Source of the DNA: a virus
IMG/VR virus record: IMGVR_UViG_3300045988_153046
Reading direction: 5' to 3' (one strand)
DNA length: 58,315 nucleotides
This document shows positions 1 through 58,315 of this stretch, one piece after another (positions within the stretch are counted from its first letter, which is position 1; each line of letters opens with the position of its first letter). The notes beneath the pieces were generated by a model. The model had not been told where the DNA came from. It searched no databases and saw nothing but the letters and a program-made list of their open reading frames with translations. The translations under genes were made by a program, and so were the position numbers.

Positions 1-119
1 GTTTTTTTTTTTTTTGCGCTCTAAAGATACCCCTCAAAAGTGATTAGGTTAAAGCATGAATACAAAGGCAAGGAGGGTTATTTGATGGGCGTTGCTGAGG
101 ATGTATTAGAGTATCTGAA
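1..119. repeat. Terminal redundancy (identical to 58197..58315); unit genome about 58196 bp
   Basis: Base-by-base identity of G+T14+GCGCTCTAAAG...GTATCTGAA at both window ends. Confidence 0.95.
20..50 (+). promoter_or_regulatory. Bipartite motif copy 1 (putative phage-specific promoter or leader element)
   Basis: TCTAAAGA-N12-GTGATTAGGTT directly after the T14 terminator tail; upstream of 85..381. Confidence 0.6.
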
Positions 120-381
120 AGAGTACCACAATTCAGAAACGAAAGCCATTAAAAGTAGAGGGCTCTGTGAGCTTTTCAATCTACAGAACAGACAAGTAAG
201 GCATTTGGTGAGCGGTCTTAGGCAGAAAGGATCTCCTATCTGTAGCTCTAATAGCGGGTATTGGTATTCAGGGGATCGAGAGGATATTGATAGTACAATT
301 AACCGCCTCTCAGATCAGGTAAGAAATATGAGCCTTACTATTAGAGGGTTGCGTAAGGCTAAAGGAGGGTATCACAAATGA
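85..381 (+). CDS. Putative winged-helix DNA-binding protein
   Basis: ATG 85 lies 8 nt after AGGAGGG. The longer track start at 40 is the GTG of the conserved motif. HTH-like segment LCELFNLQNRQVRHLVSGLRQKG. Confidence 0.5.
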   Translation: MGVAEDVLEYLKEYHNSETKAIKSRGLCELFNLQNRQVRHLVSGLRQKGSPICSSNSGYWYSGDREDIDSTINRLSDQVRNMSLTIRGLRKAKGGYHK

Positions 382-1142
382 GAAAAAAGAGAAACAGGCG
401 GAGAGTAGTGGGGCTGGTGGGGGCTGTAGTACTGGTAGTTATCGGTGTTGGTGTTTTCTCTGGAGAAAAGGCAGTAGAGGTAGATGAGGCTTATAATGCC
501 GTTACTGAAATAAAAGTATTAACTCCTACAGAGATGCCTCTTAGTAGCACTGAAACTCCTATAGAGATTGTAGAGCCTAGTGCTGAGCCAGTTGTTGGAG
601 ATAGAGATCCAGATAATTATACATACCCCTATAATACCGTGAGTGCAGATTGGGGAGCTGAGGTGTATGAGCAAGGCTATAGGTATTATGAGATCCCTGA
701 GGAGTATAGAAATAGCGGCGGCTGTTTTCCTGAGGTTGTACAGGTGTATCTCTGGAGCTTATGTAGAGAGCGTGAGATTGATTATTACATGGTGGTAGCC
801 ATGATTGAGAGAGAAAGTTGTTACAAGTATGATGCTGTAGGAGATGGCGGGGTTAGTATCGGGTATTTGCAGATAGGAGAAAAGTGGCACAAAGATAGGA
901 TGGAGGCTGAGGAGGTATCTGATCTCAAAGATCCCTATGGAAATATCAGAGTAGGGCTTAATTTCTTGCAAGAGCTTAGTAGCCGTTATGCGGATAGCGG
1001 GATGAATTGTGTATTGATGGCTTACAACATGGGAGAAAGTGGTGCTAAGAAATGCTGGAATAACGGCACTTACAGCACTGAGTACTCTAGAGGCATTTTA
1101 GCTAGAGCTGAGGAGATAAGACAGGAAGTAGAAAAGGGATAA
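378..1142 (+). CDS. Membrane-anchored lytic transglycosylase (SLT domain)
   Basis: N-terminal TM helix; catalytic ERES, then GYLQI and MAYNMG motifs typical of SLT/goose-lysozyme-like transglycosylases. Confidence 0.8.
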   Translation: MRKKRNRRRVVGLVGAVVLVVIGVGVFSGEKAVEVDEAYNAVTEIKVLTPTEMPLSSTETPIEIVEPSAEPVVGDRDPDNYTYPYNTVSADWGAEVYEQGYRYYEIPEEYRNSGGCFPEVVQVYLWSLCREREIDYYMVVAMIERESCYKYDAVGDGGVSIGYLQIGEKWHKDRMEAEEVSDLKDPYGNIRVGLNFLQELSSRYADSGMNCVLMAYNMGESGAKKCWNNGTYSTEYSRGILARAEEIRQEVEKG

Positions 1143-1143
1143 C

Positions 1144-1188
1144 AGGAAAGTAAAGGATCAAAGGGAAAAGGTGATCCTTTACTTTCCT
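1144..1188 (+). other. Perfect 17-bp hairpin without a T-run
   Basis: AGGAAAGTAAAGGATCA (1144-1160) pairs with TGATCCTTTACTTTCCT (1172-1188); 11-nt loop. Confidence 0.85.
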
Positions 1189-1203
1189 ATATGGTGAATA
1201 TCT

Positions 1204-1407
1204 ATGTTTGAGATTGGAGAGGTAGTTAGATGGATGGAGCCGCTGGATCATGAGTACAGTTATGGAAAGCTCATAGAGATAAGGCGAAACAGGGCTATCA
1301 TTGAGGAGCTGGGCTATTACTCTGGTAGGATTGTATCTATTCATATCAGGTTTATAAAACACTTAGAGAGGAGTAGCGGCGGTGAGGGTGCGAAACACAA
1401 TAAATGA
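1204..1407 (+). CDS. Hypothetical protein
   Basis: ORF on the coding strand within the operon; no recognisable motif. Confidence 0.4.
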   Translation: MFEIGEVVRWMEPLDHEYSYGKLIEIRRNRAIIEELGYYSGRIVSIHIRFIKHLERSSGGEGAKHNK

Positions 1408-1801
1408 TGAATTACTTAGGGTGAGCTACTCTGGGCCTAAGAATATTAAAAATTTTCTCAGGAATTGGAGCGGGTTAGAGAGCCTTAGCTTAAAGGGTGA
1501 TACGGTAGCTTTATGTATTTTGGCGGATCTAAAGAAAGTAACAGGAATAGATCCAGAGCTTTATGACAGGCATAGTAGAGAGGCATTTGATGAGGGGTAT
1601 AAGGATGGGTGTTTGACTTACTATCAGTTTATGAGCATTGCCTATACTTTAGTGCTTGGGTATTCTCAGGAGGAGATAGCTTATGTGATGGGAGTGGTAG
1701 ATCACTCTGTTATCAATAAAAATATCCATACTGGGATAAAGCGGATTATTAAGGTTTTGGAGGGCGGTGCTGATGAGGATAAAATGCAGGCAGGAGGATG
1801 A
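1382..1801 (+). CDS. Sigma-70 region-4-like HTH protein (possible ArpU-like late regulator)
   Basis: C-terminal LGYSQEEIAYVMGVVDHSVINKNIHTGIKRI resembles a region-4 HTH; about 140 aa; lies upstream of the packaging module; GTG start 9 nt after GAGGAG. Confidence 0.4.
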   Translation: MRVRNTINDELLRVSYSGPKNIKNFLRNWSGLESLSLKGDTVALCILADLKKVTGIDPELYDRHSREAFDEGYKDGCLTYYQFMSIAYTLVLGYSQEEIAYVMGVVDHSVINKNIHTGIKRIIKVLEGGADEDKMQAGG

Positions 1802-2012
1802 TGCTGATAGATGGCTTAGAGAGCATGATCCCTATTATACGAGCAAGAGCGGACATAAGAGCAAAAAGGAAAAATATCCGTATGATACAGCAAGGCAGGA
1901 GAGGACAAAAGCAGAGGTTGAGATCCCTGTAAGTAATCTTAATGCCTCTCAGCGGAGGCAGATGAAAGAGGTTGCTGGGGCGTATGATGAAGATGGTAAT
2001 TTTAATTTGTAG
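1773..2012 (+). CDS. Hypothetical protein
   Basis: ATG 8 nt after GGAGGG; hydrophilic 79-aa ORF. Confidence 0.4.
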   Translation: MRIKCRQEDDADRWLREHDPYYTSKSGHKSKKEKYPYDTARQERTKAEVEIPVSNLNASQRRQMKEVAGAYDEDGNFNL

Positions 2013-2018
2013 GCTTTG

Positions 2019-2074
2019 TACACAATTTTTACATATGACTTGCCTATCTACTGAAAAGAATTGCAGGGTTTTTA
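2019..2074 (+). promoter_or_regulatory. Conserved intergenic element A (shares a TGACTTGCCTATCT core with 11198..11253)
   Basis: 35/56 ungapped identity with element B, including an exact 14-mer; both intergenic, upstream of an RBS. Confidence 0.5.
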
Positions 2075-2101
2075 CACCTTGAATTACATGGAGGTAGAAA
2101 T

Positions 2102-2698
2102 ATGAGTAGTAAGCATGAGATAAAGTATTGTGATCCTCTGGATCTAAAGCCGTATGAGAAAAATCCTAGAGTAAATGATTATGCGGTAAAGAGGGTGCTT
2201 GCCAGTATTGAGGAATTTGGTTTTACTCAACCTATCCTTGTAGATACTGATATGATTATCATAGCAGGACATACACGCAGAGAGGCGGCGATCTTGCAGG
2301 GGATTGAGAGTGTGCCTTATATCGTGGTAGACTGGTTAAGCCCTGAGCAAGTAAAAGCTTATAGGATTGCAGATAATAAGCTTGCTGAGCTGAGTACATG
2401 GGATGAGGAGCTTTTGAAAGAGGAGCTCTTTGAACTGGAGGCAGTTGATTTTCCTCTTGAGGTAATGGGTTTTACAGAGATTGATCTGAGAAATCTATTT
2501 ACAGAGGATGAGCCTGAGGAGAAAGCAGAGAAATCTCCTAAAGAGGAAAAAACTACTCTACCTATGCTGAGATTTGGTAGTAACAGTGTGAGAATTACAG
2601 AGGATGAGTTGATCCTGCTGAGCAATAGATATAATGAGTATATAGAGCTTACTCCAGAGGAGGGTTTTATAACATGGCTGTTAAAGAGGGGGCTTTAG
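2102..2698 (+). CDS. ParB-like nuclease domain protein
   Basis: ParB/Srx N-terminal signature: LKPYEKNPR ... IIAGHTRREAA ... YRIADNKL. Confidence 0.85.
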   Translation: MSSKHEIKYCDPLDLKPYEKNPRVNDYAVKRVLASIEEFGFTQPILVDTDMIIIAGHTRREAAILQGIESVPYIVVDWLSPEQVKAYRIADNKLAELSTWDEELLKEELFELEAVDFPLEVMGFTEIDLRNLFTEDEPEEKAEKSPKEEKTTLPMLRFGSNSVRITEDELILLSNRYNEYIELTPEEGFITWLLKRGL

Positions 2699-2847
2699 AC
2701 TATGTACCTAAAGGCTGGGTAAAGATGGAGGGAGCTCAGACAGCTACACTAGGGTATAGCTGGTACTGTAACGGTAAATCCCGCTTTGGTGGAGAGTTTG
2801 AGTGTGCGTTGGTAAAAGATCAGAGGGATAGTGATGAGGGTGTTTAG
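2674..2847 (+). CDS. Small hypothetical protein (57 aa)
   Basis: ORF read by hand; overlaps both neighbours; below the track length cutoff. Confidence 0.3.
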   Translation: MAVKEGALDYVPKGWVKMEGAQTATLGYSWYCNGKSRFGGEFECALVKDQRDSDEGV

Positions 2848-3130
2848 TAAGACTAGCGAGAAGTGCTTAGCCTGTAAATACTATGATGATTGTGATAGTA
2901 AGAGGATGGTAATGTGTGCGCTAAGAGAGATGCCTCCTACATTAGCGAAATCGGCGGGGCAAAGTGCTGGTATGCCTCTAACGCAGGATCTCTTAGTAAA
3001 ACATGATTATAGAGATATAAAGGTTGGAGAGGATACTACTGTTACCATTGATTTAGAAGATCTAAAGAAACAGATGGAAAAGGATTTTTATAAGGCGTTA
3101 GGTTGTCCTTTTATGAGTAATGGAGCATAA
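2831..3130 (+). CDS. Hypothetical protein
   Basis: ORF ending at a strong terminator. Confidence 0.45.
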   Translation: MMRVFSKTSEKCLACKYYDDCDSKRMVMCALREMPPTLAKSAGQSAGMPLTQDLLVKHDYRDIKVGEDTTVTIDLEDLKKQMEKDFYKALGCPFMSNGA

Positions 3131-3132
3131 GC

Positions 3133-3161
3133 AAGAGAGGCGGGAAAGAGCCTCTCTTTTT
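3133..3161 (+). terminator. Rho-independent terminator
   Basis: AAGAGAGGC / GCCTCTCTT 9-bp stem, 8-nt loop, T5. Confidence 0.85.
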
Positions 3162-3438
3162 ATTGCATTCTCATGAAAAATCCCACTGAAATATAAAGAA
3201 AAGCGGAGGGCGGCGGGAAAGGGGTTTTATACATTATATAAGAGAAATAAAAATAGCAGAAATACGAGCAGTAGTATTAAAGGTACTTACTGAAATAAAA
3301 CAGGAAAAGAGATAGCTATTAGAGTTAGAGAGAATACCATATAAACTCTCTGAGTTATAGTAGCTATCTCTTGATTTATAGAAAAACTACTATAAATCCT
3401 CAAAAATACTAAAGTAGCAGGAAAGGGGGGGGCGGAGA

Positions 3439-3903
3439 GTGGCTAGTTTGAATAAAGAGAACGATTTGCAGAGAGAGGCTTTTGAAATCTACTATGGAAT
3501 GGGTAAAAAGAGGAGCTTAAAGGCTGTGGCAGAGCGGGTAAAGCGTACTGAGCGCACTGTAGCGGGTTGGAGTAGAGCCTATAACTGGGTTGATCGCTGT
3601 TATCAGCGTGAGATTGAGGATGCTAAGGCTGGAGAGGCTAGTAAGGTGGCTCTAGCACAGACTACAGATGTTAAAACACGCTATAGGATCATGATAAATA
3701 ACCTGATGGCAAAGGCTACTAAGCTGGTTGCTGAGGGTAAGCTGGGTATCAGAAATGTACAGGATTTTGAGCGAGTGGTAAAGTTGGATCTCTTGCTTAT
3801 GGGTGAGAGTGTTGATAGATCTGAGCTTGTAGGGGCTACAGAGCTCTCTCAGGCGGATAAGGATAGGCTGGATAAGATAGCTAAGCTCCTTAGTGATAAG
3901 TAA
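3439..3903 (+). CDS. terS: Putative terminase small subunit
   Basis: N-terminal HTH-like segment (KRSLKAVAERVKRTERTVAGWSRAYNW), coiled C-terminus, position upstream of terL; GTG start. Confidence 0.55.
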   Translation: MASLNKENDLQREAFEIYYGMGKKRSLKAVAERVKRTERTVAGWSRAYNWVDRCYQREIEDAKAGEASKVALAQTTDVKTRYRIMINNLMAKATKLVAEGKLGIRNVQDFERVVKLDLLLMGESVDRSELVGATELSQADKDRLDKIAKLLSDK

Positions 3904-3994
3904 GTGTTTTGTGCAATTTGTACAGCGGTATAGGGTTGATCCCCTATGGAAAACACAGAGCAAAAAGACAAATTGCACAAATGGAGGGGCATTA

Positions 3995-4025
3995 TCAAAA
4001 TATAACGCCTGAGAGTGATTAGGTT
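3995..4025 (+). promoter_or_regulatory. Bipartite motif copy 2
   Basis: TCAAAATA-N12-GTGATTAGGTT; followed by TGTTATCAGAA, as in copy 10. Confidence 0.55.
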
Positions 4026-4054
4026 TGTTATCAGAATTAAGGAGGATACTGAAT

Positions 4055-4987
4055 ATGGAGCATAATGTAGTTAAAAGCCCTAAACATTATACGGCTGGTA
4101 GGAAGTTTGAGCCTAAGGATGTTATCAGGGATTGGAAACTCAATTTTAATCTGGGCTCAGCTCTTAAGTATATTGCCAGAGCCGGTAGAAAGGGAGATCC
4201 TGTAGAGGATTTGGAAAAGGCTAGAGAGTATCTGGCTTTTGAGATTGAGGCTCTAAAGGCTGAGAGCGGCAAAAGTAGCAAGGTGGCAGAGGAAAAGTGT
4301 ACTTTTAATCCTCTCTTTGAGGAAAAGGTTATTGATGGGGTACGCTGTGGAGCTATTGAGGTTAGTGTGCCTGAGGGTATGCCTTTAGATGAGGCGATTA
4401 AACAGGTTATTTCTAAGATTGAGGAGGATTGTTTTGTGAAAATCGGAGATGTTGTATATTTCAAAAAGGAAAATAGCCTTATGGGTGAGATTAAGGCTAT
4501 TGATGAGATGGATAGGGCTACTCTCTCTCTATGTAATTCTAGGGTAGAGATTACTGTAGATATGGCTGAGCTGGGAGAAACAAATTCAGTACAGGCACAC
4601 AGAGCTCTAAGCAGTGAGGTACATATCTTAGGCACTCTCTATAAGATCCTCATTGTAGAGGAGGAAGATTACCGATATTCTAAAGAGGCTGATGGGTGGT
4701 GTGATACCTCAGTAAAGGAGCTATTGGTATTCAATTTTAAGCAGGATATGGATAGTGTAAGAGATCTTGCGGCATACCAGAGAAAGGTAATCCGCCATGA
4801 GATTATCCATGCTTTTCTTTATGAGAGCGGGTTGTGGCAGAGTAGTTTTAACTGTAAGGCATGGGCTCAAAATGAGGGGATGGTAGATTGGTTTGCTATA
4901 CAGTCTCCTAAAATCTTTAGGGCGTTTAGAGAGGCTGGAGTAGATGATTTTGAGGAGGTGAGTAATGTTGTGGCAGATTGTGATTAA
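4055..4987 (+). CDS. DUF3310-like N-terminal domain fused to an HExxH (zincin-like) domain
   Basis: N-terminus SPKHYT...ALKYIARAGRKG..EDLEKAREYL is typical of DUF3310. C-terminus has RHEIIHAFLYESG (HExxH). ATG 4055 follows AAGGAGG. Confidence 0.6.
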   Translation: MEHNVVKSPKHYTAGRKFEPKDVIRDWKLNFNLGSALKYIARAGRKGDPVEDLEKAREYLAFEIEALKAESGKSSKVAEEKCTFNPLFEEKVIDGVRCGAIEVSVPEGMPLDEAIKQVISKIEEDCFVKIGDVVYFKKENSLMGEIKAIDEMDRATLSLCNSRVEITVDMAELGETNSVQAHRALSSEVHILGTLYKILIVEEEDYRYSKEADGWCDTSVKELLVFNFKQDMDSVRDLAAYQRKVIRHEIIHAFLYESGLWQSSFNCKAWAQNEGMVDWFAIQSPKIFRAFREAGVDDFEEVSNVVADCD

Positions 4988-5153
4988 AGTGCTATGTGTG
5001 ATTGCTCTCCTGATGAGCGGTGGTACTACCCTATCTTTAGCTAAGCTGAGTAGTGCAGAGCGGGATAAAAAGAAAAAAGAGGCAATGGCTCTAGGGATGC
5101 TGATGAGCTTAATTCTATTTGGGCTGATGTTATACAAGGTAATTATCATTTAG
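4965..5153 (+). CDS. Small membrane protein (2 TM)
   Basis: Two hydrophobic helices flank a KKKKE loop; ends at a terminator. Confidence 0.45.
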   Translation: MLWQIVIKVLCVIALLMSGGTTLSLAKLSSAERDKKKKEAMALGMLMSLILFGLMLYKVIII

Positions 5154-5177
5154 AGAGGCTTTTAGCCTCTCTTTTTA
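5152..5177 (+). terminator. Rho-independent terminator
   Basis: AGAGAGGCT / AGCCTCTCT 9-bp stem, TTT loop, T5. Confidence 0.85.
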
Positions 5178-5204
5178 TTAAGTGGAGGAGGGAGGTTAAG
5201 TGAT

Positions 5205-6683
5205 GTGGATTACAGCAAAGTAAGCCTAGTAGAAAGTGTGATCTCACAGGCTGATAATCCAGATGCCATTATCAAGCACTTAATACTTAACTCTGATTTT
5301 GAGGTAGCTTATTACTTTGTATGCAGATATATCACTAAGCGGAGTATTGAGGGCTTGCATAAAAGCATTATAGCTAATATCTCCCATACTAGGAGTAGCT
5401 TAGATCTTGCTCCTAGAGGTTTTGGTAAGAGTACTGTAGGAGATGTGGATTATTGTATTACCAGAATACTCAGAGAGCCTAATATCCGTATTATGATAGG
5501 CTCTAAAACTCAAACACAGGCGGAGGCTTTTTTGAAAGAGATCCGTACACACTTTGAGCAAAATGAGGATCTTACTAGGATATTTGGTGATTGGAAAGCT
5601 GGTAAGGGTAGTGTGTGGAATGATAGAGAGTTTACAGTGAACAGGCGCACTATCATAAAGAAAGAGGCTACTGTTACAGCTTTGGGAGCCTCTGGAGCGG
5701 TTATCTCTAAGCATTTTGATATTATTGTGGGAGATGATTTGGTAGGGCTTGAAAATGCTAGGACTGAGAGACAGAGGAAAAATCTTAATGAATGGTTTTA
5801 TAGCTCTCTCCTCCCTACCCTAGAGCCTGATGGTGAGATACACATACTGGGTACTAGATATAATCCGCTTGATCTGTATGAGGATCTGATAAAAAGCGGG
5901 AATTACACAGTTAATATCCAGAGAGCGATCCAGCTCCTAGAGGGAAAAGAGGTATCATTGTGGGCGGATAAGTTTAGCATTGAGCGGCTCAAAGAGCTAA
6001 GAGCGGAGAGCGGTAAGATTATCTTTAATATGCAGTACCAAAATGATACTGAGCTTGCCAAAGGGCGTATCTTTAAGGCTCAGTATTTCCGCTATTATGA
6101 GGAGTATAAGCTTGATTATGATTTTCAGACAGCAAAGATCAGAATTAAGGATGCTGAGGGGCTGGATAAGTGGATTAAAGTGCGTGTGTACATGGGTGCA
6201 GACTTGGCTATATCTGAGAATGAGAATAGCAACAATGACTTTTTTGTATTGATGGTAATAGGGGTAGATGAGGCTAAGAATGTGTATATTTTGGACTATG
6301 TAAAAGAGCGGCTAACCTTTAATGCTCAGCTTACCACTACTATCTCTTATGGGCGTGATAAATATCCTATGGTAGAGAGAGTGGGGGTAGAAACTAATCA
6401 ATACCAGAAAGCCTTAGCGCAAGAGCTCAGGCGGCTTAGCCTGTTACCTGTAGTTAATATCAATACCACTAAAGATAAGGTTACTAGAGCTATGCGGAGA
6501 TCCGCTAACTTTGAAAATGGCAAGGTGTACTTTAGAGAGGGCATGGATGATCTGGAGGAGTGCTTATTGCTATTTCCAGAGGTGGATCATGATGATTTAT
6601 TTGATGCGCTGGATCATGCTATGACTGTAGCGGATGCAGGAAATGAGATCAGGGTACTTAACAGATCTGATTTTATAATTTAA
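5205..6683 (+). CDS. terL: Terminase large subunit
   Basis: Walker A APRGFGKST, Walker B IIVGDDLV, C-terminal nuclease motif DDLFDALDHA. Confidence 0.9.
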   Translation: MDYSKVSLVESVISQADNPDAIIKHLILNSDFEVAYYFVCRYITKRSIEGLHKSIIANISHTRSSLDLAPRGFGKSTVGDVDYCITRILREPNIRIMIGSKTQTQAEAFLKEIRTHFEQNEDLTRIFGDWKAGKGSVWNDREFTVNRRTIIKKEATVTALGASGAVISKHFDIIVGDDLVGLENARTERQRKNLNEWFYSSLLPTLEPDGEIHILGTRYNPLDLYEDLIKSGNYTVNIQRAIQLLEGKEVSLWADKFSIERLKELRAESGKIIFNMQYQNDTELAKGRIFKAQYFRYYEEYKLDYDFQTAKIRIKDAEGLDKWIKVRVYMGADLAISENENSNNDFFVLMVIGVDEAKNVYILDYVKERLTFNAQLTTTISYGRDKYPMVERVGVETNQYQKALAQELRRLSLLPVVNINTTKDKVTRAMRRSANFENGKVYFREGMDDLEECLLLFPEVDHDDLFDALDHAMTVADAGNEIRVLNRSDFII

Positions 6684-6687
6684 GCAG

Positions 6688-6712
6688 AAAAGAGCCTATA
6701 GAGGGCTCTTTT
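6688..6712 (+). terminator. Hairpin with T-run (attenuator/terminator)
   Basis: AAAAGAGCC / GGCTCTTTT stem. Confidence 0.6.
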
Positions 6713-6735
6713 AATTTTGAAAAGGAGGTATGGCA

Positions 6736-8274
6736 ATGATTACTAAGCCTATTGATAAGGAGTTTAATGTAGAACAGGAGAGCCAGCGGATAGATCCCTC
6801 TTTTTTGAGTGATTTAATCAGTGCTCACACTAGGAAAATAGCTCCTAAGTACAGGAAGTATCAAAAGCTGTATGAAAACAAGCACAAGGTATTAAACAGA
6901 CAGAAAAAGGATGAAAACAAGCCTAATAACCGTATCGCAAACGATTTTTTCAGTCAGATTATAGATAACACAGTAGGTTACTTTTTGGGTAATCCTGTTA
7001 TCCTTAACTACACTGAGCCTCAGGCTGAAAAAAAGCTTGTAGAGGTAGATCCTAATGATGTGGGCGTGGATCTTGGGGATATTGCTGATACGGCGGTACA
7101 GGATGAGCTTGATAATATCTGTACAGAGAATGATAAGGATGATCTCTTTATTGAGTGGGGCAAAGAGGCAATGATTAAGGGGCTCTCTCATGTGCTGGTG
7201 TACCAGAATGAGGAGAGTAAAACTAAGTTTATGAGGGTAAGCCCTGAGGATTGTATCTTAGTATATAAGAACAGCTCTACTCATGAGGCTAAGTGGAAAA
7301 TCCGTCTGTATGACATTGATACAGAGGATACTAATAAAACTACTCACTATGCAGAGGTGTATGATGCTACAGGCTATGATGTTTTTACTAGCTCTGAGGA
7401 TAGCACTGGAGGTAGGGGTAGCAGGAATGTAGCGGGTTACACTTTCCAGAAAAGAGTATCCCATATTTATGGGCGCATTCCTATTGTTACGCTTTACAAT
7501 AATGAGGAGCAAATGAGCGATCTGGAGAGGATCGAAACTCTTGTAAATGACTACGATAAGGTGCTCTCTGATATGAGTAATGAGTTTGAGGCTTTTAGAA
7601 ATGCCTATCTCATGCTTAAGAACATGGTAGCGGGTAAGGATGCTCTGGATAAGCTTAAGGTAGAGGGTATTCTTGAGGTTATGGAGAATGGTGATGCGAA
7701 ATTCCTTACTAAGCAGATCCAGACAGAGGCTATAGAAAATCATTTAGATAGGCTGGAGCGGAATATCTATAAATTTTCACAAGTGCCTGATCTCTCTGAT
7801 GAGAATTTTGCGGGTAATCTCTCTGGTATTGCTATTAGATTTAAGCTTTTTGGGCTTGAGACTAAGTGCATTATCAAAGAGAGAAAGATGGAGAGGGCAA
7901 TTAAAGAGCTCTTTAAGGTGCTCTATGCTCCTTTGCGGGTACTTACAGGGCATGAGCCTGATGTGTTAAACCTCAAAATAGAGTTTACAAGGAATGTACC
8001 CACTAACACTACTGAGATTGTGGATACCGTGTGTAAGCTGGAGGGTAAGGTGGATCAAGAAACTCTGCTTAGCCTGTTGCCGTTTGTGGATAATCCGAAA
8101 GAGATCCTTGAAAAGCTGGAGGCAGATGCTCAGGCTAAAAAGGCTAGCAGTGATCCTTATAACCCTCAGAATGTAGTAGCAGATGGTAATAATCCATTTC
8201 CTAATTTGAATGGGTTAAATTGGGCTGAGAGCCCTGTAGCAAGCCCTGTAGAGGACAATAGCTCTGAGGGGTAA
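6736..8274 (+). CDS. Portal protein (SPP1 gp6-like)
   Basis: Size, position after terL, and NDFFSQIIDNTVGYFLGNPV-type portal N-region. ATG 6736 has better RBS spacing than 6730. Confidence 0.8.
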   Translation: MITKPIDKEFNVEQESQRIDPSFLSDLISAHTRKIAPKYRKYQKLYENKHKVLNRQKKDENKPNNRIANDFFSQIIDNTVGYFLGNPVILNYTEPQAEKKLVEVDPNDVGVDLGDIADTAVQDELDNICTENDKDDLFIEWGKEAMIKGLSHVLVYQNEESKTKFMRVSPEDCILVYKNSSTHEAKWKIRLYDIDTEDTNKTTHYAEVYDATGYDVFTSSEDSTGGRGSRNVAGYTFQKRVSHIYGRIPIVTLYNNEEQMSDLERIETLVNDYDKVLSDMSNEFEAFRNAYLMLKNMVAGKDALDKLKVEGILEVMENGDAKFLTKQIQTEAIENHLDRLERNIYKFSQVPDLSDENFAGNLSGIAIRFKLFGLETKCIIKERKMERAIKELFKVLYAPLRVLTGHEPDVLNLKIEFTRNVPTNTTEIVDTVCKLEGKVDQETLLSLLPFVDNPKEILEKLEADAQAKKASSDPYNPQNVVADGNNPFPNLNGLNWAESPVASPVEDNSSEG

Positions 8275-8296
8275 TCTGGTAAGGGAGGTAAGGTAA

Positions 8297-10366
8297 ATGG
8301 CTTATACAGGGTATATAAATCCTGAGGTGGCTAAGATGTATGGTATCCCTTATAGCAAGCTTACCGCTAAGCAAAAGAGGATTTTACATGAGGATAGCCT
8401 TAGGAGAGCTAAGCTGATTGATGAGCGAGAAAAGGCGGTTTTAGAGGTAGGGCTGAAAGCCTTTGATGATGAGGCTAAAATGGAGAGGGTGCTTGGCTCT
8501 ATCTACAAAGAGTGCCAGAAAAGTATCTTAGCTGATGTGCAAGAGACTATTGCAAAGGTACAAAAGGCAGGAGGTACATGGAGCTATGCTAATCAGAGTG
8601 CTCTCACTAGGAGTAGGGGGCTTTTTGAACAAATAACTCAGGAGCTCTCTAAGCTGGGGCAGAAAGAGAACACTTTGTTTTATCAGGGGCTCAGTAGTAT
8701 CTATACAGATCAGTACTTAAGGCAGATGTTTACTCTGGGGCAATTCACAGAGGTAAAGGCTAACCTGAGCCGCCTAAATCCTACTTTGATTAAGAAAACG
8801 CTGGATTATCCGTGGAGCGGGGCTATGTTTAGTGATAGGCTCTGGAATGATAAAGAGCGGCTGGGGAGAAATCTCAGATTAGGGCTTACTCAGAGCATGG
8901 TATTAGGTGAGGGTATCCCTGAGATTACTGATAGGATCAACAAAGGCATAGATACAGCTAGGTACAATGCTGAGAGGGTTGCCAGATCAGAAACTAAGCG
9001 GGTATCCTATGTGGCTCATGATGCGGTATATGAGGATACTGGGGTAGAGGAGCTTGAGTATCGGTGTGCAAATGGCGGGGATAGCCGTACTTGTTCTCTC
9101 TGTAGGGCTGATAATGGTAAACACTATCAGAGGGGCAAAGAGCCTACATTGCCTAGACATCCTAACTGTAGGTGTATCTATATCCCTGTAGTACCAGATA
9201 CCTTTAAGGCTGGGGAGCTGAATGAGCTTACTGGCTCTGTTAGAGGGGCTGAAAACTATGAGAAGTGGATGAAAGATAATGCTGATAAGCTAAATGCTGA
9301 TGGTACTCTTAAAGAGGGCTGGGAGAGAGACTGGAAAAACGGCGGTAAGCTGGTGTATAAGGGTAATCCTGTTGAAAAGATTACTCCGAAAGATCTAAAT
9401 GCTATGGTTAAAGAGGATAAGGATACTTTAGGCAGAGTAGACCCCATGTTGCTTACCGATTATCCAGAGCCTTTTTATGCTACTAAGGCAGAGGCTAAAA
9501 ATACTCAGGCTATGATGAGCTATGTGAACGGTTTGGATGGTGCTGATGAGGATGTACTTTCTCTTTACAGGAGTTTAGATAAAGCGTATAATTTTGATGA
9601 GAATGGGATACCCTTTAAGATCTCTCATGGTAAAAGTCATGCTGTGAGTTATCGGTACTCTCTAAGAGATGGTAAGTACTCTGATGTAACTCTTACTATA
9701 CCTAAGCTATCAGGAGATGATTTGGCGGGGCAAATGCAGACTACTCTACATGAGGAAATGCACTTGCTAGATATGCTTTGTGGAAAGAGTAACAGAGAGG
9801 GCGGTAAAAAAGGTGCACGGGTAAGCTCTACCAGTGAGGGGCTTGTAAAAGCCTTTAGTGGGGCGGATGATACCATAGGAGAGAAGATACAAGAGATTTT
9901 TAAGGAGCATGATAAAGAGGTTACTACCATTGCTACTCAGATGAGAAAAAAGTTACAGGATGGAATTGAGGAGTTAAGAGCTCAGTATTTACCTAATGGG
10001 GCTTTTGGTGCTGGATCTGATTATAAGGGGTATAAGAAAGCGGTATCTAAGCTTGAGAGTGCTGTAGAGGCTGAAAGAGACTATCTCAGCAGGAATGTAA
10101 TGGGCGGGGGTATTGGAAACCTTGAGGATATTTATGATGCCCTTTCTGGTGGCAAGCATAGAGATACAGGGGTTGTAAAATACGGTCATGGATCTAGCTA
10201 TTACAGGAGTATGGAAGATCGGAGAGCTGAAACATTGGCTAATTATGGTGCTCTAAGTGTGCTCCGTCCTGATTTGGTGGAATTGTTAGCAGAGGATAAG
10301 CCTGATTTGGTGGAGGCTCTGGCTGGTGCTGTTACAGAAATGCTTGGAATAGTAGGAGGTGTGTAA
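8297..10366 (+). CDS. MuF/SPP1-gp7-like minor head protein with a long C-terminal HExxH-containing extension
   Basis: MuF core: ARSETKRV ... CSLCRADNG ... PRHPNCRCIYIPV. About 350 extra residues contain LHEEMHLLD. Confidence 0.8.
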   Translation: MAYTGYINPEVAKMYGIPYSKLTAKQKRILHEDSLRRAKLIDEREKAVLEVGLKAFDDEAKMERVLGSIYKECQKSILADVQETIAKVQKAGGTWSYANQSALTRSRGLFEQITQELSKLGQKENTLFYQGLSSIYTDQYLRQMFTLGQFTEVKANLSRLNPTLIKKTLDYPWSGAMFSDRLWNDKERLGRNLRLGLTQSMVLGEGIPEITDRINKGIDTARYNAERVARSETKRVSYVAHDAVYEDTGVEELEYRCANGGDSRTCSLCRADNGKHYQRGKEPTLPRHPNCRCIYIPVVPDTFKAGELNELTGSVRGAENYEKWMKDNADKLNADGTLKEGWERDWKNGGKLVYKGNPVEKITPKDLNAMVKEDKDTLGRVDPMLLTDYPEPFYATKAEAKNTQAMMSYVNGLDGADEDVLSLYRSLDKAYNFDENGIPFKISHGKSHAVSYRYSLRDGKYSDVTLTIPKLSGDDLAGQMQTTLHEEMHLLDMLCGKSNREGGKKGARVSSTSEGLVKAFSGADDTIGEKIQEIFKEHDKEVTTIATQMRKKLQDGIEELRAQYLPNGAFGAGSDYKGYKKAVSKLESAVEAERDYLSRNVMGGGIGNLEDIYDALSGGKHRDTGVVKYGHGSSYYRSMEDRRAETLANYGALSVLRPDLVELLAEDKPDLVEALAGAVTEMLGIVGGV

Positions 10367-10367
10367 G

Positions 10368-10592
10368 ATGAGCGAACAGGAAAAAAGAGAAAAAATGCTT
10401 AAGATAGAGGATCTATATGCCTCTGTATTTGGTATTCCTGAGCTTAAGTTTTTTGATCTTAATAGTGAGGAGCTATTGGATGAGAAAATTGAGGTGCTTA
10501 CTCAGTTAAAAAAGGGTAAGCAGATTGGAGATATACCAGATTTTTATAAAGTGTTGGAGAAGATGCCTAAAGAGGGTATCTGGGATCTGTAA
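10368..10592 (+). CDS. Small acidic hypothetical protein (candidate immunity or partner of the MuF extension)
   Basis: ATG 10368 after AGGAGG; overlaps the stop of 8297..10366. Confidence 0.45.
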   Translation: MSEQEKREKMLKIEDLYASVFGIPELKFFDLNSEELLDEKIEVLTQLKKGKQIGDIPDFYKVLEKMPKEGIWDL

Positions 10593-10598
10593 AAAGGG

Positions 10599-10636
10599 CG
10601 GCTACTGGCTTAATTGCTGGTAGCCGTTTTTCTTTT
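10599..10636 (+). terminator. Rho-independent terminator
   Basis: 10-bp stem CGGCTACTGG / CTGGTAGCCG (2 G-U pairs) followed by TTTTTCTTTTT. Confidence 0.7.
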
Positions 10637-10667
10637 TCTAAAAATCTACCTCTCATGTGCTTATGAT
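10637..10667 (+). promoter_or_regulatory. Bipartite motif copy 3
   Basis: TCTAAAAA-N12-GTGCTTATGAT; spacer TACCTC is complementary to the RBS GAGGTA (10677-10682). Confidence 0.55.
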
Positions 10668-10688
10668 TGCATAAAGGAGGTAATTCTT

Positions 10689-11123
10689 ATGTATGTAGTT
10701 GGTATAGGCAATGTAACAGGGTGCAATAAAGCTTATATTTTCCTCAATGATGAGGGTAAACAGAGTAGTAAAAAGGCTACTGAGGATCTCTTGGTAGATG
10801 TGTTTACTCAGGCAGAGGCGGATTGTAGATTTTATTGTCGTATGGGGGAAGATTTAAGAAAAGAATTTGAAAAGCGGCGGGATAAAGTAGAGGAGCGGTA
10901 TCACTTTATCACTGATGAGGAAGTGCAGGAGAAATATAGAGCCTCTGGGTACAGGGGTGGAATAGGGCTTGAGGTAGATCAAAAAGTAAATAATGAGGAA
11001 TGTACTAGGCAATATGCCGCTGTATATGGGTTTTATGATGCGGTAAAGTATGCTAATGAGAGATGGGTGGAGGCTGATAAGCTTAAAAGACAGGCTGGAT
11101 CAGCTTTACACGAAAAATTTTAA
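10689..11123 (+). CDS. Hypothetical protein (moron-like cassette gene)
   Basis: ATG after AAGGAGG; flanked by its own motif and two terminators, inside the head module. Confidence 0.55.
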   Translation: MYVVGIGNVTGCNKAYIFLNDEGKQSSKKATEDLLVDVFTQAEADCRFYCRMGEDLRKEFEKRRDKVEERYHFITDEEVQEKYRASGYRGGIGLEVDQKVNNEECTRQYAAVYGFYDAVKYANERWVEADKLKRQAGSALHEKF

Positions 11124-11135
11124 GAGTTAATGATA

Positions 11136-11164
11136 AAGGAAAGGTGCAGAGCCTTTCCTTTTTA
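11136..11164 (+). terminator. Rho-independent terminator
   Basis: AAGGAAAGG / CCTTTCCTT 9-bp stem, T5. Confidence 0.85.
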
Positions 11165-11197
11165 TTGTAGATTGTGTGTAAAAGTTTTTCAGTACCA

Positions 11198-11253
11198 TAC
11201 ACATTTTATTTGATTGACTTGCCTATCTTTTGGAAGTAGAAAAGGGTTATTGA
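11198..11253 (+). promoter_or_regulatory. Conserved intergenic element B (TTGACT-N17-TAGAAA-like; shares its core with 2019..2074)
   Basis: Exact TGACTTGCCTATCT plus flanking similarity; upstream of the scaffold and capsid genes. Confidence 0.5.
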
Positions 11254-11309
11254 TGTGGTAACTTACGAGGGATCACACGGTAAAACTTAATTTAAGGAGG
11301 ATTAAGAAA

Positions 11310-11957
11310 ATGGCTGAGGAAATCAAAAACACTGAGGTAATCGAAAACAAGGGAGATCAGGCTAACAACACTACTCCTAACTCTGAGGGTGCTGGGGCTG
11401 ATACTACTCCAAAGGTAAAGACTGAGGAGGAAATCAGAGCAGAGCTACAAAAAGAGTTTGACAAGATGGCGGATAAGCGTGTTACTGATGCTATCAAGAA
11501 AAAGGAGAAAGAGTGGGCTGATAAGGCGGCTAAAGATAAGATGAGTGCTGAGGAGAGGGCTCAAGCTGAGGAAAAAGAGCGGCTGGCGGCTCAGGCTAAG
11601 AAAGATTTGGATCTTACCATTAAAGGGCTCAAGCTTGATGTAGTAGATGCTATTGCAGAGCTGGGGCTGGATAGTGGTTTTAGAAACCTGATTGCCGTTG
11701 AGGATTTGGCTAGTATTTCTGAGGAGGAGCGCAAGAAAGCACTTACCGCAAGAGTTAAGAACATGAAAGCCTTGTTTGATGCTGAGGTGAAAAAAGCTGT
11801 AGAAAAGGCTAAGGCTGAATTTCTTAAGGGCTCTACTCCCGCTACAGGTGATAAGCCTGATGGTGATAAGACTGCTTACGATCAGGCTAAGAAAGATGGA
11901 AATGTAAAGGGTATGATCTCCGCTAAGTTGGCGGCTTATCATGCCGAAACAGAATAA
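11310..11957 (+). CDS. Scaffolding protein
   Basis: Highly charged, Ala/Lys/Glu-rich coiled-coil protein immediately upstream of the capsid gene. Confidence 0.65.
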   Translation: MAEEIKNTEVIENKGDQANNTTPNSEGAGADTTPKVKTEEEIRAELQKEFDKMADKRVTDAIKKKEKEWADKAAKDKMSAEERAQAEEKERLAAQAKKDLDLTIKGLKLDVVDAIAELGLDSGFRNLIAVEDLASISEEERKKALTARVKNMKALFDAEVKKAVEKAKAEFLKGSTPATGDKPDGDKTAYDQAKKDGNVKGMISAKLAAYHAETE

Positions 11958-11982
11958 AAAACTATCTTGAAAGTGAGGATAA

Positions 11983-12897
11983 ATGATTATGGCTGATATG
12001 ATTAAGCGTAAGGATTTTTTGGAAAATGAGGTTTTGGATCTCTCTGATGAGATTAAACTGGTATCTCCTACAGATACCCCTCTTACTACTCTTTTGATGG
12101 GTAATGGTAAGGTTGTACCCGCTAATGATATTACTGTTACTTGGCGTGAGAAACAGCTTAACACAAGTAGGGGCACTCTTATTACAGAGGGTGCGGATGC
12201 TGGAGGTGTGATTGTTAGTAGCAGATCCTCCCTCTCTAACCTTTGTCAGATCCTTGAGAAAGTAACCGCTGTATCTGGTACAGCAAGAGCTCTTAAGCCT
12301 AAGGGCGTGGGTGATACTTTTGATGCAGAGGTTAGTGATCGTCTTGTTGAGCTCAAGAGGGATCTGGAGTGGTATTTCCTAAATGGCACTAAAACGGTTG
12401 AGAGTGATGGTACTCCTAGACAGATGAACGGCTTAGTTAATCTGGTTAATGCCGATAATGTCATTACTACTGCTGGAGCTCTCACTGAGGATCATTTTTT
12501 GGATGCGTTTGAGAAAATGTGGGATCATGGCGCTCAGGGTGATTACTACGCTTTTGTAAACTCTACTCAGAAAAGGGCTATCAATGCTCTTGCTAAGGCT
12601 GGTAATAATGTAAGATGGACTATGGATAATGGTACGGTTACTAATGCGCTGGGTATTGGCGTTTCTAAGATCGTATCTGATTTTGGTACTATCAATCTGG
12701 TGCTAAATCGTCATATGGATGTTAATACCATTCTGGCTCTTGACCTTGAGGCGGTTGAGATTGCTGAGCTTAGACCTACTTTTTATGAGGATTTGCCTAA
12801 GGCTGGCGATTATTACAAGGGGCATATTATCAATGAGAGCACTATCAAGCTCCTTAATAGCTATGCTGGTGCTAAAATCGTTGTTACTGGTGCATAA
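11983..12897 (+). CDS. Major capsid protein
   Basis: Position after the scaffold, about 300 aa, strong RBS; family not assigned by eye. Confidence 0.7.
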   Translation: MIMADMIKRKDFLENEVLDLSDEIKLVSPTDTPLTTLLMGNGKVVPANDITVTWREKQLNTSRGTLITEGADAGGVIVSSRSSLSNLCQILEKVTAVSGTARALKPKGVGDTFDAEVSDRLVELKRDLEWYFLNGTKTVESDGTPRQMNGLVNLVNADNVITTAGALTEDHFLDAFEKMWDHGAQGDYYAFVNSTQKRAINALAKAGNNVRWTMDNGTVTNALGIGVSKIVSDFGTINLVLNRHMDVNTILALDLEAVEIAELRPTFYEDLPKAGDYYKGHIINESTIKLLNSYAGAKIVVTGA

Positions 12898-12919
12898 GAG
12901 AGAAAGAGAGGTATAGATT

Positions 12920-13198
12920 ATGGCTAAGGCAGAGAATACCGCTAAGGCGGATAAGGTTAAGGATGAAACTCAGGGGGCTACTCCTGAGGTTAATGAGGGA
13001 GATACTCAGAAAGAGGAAAAGGCTAAGGCAGAGAATACCGCTAAGGCTGAAAAAATCTATAGATTTACCTCTGAAAATAAGTACCTCACTTGTTCCGCTG
13101 TAGGTGTGCAGTTTATTGATGGCAAAGCTGAGACAAAGAGCCTTGAGGCGGCTAAAGTGCTTGCTACTCTTGATGGCGTTAAGCTGATTGAGGAGTAA
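12920..13198 (+). CDS. Hypothetical head-associated protein with an internal duplication
   Basis: AKAENTAKA occurs twice; 27-nt exact DNA repeat at 12922 and 13021. Confidence 0.5.
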   Translation: MAKAENTAKADKVKDETQGATPEVNEGDTQKEEKAKAENTAKAEKIYRFTSENKYLTCSAVGVQFIDGKAETKSLEAAKVLATLDGVKLIEE

Positions 13199-13231
13199 AA
13201 GCCCTCTCAGCAAAGAGAGGAGGTATGCCTC

Positions 13232-13582
13232 ATGGAAAGCCTAGAGAGATGCAGAATACTCTTAGGGCTATCAGAGGATAACACAAAAAAGCTTGAAATC
13301 CTTAATGTGTGTTTGGAAAAGGCTAGAGATGATATAGCCGATTTTTGCAGAGATACCTTTTATGATGAGGATGGGGCTGATGTGTTTCCTAAGGCTCTAA
13401 GGAATGTTCAAGAGGATTTGGCGGTAATGAAGTACCGCAAGCGTGGGGCGGAGGGTGAAACCTCATACTCTCTTAGTGATGAGAATGTATCTTTTGATGA
13501 TCCTTTGCCAGACAGTGTAAAGCAAAGGCTTTATCCCTATAGGCAGTTGTTTCCGATAACAAATGAGCCTAGAGAGGGGTGA
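13232..13582 (+). CDS. Head-tail connector (gp6-like) protein
   Basis: Size, position and N-terminal LLGLSEDNTKKLEILNVCLEKARDDIADFC pattern. Confidence 0.5.
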   Translation: MESLERCRILLGLSEDNTKKLEILNVCLEKARDDIADFCRDTFYDEDGADVFPKALRNVQEDLAVMKYRKRGAEGETSYSLSDENVSFDDPLPDSVKQRLYPYRQLFPITNEPREG

Positions 13583-13587
13583 GCGGT

Positions 13588-13938
13588 ATGCTTGATTGGA
13601 TGCTGGATAAAAGGGTGATTGTAAAGCGGTATAACTCAGAGCTAGGAGAGTATAACCGTCCTAAGAAAACGCTGGAGGAGGTAGGCTCTTATCAATGCCA
13701 TATCTCAGAGAGCAATAGCAATACCTCACAGAAAGCTCCGCAAAAAGAGAATATCACAGATCTTACCCTGTATGTTGAGCATGATGCTGATATACAGGCG
13801 GGAGATGTGCTCTATATCTATGAGCTGGATGAGTATGATGAGATCATAGCTAGCTCTGAGTACAAGGCTCTTGCAGATAAGCCATATAAAAAGCGCACAT
13901 TTCTCTCTGCACCTTTGGTGGGTACTGAGGAGGTGTAA
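13588..13938 (+). CDS. Head closure/adaptor protein (putative)
   Basis: Synteny only. Confidence 0.4.
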   Translation: MLDWMLDKRVIVKRYNSELGEYNRPKKTLEEVGSYQCHISESNSNTSQKAPQKENITDLTLYVEHDADIQAGDVLYIYELDEYDEIIASSEYKALADKPYKKRTFLSAPLVGTEEV

Positions 13939-13941
13939 GCT

Positions 13942-14421
13942 ATGGCTGATACTGGATTTTCTATTGATGGATGGGCTGAGTTTGTAGAAAACTTTGCTAA
14001 ATTCGTGGATAGCTGGGAGGCAAAGAAAGCTATTCTCCTAAAGCGTATGGGTAATATTTACCTAAATAATATGTTGCCGTTTGTGCCTGTAGATACCTCT
14101 AGGCTGGTGGATAGTATTTCTCTTTTCACAGAGGGGATACCTGATGATTATGTAGAGGTAGGCACAAATGTAAAGTATGCCATTTATGTAGATGAGGGTC
14201 ATGTACAACATAAGCGGTTTTTACCAGCGGATAAGCTTACTGTGGGAGGCAAGGCTAAGTATCTAAAGAGCAGGGGTCAGAAAGGCATAATGCTAAAAGA
14301 GAGCTATGTGCAAGGGGCTCATTTCTTGGATAAAGGGCTTACAGCGGCTAAGCCTAGCCTTACACGATTGGTAAATAGCTTTATGGAGGAATGCGCTAGA
14401 GAGGTGGAGGGAGGTAGATAG
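13942..14421 (+). CDS. HK97 gp10-like tail component
   Basis: Synteny and size. Confidence 0.45.
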   Translation: MADTGFSIDGWAEFVENFAKFVDSWEAKKAILLKRMGNIYLNNMLPFVPVDTSRLVDSISLFTEGIPDDYVEVGTNVKYAIYVDEGHVQHKRFLPADKLTVGGKAKYLKSRGQKGIMLKESYVQGAHFLDKGLTAAKPSLTRLVNSFMEECAREVEGGR

Positions 14422-14422
14422 G

Positions 14423-14905
14423 GTGAGATTGCTAAACAGTGTTTGTAAAGTGATCGCCTCTGCTTTTGAGGGTGTTCCAGTACACATAGAGGAAGTACCT
14501 AAGCACTTTGAGCGGGGATGCTTTTATGTGTGCCTCACTACAGGGGATACAGAGTTGTTAAATACTAATGTGTATCAGGATAATCCTATTTTTCAGATCA
14601 TTTACTTTGGTAAGCGGAATGCGGCGGATCAGGTGTATGCAGAGAAATTATATGAGGTAAAAGAGAGCCTAAAAAGGCTCTTTTTGCTTAGTAAGGCATT
14701 GCCTGTAATACCGCTGGAGGGTGTGGAGGAAAAGCCTAGATATGCAAAGTATGAGAGCTATTCTGATGAGCTTAGGATCTCAGAGGGGGCGATTTATGCG
14801 AGGTTAGCTATTAACTTTACAGAGGATCTACCTAAAGCTCCTGATAAGTATGAGCCTATTGGAGAGGTTGATATTATCACGCAAACTAAAATTTCAAATG
14901 GATAA
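14423..14905 (+). CDS. Tail completion protein (putative)
   Basis: Synteny, immediately upstream of the sheath; GTG after GGAGGGAGG. Confidence 0.4.
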   Translation: MRLLNSVCKVIASAFEGVPVHIEEVPKHFERGCFYVCLTTGDTELLNTNVYQDNPIFQIIYFGKRNAADQVYAEKLYEVKESLKRLFLLSKALPVIPLEGVEEKPRYAKYESYSDELRISEGAIYARLAINFTEDLPKAPDKYEPIGEVDIITQTKISNG

Positions 14906-14920
14906 AGGAGGATATACAAT

Positions 14921-16021
14921 ATGGGATTGCCTGATATTGTGATTGAGTTTTCTAAGAAAGCTGTAACAGCTATCCAGAGCGGGGCTTTGGGTATTGTAGG
15001 AGTTATCCTAAAAGATGAAAAAAATAGTGGGGCTATGATCCTGAGGGGTATTGATGAGATCCCCACTGGAGATAGTGCCTTTAGTGCAGAAAATACCGCT
15101 TATTTGGAGAGAGCTTTTATGGGTGCTCCTACTAAGGTTATTGTTTATACAATGGCTAAGGCGGCTGAGGATTATAATGAGGCGTTTAAGTACTTTGCCT
15201 CTCACAAGGTTAGTTACTTGGTAGGTGCTCCTGATATTACTGCTGATGAGGCTAATAAAATGGCTACATGGGTTAAGGGTATCAGACAAAAGGGCATTCG
15301 TAGACCTGTTATTGTAGTGCCTGATACAGCGGGTGATAGCAGGGCGGTAATTGATTTTGATGTGGTTAATTATACTGATGAGGATAAGCCTAAGGCTGGA
15401 GAAACTGAGTTTACTAAGGCTCAGCTCTGTAGCCGTATTGCTGGTATCCTTGCAGGATTGGATCTGAGAATTTCCGCTACTTACAAGCCTCTTGCTGAGA
15501 TTACTTATATCCCTAGTGCAGAGGATGATGAGGTAGATGCCGCCATTGATGCGGGTAAGCTGGTGCTCTACAGTGATGGAGAGCGGATTGTAATTGGTAG
15601 GGGTGTAAACTCTCTGATTACTACCGGTGAGGTAGAGACTGAGGATCTTAAGAAAATCAAGATCTCTGCTATTCAAGATCTGATTGAGGAGGATATTTAC
15701 AGTACTATCAATAGCTCTTATATCGGTAACTACAGTAATAGCTATGATAATAAGTGCTTGCTGATTACCGCTATTAGGGGTTATCTGAGAGGGCTGGAGG
15801 CTACAGAGGGCGGTAAGGGTTATCTGAGAGCGGGTAGCTCTACTGTTGAAATCAATGTAGCTAAGCAGAAACTCTACCTTGAGAGTATCGGTGTGGATAC
15901 CTCTGATATGAGCGAACAGGAAATTAAAGAGGCTAATACTGGCTCTCATGTTTTCCTTAAAGGTACTATCAGTATCCTTGATGCGATTGAGGATGTTGAT
16001 ATTTTCATTAACAAGGAATAA
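14921..16021 (+). CDS. Contractile tail sheath protein (XkdK-like)
   Basis: 366 aa, upstream of the tube gene; PBSX-like order. Confidence 0.75.
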   Translation: MGLPDIVIEFSKKAVTAIQSGALGIVGVILKDEKNSGAMILRGIDEIPTGDSAFSAENTAYLERAFMGAPTKVIVYTMAKAAEDYNEAFKYFASHKVSYLVGAPDITADEANKMATWVKGIRQKGIRRPVIVVPDTAGDSRAVIDFDVVNYTDEDKPKAGETEFTKAQLCSRIAGILAGLDLRISATYKPLAEITYIPSAEDDEVDAAIDAGKLVLYSDGERIVIGRGVNSLITTGEVETEDLKKIKISAIQDLIEEDIYSTINSSYIGNYSNSYDNKCLLITAIRGYLRGLEATEGGKGYLRAGSSTVEINVAKQKLYLESIGVDTSDMSEQEIKEANTGSHVFLKGTISILDAIEDVDIFINKE

Positions 16022-16036
16022 GGGAGGGTTAAAATT

Positions 16037-16471
16037 ATGGCTGTTGAAACAAAGCGTATTTGTAATGGTACTTTTGGTGAGATTTGGCTTGATGGAGATT
16101 ATGTGGGAGAAGTCAAGAAAGCTCAGGCAAAGGTAGAGTACAACAAAGAGGAAATCAAGCAATGCGGTATGTTCTTTACCGATAGTAAGGTTGTAGGCTG
16201 TAAAGGTACAGGATCTCTCACTCTGTTTAAGGTGAGTAGCAGAATGGGGCAAAAGTTAGCTAGCATGGTTAAGAATAAGCAGGATGCAAGGTTTACGGTT
16301 ATTAGTAAGCTGGCTGATCCTGATGCTTACGGTGCTGAGAGAGTATCTTTAGAGGGTGTGCAGTTTGATGATCTTACCCTGTTTGATTGGGAGGCTCAAA
16401 CGCCTGGCGAGGTTGAGGCTCCTTTTATCTTTACAGGATATGAGTATCTGGATGAGATTACTCCTCAGTAA
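16037..16471 (+). CDS. Tail tube protein (XkdM-like)
   Basis: 144 aa after the sheath; NGTFGEIWLDG...GTGSLTLFKV pattern. Confidence 0.75.
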   Translation: MAVETKRICNGTFGEIWLDGDYVGEVKKAQAKVEYNKEEIKQCGMFFTDSKVVGCKGTGSLTLFKVSSRMGQKLASMVKNKQDARFTVISKLADPDAYGAERVSLEGVQFDDLTLFDWEAQTPGEVEAPFIFTGYEYLDEITPQ

Positions 16472-16497
16472 AGGGCACTACTATCAAAGGCAGCTAG

Positions 16498-16543
16498 TGA
16501 GGCGGATGAGGGGTGTAATGATCTCTTATCCGCCTCATTTTTT
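16498..16543 (+). terminator. Rho-independent terminator/attenuator after the tube gene
   Basis: TGAGGCGGAT / ATCCGCCTCA 10-bp stem, T6. Confidence 0.8.
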
Positions 16544-16580
16544 GGTTTAATAAGAAAATAAGAAAATGGAGGGCTATATT

Positions 16581-17060
16581 ATGGCTACTAAAGTAACTAA
16601 CACTACTGAGAAAGTTGAAGTTGTGGAAACGGAAAAGAAAGCGGCGGTAAATGTACTGGATCTCTTGCTGGGGGCTGATGCCGATAAGATTAAGCTCCCT
16701 ACTAGTCAGGTTGAGATCACAAGGTTATCTGAGGCTTTGGGTGATCCATTTATCCTCACTTGTCAGGCTCTTACTCCTGAGAAGTATGAGGAGGTACAGG
16801 ATATGGCTTTGAGCGTGAGTGGTAAAGATGTGGATCTGGATGTATCTCAGCTCCAGCTCTTTACAGTCATGGAGGGAGTAGTTGATGCGGAGGGTAAGCC
16901 CTTGTTTAAGAGCAAAGAGCTTAGAGACAAGTACAAAGTACCTACTCCTAAGGAAGTTGTTAAAAAGGTGCTCCTGAGCGGTGAGATTGTGGCGGTTTAT
17001 ACTGTGATTGCTAAGCTCACTGGATTTGATGATACGGCGGTTAAACAGGTAAAAAACTAA
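16581..17060 (+). CDS. Tail assembly chaperone (XkdN-like), zero-frame product
   Basis: Position between the tube and tape measure; ATG 16581 after GGAGGG. Confidence 0.7.
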   Translation: MATKVTNTTEKVEVVETEKKAAVNVLDLLLGADADKIKLPTSQVEITRLSEALGDPFILTCQALTPEKYEEVQDMALSVSGKDVDLDVSQLQLFTVMEGVVDAEGKPLFKSKELRDKYKVPTPKEVVKKVLLSGEIVAVYTVIAKLTGFDDTAVKQVKN

Positions 17061-17257
17061 TAGAGACAGATGGACTTACTCAGATGATGTACCATTACTG
17101 GGTACATGGTAAAGTGCGTCCGTCTGTCTTTTATTCCATGCCTAGAGGGGAGCTTACAGTGATACAAGCTTTTTATGAAAAAGAGGTGCAGGAGCGCAAT
17201 GAGTTAATCAAGAGCTCCAAAGGTAAAGCTGTATGCCCTCTCTGGTTTTTTATATGA
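16581..17257 (+). CDS. Tail assembly chaperone, -1 frameshift fusion product
   Basis: Slippery A_AAA_AAC at 17051-17057. The -1 frame stays open to TGA 17255-17257 (…YHYWVHGKVRPSVFYSMPRGELTVIQAFYEKE…). Confidence 0.65.
17051..17057 (+). other. -1 programmed ribosomal frameshift heptamer AAAAAAC
   Basis: X_XXY_YYZ in the correct phase, 1 codon before the zero-frame stop. Confidence 0.65.
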
Positions 17258-17279
17258 AATGTAAAGGGGGCGTTATATT

Positions 17280-20033
17280 ATGGCGGTTGAGTTTGGTGCG
17301 AGGCTGAGCTTAAAGGATAATATGGCGGCTACTCTACAGAGAAATCTTGATCTACAGCGGCAATTTACACAACAAACAGCTCAAACTAATGCGGCTGTGC
17401 AGTCTTTAGGCAGGACTAGGGTAAATACCTCTATCAATGCTACAGATAATGCTAGCGGCGTTATTAGAACAGTGAGAGAGGGGTTAAATGCCGCTAATGG
17501 TATGGTAGCAGATCCTGATCTCTCTGTTACTGATAGAGCTACAGAGGTTATCAATAAAGTAAAGGATGGCTTGAGTAAGGTAGCTCATACGGTGGCTAAG
17601 CCTGTGGTGGCAGTCAGAGATACCGCTAGCAAAGGTATTGATAAGATTAAAACAGGGCTGAAAACTGTAGGTAAAACGGTAGCTAAGCCATTTATCCAGT
17701 TGAAAGACAAGGCTAGCCCTATCATAAATAAGATAAAAAACGGCTTAAAGACTATTGGTAAAACAGTAGCTAAGCCGTTTATTGCTCTTAAGGATGGGGC
17801 TAGTAAGATTATTTCAAAGGTAAAGGATGGGCTCAAAACAGTAGGATCTACAGTGGCTAAGGCTACAGTAGCTCTCAAAGATGCCGCTAGTGCTGGGCTG
17901 GATAAGATTAAGAGCACTCTGGCTACACTTGCTAAGGGCGTTACTATTGCAGTTAGTGTAGCGGGGGCTGGAGTTGCCGCCTCTTTGATGCAGGGCGCAA
18001 AGCTGGAGCAAAGTATAGGTGGCGTGGAAACGCTCTTTAAGGGGGATGCTGGTACTGTAAAGGCTAATGCGGATGCCGCCTTTAGAACGGCTGGACTTTC
18101 CGCAAATGAGTACATGGAAACAGTTACTAGCTTTTCTGCCTCCCTCCTACAGTCTCTAAACAATGATACAGCAAAATCCGCTAAGGTTGCTGATATGGCG
18201 ATCATTGATATGTCGGATAATGCTAATAAGTTTGGTACTGATATGAGTAGTATCCAAAATGCCTATCAGGGGTTTGCTAAGCAGAATTATACTATGCTGG
18301 ATAACCTCAAGCTGGGCTATGGTGGCACTAAGGAGGAGATGGAGCGGCTCTTAGTAGATGCTGGTAAGCTCTCAGGGCAAACTTATGATATAAGTAGCCT
18401 CTCTGATGTGTACAACGCTATTCACATTATTCAAAGTGAGATGGGGGTTACTGGCACTACAGCAAAAGAGGCTAGTGAAACTTTCAGCGGATCTTTTGCC
18501 GCTATGAAAGCCTCTGCTAAAAATCTGCTGGGTAATCTGGCGATTGGCGGAGATGTAACTAGCTCAATGGAGCAGTTGGTAGATACAGCTACTACATTCC
18601 TAGCGGGTAATTTGATCCCTATGGTAGTGAATATCTTTACAGGGTTGCCTACAGCGATTAAGAACGGCTTGAGCGGGGCGGCTCCTAAAATTGCCTCAGC
18701 ATTACAGGAGGCTTTACCTCCCTCCGCCTTTAGCTTTTTAGAGGGGCTGGTGGGATCGGTAAAGAATATAGTTAATACTTTCTCTCCTGTGGTACAGCAA
18801 TTAAAGGATATGTTTGCTACTGTAGCTCCTCAGATTATGGATACTCTGGGGAGTGCTTTTGGTGATGGTAGTGGGCTCTTGAGTGGGTTTGCGGATGCTA
18901 TCTCTATGGCAATTCCTACGATTGGAAACTTGCTTACAGGGGTAGCGGATGTAGTAGCTATGATAGCTCCAGTGCTATCCTCTCTGGGGGATATGTTCTT
19001 AGAGGTATTCCCTAGTATTCTGGGGGTAGTGGATGCGGTTATTCCCGCTTTGTTGCCAGTGCTGGAGAGTTTGGGTACGGCTATTCAAACGATTATACCA
19101 GTAGTATCCTCTATCATTCAAACACTGGCAGGGGTGATACAGCAAGTATTACCGATTATTAGCCAAATTGTAACTACTACAATAAATGCTATTATGCCTG
19201 TAATTCAGACTATAGCAGGGTTGATCCAGCAAGCTTTACCGCTCATTCAGAATATCATTACTGTAGTGGCGGGGGCTATTCAAACTGTGATGCCTATTAT
19301 CTCTCAGGTGTTTCAAGAGGTGGGGGCTAAGATTGCTGAGGTTATCCAAACTGTAGTAGTACCTGTGATGGGTGTACTACAGCAAGTATTTGAAACAGTA
19401 GCTCCTATTATTCAGAGTGCTATACAGATAGTGGCTGAGGTGTTTAGTACGGCTTGGACAGTCATAGAGCCTATTATAGATCTTGCAATGACTATCTTTA
19501 ATGCTCTCTGGAGCGTGGTAGAGGCTGTATTTCCAGCTATTCAGGGCGTGATTGAGACGGTATGGGGAGTGTTAGAGCCTATCTTTAGTGCTCTCTCTAC
19601 AGCGTTAGGATGGCTGGGAGATGCTATCAGTACGGTAGGCGGGTGGATCGGCGGAGCGATTGATACAGTAGGCGGCTGGTTAGGCTTTGCCTATGGTAAA
19701 GATCGTGTACCGTACAATAACTATCCCGCTATCTTGCATGAGGGCGAAAAGGTACTTACTAGAAATCAGGCGGATCAGTATGATAGGGTGATGAGTACCA
19801 GAGGTGTAGAGCTTGCGCCTACAGTTAAGCCTCTGGATATTACCTCTGCTAATTCTGAGCCTACTACTGACTCTATACCTGAGCTTAAGGATAGTAGACA
19901 GGAGAATAAAGGATCTAATATCACGATTGAGAAACTTGCGGATACCGTTGTTATTAAGGAAAATGCAGATGTGGATAAGGTGGTACAGGATATGGTTACT
20001 AAATTCCGTAAGCTTGTACCTAATATGGCTTAA
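17280..20033 (+). CDS. Tape measure protein
   Basis: 917 aa, Ala/Val/Ile-rich periodic sequence, located after the chaperone pair. Confidence 0.9.
17505..17939 (+). repeat. Five tandem 87-nt (29-aa) repeats within the tape measure gene
   Basis: VAKPxxxLKDxASxxIxKIKxGLKTxGKT units in series. Confidence 0.8.
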
Positions 20034-20047
20034 GGAGGTGCTGGGAT

Positions 20048-20671
20048 ATGGTGTTTGCAATACAGCAAGAAGATAGCGGTAGAATTGTTTTCCCTGTATC
20101 TCCTGAGAGCTATACAATTTCTGTTTCTAGCAGAAATACGGTAGCTAATGTGTTTCAAGTAGGAGATGTAAACTTAAAGGGAAAGACAGGGTTAAGGGAG
20201 GTATCCCTTAACTCTTTCTTTCCAGCTAAAGATTATAACTTTGCAAAGATGGTAGGCGATCCGCTCTCTTTAGTAACACAGATTGAGGGGTGGAGAAACT
20301 CAGATAATCCTTGCAGGGTTGTAATTGGCAGGGTACTTAACATGGAATGTACCATAGAGAGCTTTTTGTGGGGTGAGCAAGATGGTACTGGAGATATTTA
20401 TTTTACACTTACCTTAAAGGAGTACAAAAGGATCAAAACTAAGAAAGCTAATATCACTGTAGAGACAGATCCGCCTAAGAAAAGGGAAACAAAAAAACCT
20501 AAAAAGAACAGCGGAAAAACCTATACGGTGAAAAGCGGGGATTGTCTTTGGAACATTGCTAAAAAGTTTTATGGAAATGGATCTCAGTACAATAAGATTT
20601 ATGAGGCAAACAAGGACAAAATAAAAAATCCTAATTTGATCTATGTTGGGCAAGTGTTGACTATTCCTTAA
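20048..20671 (+). CDS. XkdP-like tail protein with C-terminal LysM
   Basis: C-terminal [49 protein letters not shown] is a LysM domain. Confidence 0.8.
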
Positions 20672-20680
20672 TGTGAGGGG

Positions 20681-21868
20681 GTGCTGAGGGTGATTGTACT
20701 ACACAAAAATACTGATATTACCGATTATGTGAGTACTATGAGCTGGGGCGGCTCTAAATCGGAGATGGCTAGAAAGCTGGAGCTTAAGATCATCAATGCT
20801 CCACTAGATCCTAATGTGGAAAAGCTTAATATTGCCCTAGCAGATCCTATATATCTGTTTGAGGATGATGGAAAAACAGAGCTTTTCAGAGGTTTTATCA
20901 CAGAGAGGGAGGCTAGTAGTACTACTGGTACTGTAACCTATATAGCCTATGATATTTTGTTTTATACCCTCAAGAGTAAAGCTACTTACAATTTTAGCGG
21001 GAAAACAGCGGAGGCTATTGCTAAGATGGTTTGTAGGGATCTCCAGATCCCTACAGGCTCTATAGCCTCTACTGGGATCTCTCAAAAGCTTATAGTGCAA
21101 AACAAGACTATCTATGAAATCATACAGGAGGCTTATAAAGCGGCTACTGAGCAAAACAAGACGGATTATATTATCAGGGCGGTGAAAGGTAAGCTGTGTG
21201 TGGAAAAGGTAGGCGGTATTGTATGTGAGATAGAGTTAGCTGAGGATAGTAACATTATTTCCAGCAAGTACAAAGAGAGCATTACTAACATGGTGAATAA
21301 GGTTAGGATCTATGATGGTGAGGGCAATGCCGCTGGAGTTGTACAGAATAACAAGGATCTCAAGTATGGTATCTTTCAGACGGTTTACACAAAAGAGGAG
21401 GGCAAAGATCCTACCACTACTGCTAAAAGTATGTTTGTGGGAGTAGAGAAAACCTTTACTCTTGAGTGTGTGGATTTTACAGGTGCTATTACTGGAGCTG
21501 GGGCTATTGTAAAGGATAGCTCTACAGGGCTTAGCGGTGAGGTGTGGATTGATGCGGATACCCATGTGTATCAGAATGGGGTAGGCACAATGAGCCTCAC
21601 AGTAACGCTCAGAGAGCGTAATGATGAGCCTAAGAAAGAGGAGAAATCAGGGAATAAAAAAGAGTACAAAGTAGGGGATATAGTACAGTTTAAGGGCGGT
21701 AATCATTATGTATCCTCTACGGCTACTAAGTCAGGCGGCACTCCCTCCGCTGGCAAGGCTAAGATAACTATTATCAATAAGGGCTCAGCTCATCCCTATC
21801 ACTTAGTTACAGAGGATTGGAGCAGTACTCATGTGTGGGGCTGGGTAGATGAGGGCTCTTTTAGTTAG
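20681..21868 (+). CDS. XkdQ/gpD-like tail protein with a C-terminal SH3-like wall-binding module
   Basis: Synteny; the last ~69 aa are homologous to two repeats in the endolysin (GDIVQF.GG.HY...AKIT...HPYH...GWV). Confidence 0.7.
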   Translation: MLRVIVLHKNTDITDYVSTMSWGGSKSEMARKLELKIINAPLDPNVEKLNIALADPIYLFEDDGKTELFRGFITEREASSTTGTVTYIAYDILFYTLKSKATYNFSGKTAEAIAKMVCRDLQIPTGSIASTGISQKLIVQNKTIYEIIQEAYKAATEQNKTDYIIRAVKGKLCVEKVGGIVCEIELAEDSNIISSKYKESITNMVNKVRIYDGEGNAAGVVQNNKDLKYGIFQTVYTKEEGKDPTTTAKSMFVGVEKTFTLECVDFTGAITGAGAIVKDSSTGLSGEVWIDADTHVYQNGVGTMSLTVTLRERNDEPKKEEKSGNKKEYKVGDIVQFKGGNHYVSSTATKSGGTPSAGKAKITIINKGSAHPYHLVTEDWSSTHVWGWVDEGSFS

Positions 21869-21879
21869 GAGGGGTTTAT

Positions 21880-22308
21880 ATGGCTGATGGCGGTAGCAAT
21901 ATGAAAAATGATGCCTTTTATGCTGAGATGATCCAGATGATGAGAGCGCAAGGCAGTAAAGATAATCCGATTACTTTACAGCTAGGGGTTATGCAGAGTG
22001 CAAACAGCGTAAAGATAGATGATCTGGTGCTGGAGGCTGAGGATCTCTATATAGCGGATTATTTGGTAGCTGGATATACCAGAGAGCTTAAAATCCCCTA
22101 TGTATCTGGTGTAACAGTGGATACTACTCAAAATGATCCCTTTGGTACTGTGGATAGTGAGGGTAATTACCATGATCCAGATACCAGAGTTACCAGACAG
22201 AACAAGATTACCTACACTGATGGGCTTAAAAAGGGCGATCTGGTAGCGGTACAGAAATTGAATGATACAAACAAGTATGTTATTTTGGCAAGAGTAAAGG
22301 AGGCGTAA
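21880..22308 (+). CDS. XkdR-like baseplate protein
   Basis: Synteny and size. Confidence 0.5.
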   Translation: MADGGSNMKNDAFYAEMIQMMRAQGSKDNPITLQLGVMQSANSVKIDDLVLEAEDLYIADYLVAGYTRELKIPYVSGVTVDTTQNDPFGTVDSEGNYHDPDTRVTRQNKITYTDGLKKGDLVAVQKLNDTNKYVILARVKEA

Positions 22309-22310
22309 AA

Positions 22311-22727
22311 ATGAGTTTATTCCCCTTTGCGAGTACTGAGGAGGTTAGCTTAGTTACACCTGATGTAACCGCCTCATCTATTCGTGAATTTGAATATGAT
22401 TTTAAGAAAGGACGGCTCACTGGTAGGATTGTTACTGGGGTGGATGCTCTTTGTGTGTGGGCTTATTTAGCCTTAAAATCTAAGCGGTATAAATGGGTTA
22501 TTTATAGCTGGCAGTATGGAGAGGAATATACTAATCTCATTGGATACAGCTATGATGAGGATTACATGTATTCTGAGGTTAAACGATATATAGAGGAGTG
22601 CCTGTTAGTAAATGAGCATATTACAGGCATAGCGGATTTAGAGGTAGAACAGGTAAAGGATAAACTTCATATTTCCTTTACGCTGGTAACGGAAATTGGA
22701 AGTAAGGAGATGATGGTAGATGTATGA
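22311..22727 (+). CDS. XkdS-like baseplate protein
   Basis: Synteny and size. Confidence 0.5.
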   Translation: MSLFPFASTEEVSLVTPDVTASSIREFEYDFKKGRLTGRIVTGVDALCVWAYLALKSKRYKWVIYSWQYGEEYTNLIGYSYDEDYMYSEVKRYIEECLLVNEHITGIADLEVEQVKDKLHISFTLVTEIGSKEMMVDV

Positions 22728-23799
22728 GAAGCAAACTTTTGAGCGTATTTTACAGCGATCTTTAGAGCGTGTTGGTGTTGATGTGGATAAGCGTGAGGGC
22801 TCTCTGATTATGAATGCTATAGCTCCTGTATCCGCTGAACACGCTAATATTTATATTTTGCTGGATGGGATTATCTCTGATGGGTATGCAGATACCGCTA
22901 ACAGAGATTATCTTATCAGACGGTGTAGAGAGAGGGGCATTGAGCCTCATGCCGCTACTAACGCCGTATTAAAAGGCAAGTTTAACATGGAAATTCCTAT
23001 AGGCTCAAGGTTTAATCTGGAGGAGCTGAATTATGTAGCTATTGAGCTTATAGAGAGTGCTGAGGAGGAAACAGTTACTTATTACTACTATCAAATGAGG
23101 TGTGAAACCTCTGGTACTGAGGGTAATAAGTATTTTGGGGAGCTCTCCAGCATTGATTATATCCACAAGGATCTTGAGGGCTCTTTGGTAGAGCTTTTGA
23201 TACCCGCTGAGGATGAGGAGGATACTGAGATTTTGAGAAATCGGTATTTATCCTCTTTTGCCTCTAGCCCTTTTGGAGGGAATAAGCAGGATTATAAGGA
23301 CAAAACGAACTCTTTAGATGGAGTGGGCGGTACTGTAGTGATCCCTGTATGGAATGGAGGCGGTACAGTTAAGCTCATTATCATTGATAGTGAGTATCAT
23401 GTAGCCTCTGTAGAGTTGGTTAAGGCGGTGCAGGAGGCTATAGATCCAGATCCTCAAGGTACAGGTACAGGCATAGCTCCTATAGGGCATACAGTAACGG
23501 TAGTAAGTGCTGAGGCGTTTGCCGTAGATGTGAGTTGCAATATCACTCTTGTAGAGGGTTATCAACTGGTTACTGTGAAAACTAAGATTAAAGAGGCTCT
23601 TGAGGCGTATTTTCTGGATATGCGTAAAGCGTGGGAAAATGGCGGTTTGGTAGTGCGTATCTCTCAGATTGAAAACAGGATCTTAGGAGTAGATGGGGTG
23701 CTGGATGTAATCAACACTACTGCTAATGGCAGTACTGAAAATCTGGTATTGGAGGCAGATCAATTACCCATTATGGGAGAATTGGAGGTTAAAGCATAA
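22720..23799 (+). CDS. Baseplate J-like protein (XkdT-like)
   Basis: Size and synteny; overlapping start/stop with neighbours. Confidence 0.7.
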   Translation: MYEKQTFERILQRSLERVGVDVDKREGSLIMNAIAPVSAEHANIYILLDGIISDGYADTANRDYLIRRCRERGIEPHAATNAVLKGKFNMEIPIGSRFNLEELNYVAIELIESAEEETVTYYYYQMRCETSGTEGNKYFGELSSIDYIHKDLEGSLVELLIPAEDEEDTEILRNRYLSSFASSPFGGNKQDYKDKTNSLDGVGGTVVIPVWNGGGTVKLIIIDSEYHVASVELVKAVQEAIDPDPQGTGTGIAPIGHTVTVVSAEAFAVDVSCNITLVEGYQLVTVKTKIKEALEAYFLDMRKAWENGGLVVRISQIENRILGVDGVLDVINTTANGSTENLVLEADQLPIMGELEVKA

Positions 23800-24416
23800 T
23801 GGCAAAAGATGTACATTTACTTGAGTATTGGATGCCTTTGCTCAGAAACCTCAAAGAGTTTAAGGAGATTGCAAAAACTGAGGAGCCAGAGCTTAAATAT
23901 ATCTTAGAGGCTATAGATCGTACTCTGAATAATATGTTTATTGAGACAGCGGATGAGTACGGTATAGAGCGGTTTGAGAGCATGATGGGTATTATCCCTA
24001 ATGAGGGAGATGATCTGGAGAAAAGGCGGCTAACAGTGCTCACTATCTGGAATGACTATATACCTTTTACCAGATCTGAGCTGTATAAGAGGCTGGTTAG
24101 TATTTGCGGCTCTGAGAGTGGGTTTGAGATGATAGAAAAGTATCAAGAGTATATCTTAGAGCTTTACACTCATTTAGAGGTATCTGGAGCTTTTGATATG
24201 GTGCTCTCTACACTGGAGGAGATGTTGCCTTGTAACATGGTGGTAGTTTATGAAAATAAAGTACCTGTAAAATCTCCTTTTCAGTACTCTTTTGGAGGGG
24301 TAGGCTGTACTACAGAAAAGGTAAAGCTTAACTACACTGTATCCCTTTCTGAGCAAGCTCCGCTAATTGTTTGTGGTGGATTGGCGGCTAGGGTGATCGA
24401 ACACATTAAAATATAA
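23799..24416 (+). CDS. XkdU-like tail protein
   Basis: Synteny (between the baseplate J gene and the fibre gene). Confidence 0.5.
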   Translation: MAKDVHLLEYWMPLLRNLKEFKEIAKTEEPELKYILEAIDRTLNNMFIETADEYGIERFESMMGIIPNEGDDLEKRRLTVLTIWNDYIPFTRSELYKRLVSICGSESGFEMIEKYQEYILELYTHLEVSGAFDMVLSTLEEMLPCNMVVVYENKVPVKSPFQYSFGGVGCTTEKVKLNYTVSLSEQAPLIVCGGLAARVIEHIKI

Positions 24417-24430
24417 GGAGGATTTACATA

Positions 24431-26632
24431 ATGGCGGATTATAGAAATGCGGTTTTGTGCGTAAATGGTGAAAGGCTACTTGAGTTAGCGGTATCTGGAG
24501 CGGCTCAGATTAAGTTTACCTCTATCAAAACCTCCAGTACAAGATATGAGACTACTCAGCTTAGAGCTCTTACTGATATTGGGGATATTAGACAGAGTAG
24601 CGGGATCTCTGCTAGTACAGAGGATAGCCTTAACACAGTCTCTCTTTATACTTCTTTCTCTAATGCTAAGCTTGCAGAGGGGTATTATGTGAGAAACTTT
24701 GGTATCTATGCGGCTGATCCTGATGATGCTACTGGAGAAACTGAGCTTTTGTATGCGGTGGTTAATGCAGATGAGAGCGTTAATCCAGCTACTTTTATTC
24801 CCGCTTACAGTACTAAGGGTACTAGCGGTGTGGATTTTACCTGTGAGATTGTAGTGGCTAATTCGAGTGAGGTAACTATTAAGCTGGATGAAAATGCTGG
24901 AGTGCCTCTGAGTGTATTTAATACCTTTGCTGAACAGTTTAACGCTGGTATGCAAGCGGTAGATGAAAAGCTTGTAAAAGTGGATACTACTCTTAATGAG
25001 TTTGGTACTACTATTGCAGAGTTTGATACTGTTATTGAGAGTGTAAAAGTATCTCTCAGTGAGCATACTGCTGAGGATGCCCTTTACAGTGAGGCGGGGG
25101 TGCATAACCTTAGATACCATGAGGGAGTATTACAAGTCAAAACTCAAGAGGGTAACTGGGAGGATGCTGGCGGTAGTGGCGGCGGTATCGCTCCTAATGA
25201 TTGCTATGATATAAGTGTGAGGGCTGGTAATTCTAAGCTTACCCTTTTCTGGAGCGATCCTGAGGATACAGTGATTGAGGGGCGAAAGATTTGTACATGG
25301 GCTGGCACTAAACTTGTAGCTAAGGTAGGGGCTTATCCTGAGGATGTCAATGATGGTATTCTCCTTTTGGATAACAAGGTGAGAAATCAGTACTCTAAGA
25401 GCGGAGGTACTGGGTTTGAGTACAATAACCTCAACAATGGCACTACTTATTACTTTGCTCTATTCCCTTACAGCGATCAGAAAGCGGTTAATAAGAGCGA
25501 GAATAACAGGGCAAGCGGTACTCCTCAAGAGTATGTTGTGTATGGCATTGAGATTGATCTTACTAACAGCGATCCTACAAAATGGGCTACTTATACTGAT
25601 GATGCTGTAGGTATGACGGCGGGATCAAGTGCTTTTGATGGTAAGAGCATTTTTGATATTCAGAGCTATACCTTTAAAGATGGGGCAGAGGTAAAGGCTC
25701 TCAGTAAAACCGATAATACAAAGTATGCGGATGGCTCTAGTGCCAGTGCGGATCTCACTAGCGGTACTTATGATATTATGACTAAGTTTAAGAGAGGCGG
25801 GTATTACATTACTCACTCTGGAAACAAGCTTATTATCAAAGTTACTGATGATCCTAATAGAGATGGCTTTTGCTACAAGGCATTTCAGAGAGGCTCAGTT
25901 GATAAAGAGGAGTTTTATCTGGGGCGGTATAAGGGCTACATTGACGGTAACAGTAAACTTCGCTCTTATTCTGGGGTTACGCCTACAGGCAGTAAAACTA
26001 TTTCACAGTTTAGAACAGCGGCACACGCTACAGGGAAAGGCTATGAAAACAGCGGATTTTATCAGCTTGTTTGGCGGCAATGCTTGTACATGGTTAAGTA
26101 TCTTGCAAATAACTCTCAGCTTACTATTGGTAAGGGCTATACTGGAGGCTCCTCAGTTACCAGTACAGGCTCTACTAACGGTAAGGGAGATACCTATGGT
26201 ACTCAGACTAATACAGAGCACATGATCCTCTTTGGAATTGAGGATTTTTGGGGTAATATCTGGGAGTGGATTGATGGGCTTGCTACAGATAGTGCTAGAA
26301 ATATCCTTACAAATACCGATAACTTTCAAGATAACGGTATGGGCGGCGGCTATCTCAGTACCCCTAGTGGCTTATCATCTGATACGGGCGATTGGATGAA
26401 AGACGTGCAGGGCACTAATGATACTGGCTTTGTATTTAAGGCTGGTGGCGGATCGTCCACTACGAGTTTTTGTGATGACGGTCTTCTCTATGGTGGGTGT
26501 GTTGCGAGATTTGGCGGCTATTATAGTGATGGGGGTAATGCGGGTGTTTGTTATCTTTATGTGAGCTATGCGGCGGGTGGTTCTGGTGCTAGCATTGGCG
26601 GTCGCGTCATGTTCCTTGCTCCTAATTCTTGA
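24431..26632 (+). CDS. Tail fibre / receptor-binding protein; DGR target with C-terminal variable region
   Basis: Position after the baseplate genes. GNIWEWIDG (FGE/C-type-lectin-fold signature). The last ~50 codons are the VR copy of the TR. Confidence 0.9.
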   Translation: MADYRNAVLCVNGERLLELAVSGAAQIKFTSIKTSSTRYETTQLRALTDIGDIRQSSGISASTEDSLNTVSLYTSFSNAKLAEGYYVRNFGIYAADPDDATGETELLYAVVNADESVNPATFIPAYSTKGTSGVDFTCEIVVANSSEVTIKLDENAGVPLSVFNTFAEQFNAGMQAVDEKLVKVDTTLNEFGTTIAEFDTVIESVKVSLSEHTAEDALYSEAGVHNLRYHEGVLQVKTQEGNWEDAGGSGGGIAPNDCYDISVRAGNSKLTLFWSDPEDTVIEGRKICTWAGTKLVAKVGAYPEDVNDGILLLDNKVRNQYSKSGGTGFEYNNLNNGTTYYFALFPYSDQKAVNKSENNRASGTPQEYVVYGIEIDLTNSDPTKWATYTDDAVGMTAGSSAFDGKSIFDIQSYTFKDGAEVKALSKTDNTKYADGSSASADLTSGTYDIMTKFKRGGYYITHSGNKLIIKVTDDPNRDGFCYKAFQRGSVDKEEFYLGRYKGYIDGNSKLRSYSGVTPTGSKTISQFRTAAHATGKGYENSGFYQLVWRQCLYMVKYLANNSQLTIGKGYTGGSSVTSTGSTNGKGDTYGTQTNTEHMILFGIEDFWGNIWEWIDGLATDSARNILTNTDNFQDNGMGGGYLSTPSGLSSDTGDWMKDVQGTNDTGFVFKAGGGSSTTSFCDDGLLYGGCVARFGGYYSDGGNAGVCYLYVSYAAGGSGASIGGRVMFLAPNS
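26467..26616 (+). repeat. DGR variable region (VR)
   Basis: 150-nt ungapped match to 26807..26956; 24 mismatches, 23 of them opposite TR adenines. Confidence 0.92.
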
Positions 26633-26639
26633 GGAGCAA
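26616..26639 (+). other. Hairpin at the 3' boundary of VR, spanning the fibre stop codon
   Basis: TTGCTCCT (26616-23) pairs with AGGAGCAA (26632-39); 8-nt loop. Confidence 0.75.
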
Positions 26640-26806
26640 AGGGCGGCATGATGTGATAAGCGGCGGCAAGGGATAACCTGAGGCGGCAAGCACAGAAACA
26701 ATACTACAATTAAATACTGGGCAATGAGGATAGACCTGTGTACGCATTGGAAAACACTTAACACTAAGCTCGTGTGCATTACTCTATTGCTTATAAAAAA
26801 GCAAAA

Positions 26807-26956
26807 TTTTTGTGATAACAGTAATCTCTATGATGGGTGTGTTACGAAATTTGGCGGCAATTATAGTAATGGGGATAATGCAGGTGTTTGTTATCTTAAT
26901 GTGAACAATACGGCGAGTAATTCTAATGCTAACATTGGCGGTCACGTTATATTCCT
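26807..26956 (+). repeat. DGR template repeat (TR)
   Basis: Adenine-rich (AAY codon-rich in the VR frame), invariant donor copy, 200 nt upstream of the RT. Confidence 0.92.
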
Positions 26957-27157
26957 ATACTTTTTTGTATCGTAAAATGCTCATTGCCCTACCTCTCCTA
27001 CATGAGTAGGCACTAGATCCCTCATGGCGTAAGCTGTGGGGGATTTTTGGTAGGTAAAACTTAGTAGCAGGGCTGAGAGGCTCTGTTACGATCCATGAAA
27101 TGTGTTAGTATCGCTGGAAACAGCGTTGAAAACTCAAATTAAAGGAACAGGATAATT

Positions 27158-28225
27158 ATGAAACGATTTGGATATATTTATGAGAAAATCTGTGATTTAG
27201 ATAATCTCAGGGATGCTCATAAGCACGCAAGAAAAGACAAGCTTTATTATAGGGAGGTGAAAATGATTGATAAAAATCCTGATTTTTACCTAAAGCAGAT
27301 ACAAGAGATGCTGATAAATGAAACTTATGAGGTGAGCCCTTATACAGTTTCTATTATCAATGACAAGGGAAAAGATAGAGAGCTGAGGAAACTCCCCTAC
27401 TATCCTGATAGGATCATTCAGTGGGCAATCATGCTCCAGATTGAAAAGATTTTTATGGATGTGTTTATCAGTAGCACTTGTGCCTCTTTAGCGGGGAGGG
27501 GTATTCATACCGCCTCTAAGAAGATCAGGAGATACCTTAAGGAAGATCCAGAGGGTACTAGGTATTGCTATAAGATTGATGTAAAGCATTTTTATCCTAG
27601 TATCAATCATGCAATGCTTAAAAAGCTTCTTAGGAAAAAGTTTAAGGATACTAAGCTTTTAAGGTTGCTGGATAAAATCATTGATAGCTCAGGAGGAGAG
27701 GTAGGTATCCCTATCGGATCTTACCTCTCTCAGTATCTAGCAAACTTTTACCTTGCTTACTTCGATCACTGGATTAAGGAGGAGCTGGGGGTAAAGTACT
27801 ATGTGAGGTACATGGATGATATTGTAATACTTCATAACTCAAAAGAGTATCTCCATGCGCTACACTTCAAAATCAGGGAGTATTTAGGCAGTAACCTCCA
27901 GCTATCTATAAAGGATAATTGGCAAGTATTCCCTACAGCGGTGAGAGGAATAGATTTTGTGGGATATAGGCACTTTTACGGTTATCATCTATTGAGAAAA
28001 ACTACCTATAAGCGGTTTAGAAAGAAAATGCTTAAGATTAGGCGTAAGCAGGAAAAGAAAAAGCCTGTAAACCGTAAAGATTGGAGTAGTTTTAATAGCT
28101 ACAAGGGGCGGTTGCTATGGTGTAACAGCTATAACCTCATAAGACGGTATTTAGAGCCTATTAGGGTGTGGGTGGGAATTTATTACAGTGAGAATATCAA
28201 AAAAGTTAAGGAGGTAGCGGCATGA
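27158..28225 (+). CDS. DGR reverse transcriptase
   Basis: YVRYMDDIVIL (YxDD) catalytic box, PIGSYLSQYLAN (DGR-type IGxxxSQ motif), 355 aa, adjacent TR. Confidence 0.92.
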   Translation: MKRFGYIYEKICDLDNLRDAHKHARKDKLYYREVKMIDKNPDFYLKQIQEMLINETYEVSPYTVSIINDKGKDRELRKLPYYPDRIIQWAIMLQIEKIFMDVFISSTCASLAGRGIHTASKKIRRYLKEDPEGTRYCYKIDVKHFYPSINHAMLKKLLRKKFKDTKLLRLLDKIIDSSGGEVGIPIGSYLSQYLANFYLAYFDHWIKEELGVKYYVRYMDDIVILHNSKEYLHALHFKIREYLGSNLQLSIKDNWQVFPTAVRGIDFVGYRHFYGYHLLRKTTYKRFRKKMLKIRRKQEKKKPVNRKDWSSFNSYKGRLLWCNSYNLIRRYLEPIRVWVGIYYSENIKKVKEVAA

Positions 28226-28494
28226 AAGTATTTGAAAGAGTTACAGGCAGTGAGGCTCAGGCAAAACCTCTTATAGTAGGTAAAACTACTGTATATGTGC
28301 ATGAGGATATTACCCCTGTTACTGAGCCTGATCCCATTACTGGGGAAGTGCCTAAGGGTATGTACACTTACAAAGAGATCCAGTATGAAAAGGATGAGTA
28401 CATTAAGCTCATGGCTGATAAAAATGCGGTTCTTGAAAAACAGGCTACAGATATTCAGATGGCTCTAACTGAGGTATATGAGATGATGCTGTAA
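28222..28494 (+). CDS. XkdW-position hypothetical protein
   Basis: ATGA overlap with the RT stop; synteny with PBSX xkdW. Confidence 0.4.
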   Translation: MKVFERVTGSEAQAKPLIVGKTTVYVHEDITPVTEPDPITGEVPKGMYTYKEIQYEKDEYIKLMADKNAVLEKQATDIQMALTEVYEMML

Positions 28495-28513
28495 AGTAGA
28501 AAGGAGCGGTACT

Positions 28514-28621
28514 ATGGCTAAGATTTATTACGAGCTTATCAAAAAGGGCTTAAAAACTCTGGAGGATGTACCAGAGCGGCTTAGGGTGGAGGTTGAAAAG
28601 CTCTTAGAGAGTGGAGAGTGA
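28514..28621 (+). CDS. Small conserved phage protein (35 aa), paralogue of 28678..28809
   Basis: MAKIYYELIKKGLKTLEDVPERLRVEV aligns with MAVIYATLIVKGKKAITDVPAVIKAQV; RBS AAGGAG. Confidence 0.55.
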   Translation: MAKIYYELIKKGLKTLEDVPERLRVEVEKLLESGE

Positions 28622-28677
28622 TTGATATGCTTATCAATCTTATCCTAAAAATATTTTTCAGAAAGGAGTTAGGTAAA

Positions 28678-28809
28678 ATGGCTGTAATCTATGCTACTCT
28701 TATTGTTAAGGGTAAAAAGGCAATCACTGATGTACCAGCGGTGATTAAGGCTCAGGTTAAGCAGATTTTGATTGATCTGGAAGTGCCTGAGTTGGCAAAC
28801 GAGGAGTAA
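28678..28809 (+). CDS. Small conserved phage protein (43 aa), paralogue of 28514..28621
   Basis: ATG 28678 after AGGAG; the track's longer start is unlikely. Confidence 0.55.
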   Translation: MAVIYATLIVKGKKAITDVPAVIKAQVKQILIDLEVPELANEE

Positions 28810-28864
28810 AAGGGGGCTAAAAGCCCTCTTTTACTAATTTCTGAGAAAGGAGGATAGCCAGTGT

Positions 28865-29203
28865 ATGATTGATCCAGAAATCGCAGAAAGGCTAGTAAAG
28901 GTAGAGGAAAGAGCAAAAAGCAATACTCATCAGATAGAGGAGCTAAAACCTGTAGTAAATGAGATACATACAATCTCTAAAACAATGGTAGAGCTCATGG
29001 GTGAGTGTAGGTGCACTAATGAGAATGTTGATGAGATTAAGCAGGATGTATCTAAGCTAAATGACAAAGTGGAGAACATTGAGAAAGAGCCCGCTAAGGA
29101 GTGGAGCTCAATGAAAAGGACGGTATTTAACACTCTGGTAGGTGCTATGGCGGGTGCTCTGGCTACTGGATTACTGGCTCTCCTAGCTCAGTACCTTCAC
29201 TAA
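28865..29203 (+). CDS. XhlA-like membrane protein (lysis module)
   Basis: N-terminal coiled coil plus a single C-terminal TM helix; position upstream of the holin and endolysin. Confidence 0.6.
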   Translation: MIDPEIAERLVKVEERAKSNTHQIEELKPVVNEIHTISKTMVELMGECRCTNENVDEIKQDVSKLNDKVENIEKEPAKEWSSMKRTVFNTLVGAMAGALATGLLALLAQYLH

Positions 29204-29221
29204 TATTAAGGAGGTAGTGGT

Positions 29222-29659
29222 ATGGTGAGGAAAAGAAAAAGGAGGCGATCCAGTTTATCTACCAGAAAATCTAAGCGAAAGCTGGAGTTTTCTAAGGTTA
29301 TTGTGGTTCTTACAGCGGTACTTTTTATTTTGGCTTTGCTGGATATAAGGTGTGGAGTAAGAGAGGGGCTTGATGTAAGCGGCTATGCTACTCAGCTCAT
29401 AGTAACTACTGGGGGTATTTTTGGAGCCTCTATAATTTTTTATCTCAATAAATCCAAAATTGAAAACCTCTCTAAAGGAAAAATCAGGTTTTTACTACTC
29501 AGGCTGAGGCTGGAGCTAAAGCTTAAAGATAAGATACCTGAGGAAAGTTACCAGATTATCTTAGATGAGTTAAGTAAGCTGGATGCCATGCTTGATAATA
29601 AGCTGGATGGTACTTTAGAGGAGGCTATTCAACATGAGATAGATGTACAAAACTATTAA
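29222..29659 (+). CDS. Membrane protein with a basic N-terminus (2 TM)
   Basis: RKRKRRR N-terminus, two hydrophobic helices. Confidence 0.45.
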   Translation: MVRKRKRRRSSLSTRKSKRKLEFSKVIVVLTAVLFILALLDIRCGVREGLDVSGYATQLIVTTGGIFGASIIFYLNKSKIENLSKGKIRFLLLRLRLELKLKDKIPEESYQIILDELSKLDAMLDNKLDGTLEEAIQHEIDVQNY

Positions 29660-29672
29660 GGAGGGTAATGTT

Positions 29673-29984
29673 ATGACTTTGGCACTGTTTGTAACTCTTG
29701 TTTCTCTCTTTGCGGTTGCAGTATCCCTCATTACTGAGGCTGTAAAGAAGTTTTTGCAAGGGGCGAGGGTAAAGTACTCCGCTAATATCGTGGTACTTAT
29801 TTTATCTATAGTTGTGGCTGTGGGAGGTACAGCTCTGGTATATCTGTTTATGGGTATTCCATATACCACCCCTAATATCGTATGTATGGCACTTATGGCT
29901 GTGGCAGTCTGGGTAGGATCTATGGTGGGCTATGACAAAGTGATCCAGATGCTAGAACAGCTAAAATCATTAAAACTTAAGTAA
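29673..29984 (+). CDS. Holin (putative)
   Basis: About 100 aa, 3 hydrophobic helices, upstream of the endolysin; ATG after AAGGAGGG. Confidence 0.6.
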   Translation: MTLALFVTLVSLFAVAVSLITEAVKKFLQGARVKYSANIVVLILSIVVAVGGTALVYLFMGIPYTTPNIVCMALMAVAVWVGSMVGYDKVIQMLEQLKSLKLK

Positions 29985-30037
29985 TGTGTGTGGGAGAGCT
30001 GTAAAGGGCTCTCCCCTTTTCAAAGGAGGTTATCAAA

Positions 30038-30163
30038 ATGACAGAAAAGCAGGATAAGAGAGAGCTTGCTGAGGAAGTAGAAAAGCTGGATCTTGAAAAA
30101 GGTGAGGAGATCACTGATGAAACTCTCCTTAACCTGAGTGATAATAAGGGGAGGGATGAGTAA
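30038..30163 (+). CDS. Small acidic hypothetical protein (41 aa)
   Basis: ATG after AAGGAGG; TAATG overlap with the endolysin start. Confidence 0.4.
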
Positions 30164-31332
30164 TGGCTTACACAAATAGCCCTTTAGTATCTTACACAAA
30201 GATTAGCCCTAACCGCACAAAAAATAGAAATCATGCCATAGATACGATTACTATTCATTGTGTAGTAGGGCAGTGCTCAGTACAAACGCTGGGCAATATC
30301 TTTGCTCCTACTTCTAGGGGAGCCTCCTCAAATTATGGGGTAGGCTATGATGGCAAGATTGGTATGTATGTAGAAGAAAAGGATAGATCATGGTGCTCCT
30401 CCAGTAGTGTAAATGATAATAGGGCGGTTACTATTGAGGTTGCCAGTGATACCTCTGAGCCTTATGCGGTAAATCAAAAAGCTTATGCCTCCTTGCTTAA
30501 TCTGGTAACGGATATTTGCAAAAGAAACGGAATTAAAAAGCTGATATGGAGCAAAAACAAGAATGAGCGGGTAAACCACTTGAACGGTTGTAATATGACT
30601 GTACACAGAGATTACGCTAACAAGAGTTGTCCAGGCACTTATCTCTATAATAAACATGGAGAGATTGCCGCTGAGGTTAATAAGAGGCTTGGCGCAAATG
30701 CTACTACTCCACAAGCTCCCTCTGCTAATCTTAAGTTTAAGGCTGGGGATATTGTGCAGTTTGCAGGAGGCAAGCATTATAAGAGTGTGGATGCCTCCAG
30801 CGGTAGCACTGTAAAGGCTAGCAAGGCTAAGATCACTCAGGTAGCCAGCGGTAAACATCCCTATCATTGTAGGGCTGTAAATGAGGCTGGAGCTTTTGTG
30901 AGCGGCGTTTATGGCTGGGTAGATGAAAATACCCTTACAGCTATTTCAAACGTCTCTAAGCCAGCTACAGGCTCTACAGGGCTTAAGATAGGGGATCAAG
31001 TAATGTTTACAGGTTGCCTCCACTACACAAGCTCCTATAAAACCGCTACAGCTCATGCTTGTAAGGCTGGGCTTGCTAAAATCACTAAGATCTCTGCTAA
31101 AAATCCTCATCCTTATCATTTGCAAGCGGTAGCGGGTAAGGGATCTACAGTGCATGGCTGGGTAGGTGCTAAGGATATTCAGGCTACAGCAAATACTTAC
31201 ACTGTAAAGAGTGGAGATACCCTTAGTGGCATTGCTAAGAAATATGGTACTACTGTAGCTAAGCTGGTAGAGCTAAATGGTATCAAAAATGCTAATCTGA
31301 TCTATAAAGGTCAGTTAATCAAGCTGCCTTAA
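30163..31332 (+). CDS. Endolysin: N-acetylmuramoyl-L-alanine amidase + 2 SH3-like repeats + LysM
   Basis: Amidase_2-like DTITIHC...NDNRAVTIE...[11 protein letters not shown]; duplicated GD.V.F.G..HY...AKIT...HPYH...GWV; C-terminal Lys[18 protein letters not shown]. Confidence 0.9.
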
Positions 31333-31407
31333 TAGGCTCTCCTATTTTCTTGTGAGGTACAGGCTCTCTATTGTGAGGGCGTGTACCCCATTTTTTTTGT
31401 TTTTCAG

Positions 31408-31436
31408 TTGCTATTTTTATATAAGAGATATATAAT
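31408..31436 (+). promoter_or_regulatory. Sigma-A-type promoter upstream of the integrase
   Basis: TTGCTA-N17-TATAAT. Confidence 0.6.
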
Positions 31437-31579
31437 AGATACAAACGGCTAGAAAGCCCTTAGAGAGCTTTTAAGGGTTGAGGGTAGAGAGTTATACCCC
31501 TGAGCGATTAAAGCGGCTCAGAGGGGCAAGAGCGGGGCTCAGGCGGGGCAAAAAAAAATAAACTAAAGGAGTGTATAGG

Positions 31580-33291
31580 ATGGCTTACAGGAAAGAGCAG
31601 GATACCATAGGATTAAGAGCGGCGTTTTATGCCAGAGTATCTACAGCGGAGGAGGAACAGCTTAACGCTATAGAGCTCCAGATTGAGGAGAACAGAAACG
31701 CTATAGAGCGGCATAAGTGGAAAAAGGTAGATGAGTATATTGATCGGAGCAAGTCTGGTACTATGGTAAAGGGCAGAGATGAGTACCAAAGGCTTTTTGA
31801 TGATCTTTACTCTGATAAGTTTGATGTGGTGGTAATCAAAGATCAGGAGCGGCTCATGAGAAATACTCTTGATTGGTATTTATTCATAAATCGCTTAGTA
31901 TCTACAGGTAAGATCCTTTATATGTACATGGAGGATAGGTTTTACTCTCCTGATGATGCCTTAATTACAGGAATAAAGGCGATTATAGCAGAGGAGTTTA
32001 GTAGAAATCTCTCTAAAAAGCTCCGCAATTATCACGCTGGGAGAGTGGCTAAGGCAAGAGAGGGAAAAGAGATAGATTTACAGGGTAGCGGTAATGTTTT
32101 TGGCTGGGATAAAAAGAGGGTAGGTATATTCTTAATCCAGAGCAAGCAAAAATAAGGCGGCTCATGTGTGAAGGGATCATGGCTAGAAAAGGCTCTACTC
32201 AGATTGCTAAGGAGCTAAATGATGCGGGATACAGAAACACAGTAGGTAAGAAGTGGAAACCTATGGATATTCCTAAGTTTGTGTATGACTGCAAAAATGT
32301 TGGCACTATGATAATCAACAAAGAGAGGCATGATTTTGAGAGCAAGAAAACTATCAAGCTCCCTGAGAGTGAGTGGGTGTATGTTAAAAATGCCTTGCCG
32401 CCTATAGTCACTGAGGAGGAGTGGGCTTTAATTTGTAAAATCCGTGAGGAGAGAGTGATAGCTACAGGCTGTAACAAGCGGGGTAAGAAAACTACAGGAT
32501 TTTCTTTCAGTGGTAAGATCTATTGTGGACTGTGTGATGCGCCATACTGGAGAAAACAGGGAGTATCTAAAGAGGAATACTGGGTATGCAGTACTAAGCA
32601 AACTAAAGGCAGAAAAACAAGGGCTAGAGATGCTGTAGGCGGGAAAGCTGGGGAGTTTAATGCTGAGGGCTGTGATAATGAAAATATCTCTTATGGTGCG
32701 CTCATGGCTATTATGGAGCTTGTTTCAGAGCGGCTAAAGGCAGATACAGGGGTTATTAAAGAATTTATGATAGAAAGGCTTAACGGCTACAAAAAACGCA
32801 TTACAGAGGCTAACAGAGGGGCTACAGAGGCAGATTTACAAAGAGAGCTTGATAGAAAAGATAGGCTCTTAGATGCTTACCTAGATCATATCCTCACAAA
32901 AGAGGAGTATCAAAGAAAAGCCCTAGCTTTAGATGAGAAAATCATGGAGCTCAAAAGAGAAGTAACTGCTAATAGGGGTAATCTGGAGGATTTGAATGAG
33001 ATAGATAGGGTACTGGCAAATATTGATGCAGAGGTAGCAAAATACTTAGATGATAATAGCCAGCTCAAAGTAGAGTACCTTTTAGAGCATTTGGAGAAAG
33101 TGGTTATCTATCCTGATAAGGCGGTTGTTATAATACCGATATTGTGTGAGGGGTTTGTGGTAGATAAAGCTCAGTATGTATCTAGGGAGAAATCTACTGA
33201 GATACAAACTGAAAGCAATGTAATTTATCTGGCAGATGTGAGGTACTGGAACAGAGATATAGAGCTGTATGTACAGTTTGTAGCGGCATAA
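31580..33291 (+). pseudogene. Large serine recombinase (integrase) interrupted by a 1-nt frameshift in an A5 run
   Basis: Resolvase domain (FYARVSTAEEEQ) ends at TAA 32153-55. The +2 frame, open from 32113, continues KEGRYILNPEQAKIRRL... A6 instead of A5 at 32111-15 would fuse them. Confidence 0.85.
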
Positions 33292-33304
33292 TATATAGGG
33301 GTTA

Positions 33305-33335
33305 TCTAAAATAATAAGCCTCCTGTGATTAGATT
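33305..33335 (+). promoter_or_regulatory. Bipartite motif copy 4
   Basis: TCTAAAAT-N12-GTGATTAGATT; spacer CCTCCTG is complementary to the RBS CAGGAGG. Confidence 0.6.
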
Positions 33336-33364
33336 ATTTAGACTAATTGCAGGAGGTTATTTTT

Positions 33365-35038
33365 ATGATTAGAGTAGAGAAACTAGAGAAAGGGCTGTAT
33401 TTTGATGATGCCTACAAACTCTCTTTTAGGTACGATCCTATTACTGTAAGCAAGGTAAAAGAGCTTGCTCAGAGAAGATACTTACCAGAGGATAGGGCTT
33501 GGGAGATCCCTAGCTATGAGTTACCTAACTTGATTGATAAGGTGGGGTTGAATAATATTGATGCTGAGGATGCTCTTGTAGGGGCTTTGAAATCAAAAGA
33601 GATAGAGGATAGGAGAGCGGCTACAGAGGAAAGGCTTAGAGGGATAAAGCCTCTGATAGATTTTGATTTTACTACAGAGCCTCTCCCTCATCAGATAGAG
33701 GCTTTTAATTTTGGGCTACAAAAGGATAAAATGCTTATAGGAGATGAGCAAGGCTTAGGAAAAACAAAAGAGAGCATTGATATTACAGTAGCTAGAAAGC
33801 ATGAGTTAGTAAAAACCTTGATTGTATGCGGGGTAAACTCAGTTAAGTATAACTGGGAGCGTGAGATTAAGCTACACTCCAGAGAAAGCTCTGTAATGAT
33901 TGATGGTAAAACAATGGATCTCAGGGTAAAGCAGATTTATGAGTGGTATAAGAGCTCTAGCTATTTTGGGATTATCAATATTGAGAGCCTGAGGAAAGAG
34001 CAGATACAGGATGCTCTTTTTGATGGTATCAGAGATGGCTATATTGGGGCTGTAATTGTGGATGAGATCCATAAGGCTAAAAATGGCAGTAGCCAGCAAG
34101 GGAAAGCTCTTAGAACACTAAAAACGCCTATAAGATTGGGGCTCTCAGGTACTCCCATGAATAAGGCGGAGGATCTCTGGAATATTCTCACATGGCTAGG
34201 GGTTGAAAATCGTCCTTTTTACAGGTTTAGATCTACTTACTGTGTTATGGGTGGATATGGCGGGTATAAGGTGGTAGGGCATAAAAATCTTGAAAGCCTT
34301 AATGCAGAGCTTAATACTGTGATGCTGAGGCGTAAAAAGGGTGAGGTGCTGGATTTGCCGCCTAAGATCCATAGTACAGAATATGTAGAGCTCACTAAGA
34401 AACAGCAAATTATGTACAGGGATATTAAGAATGGGATCATAGCAGATCTTGAGAATATTCTTACCAGCGTAAATCCGCTTAGCTGTACTTTGAGGCTCAG
34501 ACAGCTTACAGGAGGGTTATTTACTGAGGAAAATCCTAAGCTGGAGAGGCTTATGGATATGTTATCTGAGGAAATTATCCCTAATGGTTATAAGGCTCTT
34601 ATATTTTCTCAGTGGGAGAAAATCACTGAGGTATATTATGAGGCGTTGAAAGAGTATAATCCCGCCTATATTGTAGGCAAGGTATCCCCTGAGGATAGAG
34701 AGGCTGAAAAAGAGCATTTTCAGAATGATCCAGAGTGTAAGCTAGCTATTGGTACTATCGGTGCTATGGGTACTGGATTTACTCTCACTAAGGCTAGTTA
34801 TGTTTTCTTTATAGATAAGGCATGGGTTAGCGGAGATAATGCTCAGGCTGAGGATAGAGCACACAGAATAGGTACAGAGGATACAGTAAATGTTATCTCT
34901 TTGGTGGCTAAAGGTACTATAGATGAGGGAATTGAGGAGTATCTGATTGAAAATCAAGATCTCTTTGATCGCGTAGTAGATGGTAAAGGCTCTAAGCACG
35001 ATATTAGGCAAGTGCTTAATAATCTCTTGAAAATATAG
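33365..35038 (+). CDS. SNF2-family helicase
   Basis: DEQGLGKT, DEIHKAKN, SGTPM, QAEDRAHRIG motifs. Confidence 0.9.
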   Translation: MIRVEKLEKGLYFDDAYKLSFRYDPITVSKVKELAQRRYLPEDRAWEIPSYELPNLIDKVGLNNIDAEDALVGALKSKEIEDRRAATEERLRGIKPLIDFDFTTEPLPHQIEAFNFGLQKDKMLIGDEQGLGKTKESIDITVARKHELVKTLIVCGVNSVKYNWEREIKLHSRESSVMIDGKTMDLRVKQIYEWYKSSSYFGIINIESLRKEQIQDALFDGIRDGYIGAVIVDEIHKAKNGSSQQGKALRTLKTPIRLGLSGTPMNKAEDLWNILTWLGVENRPFYRFRSTYCVMGGYGGYKVVGHKNLESLNAELNTVMLRRKKGEVLDLPPKIHSTEYVELTKKQQIMYRDIKNGIIADLENILTSVNPLSCTLRLRQLTGGLFTEENPKLERLMDMLSEEIIPNGYKALIFSQWEKITEVYYEALKEYNPAYIVGKVSPEDREAEKEHFQNDPECKLAIGTIGAMGTGFTLTKASYVFFIDKAWVSGDNAQAEDRAHRIGTEDTVNVISLVAKGTIDEGIEEYLIENQDLFDRVVDGKGSKHDIRQVLNNLLKI

Positions 35039-35076
35039 GGGGTATATAGTATAATGACAAATAGGAGGCTTGAGGC

Positions 35077-35304
35077 ATGAGAGTAATTACAGTGAATGAG
35101 AGCACTGGTAAAAGGGTGTACTCCAGAAAAGAGGTAGCTACATTGTGCGGGGTATCTACTCAAACTATCCGCCTCTGGGAAGATCTTAAGGTTATTCCTA
35201 GTAGTGAGAGAGATGAGAATGATTATAGATATTGGGATGAGGATGCCCTTGCAAAGATTAAAGAGTATGCGCTGTTACCGCAAAAAGACAGGAGAAAGAA
35301 ATAA
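35077..35304 (+). CDS. MerR-family HTH protein
   Basis: YSRKEVATLCGVSTQTIRLWEDLKVI...YRYWDEDAL. Confidence 0.75.
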   Translation: MRVITVNESTGKRVYSRKEVATLCGVSTQTIRLWEDLKVIPSSERDENDYRYWDEDALAKIKEYALLPQKDRRKK

Positions 35305-35314
35305 GATACAAGAG

Positions 35315-35347
35315 AGAAAGGGGCTTAAATGCCTCTTTCTTTTTTTT
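35315..35347 (+). terminator. Rho-independent terminator
   Basis: AGAAAGGGGC / GCCTCTTTCT stem, T8. Confidence 0.8.
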
Positions 35348-35375
35348 GCCTTAATTTGAGGAATATGAAAGCTAA

Positions 35376-35406
35376 TCTAAAAAATCCTCCCCTTAGTGAT
35401 TATGAT
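35376..35406 (+). promoter_or_regulatory. Bipartite motif copy 5
   Basis: TCTAAAAA-N12-GTGATTATGAT. Confidence 0.55.
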
Positions 35407-35455
35407 TGTTTAGCTCTAAGGTGTTACAGAGTATTTTATTTTAGGGGGTAAAAGT

Positions 35456-35767
35456 ATGGTAAAGATTAGTTTTACTAATGCTCAGGTAAGGGATAGCGGC
35501 TACGGACTTCAAGTAAACGGAGAAAGTCTGGCTGATATTATCTCTATGGCTCTGGGCGCAAAGGTTAAAGGCGTAAACTATGGAGATCCAGACTATGACA
35601 AGATTAAGCCCTTTGAGAGCAATTCTTGTGATGTATCGGTGGTTATCTACCCTCATCCTCAGGGTGTACAAATTGAGGATGATAGTAATGTGTACAATAG
35701 TCTTGAGGAGCTGGAGGAGGATCTTAATGAGCGGATTAAGCAGGAAATTACAGAGGCAAAAAGCTAA
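35456..35767 (+). CDS. Hypothetical protein
   Basis: ATG after AGGGGG; acidic 103 aa. Confidence 0.5.
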   Translation: MVKISFTNAQVRDSGYGLQVNGESLADIISMALGAKVKGVNYGDPDYDKIKPFESNSCDVSVVIYPHPQGVQIEDDSNVYNSLEELEEDLNERIKQEITEAKS

Positions 35768-35780
35768 GTCTGAGGGTACT

Positions 35781-35906
35781 TTGGTGTACAAAAAGAAAGT
35801 AGCTAAAAAGCTAGGTATTTCTGTTGCTGAGCTGGATTATCGTATGAAACGGCGGGAGAAAAATCTTAATAATTTTGATGGAGGTACTGAAAATGGCAAA
35901 GGATAA
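35781..35906 (+). CDS. Small HTH-like hypothetical protein (start uncertain)
   Basis: KKVAKKLGISVAELDYRMKRREKN; the 5' part of track ORF 35580..35906 overlaps 35456..35767. Confidence 0.3.
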   Translation: MVYKKKVAKKLGISVAELDYRMKRREKNLNNFDGGTENGKG

Positions 35907-36108
35907 TTTTACTGCTAAGGTTGCTAGTATGGAGATTGAGTTGGGTATGAGTGTACAAAATAAGAGTGGGATCTGGTGTAAGCCTACTGTTAGAATGAAT
36001 ATCTCTATTGATGGCGGCACTAATGTAGAACAGAGAGAGGCTATCATTAAACAGGCTTTTGATGAAGTATGTGAGAACATTGAAAAAGTGATCTCTGAGA
36101 TGGAATAA
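35893..36108 (+). CDS. Hypothetical protein
   Basis: ATG after GGAGG. Confidence 0.45.
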   Translation: MAKDNFTAKVASMEIELGMSVQNKSGIWCKPTVRMNISIDGGTNVEQREAIIKQAFDEVCENIEKVISEME

Positions 36109-36166
36109 TTGATAGACTGGGATAGGGAGCCTCATGCTCCCTTTTCCCTTTGAGGAGGTGAATATT

Positions 36167-36913
36167 GTGGGAAAAATACAGATTAACAGGCGCAATAACT
36201 TCACTATGGTATCTAATCATGTGCTCAGAAATGAAAACCTCTCTCTTAAAGCTAAGGGGTTGTATGCTTATATGTGGAGTTTGCCTGATAGCTGGGATTA
36301 TTCTGTAGCGGGGCTCACTAAAGTACTCAAAGAGGGCAAAAGTGCTATAAATGAGGCTCTTAAGGAGCTGGAGCATGAGGGCTATTTAGTGCGTACTATT
36401 CTTAGAAAAGGGGGTAAGTTTAGTGATATGGATTACATACTGAATGAAACTCCCTCACCGTTTACCGATTTTCCGTCAGCGGAAAAACCGCAAGCGGAAA
36501 ATCAGCAACAAAGTAATACTATACAAACTAAAGAAGAAAAAACAAAAGATCCTTTTCTTTCAGAAAAGGGCAGAGCCTCAAAAAAGAGCTCTAGTTATGA
36601 TACTATCTTTAATGCTCCAGAGAATGAGTTTATCAGAGAGGCTTTAGTAAAGTGGGTGAAAGCTTGTAAAGGCAGAGGGGTAGGTTTTCAGTATAAAACG
36701 CTTGAGAGATGGGCTGGTATCCTTAGAGATAATACAGGAGAGAGCCCTGAGGTAGCTTTAGCTATTGTGGATCAGAGTATAGAGGCTGGGTGGAAAGATC
36801 TTTATCCACTCAAAAAGAAACAGGCTACTAAGCCTAGAGCGGTATATGAGCCCTTTGATCCAGAGAAAGATAAGCTTGTTACTGATGAGGAGGGCAAGCC
36901 TAAAGTATATTGA
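36167..36913 (+). CDS. Replication initiator/organiser (winged-helix N-domain, DnaD-like C-region)
   Basis: FTMVSNHVLRNENLSLKAKGLYAYMWSLPDSWDYS...LKELEHEGYLVR; GTG after GAGGAGG; upstream of the loader and helicase. Confidence 0.6.
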   Translation: MGKIQINRRNNFTMVSNHVLRNENLSLKAKGLYAYMWSLPDSWDYSVAGLTKVLKEGKSAINEALKELEHEGYLVRTILRKGGKFSDMDYILNETPSPFTDFPSAEKPQAENQQQSNTIQTKEEKTKDPFLSEKGRASKKSSSYDTIFNAPENEFIREALVKWVKACKGRGVGFQYKTLERWAGILRDNTGESPEVALAIVDQSIEAGWKDLYPLKKKQATKPRAVYEPFDPEKDKLVTDEEGKPKVY

Positions 36914-36917
36914 GTTG

Positions 36918-36949
36918 GAGGGGAGTTTTCTCTCCCCTCTAATTTTTTG
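36918..36949 (+). terminator. Rho-independent terminator
   Basis: GAGGGGAG / CTCCCCTC stem, then TAATTTTTT. Confidence 0.7.
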
Positions 36950-36968
36950 TTTGTAGCGTGATTAGGTT
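36938..36968 (+). promoter_or_regulatory. Bipartite motif copy 6
   Basis: TCTAATTT-N12-GTGATTAGGTT. Confidence 0.55.
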
Positions 36969-36996
36969 AGATAAGACTTGTGAGGAGGTAGTGGCT

Positions 36997-37656
36997 GTGA
37001 GATGCTATGCAGAAAGTTATTGCAAAAAAGATAAATCTGAATGTAGTGAGCTTTGCGGCGGTTATCGTGTACTAAGAGCTCTCTATAGGCTGAGTAGGAT
37101 ACCAGTACTCTATCAGTACAATATCCCTCTTACCCCTGAGGATGAGGATATTATAGCTTTTGAGGATCTGGATGCCTTTAAGGAAAATGTTGTACAGAAT
37201 GTAGCAGAGGGGAAAAACCTTTACATCTGGGGTAAGCATACTGGATGCGGTAAAACCTCATGGGCTTGTAAGATAATGGGCTTTTACTTTAGGAGCATAG
37301 CCTTTGAGAGCGGGTTAGAAAATGAGGGGCTATATATTTACCTCCCTACTTTTCTTGAGGATTTAAGAAATTCTTATGGTGCTCCAGATGAGGATTTTGC
37401 TGAGGTACTGGATATGGTGAAAAAGTGTAAGCTCTTGATAATTGATGATATTGGGGCAGAGAAAGTAACTGAGTGGGTTAGAGAGCGGCTTGTTAGTATT
37501 ATCAATACCAGAGTAAGCAGTGGGCTTAGCACTATTTATACCAGTAATCTCTCCCCTGATGAGCTGGTAGAACAATTTGAGGAGCGGGTAGGCAGTAGAG
37601 TAATAGGATGCTCTCAAATTGTAAAAATCTCTGGTAAGGATCGGAGGGGCAGATAA
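36997..37656 (+). CDS. DnaC/IstB-like AAA+ helicase loader
   Basis: Walker A GKHTGCGKTS, Walker B LLIIDDIG. GTG 36997 lies 8 nt after GAGGAGG. The track start 36958 is the motif GTG. Confidence 0.75.
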   Translation: MRCYAESYCKKDKSECSELCGGYRVLRALYRLSRIPVLYQYNIPLTPEDEDIIAFEDLDAFKENVVQNVAEGKNLYIWGKHTGCGKTSWACKIMGFYFRSIAFESGLENEGLYIYLPTFLEDLRNSYGAPDEDFAEVLDMVKKCKLLIIDDIGAEKVTEWVRERLVSIINTRVSSGLSTIYTSNLSPDELVEQFEERVGSRVIGCSQIVKISGKDRRGR

Positions 37657-38984
37657 TGGCGGCGGGAATGATAGAACAAAGTATTATCAGTAAGCTTTTA
37701 GATGGTGGTAGCTTAGATGAGCTCCATGCTAGTAATGTTACCTCTGAGATGTTTCTAACCTGTAAGGATGAGATCTCTTTTATTTTGAGGCACACTGAGC
37801 AATATAAGCAGTTGCCAGATAAGCTCACATTTCTCTCAGAGTTTTCAGAGTTTCAAATGCTGGATGTATCTGAAAACATGGATTACCTGATTTACAAATT
37901 AAAGGAGGCATACACCTATACTAAGCTTGTGCCTATTATCCAGAGTGCCGCTGATAAGGTGAGAGAGGATAGTATTGAGGCTATTGATTTTCTTAAAGAG
38001 GCTCTGGGAGAGCTGGAGAGGGCTGTGCCTGTTAGCGGTAATAAAGATGGTTATGATATTATCTCTCAGGCTAGAGATCGGTGGACTGAGTATAAAAAGC
38101 GGTGTGAGGTAAAGGGGCTTATAGGTATTCCTACTGGTATCCCTAAGCTGGATGAGCTTACTAATGGCTGGCTCTGGGGAGAGGAGCTTGTAGTAATTAC
38201 AGGGCGTACAAATGTGGGTAAAAGTTGGATGGCTGAGTATTTTGCTACAGTGGCTTTTAATCTGGGGCATAAGATTTTGTTTTATTCTGGTGAGATGAGT
38301 AAAGAGATCATAGGCTTTAGATTTGATACGCTCAACAAGCACTTTAGCAATAGTGGGCTCTTAAATGGTGCTGGTACTTTGGGTAAAAAGCCTGATACTG
38401 ATGGTGGTAGCTATCTGGCTGAGGATTATGAGAGTTATATCAATCAGCTCTCACAGAAAAGCGGCTTTGTAGTAGTTACTCCAGATGATTTTAACGGCAG
38501 AAAGCCTAATGTGCAGGAGATTAAAGATCTTGCTATCAAGCATGGGGTGGATATGATTGTGGTGGATCAGCTCTCTCTTATGGCAGACAAGAGGAAAGCA
38601 GATATACCTAGATTGGCTTATGGTAACATTGCAGAGGATCTCTTTTTGATGAGCAAAGAGCTTAAAAAGCCAGTACTTCTTTTAGCTCAGGCTAATAGAG
38701 AGGCTGTGAAAAACCGTAAAAAGGGAGAGAGCCCTGAGCTACATGATTTGGCAGAGAGTGATCTGGTAGGGCAAAACTCAAGTAGAGTATTATCCCTCTC
38801 TGTGATTGATGGCACTCTTAAGATAGCTCTCAAGAAAAATAGGTATGGTGTGAATAACAGAGAGGTACTTATGATCTGGGATATTAACACTGGGTATCTT
38901 GAGCCTCTTGTTAGGGATAATCCAGAGGAAAAGACAGGGGATGAAAAGCCTGAGAGTAAGGAGAAAAAAGATTATGGATTTTAA
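37656..38984 (+). CDS. DnaB-like replicative helicase
   Basis: GRTNVGKSW Walker A, IVVDQLSLM Walker B, 442 aa. Confidence 0.88.
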   Translation: MAAGMIEQSIISKLLDGGSLDELHASNVTSEMFLTCKDEISFILRHTEQYKQLPDKLTFLSEFSEFQMLDVSENMDYLIYKLKEAYTYTKLVPIIQSAADKVREDSIEAIDFLKEALGELERAVPVSGNKDGYDIISQARDRWTEYKKRCEVKGLIGIPTGIPKLDELTNGWLWGEELVVITGRTNVGKSWMAEYFATVAFNLGHKILFYSGEMSKEIIGFRFDTLNKHFSNSGLLNGAGTLGKKPDTDGGSYLAEDYESYINQLSQKSGFVVVTPDDFNGRKPNVQEIKDLAIKHGVDMIVVDQLSLMADKRKADIPRLAYGNIAEDLFLMSKELKKPVLLLAQANREAVKNRKKGESPELHDLAESDLVGQNSSRVLSLSVIDGTLKIALKKNRYGVNNREVLMIWDINTGYLEPLVRDNPEEKTGDEKPESKEKKDYGF

Positions 38985-39174
38985 GCGTGATGAGAAAGTG
39001 CCTAAAGGTAGGTTAATACCTATGTATTTATCAGATGATGGGGATTTGTATAGCCTGAGATTTAAGGATCAGGATCAGCTTGAGGAGATAAGTACTATGA
39101 TGGGCATATTTCTGAGTGGGGTAATCGGTAGCCCTTTAGTACTGGATGGAGAGCCTCTGAATGAGGATTTTTAG
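38974..39174 (+). CDS. Hypothetical protein
   Basis: ATG after AAGGAG. Confidence 0.4.
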   Translation: MDFKRDEKVPKGRLIPMYLSDDGDLYSLRFKDQDQLEEISTMMGIFLSGVIGSPLVLDGEPLNEDF

Positions 39175-39235
39175 AGAGAAATACAAGGTAGTAGATAAGA
39201 CAGAGAAAGAAAAACTAAAAAAGTTTGAGCGGGTA

Positions 39236-39266
39236 TCTAAAAGTAGCCTCTTTTCCTGATTAGATT
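39236..39266 (+). promoter_or_regulatory. Bipartite motif copy 7
   Basis: TCTAAAAG-N12-CTGATTAGATT; the spacer forms a 13-bp stem with the RBS region. Confidence 0.6.
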
Positions 39267-39294
39267 TGAGTATCACAGGAAAGGAGGCTTTTTA

Positions 39295-39783
39295 ATGAGC
39301 ACATTGAGTAGTAAAGCGGTAGCTGAAATGTTAGGTAAGCGGCATGATAACTTTATGAGAAATCTGAGGAGTTATGCGGCTACGCTTGGAGAGAGTGCGT
39401 CTGAGTATCTTATTGAGAGTACCTACAAAGACGGAAAAGGAAAGGTAAGAGCTGGGTATGAGATTACCCTTAAAGGCTGTGATTTGATTGCTGGTAGGAT
39501 TATTGGGGCTAAGAGTGATGAATTTAGAGAAAAGTATAAGCCCTTATTTTCTGAGGGTGAGGGCTCTGAGCCTGTAAAAGAGCGTTGTACCCCTCAGGAG
39601 GTGCATGGTTATACTACTGAGGAGGCGGCTAAGGTATTGGGCTGTAGCCGCCGTACTGTACAGAGAATGATCCAGCGGGGGGAGTTGGCTACTCAAGAGG
39701 TTACTGTGTTAGTGCCTACGGTTAAAACTCTTATAATCCCTGAGGAGTTGGATAGATACCAGAAAGAGAGGGCGGCTGTATGA
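39295..39783 (+). CDS. Rha-like regulatory protein with a C-terminal excisionase-type HTH
   Basis: N-terminus SSKAVAEMLGKRHDNFMRNL; C-terminus YTTEEAAKVLGCSRRTVQRMIQRGEL. Confidence 0.6.
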   Translation: MSTLSSKAVAEMLGKRHDNFMRNLRSYAATLGESASEYLIESTYKDGKGKVRAGYEITLKGCDLIAGRIIGAKSDEFREKYKPLFSEGEGSEPVKERCTPQEVHGYTTEEAAKVLGCSRRTVQRMIQRGELATQEVTVLVPTVKTLIIPEELDRYQKERAAV

Positions 39784-40037
39784 ATTTCTTTGAGATGAAA
39801 TGGCGGCTCTCAGCTTGTAGGGTACAGGCTGGATACACACAGAAAGAGGCGGCTAAGGAGATCGGTGTATCTGAACAAACAGTGATTAGATGGGAACAGG
39901 GTGCATCAGCTCCAAACATGGAGAAAGCTCGAAAGCTAAGTGAGTTGTACCAGATCCCTCTTGCTTACATGGATTGGAGCATGGAGGGTAATGCAAAACC
40001 GCTTAGAGAGCGTGAGATGGGAGGTATTGATGCATGA
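39780..40037 (+). CDS. XRE-family HTH protein
   Basis: AGYTQKEAAKEIGVSEQTVIRWEQG. Confidence 0.75.
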   Translation: MNFFEMKWRLSACRVQAGYTQKEAAKEIGVSEQTVIRWEQGASAPNMEKARKLSELYQIPLAYMDWSMEGNAKPLREREMGGIDA

Positions 40038-40387
40038 ATGAGAAAGTTACTCCTTTCAAAGAGGGTTTTGCTAGAAATTTGCATAGGGCGGTTTGTAACA
40101 AGGGAATTAAGCAAGTAGAGCTTGCAAATGCAGTACACCTACCTCCGACTACAGTAAATGGGTGGTTTAGAGGGGCTCACTATCCAGATTTAGAACAGCT
40201 TTTAGAGTTGTGTAACTATCTAAAAGTTTCTGTGGGAGAGCTGTTAGGGGAGCCTCAGTGTATAGAAAAGGATGTATCTCAAAGAGGGGCATTTATTGTT
40301 AGTGATCCATATTTGGAGACTTGTAATGTTTTGGATTTGGATATGGTGAAAAAGTGCGGAGCTAAGCGAGTAGTGATCGAATTTTGA
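40034..40387 (+). CDS. XRE-family HTH protein
   Basis: KGIKQVELANAVHLPPTTVNGWFRG. Confidence 0.7.
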   Translation: MNEKVTPFKEGFARNLHRAVCNKGIKQVELANAVHLPPTTVNGWFRGAHYPDLEQLLELCNYLKVSVGELLGEPQCIEKDVSQRGAFIVSDPYLETCNVLDLDMVKKCGAKRVVIEF

Positions 40388-40430
40388 TATAAAAAAAGAG
40401 AGGAGGCTTACTCCTCCCCTCTCTTGCTAA

Positions 40431-40829
40431 TTACTTAGCGATCTTGATAGCTATGGTTGCTAACAGGTGCTTGTCCTCCTCTGAAAGCTTGAGATAAAGC
40501 CTAAGGAATTGCACTAGCTCACTATCTGTACCTAACCTCTGCTGTAGCTCTGAGAGCTCTTTGTTGGGGAGGCTCTCAGGAGAGAAGTTAAAGAAGTGTT
40601 CTATGGGAGCATTAAGGTAAGTAGCTAGCCGCTGTAATCGCTCCATATCAGGGAGATGCCTACCAGTATTCCATGCTGAGATGGTAGTAGGTGGTATCTC
40701 AAGAGCATCAGCAATATCTTTATTGCTTTTTTTCCTTAGGGCTTTGTAGTAAGCCATTGCCCTAGAAAAGCTCTCATTGAGGGGGGATTTGTTAGACACG
40801 TTTTCACCTCCTCTCTTTGAGGCATACAA
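40431..40829 (-). CDS. XRE/CI-like repressor (only credible minus-strand gene)
   Basis: KKSNKDIADALEIPPTTISAWNTGRHLPDMERLQRLATYL; GGAGG RBS on the minus strand; divergent from a consensus promoter. Confidence 0.8.
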   Translation of the reverse strand: MYASKRGGENVSNKSPLNESFSRAMAYYKALRKKSNKDIADALEIPPTTISAWNTGRHLPDMERLQRLATYLNAPIEHFFNFSPESLPNKELSELQQRLGTDSELVQFLRLYLKLSEEDKHLLATIAIKIAK

Positions 40830-40901
40830 GTATTATACAGTTAAACAAGCGTTTTGTAAAGTCCGAACATCAAAAAAGTTAGTTAAACTGTATTTATGCT
40901 A

Positions 40902-40930
40902 TTGACAGGCGGTTAAGCGAGTGATATAAT
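40902..40930 (+). promoter_or_regulatory. Consensus sigma-A promoter (early rightward)
   Basis: TTGACA-N17-TATAAT with a TG extended -10. Confidence 0.8.
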
Positions 40931-40988
40931 GTTTGACAAGTGGAAAAGCTTTATAGTGGGGATGCTTTGTTTTTTTTTGCGCCTATTG

Positions 40989-41007
40989 AAACTTGTTAAA
41001 CAAGTTT
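40989..41007. promoter_or_regulatory. 19-bp perfect palindrome (candidate operator)
   Basis: AAACTTGTT-A-AACAAGTTT; the GTTAAACAAG half-site recurs at 40840 and, degenerate, at 40882. Confidence 0.55.
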
Positions 41008-41044
41008 TTTGGGATAAACATTACATTATAGGAGGTAAAGGAAA

Positions 41045-41428
41045 ATGGATCTTAAGGAATTGTATCAAGCCTACAAGGTCAAAAAGCTTGCTTTTGAGGC
41101 GGCTAAGAAAGATGAGGAGAAGTTCAAAAAGCTCCTCAAGGATGCTATGGAGGAGGCTGGAGAAAAAGCCTTTACAGATGATGAGGGCTATCTGTTTGAG
41201 CGTATCCCCTCAGAGCGCAAGAGCATTGATGAGGAAAAGCTTTTAGCTGAGCTCCATGAGAGAAAGCTGGAGGATTGTATCAGCTTTAAGGAGGTAGTGG
41301 ATGAGGATGCCACTATGGAGGCGGTAGAGGCTGGTAGGTTGCCTCAAGAGGTGCTCAGTGATTGCCTCAAGACTACACCTATTGTAACTCTCAAGCTTAC
41401 AGCTCCTAAGCGGGGCTCTAAAAAGTGA
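41045..41428 (+). CDS. Hypothetical coiled-coil protein (first early gene)
   Basis: ATG after AGGAGG. Confidence 0.55.
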   Translation: MDLKELYQAYKVKKLAFEAAKKDEEKFKKLLKDAMEEAGEKAFTDDEGYLFERIPSERKSIDEEKLLAELHERKLEDCISFKEVVDEDATMEAVEAGRLPQEVLSDCLKTTPIVTLKLTAPKRGSKK

Positions 41429-42450
41429 TTACTGTATGGAGTACCCCTCTGATAGCTAGTGTGGAACAGGTAGTTAGTGATCTCAAGTTGGAACGCTTTG
41501 AGGAGGGGCTACTCAGAGAAATCAACAATACAGGATCGGATCTTATGTGTACTTGCCCTTTTCACAAAGGCGGCAGGGAAAATAAGCCATCTTGCGGAGT
41601 GCTTCTGAGAGAAAAGCTGGTTAAGGAGCGCAAGTATGAGGCGGGTACTGTGCATTGCTACACTTGCGGCTATACAGCGGATTTGCCTCAGTTTGTGGCG
41701 GATTTTCTAGGGCTCACCTCTCCAGTACAGGGCTTTAAGTGGCTGGTAGCTAGGTATAACTACAATTCCTCAAGTAGAGAGCCCATAGAGCTAAATCTGT
41801 ACAGAGGACAAGCTCCACAAGCCTCTTACATGGATGAGGCTGAGGTAGAGAGGTTTTATCAGGAGCTCCTAAAGAGTAAGGCGGCGTGTGAGTATCTACA
41901 CAAAAGAGCCTTATCTGATTGGCTGATAGATGCTTTTAAGCTGGGGTTTGATCCTGAGGATGGGGTTGTCTTATTCCCTGTCAGGGATATGAGCGGGAAA
42001 GTGGTTTTTTATAAAGGCAGGAGCCTCAAAGGAAAGCATTTCTATAACGCTAAGGACATTGATAAAACCTCTCAGATTTTCGGTTTGTATGAGCTTTGTA
42101 ATGGGCGGTTTCCTTATGGGGCGGCTACTCCTGAGGATGAGATCTGGATTGCAGAGAGTGAGATTGATGCTCTGAGCCTGATGGAGTATGGCAAGTATGC
42201 CGTAGCTATCATGGGATCTCATATCTCAGAGGCTCAGTGTAAAGAGCTGGAGAGTACCCCTTTTAGGCGGTTTGTACTGGCTCTTGATAATGATGAGGCT
42301 GGGAGAAAGGGAGCGGCTCAGATAAAGCGGCTCTTGATACCAAAGGGCTTTAGGTTTACTAATCTCCGCTGGGATACGGATCTTAAGGATATTAACGATT
42401 TGGTAACGCATTACAGAGGTAGCTGGATGGACTACCTCACAGGATATTAA
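41425..42450 (+). CDS. DNA primase (CHC2 zinc finger + TOPRIM)
   Basis: CTCPFHKGGRENKPSC...HCYTCGY; TOPRIM IAESEIDALSL...LALDNDEAGRKG. Confidence 0.9.
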   Translation: MITVWSTPLIASVEQVVSDLKLERFEEGLLREINNTGSDLMCTCPFHKGGRENKPSCGVLLREKLVKERKYEAGTVHCYTCGYTADLPQFVADFLGLTSPVQGFKWLVARYNYNSSSREPIELNLYRGQAPQASYMDEAEVERFYQELLKSKAACEYLHKRALSDWLIDAFKLGFDPEDGVVLFPVRDMSGKVVFYKGRSLKGKHFYNAKDIDKTSQIFGLYELCNGRFPYGAATPEDEIWIAESEIDALSLMEYGKYAVAIMGSHISEAQCKELESTPFRRFVLALDNDEAGRKGAAQIKRLLIPKGFRFTNLRWDTDLKDINDLVTHYRGSWMDYLTGY

Positions 42451-42463
42451 AGGAGGATGCAGG

Positions 42464-43060
42464 ATGAACACAGGAAAAAGGACAAATGAGGAATTGGTAA
42501 TAGTTTATAGGATTACCAGAGATGAGAGTTATTTAGCAGAGCTCATAAAGCAGAACAGGGGGCTCTTGTATATGATTGTTGAGCCGTTTGTACATAGTAT
42601 CCCTAATGCAGAGCTTGAGGATCTTACCAGTGAGGCTTATATCCCCATGCTGAGGGCTATTGAGGATTTTGATGAGGCTAGGGGGCTTACCTTTGCTAAT
42701 CTGCTTAAGGTGTATGTGCGCCAGCATTTGAGCCGCCTTTACAATGAGGCTACACGCCAGAAACGCTATAACGGATCTACCAGTGTTGGCTATGAAAGCC
42801 TTACAGAGATCAATAGAGAGGGTGGATCTGAGGGAGACAGCTATTTTACTGTAGATTGTGAGGATTTTAACTCTGTAGAGTTTATGCAGTTTATCAATTC
42901 CTTAGAGCTGAATGAGAAAGAGACGGTAGCTGTAAATGTACTCATGGCTGGAGGTACTAAGGGTGAGGTGGCAAAAGCTCTTAAGTGTACTCCAGCTACG
43001 GCAAATTATTATTTCAAACAGATTAGGAGAAAGTTTGTTTTGGCGGGTTATGCGCTCTAA
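42464..43060 (+). CDS. Phage-encoded sigma-70-family factor (regions 2 and 4)
   Basis: Region-2-like DLTSEAYIPMLRAIEDFDEARGLTFANLLKVYVRQHL; region-4 HTH GTKGEVAKALKCTPATANYYFKQIRRKF. Confidence 0.75.
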   Translation: MNTGKRTNEELVIVYRITRDESYLAELIKQNRGLLYMIVEPFVHSIPNAELEDLTSEAYIPMLRAIEDFDEARGLTFANLLKVYVRQHLSRLYNEATRQKRYNGSTSVGYESLTEINREGGSEGDSYFTVDCEDFNSVEFMQFINSLELNEKETVAVNVLMAGGTKGEVAKALKCTPATANYYFKQIRRKFVLAGYAL

Positions 43061-43086
43061 AAAATGCCCTACTTTCTGATTAAGTT
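43056..43086 (+). promoter_or_regulatory. Bipartite motif copy 8 (overlaps the sigma gene stop codon)
   Basis: TCTAAAAA-N12-CTGATTAAGTT. Confidence 0.55.
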
Positions 43087-43138
43087 AATTGTAAGAAATC
43101 AGAGGATAGAAGATTAAGAAAGTGAGGCGGTGTATGGG

Positions 43139-43300
43139 ATGAGAGTTATTAACACGCTTTTAGCGATTGTAAGCGGCAGAGCTATTGTACTGGTAAGGCG
43201 TGATGAGCATAAAGCTGATGTGCTGATGGGTAGAGATGTATCTAGGCAATTCGCTATTAGCAGTATGGTAGGGGCTGTAAAATCTTTGATGCAAGCATAA
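43139..43300 (+). CDS. Small hypothetical protein (53 aa)
   Basis: Hand-read ORF with a weak RBS (GTGAGG); fills an otherwise empty 270-nt gap. Confidence 0.35.
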   Translation: MRVINTLLAIVSGRAIVLVRRDEHKADVLMGRDVSRQFAISSMVGAVKSLMQA

Positions 43301-43329
43301 AACAATGTTTAGCAGGAGGTATAAAGGAT

Positions 43330-43980
43330 ATGAGTTTGCAGGATTTGATTAAAAAATATGATAACGGCGGTTTTTCTAAAACAGGCTGGTTTCAGCTTAA
43401 GGATGATGGAGATAGTGCTCAAGTACGCCTCCTCCATAAAGGGGAGATTGGCACAGATCCCACTACTGGAGAGCCTGAGTATGATTTTCCTATCTATGAG
43501 GTGCATAAGCTTGATGTTGATGGCTCTGGGAGAGATCGCACTGTACTTTGTAAGGGTGAGAGCTGTGAGCTGTGCAGAGCGGGTAATAAGCCTAGCTTGA
43601 GAATGTTTATCCAGTTGGTTAATCTGGATGAAAAGGATAAGGAAAAACAGGTACAGCTCTGGGAGCGTGGGCTTACCGACATTAAGCAGATGATCGGTCT
43701 TACCTCTGAGTATGGGGATCTTACTAAGCGTAATATTAAGATTGTAAGATCTGGCTCTAAGGGCTCTTTGAAAACTACCTATCAATATTTCCCTAAAGAT
43801 CCCTCTGAGATGGAAGTACCAGAGGCTCAAAAGCTGGTAGGCTCTCTCATTCTGGATTTGGATAAAGAGGATCAGATTAAGGCTATTGAGGGTAGGCTAC
43901 AGCTTAGCAAGGGCGGTAACAATGCTGATAATGAGGGCTCTAGCAGGGGCGGTAGATCGGCGGCAAACAGAGTATTTTAA
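43330..43980 (+). CDS. Putative single-stranded DNA-binding protein (gp32-like)
   Basis: H-x15-C-x4-C-x2-C (HKLDV...CKGESCELC) resembles the gp32 zinc site; Gly/Ser/Arg tail ending in F; located upstream of the polymerase. Confidence 0.45.
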   Translation: MSLQDLIKKYDNGGFSKTGWFQLKDDGDSAQVRLLHKGEIGTDPTTGEPEYDFPIYEVHKLDVDGSGRDRTVLCKGESCELCRAGNKPSLRMFIQLVNLDEKDKEKQVQLWERGLTDIKQMIGLTSEYGDLTKRNIKIVRSGSKGSLKTTYQYFPKDPSEMEVPEAQKLVGSLILDLDKEDQIKAIEGRLQLSKGGNNADNEGSSRGGRSAANRVF

Positions 43981-44046
43981 CAGGTAGTACAGGATGGTAG
44001 GGAGGTTAGAGATAGCCTCCCTACTGCTATAAAGGAGGTAAATTCT

Positions 44047-46221
44047 ATGGATAGAGGGCTATCCCTTGATTTGAGTAGAGAGGCTGTATCTTATGATGAT
44101 ATTAGTAGCCGCCTTGCTCATAAGAAAATCAGTAATGTAGCGGTTAAGCGTAATCATAATACTCTTGTTAAGGCTCTGGAGGTAATACATGAGCTGGTAA
44201 AGAGCGGTAGGCTTAAGGCTGAGGGTGAGGTAGAAATTATCCGTACCCCTGAGAGGCTTAAGGAGTATATGGATCATGTAAAGGCTACAGGGAGAGAGTA
44301 TGTAGTAGATGTAGAGACTACAGGACTTGATGTATATAAGGATATTCTGGTGGGGATCTGTTTATTCGCTCCAGATGAGCCTAGTGCTTATGTACCCTTT
44401 AATCATACGGATCTGGAAAATAAAAGAGTGGTAGGGCAAATGACTGAGGAGGAGTGTAAGGCTGTAATGCTCCCCTATTTAGCGGATGCCTCACTAAAGG
44501 TTATCAATCACAATATCAAGTTTGATGATAAAAACTTTATTTTTCAGTGGGGGCAAAGGATCGCGAATGTTTGGTGGGATACTGAGATAGCGGCATGGGT
44601 GCTCAATGAAAATGAGAAACACGGATTAAAGCCGCTGTATAACAAGTATATCCTTGAGGGTGAGGGATCAGATGAGGATTTTGGAGATCTGTTTGAGGGT
44701 ATTCCCGCTAACTACATTCCCATTGATATATTTGGTATTTATGGTGCTAATGATGGTTTCAAAACATGGGCTCTTTATCAGTTTCAAAAAGAGTATTTGA
44801 GAGAGGATGCTGAGAGAAAAGACTATCAGCGGCTTTATTGGGTTTTTCGTAATGTTGAGATGCCTTTGATTGATGTATGTGCAGATATGGAGCTCAGGGG
44901 TGTAGAGATCAGAGAGGATTATGCTAAAGAGCTCTCAGAGATTTTCAATAAGGAAATGCATGAGGCAGAGGATAAGTGTGATGAGTATGTAAAGGGCTTT
45001 GAGGAATTTATCAAAGATCATCCTACTCTGATGAGGCTTACTAAAGGTACTTGTAAAATCAATTACAATTCTCCCTCTCAGGTGGCTTGTTTGCTTTATG
45101 ATGTGTTTGGGCTTAAGAGTGTGAGCCGCAAAGAGCCTAGAGGCACTGAAGATAAGATTATCCAGCAACATAGGCGCAAGGCAAAAAAGGCGGGCACTAA
45201 AAAGGGAGAGCGGTTTGTAGAATTTCTGGATAACTACCAGAGATACAAAGAATGCGGAAAGCTCTTAGGTACTTACATTGATAAGATACCCGCTGTGAAA
45301 GATGAAAAAACAAATGCGGTACATACTACTTTTAATCAGTATGGAGCTCGTACAGGCAGATTTAGTAGCTCTGATAGTGTTACTAAGGTAAACCTACAGA
45401 ACATCCCTAGCCATGAGAAACGGATTAGAAAGATTTTTAGGGCTAGAGAGGGGTATAAGCTGGTAGGCGGAGATTTTAGCCAGATTGAGCCTAGAGTACT
45501 TGCCTATGTATCTGGTGATGAGAATATGATAGAGGCTTACAGAGAGGGTAAGGATCTGTATGCAATCATGGGATCTAGGGTGTATGGTGTGCCTTATGAT
45601 GAGTGTAGAGAGTTTTATCCTGATGGTACTGTAAATCCTGAGGGTAAAGAGAGGCGCACTACTATGAAAAGTGTGCTCTTAGGTATCATGTATGAGCGTG
45701 GAGCGGCGGCTATTGGAGAGCAATTTGATAAGAGTGCTCAGTGGGCTCAGGAGCTTATTGATAGCTTTTATAAGAGTTTTCCAAAGGTGGCTCAGCTCAG
45801 GCTTAAGATTGAAAAGATGGCGGAGGAGTACGGCTATGTTACTACTATTTGTGGTAGAAAGCGGAGGCTCCCTGATATGCAGATACCAGATAGGGATGAT
45901 TATAAGTATCAGGAGGCTCATAGGCAGAGCCTTAACAGCGTGATACAGGGTAGCTCAGCGGATATTATGAAATTGGCTATGATCGCTATCTATAACGATC
46001 CTCAGTATAAAGATCTGGATTGTCACATGGTTATTACAGTGCATGATGAGCTTATTATGGAAGTACCTGTAGAGAATGTAAAAGCTGGGGCAGATCTCTT
46101 AGTATCCGTTATGAAAAGAGTGGGGCATGAGCTTATTGAGTTGCCTATGAGCGTGGATGCTGAGGTTACCGATTACTGGTATGGAGAAAACCTTGCAGAC
46201 GATTTTTTAGAGGAGGAGTAA
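44047..46221 (+). CDS. Family A DNA polymerase with a 3'-5' exonuclease domain
   Basis: Exo I VVDVETTGLD; motif A GGDFSQIEPRVLA; motif B RRTTMKSVLLGIMY; motif C ITVHDELIME. Confidence 0.95.
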   Translation: MDRGLSLDLSREAVSYDDISSRLAHKKISNVAVKRNHNTLVKALEVIHELVKSGRLKAEGEVEIIRTPERLKEYMDHVKATGREYVVDVETTGLDVYKDILVGICLFAPDEPSAYVPFNHTDLENKRVVGQMTEEECKAVMLPYLADASLKVINHNIKFDDKNFIFQWGQRIANVWWDTEIAAWVLNENEKHGLKPLYNKYILEGEGSDEDFGDLFEGIPANYIPIDIFGIYGANDGFKTWALYQFQKEYLREDAERKDYQRLYWVFRNVEMPLIDVCADMELRGVEIREDYAKELSEIFNKEMHEAEDKCDEYVKGFEEFIKDHPTLMRLTKGTCKINYNSPSQVACLLYDVFGLKSVSRKEPRGTEDKIIQQHRRKAKKAGTKKGERFVEFLDNYQRYKECGKLLGTYIDKIPAVKDEKTNAVHTTFNQYGARTGRFSSSDSVTKVNLQNIPSHEKRIRKIFRAREGYKLVGGDFSQIEPRVLAYVSGDENMIEAYREGKDLYAIMGSRVYGVPYDECREFYPDGTVNPEGKERRTTMKSVLLGIMYERGAAAIGEQFDKSAQWAQELIDSFYKSFPKVAQLRLKIEKMAEEYGYVTTICGRKRRLPDMQIPDRDDYKYQEAHRQSLNSVIQGSSADIMKLAMIAIYNDPQYKDLDCHMVITVHDELIMEVPVENVKAGADLLVSVMKRVGHELIELPMSVDAEVTDYWYGENLADDFLEEE

Positions 46222-46253
46222 AGATGAGTATGTTGGAATGAGCTAAAAAAGAA

Positions 46254-46880
46254 GTGGAAATAGCCAGCAAGAGGGAAAGAGGAGATAAGCCTGATGGTGA
46301 GTTTGATTATGGCTGTGCTTGCTATAGTGGGGCTTTGGAGGCGTTTGAGGTGCTCTGTAATCAGGGGCATAGTGGTATGAGTATTGGCTTTACAAAACAG
46401 ATCCTTAACAGGTTGATAGATGGAAAACCTCTTACTCCCATTGAAGATACTGAGGATGTATGGAATTTAACACATAGAGAGGGAAAGATTAAACATTATC
46501 AGTGTAGCCGCATGAGTAGCTTGTTTAAGGATGTATCAGAGGATGGCAAGATTACTTATTCAGATGTTAATAGAGTATGCGGGGTTGATTGTAATTCTGG
46601 GGCTACATATCACTCAGGGTTAGTAAGTAGGGTGGTTAATGAAATGTACCCTATCCAGATGCCCTATATTCCAAAATCTCCTTATAGAGTGTTTTGTGAG
46701 GATTTTCTAACTGATAAGAAAAATGGAGATTTTGATACGGTTGGTATTTTTTATTTAATTGATCCTGATGGGGAGAGAGTGGAAATAAACCGATTTTTTA
46801 AGGAGAGTAGCTTAGGGTTTTCGGAGATCTCTAAAGATGAGTATATGGAAAGAAAGAGTAATAGAATAGCGTTAAAGTAG
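46254..46880 (+). CDS. Hypothetical protein
   Basis: Long ORF on the coding strand; GTG start uncertain. Confidence 0.5.
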   Translation: MEIASKRERGDKPDGEFDYGCACYSGALEAFEVLCNQGHSGMSIGFTKQILNRLIDGKPLTPIEDTEDVWNLTHREGKIKHYQCSRMSSLFKDVSEDGKITYSDVNRVCGVDCNSGATYHSGLVSRVVNEMYPIQMPYIPKSPYRVFCEDFLTDKKNGDFDTVGIFYLIDPDGERVEINRFFKESSLGFSEISKDEYMERKSNRIALK

Positions 46881-46911
46881 TCTAAAATGAGCCTCCCTTT
46901 GTGATTAAGAT
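46881..46911 (+). promoter_or_regulatory. Bipartite motif copy 9
   Basis: TCTAAAAT-N12-GTGATTAAGAT; the spacer forms a perfect 12-bp stem with the methylase RBS. Confidence 0.6.
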
Positions 46912-46937
46912 CGGTAAACACAAAGGGAGGTATAGTT

Positions 46938-47492
46938 TTGAAAGTAGACATTTTTAGAACGGATAAAAAATACGGCGTGATTTATGCAGATCCAGCATGG
47001 ACTTACAGAGATAAAGCCCTTGCGGGTAATCGTGGAGCGGGTTGCAAATATCCTGTTATGAGTTTAGAGGATATTTGTAGATTGCCTGTAAAAGATCTGG
47101 CGGCGGATGATTGTGTATTGTTTTTGTGGGTTACTATGCCTAAGCTAAATGAGGCTTTTGATGTAATGAAAGCGTGGGGGTTTGAGTACAAAACTTGCGC
47201 TTTTACATGGGTTAAGCAAAACAGAAAATCAGATCGCCTTTTTTGGGGTATGGGGAGGTGGACTAGAGCTAATGCGGAGTTGTGCCTGTTAGGTACTAAG
47301 GGAAAACCTAAAAGAGAGGATGCTGGGGTACATAGTGTTATTATTTCTCATGTTGAGGAGCATAGCAAAAAGCCAGCAGAAACAAGAGATCGCATTGTAA
47401 GGCTATTAGGTGCGGGGGAGGGCATACAAAAGATAGAGCTTTTTGCAAGGCAGACAGTAGAGGGCTGGGATTGCTGGGGGAATGAGGTATAG
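46938..47492 (+). CDS. MT-A70-family N6-adenine DNA methyltransferase
   Basis: VIYADPAWTY (DPPW motif), EHSKKP; TTG start after AAGGGAGG. Confidence 0.88.
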   Translation: MKVDIFRTDKKYGVIYADPAWTYRDKALAGNRGAGCKYPVMSLEDICRLPVKDLAADDCVLFLWVTMPKLNEAFDVMKAWGFEYKTCAFTWVKQNRKSDRLFWGMGRWTRANAELCLLGTKGKPKREDAGVHSVIISHVEEHSKKPAETRDRIVRLLGAGEGIQKIELFARQTVEGWDCWGNEV

Positions 47493-47495
47493 AGT

Positions 47496-47777
47496 ATGAG
47501 AGTGTACATAGCTGGAGCAATGACAGGAATATTTTATTATAAAAAGCCCTTTATGGAGGCAGAAAAGGATCTTAAGGGGCTGGGGCATATCGTAGTTAAT
47601 CCCGCATATTTATCAGAGGGCTTAGCTGATTACTTTGAAATCAATAAAGCTATGATAGATCAGTGTGATGCTATCTATGTGCTAGAGGGCTGGGAGAAGT
47701 CTATAGGCACTAAAAAGGAAATTGAATATTGTAAGAGTAAAGGCTGGAAAGATGCGGTGCAGATTATTTACCAGTGA
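47496..47777 (+). CDS. DUF4406 / nucleoside 2-deoxyribosyltransferase-like protein
   Basis: MRVYIAGAMTG...VVNPA...QCDAIYVLEGWEKSIGTKKE. Confidence 0.7.
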   Translation: MRVYIAGAMTGIFYYKKPFMEAEKDLKGLGHIVVNPAYLSEGLADYFEINKAMIDQCDAIYVLEGWEKSIGTKKEIEYCKSKGWKDAVQIIYQ

Positions 47778-47810
47778 TAGAGGAGGGGCTGTAGAGGCTC
47801 CTCTTTCTTT

Positions 47811-47841
47811 TCTAAAAATCTGGGCGGTATCTGATTAGGTT
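47811..47841 (+). promoter_or_regulatory. Bipartite motif copy 10
   Basis: TCTAAAAA-N12-CTGATTAGGTT after a terminator-like hairpin. Confidence 0.6.
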
Positions 47842-47868
47842 TGTTATCAGAAAACAGGAGGGCAAAGG

Positions 47869-48876
47869 ATGGGCTTAAAGAGTTTAATTAAAGTGGCTGA
47901 GGGTAAAAATGCCGCTAATGTATCATTTGAGGATAAGTTTATTAAGGAGTATAAGGCGGCTGTACAGCGGCAGGAGGAAAGAGAGAGGCAAGTATATCCC
48001 TCTGATTATTTCCGTCCTAGCTCTATGTATGGCTGTGAGAGAATGTTATTTTTTCAGCGTATCCATAGCGGCTCTAGTAATGGAGATCAGATGGATACTA
48101 ATCTTATTGAGATCTGTAATAGCGGTACAGATAGGCACTTACGCATACAGCACTTAGTAGAGGATATGGAGGGTGTTGAGTGCTTAGATCTTGAGGATGC
48201 AGTAAAAGAGGCTCAGCAAAAAGGAATTAAAACAGAGTTTGTAGGCTGGAATGAGGATCACACAGAGGCTAGATGTAAAAATGATGAGCTCCATATTTTC
48301 TTTCAACCTGATGGGGTTATTCATTTTTTGGGGCGTGATGCGATCTTAGAAATCAAAACAGAGAGTACTTATCAGCACTCTAACCGCTATGAGCCTAAAG
48401 AGGATCATAAGTATCAGGCTACTTGTTATGGTATGGGGCTTGGTATTGATTATGTTCTTTTCCTGTATGAGGATCGTAATTTTTGCGGGAAAAAGGCTTA
48501 TCTCTGGAAAATTACTGATGAGATGAAAGCTACAGTACTCAGTAAGATCCAGAGGGTTACTAAGGCTATTGAGATTGGTATCCCTCCTGAGAAAGATGAG
48601 AATAAATGTACCTATTGTATGTACAAGCATGAGTGTAAGCTAGCGGATGCTGGTAAGTGGGTAGATCCTAGAGAGCCTAAAGAAAAGCCTAAAAAAGCCG
48701 CTAAGAGCACTAAAAAGGCGGCGGCAAGTAAATCTACTGCTAAGAAATTAAAGGCGGCTACAGAGGGCAAGAAAGCCTCTACAGCTACTATTAAAAAGGC
48801 TTTGAAAGAGCAAGAGGAGAGAGAGATGAGCAGAGCCCTTTTAGAGGCTCAGATTGGAGAGGAGGTAAATTATTGA
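47869..48876 (+). CDS. Cas4/RecB-like PD-(D/E)XK exonuclease with a Lys/Ala-rich C-terminal tail
   Basis: N-terminal Cys (MYGCERM), D...EIK core (DAILEIKTE), YQATCY, C-terminal CTYCMYKHEC cluster, then KEKPKKAAKSTKKAAASKSTAKKLKA. Confidence 0.7.
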   Translation: MGLKSLIKVAEGKNAANVSFEDKFIKEYKAAVQRQEERERQVYPSDYFRPSSMYGCERMLFFQRIHSGSSNGDQMDTNLIEICNSGTDRHLRIQHLVEDMEGVECLDLEDAVKEAQQKGIKTEFVGWNEDHTEARCKNDELHIFFQPDGVIHFLGRDAILEIKTESTYQHSNRYEPKEDHKYQATCYGMGLGIDYVLFLYEDRNFCGKKAYLWKITDEMKATVLSKIQRVTKAIEIGIPPEKDENKCTYCMYKHECKLADAGKWVDPREPKEKPKKAAKSTKKAAASKSTAKKLKAATEGKKASTATIKKALKEQEEREMSRALLEAQIGEEVNY

Positions 48877-49367
48877 TGCCTACTAATTTAGGTAAAGTTT
48901 TTGAGGCAGAGATAAAAGCCTCTATTCCCTCTGATTTTTATGTAGAACGATACAAAGATGATACCTCTGGTTTTCATGGGGTTACTAATCCAGCGGATTT
49001 TAGGCTCTATAAATACCCTCTTACCTTTTTACTGGAGCTGAAAACACATAAGGGCAAGAGTATCCCATTGGCAAAGATAAGAGATAATCAGGTAAAGGGT
49101 ATGTATCAAGCCTCTCAGCACAAAGGGATCTATTGTGGGTTTATCCTCAATTACAGGGATATAGAGGAAACTTATTACATAACAGTAGCTCAGATGGCGG
49201 ATTTTATCTGTGCTGGAGAGAGAAAGAGTATCCCTGTAGATTGGTGTAGAGAGAACGGCGTACAGATAGCTCAGCATAAGAAAAGGGTTAGATATACCTA
49301 TGATTTAAGAGAATGGCTAGGGCGGTATTTCTCTTATTGGAATGAGCATAAGGAGGCGTTTTTATGA
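48873..49367 (+). CDS. RecU-like Holliday junction resolvase (putative)
   Basis: PADFRLY...LLELKTHKG matches a D-x(n)-E-x-K nuclease core; recombination-module context. Confidence 0.55.
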   Translation: MMPTNLGKVFEAEIKASIPSDFYVERYKDDTSGFHGVTNPADFRLYKYPLTFLLELKTHKGKSIPLAKIRDNQVKGMYQASQHKGIYCGFILNYRDIEETYYITVAQMADFICAGERKSIPVDWCRENGVQIAQHKKRVRYTYDLREWLGRYFSYWNEHKEAFL

Positions 49368-49564
49368 GTGATAAAAGATGTAAAGGTTATGTAGGGGTAG
49401 CCTGTGTAGACGGGAGTTGCCCTATGGCTAATAGGGATGAGTATGAGGATTACTGTACCCCTATTGTAAATAGTTGTGATGAGTGCGGTTGTTATAAAGG
49501 TTGTGAGGATTGTGCTTTGTTTGGTACAGAGTATTGTATAAAGGAGGGTGGTAAGGATGTATAA
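49364..49564 (+). CDS. Cysteine-rich small protein
   Basis: 11 Cys in 66 aa. Confidence 0.45.
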   Translation: MSDKRCKGYVGVACVDGSCPMANRDEYEDYCTPIVNSCDECGCYKGCEDCALFGTEYCIKEGGKDV

Positions 49565-49880
49565 AGACAGTTTAGGAAAAGTGTACGTAGAGATCATTGA
49601 TGCAATTTTACAAAAAGAGGGGTTTACTAGATGGTCTACGGAAAGATCGGAAAACTGTGTAGAATATCATTATTGGGATAATTTTTATGGGATAAATCTT
49701 TGGGTTAATCCTGATACTGAGGAGTTTAGATTTGAGTGGGCAGTACCTTGTACAATTTTTTCTATTAAATGCCCTAAGTGCTCTCCTATTACAAATGCAG
49801 AGCATTTTACAAAAATGCTTTTTAGATTTAGAGAGTGCGTAAAAATTATGAAAGAGGGGCTAAGAAATGGTACAGAGTGA
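49557..49880 (+). CDS. Hypothetical protein
   Basis: ATG after AAGGAGGG. Confidence 0.45.
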   Translation: MYKDSLGKVYVEIIDAILQKEGFTRWSTERSENCVEYHYWDNFYGINLWVNPDTEEFRFEWAVPCTIFSIKCPKCSPITNAEHFTKMLFRFRECVKIMKEGLRNGTE

Positions 49881-50415
49881 TAGGCTTAAAGCCATTATTA
49901 AAGAGGTACAAGAGGAGAGTACCCCTGTTATCCAGCTCTCTAATAAGCTCATAGAAGATTTTAGCAAAGAGCTTGATAGTGCTATCTCTGAGTTAAATAT
50001 GATTATGGAGAGTATAGGGGAAAACAGTATAGATGATATTCCTGATACTCAGATTGAGTATTACTGTGTTAAGATCCCCTCTCTGATGTACTATGCAGGG
50101 CAAAGGGTTGAGGAGCTGGGGATGCAGTCTGATTTAGCCGCAAATGATAATAAAGTAGCTCTTAATGAGGCTTTGCTTAAGGTGAGCGGTACAGTAGTAG
50201 AGAAAAAGGCAAGGGCTGAAAAAATCACAGAGGATAAGGCTCTGGTAGCGGCTATTTATAAGAGAGCCTACAATACTCTAAAGGTTAAGCTGGAGATGGC
50301 TGAAAAGATATACAGCGGATTAAAGAAAGCCCTCAGTAAGAGGATTGCTGAGGTGGATCTGGATCGCTTTAGTAAAGACCGATACACAAGAGAAAGGGTT
50401 GAGGATGATGAGTAA
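49867..50415 (+). CDS. Hypothetical coiled-coil protein
   Basis: ORF in the operon. Confidence 0.45.
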   Translation: MVQSDRLKAIIKEVQEESTPVIQLSNKLIEDFSKELDSAISELNMIMESIGENSIDDIPDTQIEYYCVKIPSLMYYAGQRVEELGMQSDLAANDNKVALNEALLKVSGTVVEKKARAEKITEDKALVAAIYKRAYNTLKVKLEMAEKIYSGLKKALSKRIAEVDLDRFSKDRYTRERVEDDE

Positions 50416-50839
50416 ATCAGATTTAGAGGATATGTATCATACTTGCAGATGGTGTAAGTATTATCAGGACGGTAAGTGTGTTCATGAGGCTTTTGCTGGT
50501 ACTCAGATTGATGTTGCTGGTATATATCAGGTGGCGGAGGATGGTAGGCTCTCAGGAGTAATAGAGGAAACATTGAATAGTGTAGATACCTCTAAAATGG
50601 AGAGTGATCTGGGGAGCGTGCTTAAGAGCTTTAATCTTAGCGATAAGAGGATCAAAGGATTTTTTGAGGCTTTTGGTGATTGCCTTGTTGAGTTTTTTGA
50701 TGGGGTGTGCAAAGAGGCTCTTGATGAGGCTGTATCAAGACTATATCAGAGTGATGCAGAGCAAAGGAGTAAAGAGGCTGAGGGTGGCGGCGTTGAGATT
50801 GCCGATCCTCATAGCTTTTACTGTAAGGAGTTTTTCTAA
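50405..50839 (+). CDS. Hypothetical Cys-containing protein
   Basis: ATG pair at 50405/50408; CRWCKYYQDGKC. Confidence 0.45.
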   Translation: MMSKSDLEDMYHTCRWCKYYQDGKCVHEAFAGTQIDVAGIYQVAEDGRLSGVIEETLNSVDTSKMESDLGSVLKSFNLSDKRIKGFFEAFGDCLVEFFDGVCKEALDEAVSRLYQSDAEQRSKEAEGGGVEIADPHSFYCKEFF

Positions 50840-51012
50840 TGGCAGTAATTAAAGGGATTGCTATAGCGGTGCTGGTGGTAGTACTTGTTTTTATCGTCTT
50901 TCTGGTAGTGGTAATGGCGTACAGTACTTATCTAAGTATCCCTTATGATGAGTGGGTAGAAAGCGATAAAAAGAAAAGAGGTAAGAAATATGGGAGAAAC
51001 AGTGATAGATAA
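50839..51012 (+). CDS. Small single-pass membrane protein (57 aa)
   Basis: TAATG coupling; a 20-residue hydrophobic helix followed by a basic tail. Confidence 0.4.
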   Translation: MAVIKGIAIAVLVVVLVFIVFLVVVMAYSTYLSIPYDEWVESDKKKRGKKYGRNSDR

Positions 51013-51244
51013 GCTTAATACCTTTTTGGGTGAGCTGGAGCAAAGAGGTATCGAGATAAGCGGAGAAACTTGCTTTATTTGTAATGATGGGGCGGTTTTG
51101 TTTGTACCTAATGAGGGAGGTGCTGTAGATATTACAGTAGTGAGAAATCCAGTACCTATTGATTATACTTTAGGGATCACTGATGAGGACGCTAAGCTCT
51201 GGGAAACTACAGAGGGGCTAATGAATGAATTAGGAGGAGACTAA
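50990..51244 (+). CDS. Hypothetical protein
   Basis: ORF in the operon. Confidence 0.45.
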   Translation: MGETVIDKLNTFLGELEQRGIEISGETCFICNDGAVLFVPNEGGAVDITVVRNPVPIDYTLGITDEDAKLWETTEGLMNELGGD

Positions 51245-51245
51245 A

Positions 51246-51698
51246 ATGCAGATTGAAGTAAACGGAATGATTATGGAGTTTGATGAGAAATTGTTGCTTA
51301 AGCAAGAAATCAAAGTAGGCGATAATGTACAGGTACTCAAAAAGGGCTACTCTAGCTATGAGTGTTATGCTGGTGTTATTACTCAGCTCTTACCTTTTAA
51401 GGACAAGCCAGCAATGGAGGTTATGTATCTTGAAAATGGCTATTCTAATTGCGAGATTAAAAAGCTGGTAATAGTGCAGGGGGCAGAGGGAGAGGATACT
51501 CCAAAGATTATTAAAATGGATGATAAGTTTCTACCATTCACAAAAGAGCGTTGTGTGGATCTTCTCCAGCAAGATATTACAAAGAAAGAGAATGCTTTGG
51601 CAGAGGCTAGATTAAAGCTAGAGTATTTCCAGACATATTTTAATCGCTATTTTGAGGAAATCCCTAAGCAGGAGGAGGGCGGCAATGGCGGAGATTGA
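51246..51698 (+). CDS. Hypothetical protein
   Basis: ORF in the operon. Confidence 0.45.
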   Translation: MQIEVNGMIMEFDEKLLLKQEIKVGDNVQVLKKGYSSYECYAGVITQLLPFKDKPAMEVMYLENGYSNCEIKKLVIVQGAEGEDTPKIIKMDDKFLPFTKERCVDLLQQDITKKENALAEARLKLEYFQTYFNRYFEEIPKQEEGGNGGD

Positions 51699-52692
51699 TA
51701 ACCTCATAGCTGAGGTAAATAAGAAGTATAAAACAGGCATTATCAGAAAAGCCTCAGATCTTAAGAGTGTTGAGTTTATTCCATACACCTCTCCTCAGAT
51801 GAATTACATAACTAGGGGCGGAGTACCTGTAGGGCGTATGGTTGAGCTGGTGGGGTTGCCTCAGAGCGGTAAAACTACTACAGCATTAGATGTACTCTCA
51901 AACTATCAGAAAAAGTATCCTGAGCGGTATGCTGTATATCTGGATGCAGAGAACACTCTGGATAAAGACTGGGGAGAAACTCTTGGGGTAAGCTGGGAGA
52001 GTGTTATCTTAATTCAACCTGAGAGCGAGTATGGGGAGGATCTCTTAGATATGCTCTTAGATTATATCCGCTCAGGCAAGGTAGGGATGGTAGTGCTTGA
52101 TAGTGCTCCCTTTATTGTGCCAAAGGGGGTAGCGGAAAAAGGACTTGATGAGAAAAGTTACGGCGGCAATAGTGCTCTGATGAAAGCCTTTTGTGATAAG
52201 GTGATCCCTCTTTGTAAAAAGTATGAGTGTACTTTTTTACTGCTCAATCAGCTAAGGGAGAACATTGGAAATCCTTATAAGCCGTTTAAGATCCCTTGTG
52301 GTACAGCTCTTACTCATGCCTGTAGTGAGATCCTCTGGTTTACAAAAGGGGCTTTGCTGGATGAGAAATACAAAGAGGTAAGCAGTAACTACCCTAATCC
52401 TATTGGTAATCTGGTATCTGTGAAGATGGAGAAAAACAAAGTTACCAGAAATGATAGGCGGCTGGGTACATATACCCTCAATTATGAGAGAGGAGTAGAT
52501 GCTGTAAAGGATACTCTGGATTTAGGGATGGTGCTGGGTATCATTGTTCAAACTGGGGCATGGTACAAGATTACAGATACTCAGGGCAAAGAAGTAAAGC
52601 TACAGGGCTTTAGTGGGGTGCAGGATTATTACTACAATGATCTTGATGAGCTGGAGGCTCTGAAAGCTGAGGTATATGAGGCTACGAGATGA
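51685..52692 (+). CDS. RecA-family recombinase
   Basis: Walker A GLPQSGKTT, Walker B MVVLDSA, LLNQLRENIG; ATG 51685 after AGGAGGAGGG. Confidence 0.85.
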   Translation: MAEIDNLIAEVNKKYKTGIIRKASDLKSVEFIPYTSPQMNYITRGGVPVGRMVELVGLPQSGKTTTALDVLSNYQKKYPERYAVYLDAENTLDKDWGETLGVSWESVILIQPESEYGEDLLDMLLDYIRSGKVGMVVLDSAPFIVPKGVAEKGLDEKSYGGNSALMKAFCDKVIPLCKKYECTFLLLNQLRENIGNPYKPFKIPCGTALTHACSEILWFTKGALLDEKYKEVSSNYPNPIGNLVSVKMEKNKVTRNDRRLGTYTLNYERGVDAVKDTLDLGMVLGIIVQTGAWYKITDTQGKEVKLQGFSGVQDYYYNDLDELEALKAEVYEATR

Positions 52693-52695
52693 GAG

Positions 52696-52722
52696 AGGAG
52701 GGGCTGAGGCTCCTCCTTTTTT
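52696..52722 (+). terminator. Rho-independent terminator
   Basis: 9-bp stem AGGAGGGGC / GCTCCTCCT with a TGAG loop, T6. Confidence 0.8.
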
Positions 52723-52723
52723 A

Positions 52724-52754
52724 TCTAAAAAAACTCTCTTTAAGTGATTAGGTT
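52724..52754 (+). promoter_or_regulatory. Bipartite motif copy 11
   Basis: TCTAAAAA-N12-GTGATTAGGTT; a 15-bp stem links it to the RBS. Confidence 0.6.
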
Positions 52755-52781
52755 GTTTATCACTTAAGGGGAGGGATATGA

Positions 52782-53535
52782 GTGCCTACAACAATGAGTA
52801 TTGAGGAAATGCGTAAGCATGAATGGGTTGTTAGTTGGAGCGGAGGCAAAGATAGTACAGCTACTATTATTTTATGTCATAAATACGGCATACCGATTAA
52901 AAGGATTGTGTATGTTAGCATGATGTATGATGAAAAGCTCCCCGCTACTTTGCCTATTATGACAGAGTTTGTAGATAGAGCTAAAGAAGTGTTTGAGAAT
53001 TGGGGGTATCCTGTAGATATAATTGAGGGTGTATATACAGCTAAAGATTTTATCAATAAGGTTTATTTCAAGTCAAAGTATGAGTATAAAAACGGTAAAC
53101 CTTATGGGGTAAGTGCTTTTTGTAGAGCCGCTTGTAAGTTTACAGGAGTTAAATCTGCTACAATTAGGAAATCCCTAGAGGGCTCTAGCTATTATGAGAT
53201 GTTAGGTTATGCTTGTGATGAGGATGAGCGGCTTGATCGCTTGACAGAGACTAAGCAATCTATCATGGTTACTTTGGGGGGTTAAAGAAACTGATACTTT
53301 TTCTATTTGCGAAAATTATAATCTACTTTCTCCGCTGTATGGTTTAGGGTTTAGTGGGGATGGGTGTTGGTTTTGTCCTAATGCGGCAAAAGCTGAGAGA
53401 GCCTACATCAGAGACAATTATCCAGATCTTATAGCGGAGATTTTGTGGATGATTGAAATGTGTGGGTATGATGTATCCTCAATAGCTCATAGAAATCACT
53501 GGGTAGAGGATTATTATAAAGGAAAGCTCAAATAA
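52782..53535 (+). pseudogene. PAPS-reductase-family (PP-loop) protein split by a 1-nt frameshift in a G6 run
   Basis: SWSGGKDST PP-loop. The ORF stops at 53283-85, but the +1 frame continues VKETDTFSICENYNLLSPLY...GCWFCPNA to TAA 53533-35. G5 instead of G6 (53276-81) would fuse them. Confidence 0.8.
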
Positions 53536-53613
53536 GGGAGCCAGTAAAAGCGGAGAAGTTTTAAGCTCTCTGCTTTTATAGTAAAAAATATATAAGGGAT
53601 ATATAAAAAGTGC

Positions 53614-53642
53614 TTGACAATGGTATATAGGGGGTATATTAT
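53614..53642 (+). promoter_or_regulatory. Sigma-A-type promoter
   Basis: TTGACA-N17-TATTAT. Confidence 0.7.
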
Positions 53643-53686
53643 GAAGATAATCTAAGAGATACAAACTGAAAGCAGGAGGTAAGGAT

Positions 53687-53875
53687 ATGACACAGGAACA
53701 AGTAAAGGAATTAAAGGTAGGTAGCAGAGTAGTGGATCTTTTAGAGGATACTCTGGAGGTAGTAAAGATAGATGGGCTCTTGTATGAGCTTAAGTGGGTG
53801 CGTGAGGATGGAACGCTCTCACAGGGTAGCCAGATAGCAGTACCCTCACACTTTGAGTATATGAGATTGGCATAA
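53687..53875 (+). CDS. Hypothetical protein
   Basis: ATG after AGGAGG. Confidence 0.5.
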   Translation: MTQEQVKELKVGSRVVDLLEDTLEVVKIDGLLYELKWVREDGTLSQGSQIAVPSHFEYMRLA

Positions 53876-53887
53876 GGAGGAGATATT

Positions 53888-54112
53888 GTGTTAGAGAATA
53901 AGATCAGGAGATATAAGATCATGGATGCACATAGAGCTCTCATTAGAAAAGGGCTCTACAGACAGGCTCAGCTTGTTATGAAATCTTTAGCAGATGGTAA
54001 GGTTACTCTCTGGCTGGATGATGATAGCTGGGCGGTAGAGAGCCTCCTAGAGGGGATGGGATGCCGTATTTGGTATGATGGTAGAGGAAATAAAGCAGTA
54101 GCTCATGTATGA
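53888..54112 (+). CDS. Hypothetical protein
   Basis: GTG after AAGGAGG. Confidence 0.45.
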   Translation: MLENKIRRYKIMDAHRALIRKGLYRQAQLVMKSLADGKVTLWLDDDSWAVESLLEGMGCRIWYDGRGNKAVAHV

Positions 54113-54125
54113 GGAGGTGGCTTAG

Positions 54126-54278
54126 ATGTTTACAGTATATATTAAGAGTGCAGGAGTAAAAAAGTTTCTTACTCAGTTTGAAACAGAGGCACAGGCGGAG
54201 AGTTTTTGTAGATCTTACGGATGGGAGTATGTTGATGAGAATGAGTTTGTATGGGATATGGACTATGAGGAGGTATAG
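54126..54278 (+). CDS. Small hypothetical protein (50 aa)
   Basis: Hand-read; ATG after GAGGAGG. Confidence 0.45.
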   Translation: MFTVYIKSAGVKKFLTQFETEAQAESFCRSYGWEYVDENEFVWDMDYEEV

Positions 54279-54281
54279 GTT

Positions 54282-54461
54282 ATGATTAAGTGTGTTCGGT
54301 GTGGGGATGAGTATAATGCTGAGGATCTTAGAGAGCTTAGGGAGATGGGAGAGGAATATAACAAAGAGCCTTTTCTTTGTCCTGATTGCTGGGATGATTT
54401 TCATAGGTTAGATAGTGAGGATCAGTTAAAGTACTTAGTAGCGGGTAGATATGATTGGTAA
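54282..54461 (+). CDS. Small zinc-ribbon protein (59 aa)
   Basis: CVRCG ... CPDC; hand-read; ATG after GAGGAGG. Confidence 0.5.
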   Translation: MIKCVRCGDEYNAEDLRELREMGEEYNKEPFLCPDCWDDFHRLDSEDQLKYLVAGRYDW

Positions 54462-54618
54462 AATCCCATCTGATGATGATCTACTGGGCATAGATCGAAA
54501 CCTCCTTTTAGGAGGTCATGGGAGCCCATCGGCAAAGAGGGAAAGATGCCGCCTCTTTTACATAGATTGTACTTTGATAACTACATACTGAGGACAGGTG
54601 CGGAGATGCTGTGGGTAC

Positions 54619-54647
54619 TTGAAAATATTATATAGCTGGTATATAAT
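54619..54647 (+). promoter_or_regulatory. Sigma-A-type promoter
   Basis: TTGAAA-N17-TATAAT. Confidence 0.7.
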
Positions 54648-54663
54648 TTAGGAGGCGGCGATT

Positions 54664-55116
54664 ATGAGAGGAATGGAGATAAGGGATAGGGCAGATTTAT
54701 ACAAGAGCTATTTTAGTGATTGTAAGGCTGTAGAGCCTGTAAAATCCCTTTTACATAAGGGAGTACCTGTAGATAAGCTTGATGCTCTTGAGGCAATTAG
54801 AGCCCTCAATACTGAGTTATCTGATTTGTACATGGTAGAGATCCCTGTTATCACTTGCTGGGTAAGGGATAGTAACTATGTGCCAGAAACTAGAGAGATA
54901 TATCTTACTGAGCCTGATCTTAAAGACTTTCTCCACAATTTCAGACATCATTTACAGAATATTGAGCGGCGATATGAGCGGAGAGGGCTCACTACAGAGG
55001 GAAATCAGGAGATAGCTCAAATGCCCTATAAGGATTGCTTGTACAAGCTGAGGGGTGAGGATGATGCTATAGCGTGGAGTAAAATGCTTTTAGATATTTG
55101 TAATTATAAATCATAA
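54664..55116 (+). CDS. Hypothetical protein
   Basis: ATG after AGGAGG. Confidence 0.5.
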   Translation: MRGMEIRDRADLYKSYFSDCKAVEPVKSLLHKGVPVDKLDALEAIRALNTELSDLYMVEIPVITCWVRDSNYVPETREIYLTEPDLKDFLHNFRHHLQNIERRYERRGLTTEGNQEIAQMPYKDCLYKLRGEDDAIAWSKMLLDICNYKS

Positions 55117-55128
55117 GGAGGTAGCGGT

Positions 55129-55377
55129 ATGAAATGCCCTAAGTGTGGCAGTGAGAATGTATCTGTACAGGTGGTTACAGAAACGGAGCTAAAGGAAAAG
55201 AAACATGGTGTTATCTGGTGGGTTTGTGTAGGTTGGTGGTGGATACCTATTAAGTGGCTTGTGTTCACTTTGCCAGCATTGATTATAGCCATTTTCAAGC
55301 CTAAGAAGTACAAGACAAAAACACATACTAAGAAAATGGCAGTGTGCAATAATTGCGGTAAGAGCTGGAATGTGTAA
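55129..55377 (+). CDS. Membrane zinc-ribbon protein
   Basis: CPKCG ... CNNCG flank a Trp-rich TM segment. Confidence 0.55.
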   Translation: MKCPKCGSENVSVQVVTETELKEKKHGVIWWVCVGWWWIPIKWLVFTLPALIIAIFKPKKYKTKTHTKKMAVCNNCGKSWNV

Positions 55378-55405
55378 GTAAATCCTATTTTAGTAAAACA
55401 GGTAG

Positions 55406-55443
55406 AGAGCTGATCTAAGTAAAGGATCAGCTCTTTCTTTTTG
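55406..55443 (+). terminator. Rho-independent terminator
   Basis: AGAGCTGATC / GATCAGCTCT 10-bp stem, T-rich tail. Confidence 0.85.
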
Positions 55444-55474
55444 TCTAAAAAAGCCCTTTCAATGTGATTATATT
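55444..55474 (+). promoter_or_regulatory. Bipartite motif copy 12
   Basis: TCTAAAAA-N12-GTGATTATATT. Confidence 0.55.
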
Positions 55475-55482
55475 AGGTATCA

Positions 55483-56328
55483 ATGAAAGAGAGGAGGGTT
55501 AGTGGGGTGAAAGAAAAGAAACGGATAACTTCTACAGATATTAAGGTTGCTCTCAAAGAGATGCACAATAGCAGATCTACTTATTTTATTACTGAGTGCA
55601 AAACCTGTAGTACATACTTTCCAGATCCTCAGGGATTACTTATTTTTGATGGGTTGGCTATTACAAAGAGCTATACTAAGCCTTGTATTGTCGGTTATGA
55701 GATTAAGGTTAGCAGGAGTGATTTTCTGGGGGATAATAAGTGGCATTTGTATCTCCAGTATTGTAATGAGTTTTTCTTTGTAGTGCCTAAGGGGTTAGTT
55801 TCAAAAGATGAGCTCCCTGAGGGTGTGGGGCTTATCTATTATGATCCAGATGCTAAGCAAGAGCTGAGAACAGTTAAGAAAGCTCAGTACAGGAAGATTG
55901 AGGAGCCTGTAGGGGTGTATAAGTATATAATTTATAGCCGCCTAGAGGAAGATAGGATACCCTTTTATGAGGACAGGGCTACTTATGCTGAGGATTACAT
56001 TGAGGATAAATCTTACAAGAAAGCTATAGGAGATCAGCTAGGCTCTAAAATGGCAGTAGAGCTACAGGGTGCTCTAAAAAAGCTGGATAGCCTATCTCAT
56101 GTGGAGCAGGAAGTTGAACGCTGGAGAAAGGTTGAAAAGGTACTTAGAAAGCATAATATTTTTAGATGGTATTGGGGAAATGATGCAGTGGAGGATAAAT
56201 GGCTAGAGGATCTGGATGAGGCTCTTAGTGGCTCTGTATTGCCTAGAGATGTAGATACTTTGGAGAGACAGTTGCTAATAGCGTTGGATACTGTAAAACA
56301 GCTTAAGGAGGGTAATGCGGATGATTAA
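55483..56328 (+). CDS. MmcB-like PD-(D/E)XK protein
   Basis: GYEIKVSRSDFLGDNKW..YLQYCNEFFFVVP; GTG 55507 is an alternative start with better RBS spacing. Confidence 0.6.
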   Translation: MKERRVSGVKEKKRITSTDIKVALKEMHNSRSTYFITECKTCSTYFPDPQGLLIFDGLAITKSYTKPCIVGYEIKVSRSDFLGDNKWHLYLQYCNEFFFVVPKGLVSKDELPEGVGLIYYDPDAKQELRTVKKAQYRKIEEPVGVYKYIIYSRLEEDRIPFYEDRATYAEDYIEDKSYKKAIGDQLGSKMAVELQGALKKLDSLSHVEQEVERWRKVEKVLRKHNIFRWYWGNDAVEDKWLEDLDEALSGSVLPRDVDTLERQLLIALDTVKQLKEGNADD

Positions 56329-56515
56329 GGCTGAGTATAAGGGTATCTCTGATGAAATTTTAGGCTGTGATCTGAGAAATGGTAAGGTGTATCCTATCTC
56401 TACATATTGCAGTAAAAATAAGTTGGTGGTAAGGGTTATGAGGCTGGAGTTTGAGTATCGTAACCTTGAGGAGTTTTGTAAGTATTGGAGAGTGAGGGCG
56501 GTTTGTCATGGGTAG
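56321..56515 (+). CDS. Hypothetical protein
   Basis: ATG 9 nt after AAGGAGG. Confidence 0.4.
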   Translation: MIKAEYKGISDEILGCDLRNGKVYPISTYCSKNKLVVRVMRLEFEYRNLEEFCKYWRVRAVCHG

Positions 56516-56855
56516 AGCGGAAAGGCGTAGAATAGAAAAAGAGAAAGGTAAGGCTCAAAAAGTATATACTCTCACTCAGGCTCAGATAGATGCTATGAAA
56601 AAAGCGGCGGTAGATGAGGCGGTAAGTACAGGGTTTATCCTTATGTTAGCCATACCTATTACAATTCTCCATGATAAATACTGGGTGAAAACCGCTAGTA
56701 AGAAATTGCCTAAGTTTGTAGATCAGTGCTTAGATCTCTATGATAGCTATAATAAGGGGTATGTAACTCTTGATGATCTTAGAGCTACTCTTTGGGAGGA
56801 GGGCGGTATTAGGATTGAGAGGTCTGATAATTTAGGAGGTAGTAAGGAGGGATAA
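56508..56855 (+). CDS. Hypothetical protein with one TM helix
   Basis: ORF in the operon. Confidence 0.4.
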   Translation: MGRAERRRIEKEKGKAQKVYTLTQAQIDAMKKAAVDEAVSTGFILMLAIPITILHDKYWVKTASKKLPKFVDQCLDLYDSYNKGYVTLDDLRATLWEEGGIRIERSDNLGGSKEG

Positions 56856-56859
56856 TACT

Positions 56860-57072
56860 GTGATAGGTATAAAAAGTGCATATAAATCATGTACCCTTTT
56901 AGAATGCCCTGTAGGATTATTTCTATCTATTGACAAGAGTGAGTTATGCTTAAAGACTGAGTATGGATTGGATGCTTATATAGTTTCTACTGGAGAGGCA
57001 TTTTGTGGAGGGGCTACTACTACAGAGGAGTTTGCTAAGGTAAGGGTTATTCCCTGTACGCTTATCTATTAG
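56860..57072 (+). CDS. Hypothetical protein
   Basis: GTG after AAGGAGGG. Confidence 0.4.
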   Translation: MIGIKSAYKSCTLLECPVGLFLSIDKSELCLKTEYGLDAYIVSTGEAFCGGATTTEEFAKVRVIPCTLIY

Positions 57073-57084
57073 GAGGTTGTGAGA

Positions 57085-57519
57085 GTGAATAACAGTACTA
57101 GAGCTAAGAGCTCTAAACAGGAGAAACGGATAGCAAAAGCTCTAGACGGGCGGCAAGTGATCGGATCAGGCTCTACCCCATTTCTTAAGGGTGATGTAGT
57201 AGCGGGTAAGCTCTTTGTAGAGGCTAAAACAAAGATGGAGCTTAGCAAGAGTATCTCTGTTAAAAAAGAGTGGTTGGAAAAGGCTAAGGAGCAAGCTCTT
57301 AGTACTAGAAAAGAGGATTATACAGTAGCTATTTCTTTTGGTGAGCCTAAGGAGTATTACATACTTGAGGATAGTTTTTTTGAAGATCTGTATAAGGCTA
57401 GGGAGGCTCTTAGGGCGGTAATAGATGAGATTGGCGGCTTAGAGGATCATCCATTGGGGCTAGAGAGCGGAGAAATACACAGTATAAAAAAGGTGATAAG
57501 GGGGAGGTATGGTGGGTAA
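57085..57519 (+). CDS. PD-(D/E)XK nuclease, Holliday-junction-resolvase-like (putative)
   Basis: GSGSTPFLKGDVV...FVEAKTK matches a D...E.K core. Confidence 0.5.
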   Translation: MNNSTRAKSSKQEKRIAKALDGRQVIGSGSTPFLKGDVVAGKLFVEAKTKMELSKSISVKKEWLEKAKEQALSTRKEDYTVAISFGEPKEYYILEDSFFEDLYKAREALRAVIDEIGGLEDHPLGLESGEIHSIKKVIRGRYGG

Positions 57520-57724
57520 GGACTGGTGCAAGAGGTTAAGGCAGAGGTTTTGTAGGCACAGCTACTCAGCTATTAACCTTGAAACTACACGATATAAACA
57601 CAATATCATTTTTTCTAATAGGTGTGTGAAATGTGGCAAAGTTTATAGTATGTGGGTAAGTGAGTGGGATATTGATATTTGGCTTAAAAGCGATTTAATG
57701 CGGAGGATGAGTGGTAATGAGTGA
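57509..57724 (+). CDS. Hypothetical protein (CxxC pair)
   Basis: ORF in the operon. Confidence 0.4.
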   Translation: MVGKDWCKRLRQRFCRHSYSAINLETTRYKHNIIFSNRCVKCGKVYSMWVSEWDIDIWLKSDLMRRMSGNE

Positions 57725-57851
57725 GTGTTGTGGTACTTGTGCTTTTAATCGGTACTCTGATGGAGAGTTTGTATGTGGAAATTCTGAGAGTGAGGCTTAT
57801 GGATGCCCTACTGCTTACTCTGATAGTTGTGAGGAGTATGAGGAAAAATGA
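57718..57851 (+). pseudogene. Small Cys-rich protein, apparently frameshifted
   Basis: MSECCGTCAFNRYSDGEFVCG, then the -1 frame reads NSESEAYGCPTAYSDSCEEYEEK* ending at 57851. One extra A at 57780-81 would join them. Confidence 0.35.
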
Positions 57852-58162
57852 GAGCTAAGCGAAATCTGAGAGAGCTAAATTATAAGGTGGCTGATTATTA
57901 TGGGTATGAGGCTCAGAGTAATCAGCTAGTAGAGGAATGTGCAGAGCTCATACAGGCAGTAAATAAGTATAGGAGAGCTAGAGGTATAGGGCAAGCTACT
58001 CCAGTGGAGCTCATGGATGCTAAAGCTAATCTAATTGAGGAGATTGTAGATGTAGAGGTGATGCTGGAACAGGTTAAGTATTTGCTACATATCTCAGAGA
58101 TGGATCTGCTTGCAGTGAGGGATAAAAAGATGAGCCGTACTTTAGAGCGGATGAGCACATAA
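57848..58162 (+). CDS. MazG-like nucleotide pyrophosphohydrolase
   Basis: QLVEECAELIQAVNKYRR ... LIEEIVDVEVMLEQ matches the EExxE/ExxD metal-binding helices. Confidence 0.65.
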   Translation: MRAKRNLRELNYKVADYYGYEAQSNQLVEECAELIQAVNKYRRARGIGQATPVELMDAKANLIEEIVDVEVMLEQVKYLLHISEMDLLAVRDKKMSRTLERMST

Positions 58163-58175
58163 TTACTTTTTAATG

Positions 58176-58211
58176 AGAGAGGGTAACTCCTCTCTTGTTT
58201 TTTTTTTTTTT
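58176..58211 (+). terminator. Strong rho-independent terminator
   Basis: AGAGAGG / CCTCTCT stem followed by T14. Confidence 0.85.
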
Positions 58212-58315
58212 GCGCTCTAAAGATACCCCTCAAAAGTGATTAGGTTAAAGCATGAATACAAAGGCAAGGAGGGTTATTTGATGGGCGTTGCTGAGGATGT
58301 ATTAGAGTATCTGAA
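58197..58315. repeat. Terminal redundancy (copy of 1..119)
   Basis: Exact identity with the window start. Confidence 0.95.
58216..58246 (+). promoter_or_regulatory. Bipartite motif copy 1 repeated within the terminal redundancy
   Basis: Same sequence as 20..50. Confidence 0.6.

Follow-up and report, generated by a model that had tools for sequence, protein, structure and literature searches.

The 31-nt bipartite motif TCTAAAAw-N12-sTGATTAGGTT, carried on the + strand of the window (the whole stretch of 58,315 nucleotides that was analysed), is most likely a promoter read by the prophage's own sigma factor. Judging from the sequence, we give a probability of nearly 0.8 to the joint explanation, in which the motif would be the promoter class of the phage sigma, with the cascade, the recognition of the boxes and the insulation from upstream transcription described below.

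We observed the motif at 13 of 13 coordinates listed in the initial annotation (12 copies and one in the terminal repeat), and the layout was kept in all of them. As had been claimed, the gap was fixed at 12 nt, TCTAAA was exact in 10 of the 12 copies (3995 reads TCAAAA and 36938 reads TCTAAT), and TGATTA was exact in 11 of the 12 (10637 reads TGCTTA). A position weight matrix was built from the 12 sites using both boxes only, with the spacer excluded. The 13 places scored 23.0-27.9 bits, while the best non-motif matches in the window reached 11.1 bits on the + strand and 14.0 bits on the - strand, so that the set is cleanly bimodal and strand-specific, with no counterpart on the - strand. According to the ORF list, the sites in all cases lay between + strand ORFs or overlapped a stop codon, again as claimed, at 30-70 nt from a start codon and oriented toward the downstream gene. 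The window is a ~58 kb temperate phage (prophage) of gut Clostridia. Its terminal direct repeat of 119 nt is exact, and the copy at 58216 is therefore the same site as that at 20.

The spacing of the boxes resembled that of a bacterial promoter. TAAAAA (T3-A8) and TAGGTT (T26-T31) are separated by 17 bp, which is the geometry of -35 and -10 hexamers. Among 51 distinct copies, the invariant or nearly invariant columns were T1, C2, T3, A4, A5, G23, T25, T26, A27 and T31, and the invariance of T26, A27 and T31 points to a right box of the TANNNT type. T35 and A36, which were not used in finding the sites, were also 86-90% conserved. Two features count against a promoter: the TG of the right box lies one base further upstream than in a canonical extended -10, and G28-G29 is unusual for a -10 element. 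From the box geometry, transcription would be expected to start at motif position ~38 +/- 2 (36-40). The C-terminal domain of the sigma would read the left box, with T3-A-A-A as the -35 core, and the N-terminal domain would read the right box, with TGAT upstream of a T26-A-N3-T31 -10 element.

The fixed spacing of the two boxes would also be compatible with a two-domain or dimeric binder, and the ORFs at 85-381 and 39295-39783 encode small putative regulators. The motif might thus be an operator or activator site at which a phage DNA-binding protein recruits the host sigma-A polymerase, much as a late activator does. We observed, however, neither a dyad nor a direct-repeat relation between TCTAAA and TGATTA, and the motif is strictly one-stranded. 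No sigma-A-like -10/-35 was seen at the required downstream distance, position 40 (T-7 of a would-be TATCAn hexamer) is T in just 12% of the copies, and the boxes themselves take up the -35 and -10 positions. We consider an activator site the least probable of the readings weighed here. The dimeric DNA-binding protein that the initial annotation had offered as an alternative likewise found no support, since the motif runs strictly in one direction and its boxes lack dyad symmetry.

The proposed reader of the motif is encoded at 42464..43060 (+). This 198-aa product is a divergent two-domain protein of the sigma-70 family. It matched Pfam Sigma70_r2 (E = 5.5e-6; 26.5 bits against a cut-off of 24) and PHROG 351 (E = 2.6e-15); a match to the NCBIfam sigma70-ECF superfamily was below the cut-off, and the protein fell below every specific NCBIfam cut-off. 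In the structure model (pLDDT 70.6), a linker of low confidence connects two helical domains (residues 8-102 and 138-193); the top Foldseek matches of the model were all sigma factors, among them WhiG and the models of B. subtilis SigH and SigD. No homologue was detectable in 50,697 GenBank phage records. We also evaluated membership of the sigma-28/FliA/SigD group and rejected it (FliA_WhiG model, E = 0.005 and 16.6 bits against a cut-off of 189.6).

The window also contains the TTGaca-N17-TATAAT class that had been reported to coexist with the motif. These host-type promoters, matching TTGACA-N17-TATAAT at 11-12 of 12 positions, lie at 35027, 40902, 53614 and 54619 on the + strand and at 40860 on the - strand. 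The one at 40902..40930 (+) is a 12/12 match with a TG upstream, and the operon behind it runs from 40929 onwards through a primase (41425) to the sigma (42464). In 8 of the 8 relatives checked, a sigma-A-type promoter (11-12 of 12) occupied this position upstream of the sigma. An XRE/cI-like repressor (40431..40829, - strand; weak NCBIfam RstR/DicA matches, PHROG 8 and 4) is transcribed divergently from 40860(-). Expression of the early operon, and with it that of the sigma, is probably gated by this repressor. Lifting of the repressor would allow the host sigma-A RNA polymerase to fire the 40902 promoter, and the early transcript would give expression of the sigma gene. With the host core polymerase, the sigma would then act at the 12 promoters heading the replication, recombination, packaging, structural and lysis operons.

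We further searched related loci, as had been suggested, and found the motif upstream of orthologous operon heads. In 1.89 Mb there were 338 matches on the gene strand and 0 on the other. Orthologous heads carried copies in relatives with a sigma 61-85% identical, including MAG prophages, and the sigma was present in every motif-bearing relative whose fetched region spans that position. A clade whose sigma is 34% identical (L120, L121, L257 and L259) had yCTAAA-N14-15-GGTTATyACT at the corresponding operon heads; the left box and gene order are kept, while the right box differs. Region 2 of the sigma is heavily substituted in this clade; region 4 also has many substitutions, which the conserved left box does not follow. 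The motif and the sigma co-occur and co-vary across relatives; the link between them is correlative, and the support from co-variation is modest, with only two clades available. The suggestion in the initial annotation that a sigma factor, perhaps the 42464-43060 product, reads a second class of promoter gains support from the Sigma70_r2 match, the -35/-10 geometry, the copies at operon heads on the gene strand only and the change of the right box in the 34% clade.

Could a host alternative sigma of the SigD/FliA, SigH or sporulation type in the Clostridial host read these sites instead, with the phage sigma serving otherwise, for example to manipulate host genes? Sigma-28 (FliA/SigD/WhiG) promoters have the consensus TAAA-N15-GCCGATAA. 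Like these, the motif has TAAA in its -35 box and GAT in its -10 box, and the structural matches to SigH, SigD and WhiG would fit as well. Host programmes are known targets of some phage sigma factors (PMC9429907), which also favours such a division of labour. However, the right box and spacing are unlike those of the sigma-28 consensus: the spacing is 2 nt shorter, with GAT 16 nt after TAAA as against 18, GCC is absent, and there is an extra conserved 3' extension, TTAGGTT. The right box changes with the divergent phage sigma while gene order and operon heads stay, and each motif-bearing relative whose fetched sequence covers the sigma position has the phage sigma as well. Almost all of the lytic programme would, moreover, hang on a conditional host factor. 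A host sigma as the reader is therefore very unlikely in our estimate, and the phage sigma remains the preferred reader, although the sigma dependence of the sites is itself deduced from sequence.

We then considered what surrounds each promoter. Seven of the 12 sites have a strong hairpin and T-run upstream, in agreement with the earlier count, with folding energies of -23 to -34 kcal/mol. The copy at 20..50 (+; 25.4 bits; identical to 58216-58246 in the terminal repeat) follows the terminator 58172-58199 with its T14 run and heads an operon starting at ~85. That at 10637..10667 (+; 23.3 bits) follows the terminator 10594-10631 and heads a ~22 kb head-tail-lysis operon; its spacer also pairs with the Shine-Dalgarno (SD) region (hairpin 10647-10682, -17.7 kcal/mol). 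The terminator 35310-35345 ends ~30 nt before 35376..35406 (+; 25.2 bits). At 36938..36968 (+; 23.3 bits), which heads the DnaC-like and DnaB genes, the left box overlaps the 3' end of the terminator stem 36912-36945 and the terminator T-run lies inside the promoter spacer; the same overlap was seen in relatives at L001:3753, L002:3936 and L004:4074. Three copies directly follow a terminator: 47811..47841 (+; 27.3 bits; terminator 47780-47806), which lacks a hairpin around the promoter and heads a Cas4-like exonuclease to RecA-like operon; 52724..52754 (+; 27.9 bits; terminator ~52693-52722), which is additionally wrapped by a hairpin at 52734-52773 (-21.5 kcal/mol); and 55444..55474 (+; 25.1 bits; terminator 55404-55436), heading an MmcB-like nuclease operon.

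The other five sites (3995, 33305, 39236, 43056 and 46881) have no upstream hairpin with a T-run, and three of them are wrapped. The copy at 33305..33335 (+; 26.3 bits), directly 3' of the integrase gene, heads the SNF2 helicase operon and has a wrap hairpin at 33317-33358 (-25.6 kcal/mol), followed by TTATTTTT and ATG; this hairpin is kept at 9 orthologous sites. At 39236..39266 (+; 25.7 bits) the hairpin 39245-39289 (-25.5 kcal/mol) is followed by TTTTTA and the ATG of an anti-repressor-like gene (39295-39783). The copy at 46881..46911 (+; 24.6 bits) begins one base past the upstream stop codon and heads a DNA methyltransferase gene; its hairpin (46891-46931, -30.2 kcal/mol) is kept at 10 orthologous sites, with two-sided changes in 7 of 13 pairs. 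The copy at 43056..43086 (+; 25.6 bits) contains the TAA stop of the sigma gene, shows weak long-range pairing only (43066-43128) and heads the SSB and DNA polymerase A genes. The copy at 3995..4025 (+; 23.0 bits) lacks a wrap hairpin as well and heads the packaging genes (4055-4987, terminase 5205, portal 6730).

In 50 of 182 distinct copies (~27%), the spacer pairs with the downstream SD region at <= -18 kcal/mol. These paired copies have a mean of 15.6 pairs, and their 3' arm contains GGAGG and begins at a median position of 39 (range 32-55). The predicted start (~38 +/- 2, from geometry) falls at this arm, as it does in T4 gene e. The pairing was partner-specific: the duplex between a spacer and its own downstream region had a mean energy of -16.7 kcal/mol, compared with -12.1 for swapped partners, and the own-partner mean was reached in 0 of 2000 permutations. 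The 'N12' gap of the initial annotation is thus fixed in length, as stated, but is not neutral, since about a quarter of the copies use it as the 5' arm of a hairpin. A T-run of at least 4 followed the stem in 42% of the paired copies and in 1.5% of the others (4.5% in ordinary SD-to-start spacers), and at least 5 T in the 10 nt after the stem were found in 66% as against 10%. From these T-runs, the wrap hairpin may also terminate the upstream operon; its loop, however, has a median of 12.5 nt, long for an efficient intrinsic terminator, and a clear T-tract is present in 42-66% only.

Among 183 copies, 3 had both a wrap and a terminator, 39 a wrap only, 84 a terminator only and 57 neither. The two are nearly mutually exclusive (Fisher p = 3e-10, with orthologous sites counted as independent, which they are not), suggesting that the wrap hairpin stands in for a conventional terminator. 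The class of insulation at individual sites was conserved among orthologues. We propose that most promoters are insulated from upstream transcription by one of three arrangements: a separate terminator ending at the left box, a terminator stem overlapping the left box (as at 36938), or a hairpin around the -10 box, with the spacer as the 5' arm and the SD region as the 3' arm, often with a T-run next. The sequence suggests that this last hairpin would hide the next gene's ribosome site from upstream transcripts. Read-through RNA has both arms, so that its ribosome site would be occluded and the RNA may terminate, whereas RNA begun at the embedded promoter would contain the 3' arm only and be translated.

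Since this pairing is real, partner-specific and conserved, and the conserved right box lies in or beside the loop, the motif might instead be an RNA element. It would consist of a single-stranded UCUAAAA and a hairpin with a conserved UUAGGUU loop, at which a phage RNA-binding protein or nuclease processes polycistronic RNA or unlocks a sequestered ribosome site. TGAT at 22-25 can also pair with ATCA at 36-39 in many copies. The hairpin is, however, present in ~27% of the copies only, with the boxes equally conserved in the remainder, and the box-to-box distance is rigid regardless of stem length. Conservation is much lower at the pairing partners C38 (57%) and T37 (49%) than at G23 and A24 themselves, which indicates that not even the short stem has been kept. 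A strong terminator touches or overlaps the left box in roughly half of all copies; the box would rarely be transcribed there, and no other promoter could fit between the two. No Rfam model matched at its gathering score anywhere in the window. We rate an RNA element slightly above the other two alternatives, and still as improbable.

The system proposed here, a phage promoter class read by the phage sigma, resembles those of SPO1 (gp28, gp33/34), T4 (gp55), phiEco32 (gp36) and phage 7-11, in which a phage sigma-70-family protein redirects the host core polymerase, and it shares with them a highly conserved, low-copy phage-specific motif heading operons. It differs in that the phage is a temperate prophage of gut Clostridia and not virulent, and in that replication genes and late genes alike appear to depend on one sigma. 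To our knowledge the consensus TCTAAAA-N13-GTGATTAGGTT belongs to no described promoter class, and no described counterpart was found in the literature searched. As in the analysis of phage 7-11 and phiEco32 (PMC4331800), early genes are recognised by their host-type promoters and later genes by the phage motif.

The wrap hairpins also have a precedent. In T4, the late promoters of genes e, soc, 49 and I-TevI sit within hairpins that sequester the ribosome-binding site; long upstream transcripts fold and are untranslated, while transcripts from the embedded promoter, which lack the 5' strand, are translated (PMC3014915). As in these genes, the 5' strand of the SD-occluding hairpin lies in the predicted promoter region. 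The T4 function was shown by experiment, while that in the window phage is what the sequence leads us to infer. Unlike in T4, roughly one promoter in four has this design, with several such operon heads in a genome. The 5' arm here is formed by the stretch separating the -35 and -10 boxes, which places the -10 box in the loop and the uppermost part of the stem. A T-run often comes next, so that the hairpin may terminate the upstream operon in addition. Together, these comparisons place the proposed phage sigma and its promoter class within a known theme, with a compact twist in that the putative promoter spacer doubles as a hairpin arm.

We observed that the 31-nt two-box motif, TCTAAAAw-N12-sTGATTAGGTT, is present on the + strand at all 12 sites where the initial annotation had placed it, and also at 58216. 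TCTAAA is exact in 10 of the 12 copies and TGATTA in 11, and the gap has the same length in every copy. In a scan of the window with a position weight matrix built from both boxes, these 13 places, and no others, scored 23.0-27.9 bits; the runners-up reached 11.1 bits on the + strand and 14.0 bits on the - strand. The first 119 nt of the window exactly match its last 119 nt (1-119 and 58197-58315), most likely because the ends of a circular assembly overlap, and 58216 and 20 are therefore one site. A T14 run (2-15) in this direct repeat is the tail of the terminator at 58172-58199. As had been described, each site lies between + strand ORFs or over a stop codon (from the ORF table), and a hairpin with a T-run (-23 to -34 kcal/mol) precedes seven sites and is absent before five. 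The best sub-threshold sequence, TCAAAAAAGTTAGTTAAACTGTATTTATGCT (11.1 bits, 40870-40900), sits in the repressor/early-promoter switch, directly upstream of the -35 hexamer of the promoter at 40902, and is probably a chance occurrence. Literature searches yielded no description of the motif consensus.

We further estimated the distribution of the motif in related phages, using loci fetched around homologues of the sigma factor, the terminase and the RecA-like protein. The initial annotation had suggested a scan of both strands; in 133 loci (1.89 Mb) the matrix scored above 18 bits at 338 places on the gene strand and at no place on the opposite strand. The operon heads occupied by these copies correspond to those of the window, among them the heads before the genes for the SNF2 helicase, the DnaC-like protein, the anti-repressor-like protein, the methyltransferase and the Cas4-like exonuclease, and over the stop codon of the sigma gene. 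Five terminase relatives (L049-L052 and L060) did not carry the motif; they are not a clean negative control, since their fetched DNA ends short of the sigma position. Among the matches listed in an exact-pattern scan of viral contigs, those outside the known relatives were mostly single copies, which we took to be chance, and the multi-copy loci include contigs of this phage family.

The 51 distinct copies gave a consensus of T1 C2 T3 A4 A5 A6 a a t, a spacer that is C-rich and then T-rich, and G21 T22 G23 A24 T25 T26 A27 g G29 t T31, followed by a a g T35 A36 t c a. T35 and A36 are 86-90% conserved in these copies, though they lie outside the search matrix. If A27 is set as position -11, as we assume, then T26-A-G-G-T-T31 becomes a predicted -10 hexamer of the TANNNT type, T3-A-A-A-A-A8 presumably falls at -35 to -30, and the spacer has what we take to be the canonical 17 bp. 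From the geometry of sigma-70-family promoters, transcription would presumably start near motif position 38; the TG at 22-23 is, on the same assumption, one base upstream of the canonical extended -10 placement. A sigma-A -10 at TATCAn was rejected on the position-wise conservation of the copies. A palindromic operator, TGATTAGGTTAAGTATCA, was also rejected (poor half-site symmetry, weak conservation of T37/C38).

The proposed reader of the motif is the 198-aa product of the + strand ORF 42464-43060. This protein scores above the Pfam cut-off for Sigma70_r2, has a weak GerE/region-4-like match, and matches PHROG 351 ('RNA polymerase sigma factor'); NCBIfam sigma models match it below their cut-offs only. 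Its AlphaFold model (pLDDT 70.6) has helical domains at 8-102 and 138-193 with a low-confidence linker between them, and the top Foldseek matches were all sigma factors (B. subtilis SigH and SigD models, sigma-S, sigma-32, WhiG and ECF sigmas). Membership of the sigma-28 class was rejected, as both the protein models and the right box fit it poorly. The operon that contains the sigma gene is headed at 40902 by a perfect TTGACA-17-TATAAT promoter with a TG, divergent from the repressor promoter at 40860 on the - strand. In eight relatives, a host-type promoter matching at 11-12 of 12 positions is found at the same place.

A further comparison came from the record IMGVR_UViG_3300039372_000028 (loci L120 and L257) and its relatives L121 and L259, in which the gene order is retained. 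The sigma of L120/L257 shares 34% identity with that of the window and is heavily substituted in regions 2.3-2.4 and 4.2; the sigma of L259 shares 53% identity with that of L120. The window motif is absent from all four loci, including L121, which was fetched as a RecA relative (best matrix scores, 8.5-12.4). Their operon heads carry yCTAAAwnT-N11-12-GGTTATyACT instead, after terminators or wrapped in hairpins. The left box is thus the same in the two clades, whereas the right box is different and the spacing is one base shorter; the GGTTATTACT box is the candidate partner of the L120-type sigma. A right box that changes with the sigma is what recognition of the motif by the phage sigma would predict, although only two clades are compared.

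The initial annotation had considered that the fixed two-box spacing fits either a sigma factor or a dimeric DNA-binding protein. The first part gains from the change of the right box with the phage sigma, and the second loses, as the motif has no symmetry and is strictly directional. A dimeric activator that acts together with sigma-A does not fit for these same two reasons, and there is no sigma-A -10 nearby. On the phage loci compared, recognition of the motif by a host alternative sigma is unlikely, since the right box is unlike that of sigma-28 and changes along with the phage sigma.

When we examined how the operons are separated, we observed two kinds of putative insulation at the phage sigma promoter candidates. 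One is an upstream terminator. The other is a hairpin (here, wrap hairpin) in which the motif spacer, often together with the GTGAT of the right box, pairs with the Shine-Dalgarno (SD) region of the next gene. Folding with the downstream 50 nt gave such pairing at 10637, 33305, 39236, 46881 and 52724. The complementarity extends well past CCTCC/GGAGG and is site-specific, as in the pairs of 5' and 3' arms CCTCCCTTTGTG with CACAAAGGGAGG, CTCTTTAAGTGAT with ATCACTTAAGGGGAG, and GCCTCTTTTCCTG with CAGGAAAGGAGGC. For the 51 distinct copies, the mean duplex energy was -16.7 kcal/mol with the own partner and -12.1 with swapped partners, and none of 2000 permutations reached the own-partner mean. In the full set of relatives, a pairing energy of -18 kcal/mol or below was reached by 50 of the 182 distinct copies (mean 15.6 pairs). 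The 5' arm extends approximately from position 9 to 26, the median start of the 3' arm is 39, and the median loop length is 12.5 nt. The hairpin is kept at orthologous sites, with some two-sided changes. A DNA-hairpin promoter of the N4 type was rejected (loops of 8-19 nt; none of the ~30 larger ORFs scanned matches an RNA polymerase). At L002:19072-19095, in a relative, the orthologue of the 52724 site has a run of 11 G as its SD region (ACGGGGGGGGGGGCGG); this tract may be prone to slippage, or it may be an artefact of the assembly.

Of the 183 distinct copies classified in this way, 84 have a terminator only, 39 a wrap only, 3 both and 57 neither. Wraps and adjacent upstream terminators thus avoid each other (odds ratio 0.05; Fisher p = 3e-10, a value that overstates the case because orthologous sites, which are not independent, were counted as such). 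The insulation class of a site is conserved among orthologues, and the wrap hairpin appears, on these sequence patterns, to replace a terminator. A T-run of at least 4 follows the stem in 42% of wrap copies versus 1.5% of other copies; the figure for ordinary SD-to-start spacers of the window is 4.5%. The site at 36938 and its orthologues have a terminator whose stem ends within the left box and whose T-run lies in the spacer, which accounts for the variant TCTAATTTTTT. Sites with neither type of insulation include those over the sigma stop codon and before the packaging genes, where read-through from the early or preceding operon would be harmless. Within the 22-kb structural operon, where the motif is absent between 10637 and 33305, there are four terminator-like hairpins (11135-11161, 16496-16539, 20188-20215 and 28809-28832); they may act as attenuators and so adjust the ratios of the proteins, or transcription past them may depend on antitermination.

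The hairpins raise the alternative that the motif is itself an RNA operator or processing site. We consider this unlikely: the three quarters of copies that form no hairpin are equally conserved, the distance between the boxes is fixed, the short TGAT/ATCA stem has not been preserved, about half of the copies adjoin a terminator, and no Rfam family matches.

We therefore favor a phage sigma promoter, and propose that once the repressor is lifted, host sigma-A polymerase would fire the promoter at 40902 and transcribe the early operon, sigma included, and that the sigma holoenzyme would then activate the 12 motif promoters. Read-through RNA would be kept from translation by the wrap hairpins, some of it would probably be terminated there, and RNA begun inside the hairpin would be without the 5' arm. 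A more far-reaching reading, to which we give a probability of about 0.4, is that the phage family uses a modular insulated promoter cassette, in which the sigma promoter lies inside a hairpin that may serve as both the intrinsic terminator of the operon upstream and an anti-SD lock on the gene downstream, evolutionarily interchangeable with a terminator-then-promoter junction. If so, one element of ~60 nt would halt incoming transcription, silence read-through and start a translatable transcript in its own loop.

The window has a G+C of ~41%, a GC skew that is strongly positive throughout, and nearly all of its ORFs on the + strand. It encodes structural and lysis proteins (terminase, portal, head morphogenesis protein, major head protein, tape measure protein, endolysin), a serine integrase and an XRE/cI-like repressor (- strand), and replication and recombination proteins (SNF2 helicase, DnaC-like loader, DnaB-like helicase, primase, SSB, DNA polymerase A, methyltransferase, Cas4-like exonuclease, RecA-like protein); it is therefore a temperate siphovirus-like phage. 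A megablast of 25 kb against GenBank phages matched a tape-measure fragment only, no close relative was present among 50,697 GenBank phage records, and tblastn of the sigma against GenBank phages gave no match, so that neither cultured relatives nor published promoter sets were available for comparison. At NCBI, a protein identical to the sigma of the window carries the annotation 'sigma factor [Hominenteromicrobium sp.]'; the identical protein is found on 244 contigs, the longest of 684,782 nt. A sigma that is 85% identical (P0037) lies on a 3.6 Mb contig annotated as Eubacteriales bacterium. A search of genome contigs with a single protein gave no match, and a profile search of such contigs gave three related prophages, in Lachnospiraceae, Clostridium and Clostridia MAGs. 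A 2026 preprint (PMC12934698) describes prophages from one gut sample in three states: in conjugative megaplasmids, in a Hominenteromicrobium chromosome, and as circles.

Some other loci were also observed in the window. Two 150-nt repeats (26467-26616 and 26807-26956) have 24 differences, at which the second copy (the template repeat) always has A; the first (the variable repeat), which has another base there, lies at the 3' end of a 733-aa tail-fibre-like gene (24431-26632), and a reverse transcriptase gene (27158-28225; PHROG 1423, E = 1.9e-118) lies downstream. Together these look like a diversity-generating retroelement. The adjacent ORFs 31571-32155 and 32164-33291 match profile positions 82-256 and 271-564 of the large serine integrase PHROG 95, and the integrase appears to be split by a stop or frameshift, or to be a two-part gene; a host-type promoter (TTGCTA-17-TATAAT) is at 31408. 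The island 53300-55440 makes no use of the phage motif. Its small ORFs are headed by host-type promoters at 53614 (TTGACA-17-TATTAT) and 54619 (TTGAAA-17-TATAAT), its - strand ORF 53479-53943 has no family match, and its genes may be morons or expressed in lysogeny.

These results provide a testable transcription map for temperate phages that infect human-gut Clostridia and form a widespread, uncultivated family, with dozens of relatives in IMG/VR. The motif can mark operon heads and true start codons in the annotation of these phages. The sigma and its promoters may be orthogonal to host promoters, a useful property for engineering Firmicutes that are hard to manipulate. The nested arrangement of promoter, hairpin and ribosome site would be a compact way to separate operons in a phage with all its genes on one strand.

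Both kinds of element are known separately, that is, phage sigmas with private promoters and promoter-embedded hairpins that sequester the SD. For phages 7-11 and phiEco32, the phage sigma promoters were inferred from the genome sequence (PMC4331800), and for the T4 genes e, soc, 49 and I-TevI this hairpin logic has been demonstrated experimentally (PMC3014915). Literature searches yielded no description of promoters nested in terminator hairpins for Firmicute phages. What is new here is the consensus, a hairpin that seems to take the place of a terminator, and a family-level example of both elements combined in a temperate gut phage. The principle known from T4 gene e is used by few genes in T4, whereas here it would be a genome-wide habit, with its function inferred from the sequence.

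Follow-up and report, generated by a model that had tools for sequence, protein, structure and literature searches.

The tail-fibre locus at positions 24,431 to 28,225 of IMG/VR virus record IMGVR_UViG_3300045988_153046 raises the question of whether a gut phage rewrites the tip of its fibre by reverse transcription. The earlier note, made from the letters and open reading frames alone, had read the locus as a complete diversity-generating retroelement (DGR). The window, by which we mean the whole stretch of 58,315 nucleotides, was therefore analysed together with related phages. Each component that had been named was present and passed an independent test, and we are highly confident that the locus is an active tail-fibre DGR of the Avd-less target-TR-RT type (Architecture A1, Wu et al. 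2018). The word "complete" holds only in the sense of an Avd-less Architecture A, since an avd gene is absent. The features are listed in Table 1.

Table 1. Features of the tail-fibre DGR, in window coordinates
Feature	Position	Strand	Basis or remark
DGR target gene, 733-aa tail fibre / receptor-binding protein	24431..26632	+	ORF, PHROG matches
C-terminal 370 aa, predicted C-type-lectin (FGE-like) fold carrying VR	25520..26629	+	AlphaFold2 and Foldseek
VR	26465..26616	+	Codons 679-729 of fibre; ungapped TR match
Diversified tract of VR	26477..26594	+	First and last positions varying among 11 VRs
IMH-like VR 3' end, GGCGGTCGCGTCATGTTCCT	26597..26616	+	Invariant in all VRs
Inverted repeat spanning the stop codon, just 3' of IMH	26616..26639	+	TTGCTCCT at 26616-26623, loop AATTCTTG, AGGAGCAA at 26632-26639
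Three GGCGGCA(A/T)G repeats, VR-TR spacer	26642..26690	+	Starts 26642, 26662, 26682; exact 20-nt period
P0 5' strand, GGGCAATGAG	26719..26728	+	Predicted to pair with 26980-26989; upstream half of helix bracketing TR
TR	26805..26956	+	Ungapped VR match; identical in 11 copies from different samples
IMH*-like TR 3' end, GGCGGTCACGTTATATTCCT	26937..26956	+	Comparison of VR with TR and of 11 copies
Structured spacer RNA, TR to RT	26957..27157	+	RNA fold, z = -3.4
P0 3' strand	26980-26989	+	In TR-RT spacer
P1	26989-26993 / 27049-27053	+	Carries 55-nt insertion
Hairpins in P1 insertion	26997-27010 and 27015-27046 (GUAA loop)	+	RNA fold
A-run	27055-27059	+	TR-RT spacer
Hairpin, GAGA loop	27064-27089	+	TR-RT spacer
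P2/P3 module, GAAA loop	27101-27136	+	TR-RT spacer
DGR reverse transcriptase, 355 aa	27158..28225	+	PDB, Pfam and PHROG matches
orf90, phage late gene	28222..28494	+	ATGA-coupled to RT; not a DGR component

Phage context, target fibre and cassette genes

The DGR is part of the tail module in a temperate human-gut myovirus, complete at 58.2 kb, whose host probably belongs to the Clostridia, as the flanking genes of one integrated copy point there. The phage integrates at the Walker A-coding motif of ABC ATPase genes, and the integrase is frameshifted in the present copy. No near-identical record was found in the INPHARED phage collection or in IMG/VR, where the closest RT was 66% identical and a search with the TR-core pattern gave no match. 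According to Pfam, the module is PBSX-like in its order of sheath, tube, XkdN-like chaperone, tape measure, LysM protein, YqbQ/XkdQ, DUF2577, sheath initiator, Baseplate_J and Mu gp48-like genes, which are followed by the fibre, small genes, an XhlA-like protein ("hemolysin", phrog_937, 28865-29203), holin(s) and amidase; a CD1375-family small protein is also present. The TR-RT cassette had been placed between genes in xkdV and xkdW position, and Pfam and PHROG support this PBSX-like placement, but orf90, the gene after the RT, has no detectable similarity to XkdW. The coupling of the RT to this late gene was found as described, with the RT stop overlapping the orf90 ATG in an ATGA at 28222-28225.

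From its N to its C terminus, the fibre has a baseplate-attachment domain, a middle domain and a domain of C-type-lectin fold. PHROG matches were obtained to a tail fibre family (phrog_7037, residues 1-156) and a tail protein family (phrog_5302, residues 350-731), and the 90%-identity cluster of the fibre has 170 members, with all members listed being 733 aa long. The segment GNIWEW, named by the earlier note as a hallmark of the C-type-lectin/FGE fold, is present in the translation, and the fold itself was recovered by modelling: the C-terminal 370 aa gave an AlphaFold2 model with a pLDDT of 96.4 and a pTM of 0.95, whose best Foldseek matches were the DGR variable proteins TaqVP (5vf4, E 1e-11), Mtd (1yu0-1yu4) and TvpA (2y3c), with FGE-type folds next. 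A weak sequence match to 5vf4 also runs across the GNxWEW region. We confidently assign the modelled domain to the C-type-lectin fold of DGR variable proteins. VR occupies the last ~50 codons of the 733-codon gene, as had been claimed.

The RT best matched bRT of the Bordetella phage among PDB entries (8ub7, E 1.9e-35, residues 3-328), versus E 1e-16 for group II intron RTs, and was also matched by Pfam RVT_1 and phrog_1423 (E 2e-118). Both motifs reported earlier were located, YMDD at residues 218-221 and IPIGSYLSQ at 184-192 (I186-G-S-Y-L-S-Q192); DGR RTs carry [I/V/L]GxxxSQ in place of QGxxxSP (PMC7826257). R74 aligns to R74 of bRT, and the equivalent of bRT I181 is present as well. By its best PDB match and its motifs, the RT is of the DGR type with an intact YxDD catalytic motif. 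That it instead stems from another system (group II intron, retron or Abi/DRT defence) and adjoins a duplicated fibre 3' end by coincidence is next to impossible: the NCBIfam matches, at 110 bits for group II intron RT (against a cut-off of 300) and 83 bits for Drt3a (against 200), and the PADLOC DRT matches, which could be read in this way, are all under curated cut-offs, the top PADLOC model is a generic RT and an Rfam search revealed neither group II intron nor retron RNA, whereas bRT leads the solved structures by ~19 orders of magnitude, the DGR-specific IGxxxSQ motif is present and dozens of relatives with adenine-specific VR/TR pairs have TR immediately 5' of the RT.

A Pfam scan of ORFs selected across the whole 58-kb genome gave no match to Avd (PF05635-type) or to another accessory protein (HRDC, MSL, CH1); NCBIfam was run on the cassette genes only. 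The VR-TR interval contains no ORF. Since no such protein was found, the mechanism is not simply transferable from BPP-1. The Avd-less Architecture A, without accessory genes, accounts for 29% of 372 surveyed DGRs (PMC5758913). Could the RT-coupled orf90 encode an accessory factor that stands in for the missing Avd? Its start overlaps the RT stop, its product is small, acidic and without annotation (phrog_18126, of unknown function, is its only match; Pfam, NCBIfam, PADLOC and PDB gave none), and most related loci have a homologue after the RT. However, some relatives lack TR-RT, and there an orf90 homologue comes directly after the same fibre (L161, L173, L190, L174 and L185), and orf90 is absent from the more distant, mostly Bacteroidota-type, relatives of the RT clade, so that a role as accessory factor is very unlikely. 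Because its homologues directly follow the fibre in relatives without TR-RT, orf90 is a gene of the phage tail/lysis module. Two further loci, L169 and L178, retain a 40-aa RT remnant.

Adenine-specific variation in VR

A repeat search reported one 150-nt direct repeat, 26467-26616 / 26807-26956, with 84% identity and an offset of 340. A base-by-base recount matched the earlier description exactly, with no gaps and 24 mismatches (TR>VR: 18 A>G, 4 A>T, 1 A>C and one T/C at 26948/26608), 23 of which fall at the 41 adenines of the 150-nt TR (hypergeometric P(>=23/24) = 5.7e-15). Two details had to be corrected: the 150 nt contain 21 differing codons rather than 20, and the repeat, right in its 150 nt, goes on for 2 nt at its 5' end (26465-26466 / 26805-26806), which adds one A>G. 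An 83-aa ORF called over TR (26724-26975), whose sole PHROG match is a weak one to the fibre tail family, is the fibre reading frame inherited by the TR copy.

Diversification was seen directly in public assemblies, in assembled copies compared between samples rather than within one population. Copies of the phage from 11 samples had 11 distinct VRs but 11 identical TRs. The VRs varied at 33 sites, 32 of them at TR adenines (the exception is 26536), and each TR-adenine variable site showed several different bases, whereas non-A positions equalled TR in 539 of 545 cells. In a comparison of five genomes, 30 variable sites were found in VR and none in TR or in the VR-TR spacer, which amounts to 197 variable sites per kb in VR vs ~2.6 upstream; the RT gene had a single one in 1068 nt. 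The same picture emerged at the protein level: of 25 variable columns among 15 members of the fibre cluster, 22 lie within residues 682-722, each of them at a TR codon whose first or second base is A, and non-A codons are invariant. At 90% identity, the target forms a cluster of 170 members vs 61 for the RT. In L244, a relative whose RT is 92% identical, non-A changes are shared between TR and VR, which demonstrates the transfer from TR to VR.

These data bear on two other explanations. The element could be a relic with a real TR/VR pair and RT, now dead, whose mismatches are a fossil of past activity. Avd was not found, and the window's own sample shows only one VR, since the window, L239 and L245, apparently from one sample, share it. 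The comparison between samples already contradicts this reading, as 11 otherwise near-identical phages differ in VR far above their background divergence, the RT is intact and nearly invariant, and TR and VR of L244 are kept in step at non-A positions; we consider a dead element most improbable. Alternatively, VR may have varied by recombination or gene conversion between fibre alleles, or by G-to-A hypermutation of a duplicate, without reverse transcription. Phage fibre genes are mosaic, and in the L244 fibre the C-terminal domain is the same but the N-terminal architecture differs. Such exchange is nevertheless extremely improbable in view of the confinement of variation to TR-adenine positions with several bases per site, the agreement with TR elsewhere, the invariant TR and the presence of only one VR-like copy in the genome, and hypermutation of a duplicate would not give A>T and A>C in the expressed copy. 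The fibre tip of this gut phage is continually rewritten by a working DGR.

Not every mismatch between VR and TR is a diversified site. Positions 26604 (G/A in VR/TR), 26608 (C/T) and 26611 (G/A) were the same in all 11 copies and are fixed IMH/IMH* differences. The last diversified site is 26594, and the GC-rich GGCGGTCGCG... was invariant in the 11 VRs. An IMH-like VR 3' end, a non-identical IMH*-like TR 3' end and a putative 3' limit of mutagenesis are thus all seen; the VR version of this region is conserved in L244, where the TR version drifts. By analogy to BPP-1, 26597-26616 would act as IMH. Within the diversified tract, 26504 and 26542 were G in 11/11 VRs and 26480 in 10/11. In a set of 80 VR/TR pairs, TR adenines in CAG context were almost always G in VR (203/209 sites), and CAG-context synonymous third-codon sites were G in 60 of 61 cases.

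Spacer RNA and proposed mechanism

The inverted repeat downstream of the IMH forms an 8-bp perfect stem, which can be extended to an imperfect stem of ~20 bp, and DNA folding of 26590-26720 gave -20.9 kcal/mol (z = -2.4). Its sequence is only partly kept in L244, and its conservation is therefore uncertain; according to the literature, such a repeat is not universal among DGRs. The GGCGGCA(A/T)G repeats are conserved in L244 and invariant in near-identical phages but absent from more distant relatives.

The 10-bp helix P0 was predicted by an unconstrained MFE fold and shows compensatory changes in relatives, e.g. GGGCAACCGT/ACGGTTGCCC, GGGTAATGG/CCATTACCC and TGGCAACTAA/TTAGTTGCCA. A permutation test found 74 paired positions out of 147 unanchored ones, more than in any of 2000 permutations (maximum 70; expectation 54.6 +/- 5.0). 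The spacers of relatives have a motif in common in which covariation is seen for 7 of 10 pairs and pairing for 97.7% of cells, and none of 500 shuffles reached the observed score. Taken over these tests, P0, P1 and P2 covary. A covariance model built from the relatives matched L244 over its full length, with a 55-nt insert, and in the window gave only a single weak, partial match (27101-27136, + strand, E 0.32). No Rfam family matched the TR-RT spacer, and a search for a convincing promoter of the DGR RNA found none. The succession of P0, then P1, then the A-run, with covariation in relatives, corresponds to the cPRT Stop element described for BPP-1 (bioRxiv 10.1101/2023.10.23.563531). Judged from the sequence, the RNA layout is that of this element, and by analogy it may function likewise.

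We propose that an RNA spanning ~26719-27136 would be transcribed, in which P0 closes TR into a loop followed by the short stem-loop and the A-run. The RT would copy TR from a start between 26935 and 26943, probably primed in cis from a fold-back of 26944-26951 with 26966-26973 that RNA folding allows; by analogy to BPP-1, the three fixed TR/VR differences would then lie 3' of the cDNA start. Misincorporation opposite adenines would yield a cDNA that replaces the VR sequence 5' of the IMH, recoding up to ~22 residues on the ligand-binding face of the C-type-lectin domain, and the likely outcome is a phage population with differing receptor specificities. A tentative and rather doubtful extension is that the RNA alone, with its covarying P0 helix, P1 stem-loop, A-run and P2/P3 module, may do the job of Avd plus RNA in BPP-1, and that adenines in CAG/CAC context may go near-deterministically to G. 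Such a context effect may lie in the enzyme or in a later step, and these TR adenines would in that case be silent and add no diversity. If the CAG effect is mechanistic and not selective, it would be a context rule of DGR mutagenesis far stronger than reported for bRT.

Comparison with known DGRs

The DGR of the Bordetella podovirus BPP-1 (mtd-avd-TR-brt) resembles the present element in its homologous RT (8ub7, E 2e-35) with the R74 and I181 equivalents, in a VR formed by the final ~50 codons of a receptor-binding tail-fibre protein of C-type-lectin fold, in adenine-specific TR-to-VR transfer, in a GC-rich IMH that differs from IMH* at fixed positions and, less certainly, in an inverted repeat 3' of the IMH, and in a helix joining sequences up- and downstream of TR, followed by a stem-loop and adenosines. 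Unlike BPP-1, the present element has no avd, the 172 nt from the fibre stop codon to TR being non-coding; AAT predominates over AAC among the diversified codons; the spacer RNA, ~200 nt long, has extra GNRA-capped hairpins and is without recognisable sequence similarity to BPP-1 Sp; and the host phage is PBSX-like, contractile-tailed and from the human gut, with a probable Clostridia host.

The target-TR-RT organisation without an accessory gene is that of Architecture A1 or "Lineage 3" (Wu et al. 2018, PMC5758913). In that survey, no avd was present elsewhere in Architecture A genomes and Avd-independent homing was proposed. Lineage 3a, from Bacteroides and relatives, carries CH1 (160-169 aa; PMC5758913), which is absent from the present element. 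The best structural match of the fibre C-terminal 370 aa, TaqVP of Thermus aquaticus (5vf4, Foldseek E 1e-11, TM ~0.5), has the GNxWEW segment in common with it, but sequence identity is only 16% and TaqVP, a cellular protein, is no component of a phage fibre.

Active tail-fibre DGRs have been reported in temperate phages of gut Firmicutes ("GuFi"; bioRxiv 10.64898/2026.01.26.701711), and the Hankyphage DGR (PMC6199706) is a further case for comparison. Like the present phage, these are human-gut temperate phages, some of them contractile-tailed, with a DGR acting on tail-fibre genes and non-synonymous variation clustering in the final ~100 bp of the target. The present element is an ordinary but clear case of a well-known system, of a subtype without the Avd helper that was already known, and adds one example to the tail-fibre DGRs of gut Firmicutes phages on record.

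The variable region and its target fibre

A repeat search in the window returned a single long direct repeat, whose upstream copy, the variable region (VR), and downstream copy, the template region (TR), align without gaps over 150 nt with 84% identity; the match could be extended by 2 nt at the 5' end, and only one VR-like sequence is present in the genome. Base-by-base comparison revealed 24 mismatches, 23 of which lay at an A of the TR and were read in the VR as G (18), T (4) or C (1), and the sole exception was T/C (TR/VR) at 26948/26608. The TR has 41 A among its 150 nt, and 23 or more of 24 mismatches would coincide with A by chance with a probability of 5.7e-15. An earlier note, made from the sequence alone, had given the same repeat coordinates and mismatch counts; its 18 A-to-G exchanges were found again and are unremarkable given the misincorporation spectrum of bRT, the reverse transcriptase (RT) of the Bordetella phage BPP-1, and its 20 differing codons became 21 on recount. 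The features are compiled in the table.

Positions of the features discussed (window coordinates unless stated otherwise)
Feature	Position	Remark
Terminal repeat	1-119 = 58197-58315	exact, 119 nt
Fibre gene	24431-26632	733 codons, VR in frame = codons 679-729
VR	26467-26616
Putative IMH (3' end of VR)	26597-26616
Inverted repeat over fibre stop codon	26616-26623 / 26632-26639	8 bp, z = -2.4
TR-RT cassette	26633-28221	~1.6 kb
GGCGGCA(A/T)G repeats, VR-TR spacer	26642, 26662, 26682	exact 20-nt period, span 26642-26690
P0 (predicted helix)	26719-26728 with 26980-26989	predicted by unconstrained fold of 26710-27160
ORF across TR	26724-26975	83 aa
TR	26807-26956
GGCGGCA(A/T)G core in TR	26853-26861	GGCGGCAAT
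Putative IMH* (3' end of TR)	26937-26956
Predicted fold-back	26944-26951 / 26966-26973
P1 (predicted helix)	26989-26993 / 27049-27053
A-run	27055-27059
Second hairpin	27064-27089	GNRA-capped
P2/P3 module (predicted)	27101-27136	covariance model, E 0.32
RT	27158-28225	355 aa
RT motif IGSYLSQ	RT residues 186-192	fits [I/V/L]GxxxSQ
RT motif YMDD	RT residues 218-221
orf90	28222-28494
Integrase ORFs	31571-32155; 32164-33291	194 aa; 375 aa
A5 run in integrase	32111-32115
Prophage-host junction	33192/33193	~16000 in L247-L251
Tad3-like Thoeris inhibitor	46254-46880	PF25185, E 8.5e-28
MT-A70 family methyltransferase	46938-47492
DUF4406 protein	47496-47777

The fibre protein had no match in Pfam or NCBIfam; in PHROGs its N-terminus matched tail fibres, and a tail protein was matched by the C-terminal half. 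The last 370 residues were modelled by AlphaFold2 with 38 homologues (pLDDT 96.4, pTM 0.95), and a Foldseek search of the PDB with this model returned TaqVP, a DGR variable protein of Thermus aquaticus (5vf4, E 1e-11), first, followed by five variants of BPP-1 Mtd, Treponema TvpA and then FGE-type folds, in agreement with the lectin/FGE-type fold that had been proposed for the fibre. A sister phage (L244, RT 92% identical) has nearly the same TR, VR and RT and a different N-terminal fibre architecture: its fibre has 554 aa and is preceded by three extra genes, which shows that modules have been exchanged upstream of the C-type-lectin domain. Gene finders place an 83-aa ORF across the TR (e.g. 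in L239-L243), its fibre frame having been carried in with the copied segment; the fibre family's C-terminus gave the only PHROG match, a weak one, and the ORF is probably not a gene.

Activity and adenine context of the retroelement

The diversity-generating retroelement (DGR) is active, the evidence coming entirely from public assemblies, in which 11 samples yielded 11 different VRs, the TR being identical in all 11. Of the sites that vary among these VRs, 32 are at TR adenines and one is elsewhere (26536). In five genomes compared over 8.2 kb, 30 variable sites were found in the VR (152 nt), none in the TR and none in the VR-TR spacer, with an upstream background of ~2.6 variable sites per kb. 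TR adenines were read in the first five VRs as A (48.5%), G (35%), T (12%) or C (4.5%), which agrees with the ~50% misincorporation measured in vitro for bRT, and the excess of A-to-G agrees with misincorporation of C, found to be the dominant event in most contexts. The same pattern was seen in 15 fibre sequences: residues 1-681 were essentially identical (three singleton changes), 22 variable columns lay within residues 682-722, all at codons with a TR A in position 1 or 2, and VR codons without such an A never varied. After clustering at 90% identity, 170 members were counted for the fibre versus 61 for the RT. Furthermore, the TR of the sister phage carries four non-A changes and its VR the same four, indicating that information flows from TR to VR. 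A scan for a promoter of the DGR RNA gave nothing above shuffle background.

The adenines were not read alike in all contexts. In 80 unique VR/TR pairs from relatives (loci L001-L251), the VR had G at 203 of 209 TR adenines in C-A-G and at 83-96% of those in C-A-C. In the window, 26480 (TR 26820) is G in 10 of 11 VRs and 26542 (TR 26882), a synonymous GCA-to-GCG site, in 11 of 11 and in the sister phage. Since C-A-G sites at synonymous third codon positions were likewise G in 60 of 61 cases, selection on the protein is unlikely to be the sole cause. Roughly 45 of the 57 tabulated synonymous C-A-G/C-A-C sites represent one homologous N-[A/S]-G position, where selection at the nucleotide level is possible, and about ten other sites behave alike. 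A slippage (dislocation) model was rejected, because an A before C also becomes G and not C. Selection or repair, RNA editing or the enzyme itself could account for the bias; context effects have been published for bRT, but the C-A-G bias here is far stronger.

At the 3' end, the last site varying among the 11 copies is 26594, and three VR/TR differences are fixed in all 11: 26604 (G/A), 26608 (C/T) and 26611 (G/A). On this basis we read the last 20 nt of VR and TR as the putative IMH and IMH*. The inverted repeat over the fibre stop codon is only partly kept in the sister phage. In addition, three GGCGGCA(A/T)G repeats are located in the VR-TR spacer, where they are kept in the sister phage and missing from more distant relatives; their core also occurs in TR/VR and resembles the IMH start GGCGGTC.

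Reverse transcriptase and spacer RNA in a cassette without Avd

The RT matched Pfam RVT_1 and, among solved structures, bRT best by a wide margin (8ub7, E 1.9e-35, residues 3-328), with a group II intron RT at 1e-16. It has an arginine aligned with Arg74 of bRT, the YMDD motif, and IGSYLSQ, which fits the motif named as the DGR RT signature (PMC7826257); the assignment as DGR-type RT made in the earlier note is hence corroborated. In NCBIfam the group II, Drt and retron models were all far under their cut-offs, the top PADLOC model was a generic RT, and the PHROG match was phrog_1423 'Reverse transcriptase' (E 2e-118). In the index of the assembly collection, one RT variant of the cluster occurs in 402 blocks.

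Avd, the accessory protein of the BPP-1 DGR, was found neither in the cassette nor among ORFs selected genome-wide (Pfam scan, concatenated pseudo-proteins), and the 172 nt from the fibre stop codon to the TR contain no plausible gene. In distant relatives (~49% RT identity; L030, L032, L034, L040, L043, L050, L099, L106, L109, L139, L140 and L143) an ORF of 111-122 aa lies between VR and TR, in the place of avd in BPP-1. It is conserved (MENN..DDGSLAFL..RFLVKIKF..FFTNSQEIKYILGKIKE..), matches phrog_19665 (function unknown) and has no Pfam match; this ORF, which is absent from the window, may code for an undescribed accessory protein.

Rfam returned no family for the whole window in gathering mode or for 26600-27200 in E-value mode. 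The spacers between TR and RT were compared among ~90 RT relatives with 45-66% identity from IMG/VR and GTDB genomes; they have the motif TTGCCCTGCC-TCTT-GGCAAAACATAAAAA ... CTGTATTAGTAG-hairpin-TTGAAGGTTCGG ... AACATCAA in common. RNAalifold predicted a 4-bp hairpin (P1) and a 6-bp helix (P2), with compensatory changes in 7 of 10 pairs; 97.7% of the cells were paired versus 81% after shuffling and at most 45% with partners slid by 1-3 columns. Just 5' of P1, TTGCCC complements GGGCAA, which is conserved ahead of the TR, and anchors a further predicted helix, P0. The 3-5 positions past this anchor covary by lineage, being GGGCAATGAG / CTCATTGCCC in the window and GGGCAACCGT / ACGGTTGCCC, GGGTAATGG / CCATTACCC or TGGCAACTAA / TTAGTTGCCA in other lineages. 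Unanchored positions were paired in 74 of 147 cases, whereas 2000 permutations gave 54.6 +/- 5.0 with a maximum of 70. In the window P1 holds a 55-nt insertion with two hairpins, and a second GNRA-capped hairpin takes the place of the relatives' linker. Because of these large insertions, the covariance model of the relatives matched the genome only weakly and in part, with a single hit at the P2/P3 module; the sister phage matched end to end. The window spacer is a divergent version of the spacer of the clade.

In BPP-1 the cPRT Stop element, whose architecture was solved and given this name by its authors, consists of a TR-flanking duplex, a short stem-loop and adenosines, and was surveyed only in Avd-bearing DGRs (Handa et al., bioRxiv 10.1101/2023.10.23.563531). 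Here, the same order is predicted in an Avd-less RT clade: P0 brackets the TR and is followed by the P1 stem-loop and an A-run. The fold also pairs the end of the TR with a segment downstream, and by analogy to BPP-1 this fold-back might prime in cis. The cDNA would then start at ~26943, and the three IMH* differences would never be copied into the VR. More broadly, the cDNA start is predicted to lie between 26935 and 26943, and the 5' end of the DGR RNA near 26719.

Phage genome and gain or loss of the cassette

Given the exact terminal repeat, the window represents a complete genome of 58,196 bp, either circular or terminally redundant; other datasets also yielded contigs of 58.2-59.0 kb with the same genes. 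The sample behind the window is probably ERR1136799. In order, the first 24 kb code for terminase, SPP1-type portal, MuF-like protein and SU10-type capsid protein; connectors, sheath, tube, XkdN-like chaperone and tape measure; and LysM protein, YqbQ, DUF2577, sheath initiator, Baseplate_J and Mu gp48-like proteins, followed by the fibre. The RT is followed by orf90, a CD1375-family peptide, an XhlA-like protein, membrane proteins and an amidase with LysM domain. This gene order, derived from Pfam, NCBIfam and PHROG matches, supports the placement in a PBSX-like tail/lysis module suggested before. A tRNA scan found none.

The RT stop codon and the start of orf90 share an ATGA, and most related loci have its homologue right after the RT. 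In L161, L173, L190, L174 and L185, the same C-type-lectin-type fibre is directly followed by the orf90 homologue, without TR-RT, and in L169 and L178 only a 40-aa RT remnant is left. Since RT-less relatives keep the homologue, a role of orf90 as part of the DGR was rejected and it is a phage gene; Pfam, NCBIfam, PDB profiles and PADLOC gave no match to XkdW or an accessory factor. These relatives and the RT remnants also mark the TR-RT cassette as a discrete unit that has been lost, or gained, repeatedly at one position.

An A5 run breaks the gene of the large serine integrase into two ORFs; five integrated copies (L247-L251) have A6 and one intact integrase ORF of 541-583 aa. GAT AAA AAG at this run resembles a -1 slippery site; possible readings are phase variation at this tract, programmed frameshifting, or an integrase that is dead in a variant able to replicate freely. 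The prophage-host junction is within the 3' end of the integrase gene. Five different host loci carry the prophage, and in each the host side codes for G-E-N-G-A-G-K-S-T, the Walker A motif of ABC-transporter ATPases. A near-universal coding motif thus seems to serve as the integration site of the phage, and integration swaps the C-terminus of the integrase itself. The SCIFF and radical-SAM genes flanking one integrated copy point to a host that is resolved at best as Clostridia. Downstream of the family A DNA polymerase there are three consecutive genes, for a Tad3-like Thoeris inhibitor, an MT-A70 family methyltransferase and a DUF4406 protein; this block (46254-47777) is probably anti-defence.

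No near-identical phage was found in INPHARED (megablast, 22000-31500) or in IMG/VR (RT relatives; TR-core pattern), and the VR-TR spacer pattern had one extra copy only in JGI metagenome contigs. For gut phage ecology, the window adds one more widespread temperate phage with a hypervariable receptor-binding tip; active tail-fibre DGRs are already known from temperate phages of gut Firmicutes, among them phages with contractile tails, and general knowledge of DGRs is unchanged by this element. By every defining feature that could be tested it is a DGR, and its architecture is of the known class that lacks Avd: its arrangement is that of Architecture A, which accounts for 29% of 372 DGRs, was found with no avd elsewhere in the genome and was proposed to home independently of Avd (Wu et al., PMC5758913). 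It is a clean natural example of a DGR at work without Avd and, with TR, ~200-nt spacer and 355-aa RT, a compact candidate for studying or engineering Avd-independent targeted mutagenesis, for which the covarying helices give concrete, testable boundaries of the functional RNA. Two points go a little further than the literature consulted, namely the RNA architecture that covariation supports for an Avd-less clade and the C-A-G bias.

Follow-up and report, generated by a model that had tools for sequence, protein, structure and literature searches.

Why should the ribosome-binding site of a phage regulator gene be buried in a long, almost perfect hairpin, and what RNA would carry that hairpin? 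The locus raising this question precedes a Rha-like regulator gene in a 58.2-kb temperate phage of gut Oscillospiraceae. "The window" here means the whole stretch of DNA that was analysed, 58,315 nucleotides long (IMG/VR record IMGVR_UViG_3300045988_153046). The gene product matches Pfam PF09669 (3e-14) and HTH_17 (2e-12), and its PHROG assignment is anti-repressor / Rha-like. In its leader, arm GCCTCTTTTCCTG (39246-39258) pairs with arm CAGGAAAGGAGGC (39276-39288) through 12 Watson-Crick pairs and one U.G pair (T39251:G39283), which reproduces, in sequence, position and pairing, the stem that a first-pass annotation had described. That annotation had also placed the ribosome-binding site of ATG 39295 under the stem, and the Shine-Dalgarno (SD) sequence AAAGGAGG (39280-39287) indeed lies fully paired within the 3' arm, 7 nt from the start codon. 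A 14th pair is available (A39245:T39289), giving an uninterrupted helix of 13-14 bp with seven G-C pairs, and the A-run of TCTAAAA can pair further with the TTTTT downstream of the stem. The loop is 17 nt and shrinks to 6 nt only with a weak inner 3-bp helix.

The region from 39230 to 39300 folded as RNA with a minimum free energy (MFE) of -23.6 kcal/mol, a value covering the whole fold (the stem plus the A-run/U-tract pairs), compared to -13.97 ± 2.75 kcal/mol for shuffled sequences (z = -3.5; none of 200 shuffles equaled it). When we scanned the whole 58,196-bp genome for uninterrupted helices of at least 13 bp with no more than one G.U pair and a loop of 3-30 nt, we found four, against a mean of 0.15 in mononucleotide shuffles. 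Two of the four are the stem studied here and one at 46891-46931, the latter confirming the claim that the copy at 46892 has other arms, GCCTCCCTTTGTG and CACAAAGGGAGGT, and keeps the pairing. Rfam returned no match at gathering score across the whole window, and a permissive scan of 39100-39400 gave only chance snoRNA matches (E > 1). Thermometers of the fourU and ROSE types use a weak SD helix with mismatches that melts near 37-42 °C; we rejected an RNA thermometer because the 13-14 bp helix is uninterrupted and its fold too stable. A riboswitch or attenuator was also rejected, as an alternative fold, an aptamer and an Rfam match were all absent.

The hairpin is superimposed on a two-block sequence motif, TCTAAAA-N13-GTGATTAGGTT(-aaGTATCA), present in 12 co-oriented copies in the genome. 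A weight matrix built solely from other phages recovered exactly 12 sites, the number of leaders given in the first-pass annotation, all on the + strand and intergenic; their scores ranged from 18.5 to 43, with 1.5 for the next best site, at most 9.8 in shuffles and a reverse-strand maximum of 6.5. The block starts are 20 bp apart, and the spacing between blocks was 13 in all 49 elements chosen without regard to spacing, whereas the distance from motif to start codon varies by about 30 nt. A further consensus, aagTAtca, follows 2-3 nt past block B. In the Rha-like leader the spacer contains the 5' arm and the loop contains the -10-like block. The blocks are kept in copies without any hairpin, and only about one third of copies have a strong stem. 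Judged from this arrangement, the two blocks resemble the -35 and -10 elements that a phage sigma factor would read. Most copies lie directly 3' of a terminator, leaving the downstream genes without any other promoter, and for the Rha gene no sigma-A-type promoter was found in 38557-40832. Canonical sigma-A-type promoters do occur elsewhere in the genome (35027, 40860 and 40902), so it has two promoter classes. Bacteroidota-type and N4-type promoters were considered and rejected, their anatomy being mismatched. The TCTAAAA-N13-GTGATTAGGTT consensus is new; a literature string search for the motif returned unrelated primers only.

Coordinates of the Rha-like element, the sigma gene and the other copies of the motif.
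Feature	Position	Strand	Comment
A-rich stretch GAAAAACTAAAAAAGTTTGAGCGGGTA	39209..39235	+	Just 5' of the motif; kept in Rha-like leaders L106, L108, L109 and L061
Block A TCTAAAA, -35-like	39236..39242	+	Weight-matrix score 23.3; spacing to block B always 13
5' arm GCCTCTTTTCCTG, anti-SD	39246..39258	+	Fills spacer (39243-39255) and first 3 nt of block B
Block B CTGATTAGATT (consensus GTGATTAGGTT), -10-like	39256..39266	+	Mostly within the hairpin loop
Block C GTATCA	39270..39275	+	Conserved; predicted start about 39272-39275, from -10 geometry
3' arm CAGGAAAGGAGGC	39276..39288	+	Includes SD AAAGGAGG at 39280-39287
U-tract TTTTT	39289..39293	+	Abuts stem; doubles as SD-to-ATG spacer; tail score 3.88
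Rha-like regulator gene	39295..39783	+	Phage_pRha domain and C-terminal HTH
Phage sigma-70-family factor, 198 aa	42464..43060	+	HMM and fold matches
Sister element before SNF2 helicase gene	33305..33357	+	Motif 33305-33335 nested in hairpin 33318-33332/33343-33357, then U-rich tail
Sister element before MT-A70 methyltransferase gene	46881..46931	+	Motif 46881-46911 in 13-bp hairpin 46891-46903/46919-46931
Sister element before PAPS-reductase-like gene	52724..52773	+	15-bp SD-sequestering hairpin 52734-52748/52759-52773
Sister element	20..50	+	Motif only, weak pairing; before first structural-side gene
Sister element before DUF3310 gene	3995..4025	+	Block A variant TCAAAAT; no strong hairpin
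Sister element	10637..10667	+	Block B variant GTGCTTATGAT; directly past canonical terminator about 10596-10636
Sister element	35376..35406	+	Moderate SD pairing; terminator about 30 nt upstream
Sister element before DnaC-like/DnaB operon	36938..36968	+	Terminator 36912-36945 ahead; no anti-SD stem
Sister element	43056..43086	+	Begins at sigma-gene stop codon; weak hairpin; same position in all sigma loci
Sister element before Cas4-like exonuclease gene	47811..47841	+	Terminator 47780-47806 ahead; no anti-SD stem
Sister element	55444..55474	+	Terminator 55404-55436 ahead; weak to moderate pairing

Among the sister elements, those at 33305 and 46881 fold with MFE -23.8 (z = -5.45) and -25.2 (z = -4.99), respectively, and at 46881 block A adjoins the stop codon of the upstream gene. 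The 52724 element lacks a U-tract and has a separate terminator upstream. The element at 20..50 follows a terminator and a T14 run (58172-58212, equivalent to the window start). The A-rich stretch just 5' of the Rha-like motif may, speculatively, be an UP-like element or an operator.

Across phages the pairing has been maintained while the arms changed. Twelve orthologous Rha-like leaders retain a helix of 12-21 bp with compensatory changes. Because MAFFT misaligned the 3' arms of full-length leaders, whose loop lengths differ, we counted covariation on pseudo-alignments anchored at CCTC:GAGG. In these 12 leaders both sides had changed in 9 of 17 anchored pairs, and there were 22 covarying cells, compared to 7.4 ± 2.5 in shuffles and at most 6 in slid controls; among 28 strong hairpins of the family, both sides had changed in 14 of 17 pairs, with 79 cells against 29.8 ± 4. 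Spacers also pair better with their own leader than with other leaders (-10.76 versus -9.14 kcal/mol; permutation p < 1e-4), random 13-mers pairing at -5.67 kcal/mol, and CCTC or CTCC occurs in 57% of spacers but in 4.9% of genome 13-mers. The position of the anti-SD within the spacer differs between gene families. These data support a real stem, selected as an RNA-type structure and burying the SD. The covariation claimed in the first-pass annotation is thus genuine, but structure is not alone in being shared by the copies, which have a rigid sequence motif in common too.

One rival reading makes the stem a riboregulator acting in cis in the 5' UTR of the gene. The transcription start would then lie ahead of 39246, TCTAAAA perhaps serving as a -10-like element, and the mature Rha mRNA would start with the hairpin, its translation off until an sRNA, temperature or a phage protein bound to the conserved loop, comparable to Com on Mu mom mRNA, opened the stem. 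The full burial of the SD in a stable, covarying stem is as such a device would have it, and the conserved loop sequence is what a protein-binding loop would be expected to show. Moreover, PAPS-reductase-type leaders have a strong SD stem and no U-tract despite a terminator upstream, so that SD occlusion there seems to be selected for its own sake. However, blocks with the same 13-nt spacing are found in copies without an SD-sequestering stem (47811, 36938, 3995 and many others), and their function must therefore be independent of the hairpin. Many copies abut a terminator T-run with nothing else conserved between that T-run and the SD, so the blocks themselves must supply the promoter. Nothing -35-like is conserved upstream of block A, Rfam families give no match, and a -23 kcal/mol stem is far too stable for a thermometer. 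We therefore consider it quite unlikely that the hairpin regulates the leader of its own gene.

The presumed reader of the motif, based on co-occurrence, is the 198-aa sigma factor that the phage itself encodes. This protein matches Sigma70_r2 (5.5e-6) and TIGR02937 (4e-8 over residues 24-190), the best PDB matches to its AF2 model are all sigma factors, and its NCBI name is 'sigma factor [Hominenteromicrobium sp.]'. The motif is present in each of the 10 loci retrieved with the sigma protein, at 1-6 co-oriented sites, and sigma homologs are present in 22 motif loci. The sigma protein was found on hundreds of contigs. Motif matches numbered 96 in viral contigs, whereas 596 Gb of genomes gave 9. 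Of these 9, four (L099, L101, L102 and L104) are single chance-level sites or none; four Bacillota/Clostridia MAG contigs, three of them with several strong sites, account for the other five. The motif is specific to this phage family. Against GenBank phages, a 15-kb megablast and a search with the sigma protein gave no match, and the terminase is at most 29.5% identical to that of any GenBank phage.

Apart from its SD pairing, the stem with its UUUUU looks like an intrinsic terminator in its anatomy and in its distribution along the genome. No terminator separates 39174 from the Rha-like element, and the genes upstream run in the same direction. Over 63 non-redundant elements, hairpin MFE was correlated with the number of Ts after the SD (rho = -0.65, p = 7e-9). 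A separate upstream terminator accompanied none of the 21 elements with both a strong stem and a U-tract (the embedded class) but 24 of the 42 others (p = 3e-6); the 21 represent no more than about five orthologous gene families, making the effective sample smaller, and when elements were grouped by hand into about 15 downstream-gene families the counts were 0 of 5 versus 8 of 10 (hypergeometric p about 0.007). The median U-tail score, calculated from the end of the SD, was 4.03 for the embedded class, 4.65 for the phages' ordinary terminators and 1.05 for other leaders, with the Rha-like leader at 3.88. Folding from block A pairs the U-tract with the A-run; because a T-rich tail can lengthen the stem in this way, U-richness alone is no proof of termination. 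Typical intrinsic terminators have a loop of 3-8 nt and a stem of at least about 5-8 bp, and a consensus terminator scan skips the embedded hairpins because their loops, at 10-17 nt, are oversized.

Such a hairpin could be an intrinsic terminator and 3'-end stabilizer of the DnaC/DnaB transcript and nothing else, its overlap with the SD stemming from tight packing, with no translational occlusion. Tight packing is plausible given the small intergenic space and the adjoining of block A to a stop codon at 46881; stem, U-tract and A-tract all fit a terminator, as does the mutual exclusion with ordinary ones. Packing does not explain why spacers are anti-SD-like in most copies (the 57% with CCTC or CTCC), even in those with their own upstream terminator and no U-tract, or why SD-pairing stems without a U-tract are kept in PAPS-reductase and DnaC-type leaders. 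We regard a hairpin that only terminates as unlikely. This account departs from the one we prefer solely by denying a second lock.

The explanation that we find best, and to which we assign a probability of about 0.6, is that a sigma-specific promoter is nested in a terminator-type, SD-occluding hairpin. The motif would be a promoter for the phage's own sigma factor, with transcription predicted to start inside GTATCA, downstream of the 5' arm, a position extrapolated from general sigma-70-family geometry. As the 5' arm lies between the -35-like and -10-like blocks, Rha mRNA from that promoter should lack it. The leader would then be short (about 20 nt) and unstructured with a free SD, and in folding predictions an RNA begun at 39270 does leave the SD unpaired. 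RNA arriving from the DnaC/DnaB operon, from early transcripts or, in a lysogen, from host transcripts would include both arms, and would fold into the 14-bp stem followed by the U-tract and be terminated just before the ATG. Any RNA reading through would keep its SD buried. With incoming RNA both terminated and silenced, the gene would be insulated from outside transcription and its expression would depend on the nested promoter. Thus, the anti-RBS stem of the first-pass annotation stands as a selected structure burying the SD, but it most likely acts on read-through RNA and not on the leader of the gene itself. The operon upstream, which begins at 36938, apparently has the same promoter class, and so there is no obvious temporal logic for a stop and restart at this point.

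In another rival reading the inverted repeat acts as DNA, either as the operator of a dimeric regulator, overlapping the promoter, or as a cruciform or N4-type hairpin promoter. The arms argue otherwise: they differ among elements and orthologs with pairing kept, the opposite of a shared protein-recognition sequence. Two further features belong to the RNA level: the 3' arm coincides with the SD in every case, and stem strength goes with the U-tract. Most motif copies, moreover, lack a long repeat, which the promoter can therefore do without. The promoter hairpins of N4 have 5-7 bp and 3-nt loops. Compatible with a DNA-level role are the placement of the repeat around a promoter-like motif, the GTGAT...ATCAC half-sites conserved around the loop, and the several HTH proteins that the phage encodes, the Rha-like protein among them. 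A strand test of G.U versus A.C mismatches would also allow symmetric DNA pairing: under symmetric selection we counted 26 versus 14, not significantly different from the roughly 56:44 expected from composition (an earlier count of 27 versus 3 came from a selection-biased set). Overall, a DNA-level function seems very improbable to us.

Parts of the proposed design have precedents. Phage Mu Com activates mom translation by binding beside the hairpin stem in the mRNA of mom itself. There, as here, the SD and start region of a timing-sensitive gene are hidden by a hairpin in a phage leader, but in our phage the gene's own mRNA probably has no stem. Canonical intrinsic (Rho-independent) terminators share the A-tract, a G+C-containing stem, the U-tract and a placement past the last gene of a unit; they differ in that our element has a 10-17 nt loop containing a conserved promoter block, a 3' arm that is the next gene's SD, and a U-tract that is also the SD-to-ATG spacer. 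Phage-encoded sigma factors with their own promoters are known from SPO1 (gp28 and gp34) and phiEco32 (gp36), with the related phage 7-11 (PMC8948821). Our phage likewise has a sigma-70-family protein and a phage-specific consensus, a putative promoter, ahead of many phage genes, although its consensus is new and its spacing is completely rigid.

Closest are two systems that our best reading would combine by analogy. In T4, the genes e (lysozyme), soc, 49 and I-TevI have an RBS-sequestering hairpin with a late promoter within it or at its 5' half (PMC3014915). The SD/AUG is buried on long transcripts that originate upstream, and the arrangement is kept in related phages (PMC3014915), both as proposed here. 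Our phage, a temperate one with a Gram-positive gut anaerobe as host, uses the two-block TCTAAAA-N13-GTGATTAGGTT instead of the single TATAAATA box read by gp55, places the 5' arm within the -35/-10 spacer, and uses the design repeatedly, at several genes in one genome and in different gene families; its stem also has a U-tract and replaces the terminator, a feature absent from the cited part of the T4 description (PMC3014915). The pT181 repC attenuator and the engineered 'dual control' regulators place the RBS in the 3' half of a terminator hairpin, so that one hairpin and U-tract terminate transcription and occlude the AGGAG RBS in read-through RNA (PMC5435934). There too, the RBS of the 3' arm is followed within a few nucleotides by the start codon, but an antisense RNA and an anti-terminator decide the outcome, whereas here no alternative fold is evident and the escape would be the nested promoter. 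Keyword searching of the literature for 'promoter within terminator' yielded pT181 and T4 as the only natural precedents.

In its widest form, the proposal is that widespread temperate gut phages have a three-in-one element, a sigma promoter inside a terminator hairpin whose 3' arm is the RBS, and that the Rha-like regulator, DNA methyltransferases and SNF2 helicase are doubly locked against transcription from outside and expressed only through the phage sigma, a new sigma/promoter pair; we would give this about even odds. If correct, it would provide both the consensus of a promoter and a map of transcription, with 12 units besides a few sigma-A-type promoters, for an uncultured prophage family that is very common in human-gut Oscillospiraceae. 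One hairpin would terminate incoming transcription, silence the translation of what leaks through and be bypassed by a promoter in its own loop, a new setting for the late-gene trick of T4 and for dual control as in pT181. Such an element would amount to an 'insulated expression cassette', natural and complete in itself, and synthetic constructs for Gram-positive anaerobes could borrow it as a compact insulator. There is also a caution for RNA-motif discovery, as the covariation is real and yet the structure is probably absent from the mRNA of the downstream gene. Finally, the 33305 element is the first phage feature past the prophage's left junction (about 33190), and insulation next to the host junction makes sense in lysogens.

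The first-pass annotation had described a 13-bp stem at 39246-39288, just upstream of the Rha-like gene, and its sequence, coordinates and pairing proved to be as described. The 5' arm, GCCTCTTTTCCTG (39246-39258), pairs with the 3' arm, CAGGAAAGGAGGC (39276-39288), through 12 Watson-Crick pairs and one U.G pair that close a loop of 17 nt. Within the 3' arm lies AAAGGAGG (39280-39287), and downstream of it come TTTTT (39289-39293), a single A and the start codon, ATG 39295. RNA from 39230-39300 folds at -23.6 kcal/mol, compared with -13.97 +/- 2.75 kcal/mol for dinucleotide shuffles (z -3.5, 0/200). Uninterrupted helices of at least 13 bp with loops of 3-30 nt occur four times in the 58,196-bp genome, against a shuffle mean of 0.15, and the stems at the Rha-like leader and at 46891-46931 are two of these four. 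We conclude that the Rha-leader stem did not arise by chance. The remaining two long perfect hairpins lie at 1144-1188 and 28805-28835; the former, a 17-bp stem directly 3' of an SLT-domain gene, has arms unrelated to the SD.

An uninterrupted helix of 12-21 bp through a CCTC:GAGG anchor is present in every one of the 12 distinct leaders of Rha-like orthologs (protein identity 45-86%), and its flanks vary while pairing is kept (GCCTC...GAGGC versus ACCTC...GAGGT; CCATTTC/GAAATGG). In alignments anchored on CCTC:GAGG only, 9 of 17 pairs in these leaders changed on both sides, giving 22 double-change cells (7.4 +/- 2.5 in shuffles, at most 6 in slid controls); across 28 strong hairpins, 14 of 17 pairs did so, giving 79 cells (29.8 +/- 4 and at most 25, respectively). 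The covariation claimed earlier is thus present rather than absent, and the structure is real. It is very improbable that the repeat acts as a DNA-level operator or cruciform, as the arm sequences vary with pairing kept and the stem is coupled to both SD and U-tract. An RNA thermometer was considered for this hairpin and rejected, and no Rfam family matches the element.

The likeness between leaders had been thought to lie in complementarity only. Pairing is indeed kept, but an alignment of upstream regions revealed that the leaders also share a rigid sequence motif, TCTAAAA-N13-GTGATTAGGTT (blocks A and B, -35-like and -10-like), followed 2-3 nt later by (a)GTATCA, the predicted start. A weight matrix, trained on other phages only, found exactly 12 sites in the window, all intergenic and on the + strand, with scores of 18.5-43; the next best site scored 1.5, the reverse strand at most 6.5 and shuffles at most 9.8. 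Exact matches to the 18-base pattern were found in 96 stretches of IMG/VR viral contigs, but bacterial genomes totaling 596 Gb yielded only nine: four of these amount to one chance-level site or none at all, and the other five fall in four Bacillota/Clostridia MAG contigs, three with several strong sites. Among 49 elements not selected by spacing, the blocks are always 13 nt apart (49/49), with no other spacing in the range 8-19. Their distance from the start codon spans a range of about 30 nt. Most copies lie directly 3' of a canonical hairpin and T-run terminator, and in most no other conserved sequence was found between terminator and SD. The consensus of flagellar sigma-28/SigD, TAAA-N15-GCCGATAT, is loosely similar to the motif, of which one variant (L089, a related locus) reads CCGATTAGGTT. 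An A-rich stretch just 5' of the Rha-leader motif, GAAAAACTAAAAAAGTTTGAGCGGGTA (39209-39235), is kept in four orthologous leaders (L106, L108, L109 and L061) and could be a UP-like element or a regulator site.

Coordinates of the Rha-leader motif, the canonical promoters flanking the repressor gene, and the sigma gene
Feature	Position	Strand	Basis or sequence
Block A	39236-39242	+	motif
N13 spacer	39243-39255	+	motif
Block B	39256-39266	+	motif
GTATCA	39270-39275	+	motif
sigma-A-type promoter	40860	-	TTTACA-17-TATAAT
sigma-A-type promoter	40902	+	TTGACA-17-TATAAT with TG
sigma-70-family protein, 198 aa	42464-43060	+	HMM + fold

We infer from co-occurrence and anatomy that the motif is a promoter class read by a phage sigma factor. 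The candidate protein matches Sigma70_r2 (5.5e-6) and TIGR02937 (4e-8 over residues 24-190), and the best PDB fold matches of its AlphaFold model (pLDDT 74.5) are all sigma factors; B. subtilis SigH and SigD models and WhiG are also among the best fold matches. It shares 100% identity with a protein that NCBI names 'sigma factor [Hominenteromicrobium sp.]' and that is found on hundreds of contigs, some of them 0.5-0.7 Mb long. Homologs occur in 22 motif-bearing loci, and all ten loci fetched via the protein carry one to six co-oriented motif sites, one of them always at the sigma stop codon. Elsewhere in the window, canonical sigma-A-type promoters lie at 35027 and at the two tabulated positions.

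With the blocks so placed, the 5' arm all but coincides with the promoter spacer, and the -10-like block sits in the loop. By sigma-70-type -10 geometry, transcription would start at about 39272-39275, 1-4 nt before the 3' arm, and in RNA begun at 39270 the SD is predicted to be unpaired. Thus, if the motif is a promoter, Rha mRNA made from it could not form the stem, and only RNA arriving from upstream could. A riboregulator in the gene's own leader is quite unlikely, because the blocks are equally conserved, at the same spacing, in copies without a stem, and because many copies adjoin a terminator and so need the blocks as a promoter.

The spacers themselves are adapted to pairing. In 67 non-redundant elements, CCTC or CTCC occurs in 57% of 13-nt spacers, compared with 4.9% of genome 13-mers, and the duplex energy with any leader is -9.1 kcal/mol, compared with -5.7 for random 13-mers. 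With its own leader a spacer reaches -10.76 kcal/mol, against -9.14 with others (permutation p<1e-4). The spacer is therefore anti-SD in general and, beyond that, fits its own leader in particular. Gene families differ in where the anti-SD lies within the spacer, which argues that pairing, not a promoter sub-element, is selected. In one MT-A70 leader (L025, minus strand), the SD and start segment aaaggaggtattttattttg is tandemly duplicated directly after the hairpin.

For the 63 non-redundant elements in which a start codon was called, more stable hairpins go with a higher T count in the 9 nt that follow the SD (Spearman -0.65, p 7e-9), so that U-tracts come after strong stems and purine-rich spacers after weak ones. 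A separate terminator, sought within the 60 nt upstream, was found for 0/21 elements with a strong stem and U-tract and for 24/42 others (p 3e-6), although the detector missed several more; by downstream-gene family (about 15, hand-grouped), the counts were 0/5 and 8/10 (p about 0.007). Median U-tail scores were 4.03 for this embedded class, 4.65 for the phages' ordinary terminators, 1.05 for other leaders and 1.44 for all window genes, which puts the embedded class level with the ordinary terminators and well above the last two groups. The Rha-leader element (39236-39293) scores 3.88 and belongs to the embedded class, as do those of the SNF2 helicase (33305) and MT-A70 (46881) genes. Promoter copies thus appear either to be preceded by a normal terminator or to be wrapped in a terminator-like hairpin. 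A hairpin serving as terminator only is unlikely: the PAPS-reductase-type (52724) and some DnaC-type leaders have a strong SD-pairing stem without a U-tract despite an upstream terminator, and from these SD occlusion seems to be selected for its own sake.

Our preferred model (probability roughly 0.6) places a phage-sigma promoter inside a terminator-type hairpin that has the SD as its 3' arm. RNA entering from upstream would be terminated at the U-tract, RNA that leaks through would be translationally silent, and promoter-derived RNA, beginning inside the hairpin, would be translated. Against this nested arrangement, loops of 10-17 nt are large for terminators, the U-richness may also be there for base-pairing to the A-run in block A, no more than about five gene families make up the embedded class, and a G.U versus A.C strand test, with selection bias removed, gave no significant asymmetry. 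Structure and motif are both secure; the proposed mechanism is a well-supported inference.

Both halves of this proposal have precedents. In T4 genes e, soc, 49 and I-TevI, the stretch of DNA that codes for the 5' side of an RBS-sequestering helix contains a late promoter, and consequently only late transcripts are translated (PMC3014915); the proposed promoter placement is similar, with a predicted start. In the pT181 repC attenuator and engineered 'dual control' derivatives, the RBS lies in the 3' half of a terminator hairpin, blocking both transcription and translation (PMC5435934), and the phage hairpin, terminator-type with the SD in its 3' arm, may act likewise. Unlike either, the phage element would combine both principles, its anti-SD occupying the spacer between the -35 and -10 blocks of a new promoter motif; it would need no antisense RNA or alternative fold, and, within a gut prophage family of Gram-positive hosts, genomes carry it at several genes each.

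The window's ends are identical over 119 bp (1-119 and 58197-58315, so that motif copy 20-50 is the same as 58216-58246), which makes it a single complete genome of 58,196 bp that is either circular or terminally redundant. Judged by gene content (terminase, tail genes, amidase, serine recombinase, cI-like repressor, SNF2 helicase, DnaC/DnaB, primase, PolA, MT-A70, RecA and the Rha-like gene), it is a temperate tailed phage, and no close relative was found among GenBank phages. Nearly all genes are on the + strand, where C makes up only 14.7%; an extreme, uniform GC skew marks every 2-kb bin (+0.19 to +0.41).

Integrated copies are flanked by host genes. In four such contigs (L122-L125, positions ~725), identity to the window starts at 33190/33191, within the 3' end of the recombinase ORF, and the left-hand host genes differ (LPG synthase, GntR, TetR). 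The first phage feature that follows the host junction (~33190) in lysogens is the 33305 element, at a place where blocking host read-through into replication genes would make biological sense. A short palindrome about 45 nt upstream of this element's block A, CTGTATGTACAG (within 33250-33300), is kept in orthologous SNF2 leaders as ctgtatatacag and ttgtatgttcag and could be an operator or attP-related site. The large serine recombinase is divided between two frames, with its resolvase domain in 31571-32155, its recombinase domain and zinc ribbon in 32164-33291, and the break at an A-run near 32145-32156.

In the region 40431-40930, the cI-like HTH repressor gene (- strand) lies between divergent near-consensus sigma-A-type promoters, which together look like a lysis/lysogeny switch; the + promoter heads an operon ending with the primase and sigma genes. 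Between PolA and MT-A70, a gene (L122 13761-14417, window ~46225-46880) has a precomputed Pfam match to Tad3, and its neighbors match RecU and DUF4406.

What the first reader, a model, noticed from the sequence alone, without database searches (positions are those of the whole stretch)
46892..46930. Motif spacer forms a perfect 12-bp stem that buries the methyltransferase RBS
CCTCCCTTTGTG (46892-46903; the motif spacer plus the GTG of the right box) is the exact reverse complement of CACAAAGGGAGG (46919-46930). That segment contains the AAGGGAGG RBS of the MT-A70 gene (TTG 46938). A transcript that includes the spacer would have this RBS sequestered. A transcript starting downstream of the right box would not. 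This could couple translation to promoter choice, or it could be a leader riboregulator with a conserved AUUAAGAU loop start.
Basis: partly seen in the sequence, partly recalled or inferred. Interest (0 to 1): 0.75.

Follow-up and report, generated by a model that had tools for sequence, protein, structure and literature searches.

The report
Phage promoter nested inside RBS-masking hairpin
The stem is real and conserved: it wraps a phage sigma-factor promoter so that RNA arriving from upstream has the methylase ribosome site masked (and is probably terminated), while RNA started at the promoter itself is free. This is a compact version of a trick known from phage T4, and it is reused at many genes in a group of uncultured gut phages.

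Summary
G46891-G46903 pairs with C46919-U46931 (13 bp; -25.2 kcal/mol, z -6.6) and buries the AAGGGAGG Shine-Dalgarno sequence. An outer A/U helix also covers the UUG start codon.

The stem is selected. Across 7 orthologous methylase sites, 92% of cells pair and 11 of 16 pairs change on both sides.

The "motif" is a strictly spaced bipartite box, TCTAAA-N14-(G/C)TGATTAnnnT. It occurs 12 times in the window, always on the + strand just upstream of a gene. It is also found in at least 119 IMG/VR stretches, where it co-occurs with a phage sigma-70-family gene (window 42464-43060). I read it as that sigma factor's promoter, with the predicted start site in the loop.

So upstream-initiated RNA has the ribosome site masked, and promoter-initiated RNA does not (SD unpaired probability 0.00 against 0.94). 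This works like T4 genes e, soc, 49 and I-TevI.

Strong hairpins of this family occur where no upstream terminator exists, and they carry a T-run between SD and start codon (39% against 2.6% baseline). They therefore probably also act as intrinsic terminators.

The "riboregulator with conserved loop" idea is not supported: the loop is the promoter's -10-like box. Verdict: a new variant of a known kind, of moderate interest.

The parts
46881..46886 (+). Left box TCTAAA of the promoter-like motif. It begins directly after the TAG stop (46878-46880) of the upstream gene.
46887..46900 (+). 14-nt spacer ATGAGCCTCCCTTT, pyrimidine-rich and anti-SD; it supplies most of the 5' arm.
   Evidence: CCTC/CTCC occurs in 53% of 68 unique spacers against 6% background. 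Spacing is always 14 (296 against 0).
46901..46911 (+). Right box GTGATTAAGAT (family pattern xTGaTTAnnnT, which contains a TAnnnT -10-like hexamer at 46906-46911). Its first 3 nt close the stem and the rest lies in the loop.
46891..46903 (+). 5' arm of the hairpin (GCCUCCCUUUGUG).
46904..46918 (+). 15-nt loop. It holds the -10-like box and the predicted transcription start (about 46916-46919; inferred, not mapped).
   Evidence: inference from sigma-70-family geometry
46919..46931 (+). 3' arm (CACAAAGGGAGGU), containing the Shine-Dalgarno AAGGGAGG at 46923-46930.
46932..46940 (+). U-rich tail AUAGUUUUG (5 U in the first 8 nt), which overlaps the UUG start codon at 46938-46940. It pairs with UAAAAU 46883-46888 in long RNA. 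Orthologs have uninterrupted T4-5 runs here.
46938..47492 (+). MT-A70 DNA methyltransferase gene (TTG start), the gene controlled.
46254..46880 (+). Upstream co-directional gene (Tad3-like). Its transcript would run into the hairpin.
42464..43060 (+). Phage sigma-70-family factor (regions 2 and 4), the presumed reader of the motif. Its stop codon overlaps the left box of motif site 43056.
   Evidence: Pfam Sigma70_r2 5.5e-6; PHROG 351 2.6e-15; TIGR02937 4e-8; co-occurrence with the motif
40902..40930 (+). Perfect host-type promoter TTGACA-17-TATAAT with TG, upstream of the operon 41045..primase..sigma. It is a source of early, motif-independent transcripts.
43056..43086 (+). The next motif site upstream of the finding. 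It heads the unit SSB-PolA-Tad3-like, which ends at the hairpin.
33305..33367 (+). Sister site of the same class: spacer AAGCCUCCUGUGAU pairs with AUUGCAGGAGGUU, then AUUUUUAUG (SNF2 helicase gene).
39236..39297 (+). Sister site of the same class: GCCUCUUUUCCUG pairs with CAGGAAAGGAGGC, then UUUUUAAUG (Rha-like regulator gene).
52724..52784 (+). Sister site with a 15-bp SD-masking stem, but with a canonical terminator upstream and no U-run.
47811..47841 (+). Sister site of the other class: a canonical terminator (47780-47806 plus T-run) abuts the left box, and only a 5-6 bp CUGAU/AUCAG stem is present.

Best explanation
The hairpin is one half of a composite terminator/promoter/ribosome-site module about 60 nt long.

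The DNA between the stop codon of the upstream gene and the methylase start carries a promoter for the phage's own sigma-70-family factor. Its parts are TCTAAA at 46881-46886, a fixed 14-nt spacer, and GTGATTAAGAT at 46901-46911 with a TAnnnT -10-like hexamer.

The spacer is written as an anti-Shine-Dalgarno sequence. RNA that enters from upstream therefore folds a 13-bp stem that masks the SD, plus an outer A/U helix that masks the UUG start codon. Such RNA would come from the early host-type promoter at 40902 or from the motif promoter at 43056. It is not translated into methylase. With the U-rich tail, part of it probably terminates there.

RNA begun at the nested promoter starts in the loop (about 46916-46919). 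It lacks the 5' arm, has a leader of about 20 nt with a free SD, and is translated. The methylase is thereby insulated from upstream transcription and depends on its own sigma-dependent promoter.

Shown here: the stem, its covariation, the motif family, the sigma gene and their co-occurrence.
Inferred: the start site, the sigma-motif pairing, and the block to translation and to transcription.
For: - **Stem.** It is real and exceptionally stable.
- **Compensatory evolution at 7 orthologous sites.** 92% of cells pair, 11/16 pairs change on both sides, 0/500 shuffles reach this, and slid controls give 47-67%.
- **Family-wide specific pairing.** Over 85 unique sites, each spacer pairs better with its own downstream region (-13.66 kcal/mol) than with permuted partners (-11.59 +/- 0.25; 0/5000). 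Composition-shuffled spacers give -8.8. Anti-SD tetramers occur in 53% of spacers against 6% background.
- **The motif behaves like a promoter.**
  - There are 12 sites on the + strand and none on the - strand, each just upstream of an SD.
  - The median distance from the right box to the start codon is 29 nt.
  - Spacing is exactly 14 in 296 instances and never any other value from 11 to 18.
  - TA...T is invariant in the right box.
  - Canonical terminators abut many left boxes.
  - The motif is absent from bacterial genomes except in a few Clostridia/Lachnospiraceae MAGs, two of whose motif loci (L123, L130) also encode the sigma homolog.
- **Sigma gene.** The window encodes a sigma-70-family protein. 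Homologs lie in more than 30 motif-bearing loci. A perfect host-type promoter precedes its operon.
- **Predicted effect.** The SD unpaired probability is 0.00 in long RNA and 0.94 in RNA from the predicted start.
- **Terminator component.** Duplex strength correlates with a T-run between SD and start (rho -0.64, p 3e-12). Stronger duplexes also go with shorter T-runs just upstream of the left box, i.e. with no abutting upstream terminator (rho +0.35 between duplex energy and upstream T-run, p 6e-4). A T-run of 4 or more occurs in 39% of motif genes against 2.6% of 547 other genes.
- **Precedent.** T4 e, soc, 49 and I-TevI work this way (PMC3014915, PMC2988022).
Against: - No transcript ends are known. 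The start site, and even the assignment of the motif to this sigma factor, are inferences.
- The left box does not resemble a -35 hexamer. The distance from box to hexamer is 19 nt, and the TG lies 2 nt rather than 1 nt before the hexamer.
- The upstream unit is probably driven by the same kind of promoter (43056). 'Promoter choice' then gives insulation of dosage rather than an obvious temporal switch, unless early transcripts from 40902 read through.
- As a terminator, this copy is imperfect. The loop is 15 nt, too long for the scan's 3-8 nt criterion, and the tail is interrupted (AUAGUUUU).
- Much of the pairing energy is generic anti-SD:SD complementarity.
- The right-arm register in alignment A2 was set by hand from the pairing, which favours pairing.
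- Sites within the family are related by descent, so the p-values are optimistic.
Confidence: 0.6

Rival explanations
1. It is purely an intrinsic terminator. The hairpin exists only to end the upstream SSB-PolA-Tad3-like transcription unit. The promoter and SD lie inside it because the intergenic space is only 57 nt, so masking of the SD is a geometric by-product with no regulatory weight.
For: - A T-run between SD and start codon is tightly linked to strong hairpins (rho -0.64) and is rare elsewhere (2.6%).
- Strong hairpins sit where no separate upstream terminator exists.
- Orthologs have T4-5 directly after the stem.
- Read on the minus strand, the stem is followed by ATTTTTAGA, like a bidirectional terminator.
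Against: - Site 52724 and its ortholog in L045 keep a 15-bp SD-masking stem, although they have a canonical terminator upstream and no U-run.
- Several sites with upstream terminators still have anti-SD spacers.
- The window's own tail is interrupted and its loop is 15 nt.
- The T-run could instead be selected to pair with the A-run of the left box and cover the start codon.
Confidence: 0.2
2. It is a DNA-level element. The inverted repeat extrudes or melts as a hairpin and presents the -10-like box as single-stranded DNA to help the phage sigma holoenzyme, as with N4 virion RNA polymerase hairpin promoters.
For: The -10-like box always lies in the loop. A short GTGAT...ATCAC repeat flanks it at many sites.
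Against: - Many sites with full motif scores have almost no stem, so a hairpin is not needed for the motif.
- The 3' arm is always the SD, and G-U wobble pairs (which are mismatches in the complementary DNA strand) are used in compensation. Both point to RNA.
- N4 promoter hairpins have 5-7 bp stems and 3-nt loops (own knowledge).
Confidence: 0.06
3. It is a leader riboregulator or protein-binding operator. The methylase mRNA starts upstream, and a ligand, small RNA or protein that recognises the conserved loop opens or closes the stem.
For: The loop sequence is conserved and the SD is masked.
Against: - The loop is conserved equally at sites without stems, and it has a fixed 14-nt distance to TCTAAA, which is typical of a bipartite DNA site.
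- No Rfam match.
- The motif often follows a terminator directly, so little RNA would arrive from upstream.
- There is no room for an aptamer in 57 nt.
Confidence: 0.04
4. It is a 3'-end stabiliser or processing site (for example an RNase III target) for the upstream mRNA, unrelated to methylase expression.
For: It is a stable stem directly after a stop codon. Another hairpin without a U-tract lies between the SSB and PolA genes at 43997-44024.
Against: - A 13-15 bp stem is short for RNase III (own knowledge).
- The systematic use of the next gene's SD as the 3' arm, and the fixed register with the motif, are not explained.
Confidence: 0.05

Closest known systems
Phage T4 genes e, soc, 49, I-TevI/II/III, segB and Aeh1 mobE: an RBS-sequestering hairpin with a late promoter inside it
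   Same: The SD and/or start codon is paired on long transcripts that read in from upstream. A promoter for a phage-directed holoenzyme sits so that its transcripts lack the 5' arm and are translated (PMC3014915, PMC2988022).
   Different: - Here the 5' arm is the spacer between two promoter boxes, and the -10-like box is the loop.
- The promoter is bipartite and is probably read by a phage sigma with regions 2 and 4. It is not the T4 TATAAATA/gp55 type.
- Many copies add a U-run in the SD-to-start spacer, so the same stem looks like an intrinsic terminator.
- Hairpins of varying strength occur at most of the phage's 12 such promoters (the strongest at 33305, 39236, 46881 and 52724) and across a clade of uncultured phages.
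- Nothing has been tested experimentally.
Rho-independent (intrinsic) terminators of Firmicutes
   Same: A G+C-containing stem followed by a U-rich tract and preceded by an A-run, placed at the end of a transcription unit.
   Different: - The loop of 10-17 nt has to hold a -10 box.
- The 3' arm is the next gene's SD, and the U-tract is the SD-to-start spacer.
- In the window copy the tail is interrupted.
Phage-encoded sigma factors with their own promoter consensus (SPO1 gp28 and gp33/34, phiEco32/7-11 sigma, T4 gp55)
   Same: A small sigma-70-family protein is made from an early host-type promoter and redirects host RNA polymerase to a distinct, highly conserved phage promoter.
   Different: - No detectable sequence relative among 50,697 GenBank phage records.
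- The consensus TCTAAAAAT-N10-TGTGATTAGGTTA-n-GTATCA is, as far as I could find, undescribed (one search found nothing relevant).

Membership tests
T4-type 'promoter inside an RBS-masking hairpin' translational insulation | The SD and/or start codon is base-paired in the long transcript. | tested here: met
   The 13-bp stem covers AAGGGAGG, and the outer helix covers UUG. The SD unpaired probability is 0.00.
T4-type 'promoter inside an RBS-masking hairpin' translational insulation | A promoter lies within the hairpin, so that its transcripts lack the 5' arm. | tested here: inconclusive
   The promoter-like motif is placed exactly so, and the predicted short RNA has a free SD (0.94). No start site has been mapped.
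T4-type 'promoter inside an RBS-masking hairpin' translational insulation | Transcripts from upstream promoters reach the hairpin. | tested here: inconclusive
   Promoters lie at 40902 (host type) and 43056 (motif). Only weak terminator-like matches lie between 43060 and 46880, and the hairpin at 43997-44024 has no U-tract. There are no RNA data.
T4-type 'promoter inside an RBS-masking hairpin' translational insulation | Translation of long transcripts is repressed and is relieved by breaking the stem. | not testable with these tools
   This needs reporter fusions or toeprinting.
Intrinsic (Rho-independent) terminator | A stable G+C-containing stem. | tested here: met
   13 bp, of which 7 are G-C; -25 kcal/mol.
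Intrinsic (Rho-independent) terminator | A short loop (3-8 nt). | tested here: not met
   The loop is 15 nt (7 nt if the 3 predicted inner A-U pairs form). The scan did not list it.
Intrinsic (Rho-independent) terminator | A U-tract directly 3' of the stem. | tested here: inconclusive
   - Window: AUAGUUUU, with 5 U in 8 nt but interrupted.
- Orthologs: T4-5.
- Family: a T-run of 4 or more in 39% against 2.6% baseline, linked to stem strength.
Sigma-70-family (phage sigma-dependent) promoter | Two sequence boxes at a fixed distance, oriented with and just upstream of genes. | tested here: met
   N14 only (296 against 0). 12 sites on the + strand and 0 on the - strand. Median of 29 nt to the start codon. 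The TAnnnT core is kept.
Sigma-70-family (phage sigma-dependent) promoter | The cognate sigma factor is encoded by, and co-distributed with, the motif. | tested here: met
   (sigma regions 2 and 4). (homologs in more than 30 motif loci). (the motif is essentially absent from bacterial genomes; two of the MAG motif loci, L123 and L130, carry the sigma homolog).
Sigma-70-family (phage sigma-dependent) promoter | Initiation by the holoenzyme at a defined start site. | not testable with these tools
   This needs in vitro transcription or 5'-end mapping.
Curated cis-regulatory RNA (riboswitch or leader) families | A match to an Rfam covariance model. | tested here: not met
   No hit at gathering score in the window. 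The only hit in the local scan is a chance miRNA match, E 0.067, on the minus strand.

The most novel reading that the evidence does not exclude
A whole phage sigma-factor regulon, conserved across a clade of uncultured gut Clostridia phages, is built from 'self-insulating' promoters. The variable promoter spacer doubles as an anti-Shine-Dalgarno and terminator arm, the -10 box is the hairpin loop, the SD is the 3' arm, and the SD-to-start spacer is the U-tract. Terminator, promoter and ribosome site are thus superimposed in about 60 nt. Every such gene can then be expressed only from its own promoter, and upstream transcription is both stopped and translationally silenced.
Probability: 0.45. 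Interest if true: 0.65.

Novelty: new variant of a known kind. Interest (0 to 1): 0.5.

Why it matters
If the model holds, it gives three things.
- A ready-made promoter consensus and cognate sigma factor for a widespread, uncultured group of human-gut Clostridia phages. These could be useful for annotation and as orthogonal parts in Firmicutes.
- A natural example of maximal packing of three signals (terminator, promoter, ribosome site) into one 60-nt element, extending the gene-by-gene T4 paradigm to a regulon-wide design rule.
- A simple, testable rule for which phage genes must never be expressed from read-through RNA. Here these are a DNA methylase, an SNF2 helicase and a Rha-type regulator.

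It does not open a new field, because the underlying logic is known from T4.

Tried and rejected
- **Rfam.** No family matched, either in the whole window or in a permissive local scan.
- **GenBank phages.** The DNA around the site gave only distant methylase matches. The sigma protein gave no match. No annotated relative could be used.
- **Bacterial genomes.** A motif scan gave essentially background (24 hits), apart from two Clostridia/Lachnospiraceae MAGs. I therefore rejected the idea that this is a general host promoter.
- **More distant MT-A70 homologs.** In other phages they have neither motif nor hairpin. The stem belongs to the promoter family, not to the methylase gene.
- **Plain MAFFT alignment of the orthologous leaders (A1).** It was not structure-aware. 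I replaced it with a gapless arm-loop-arm construct (A2). The right-arm register was chosen by hand, which is a bias.
- **Partner-swap test on strong hairpins only.** It is circular, because selection was on native energy. I replaced it with the test on all 85 sites.
- **Protein operator reading of GTGAT...ATCAC.** Rejected because the pairing extends through variable sequence with compensatory and G-U changes. In addition, TATCA stays conserved when the G/C at the first box position changes.
- **Nut-like antitermination site (boxA-like plus hairpin).** Rejected because sites lie after terminators and many have no hairpin.
- **Literature searches** for a described nested terminator/promoter, or for this motif, found nothing relevant.
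- **Not used.** I did not run structure prediction or the large protein searches. They would not change the verdict.

Full report
**1. The observation**

The sequence is as described. CCTCCCTTTGTG at 46892-46903 is the exact reverse complement of CACAAAGGGAGG at 46919-46930. With a terminal G46891-U46931 pair the stem is 13 bp, with a 15-nt loop.

RNAfold of 46881-46945 gives -25.2 kcal/mol, against -9.9 +/- 2.3 for dinucleotide shuffles (z -6.6; 0 of 200 fold as well). An outer helix, UAAAAU 46883-46888 with GUUUUG 46935-46940, additionally pairs the UUG start codon. It is the top-ranked short-range inverted repeat of the whole window (I1).

The downstream ORF 46938-47492 is an MT-A70 methyltransferase (PF05063, 4.8e-31). 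The TTG start is conserved in orthologs.

**2. What the 'motif' is**

The window is a phage genome of about 58.2 kb. Its ends repeat, and nearly all genes are on the + strand.

The boxes flanking the 5' arm recur as TCTAAA-N14-(G/C)TGATTAnnnT. A weight-matrix scan finds 12 distinct sites above 12 bits, all on the + strand, and none on the - strand (best 4.0). Every site lies in an intergenic gap just upstream of a strong SD.

In 596 Gb of bacterial genomes it occurs only at background level, apart from clusters in an uncultured Clostridium MAG and a Lachnospiraceae MAG.

One hundred unique instances give the extended consensus ttTTaTCTAAAAAT-N10-TGTGATTAGGTTA-n-GTATCA. The distance from the right box to the start codon is tight, with a median of 29 nt. 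The box spacing is exactly 14 in 296 instances and never any other value from 11 to 18.

TA...T is invariant within the right box. This is the pattern of a sigma-70-family -10 hexamer (established knowledge).

**3. A cognate sigma factor**

Window 42464-43060 encodes a 198-aa sigma-70-family protein:
- Pfam Sigma70_r2 above the gathering score, plus a C-terminal HTH.
- PHROG 351 'RNA polymerase sigma factor', 2.6e-15.
- TIGR02937 aligned over residues 24-190.
- Weak matches to region 2 of RpoS/SigA in the PDB.

Its operon is preceded by a perfect host-type promoter, TTGACA-17-TATAAT with TG, at 40902-40930. This faces a divergent promoter for an HTH repressor-like gene.

Homologs of the sigma protein (62-85% identity) lie in more than 30 of the motif-bearing loci and in two of the MAG motif loci, L123 and L130. 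The left box of site 43056 overlaps the sigma stop codon, here and in relatives.

I therefore read the motif as the promoter of this phage sigma factor. This is an inference, because no transcript data exist.

**4. The stem is selected**

Seven orthologous methylase leaders (window, L144, L146, L150, L026, L099, L041) keep the pairing with different sequences. Examples are CCGCCUCCUUUUGUG with CGCAAAAGGAGGCGG, AUAGCCUCUUUUUGU with ACAAAAGGAGGCUAU, and AAACCUCCUUUAUGU with ACAUAAAGGAGGUUU.

On a gapless arm-loop-arm alignment:
- 92% of cells pair.
- 11 of 16 pairs change on both sides.
- 0 of 500 shuffles reach the observed values.
- Sliding the partner by 1-3 columns drops pairing to 47-67%.

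The caveat is that I set the right-arm register by hand.

More distant MT-A70 genes in other phages have neither motif nor stem. The stem therefore belongs to the promoter family, not to the methylase gene.

**5. It is a family-wide design**

In the window, sites 33305, 39236, 52724, 10637 and 55444 show the same arrangement with different arm sequences.

Over 85 unique sites:

| Left arm paired with | Mean duplex energy (kcal/mol) |
|---|---|
| Its own downstream region | -13.66 |
| Permuted partners | -11.59 +/- 0.25 (0 of 5000 as low as native) |
| Own downstream region, spacer shuffled | -8.8 |

Anti-SD tetramers occur in 53% of unique spacers, against 6% of same-strand 14-mers.

**6. Two classes, and the terminator reading**

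Sorting the sites by duplex strength separates two classes:
- **Strong hairpins.** They have no terminator upstream, and they carry a run of 4-8 T between the SD and the start codon.
- **Weak hairpins.** A canonical terminator (T6-10) abuts the left box, and there is no T-run after the SD.

Duplex energy correlates with the downstream T-run (rho -0.64, p 3e-12) and with the upstream T-run (rho +0.35, p 6e-4), so stronger duplexes go with shorter upstream T-runs. A T-run of 4 or more in the SD-to-start spacer occurs in 39% of motif genes, against 2.6% of 547 other GGAGG-led genes in the same phages.

So each promoter has a terminator in front of it. The terminator is either separate or wrapped around the promoter.

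Two observations keep the translational reading alive:
- Site 52724 and its ortholog in L045 keep a 15-bp SD-masking stem despite an upstream terminator and no U-run.
- The T-run also pairs with the A-run of the left box and so covers the start codon.

In the window's methylase copy the tail is interrupted (AUAGUUUU) and the loop is 15 nt. This copy is therefore a mediocre terminator by the usual criteria and was not listed by the scan.

**7. Predicted consequence**

With a start 6 nt after the right box, the SD unpaired probability rises from long RNA to promoter-initiated RNA as follows:

| Site | Long RNA | Promoter-initiated RNA |
|---|---|---|
| 46881 | 0.00 | 0.94 |
| 39236 | 0.00 | 0.72 |
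| 33305 | 0.00 | 0.38 |
| 20 | 0.20 | 0.77 |

Upstream RNA can come from the motif promoter at 43056 and from the early promoter at 40902. Only weak terminator-like matches lie between them and the hairpin.

**8. Comparison with what is known**

The logic is that of T4 genes e, soc, 49, I-TevI/II/III, segB and Aeh1 mobE. There, early read-through transcripts carry a hairpin over the ribosome site, and a late promoter within it makes translatable RNA (PMC3014915, PMC2988022).

The differences here:
- The 5' arm is the spacer of a bipartite promoter, and the -10-like box is the loop.
- A U-tract is superimposed on the SD-to-start spacer.
- The arrangement recurs across a regulon and across a clade.
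- The sigma factor has no relative among GenBank phage records.

No Rfam family matches.

**9. Verdict**

The most likely function is insulation of the methylase gene from upstream transcription: SD and start-codon masking, probably together with termination. Expression then comes from a nested promoter that depends on the phage sigma factor. My confidence in this is about 0.6.

This is a new variant of a known kind, of moderate interest (0.5). The decisive tests are 5'/3'-end mapping, in vitro transcription with the phage sigma factor, and arm-mutant and compensatory reporters.

Noticed in passing
window 46254-46880 (+): The gene directly upstream of the hairpin matches Pfam PF25185, Tad3 (type I Thoeris inhibitor), 9.2e-28 over residues 12-115, and PHROG 24386. 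It is a candidate anti-defence gene sitting next to the methylase.
   Followed up: no
window 40832-40930: Back-to-back consensus host-type promoters (TTGACA-17-TATAAT with TG on the + strand; TTTACA-17-TATAAT on the - strand). They lie between an HTH repressor-like gene (40431-40829, - strand) and the operon that ends with the sigma gene. This looks like a lysis/lysogeny-type switch controlling sigma production.
   Followed up: partly
window 42464-43060 (+): The phage sigma-70-family factor has no tblastn match in 50,697 GenBank phage records, yet it is common in IMG/VR gut contigs. Its stop codon overlaps the left box of the next promoter.
   Followed up: partly
window 1-119 and 58197-58315: The window ends are identical, indicating a circular or terminally redundant assembly. 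They include a T15 run and motif site 20/58216.
   Followed up: partly
window 43997-44024 (+): A 12-bp hairpin, GTAGGGAGGTTA/TAGCCTCCCTAC, lies between the SSB-like gene and the PolA gene. It has no U-tract and sits just upstream of the PolA SD. Its role is unknown.
   Followed up: no
window 1144-1188 (+): A perfect 17-bp inverted repeat with an 11-nt loop lies directly after the SLT-domain gene 378-1142 (I3).
   Followed up: no
window 35376-35458 (+): This motif site has an unusually long leader (about 50 nt from the right box to the ATG at 35456) with an internal hairpin. The leader is conserved in L073, and the spacer CCUCCCCU can pair with the distant SD UAGGGGG.
   Followed up: no
loci L123, L127, L143 (Lachnospiraceae MAG) and L122, L130, L136, L141 (uncultured Clostridium MAG): These were the only bacterial assemblies with several exact motif copies. 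L123 and L130 also carry the sigma homolog, which suggests prophages or binned phage contigs and a Clostridia host.
   Followed up: partly
class-A sites, e.g. window 33305-33367, 39236-39297 and 46881-46940, read on the minus strand: On the opposite strand the same stem is followed by ATTTTTAGA, the complement of the left box. These elements therefore look like bidirectional terminators.
   Followed up: no
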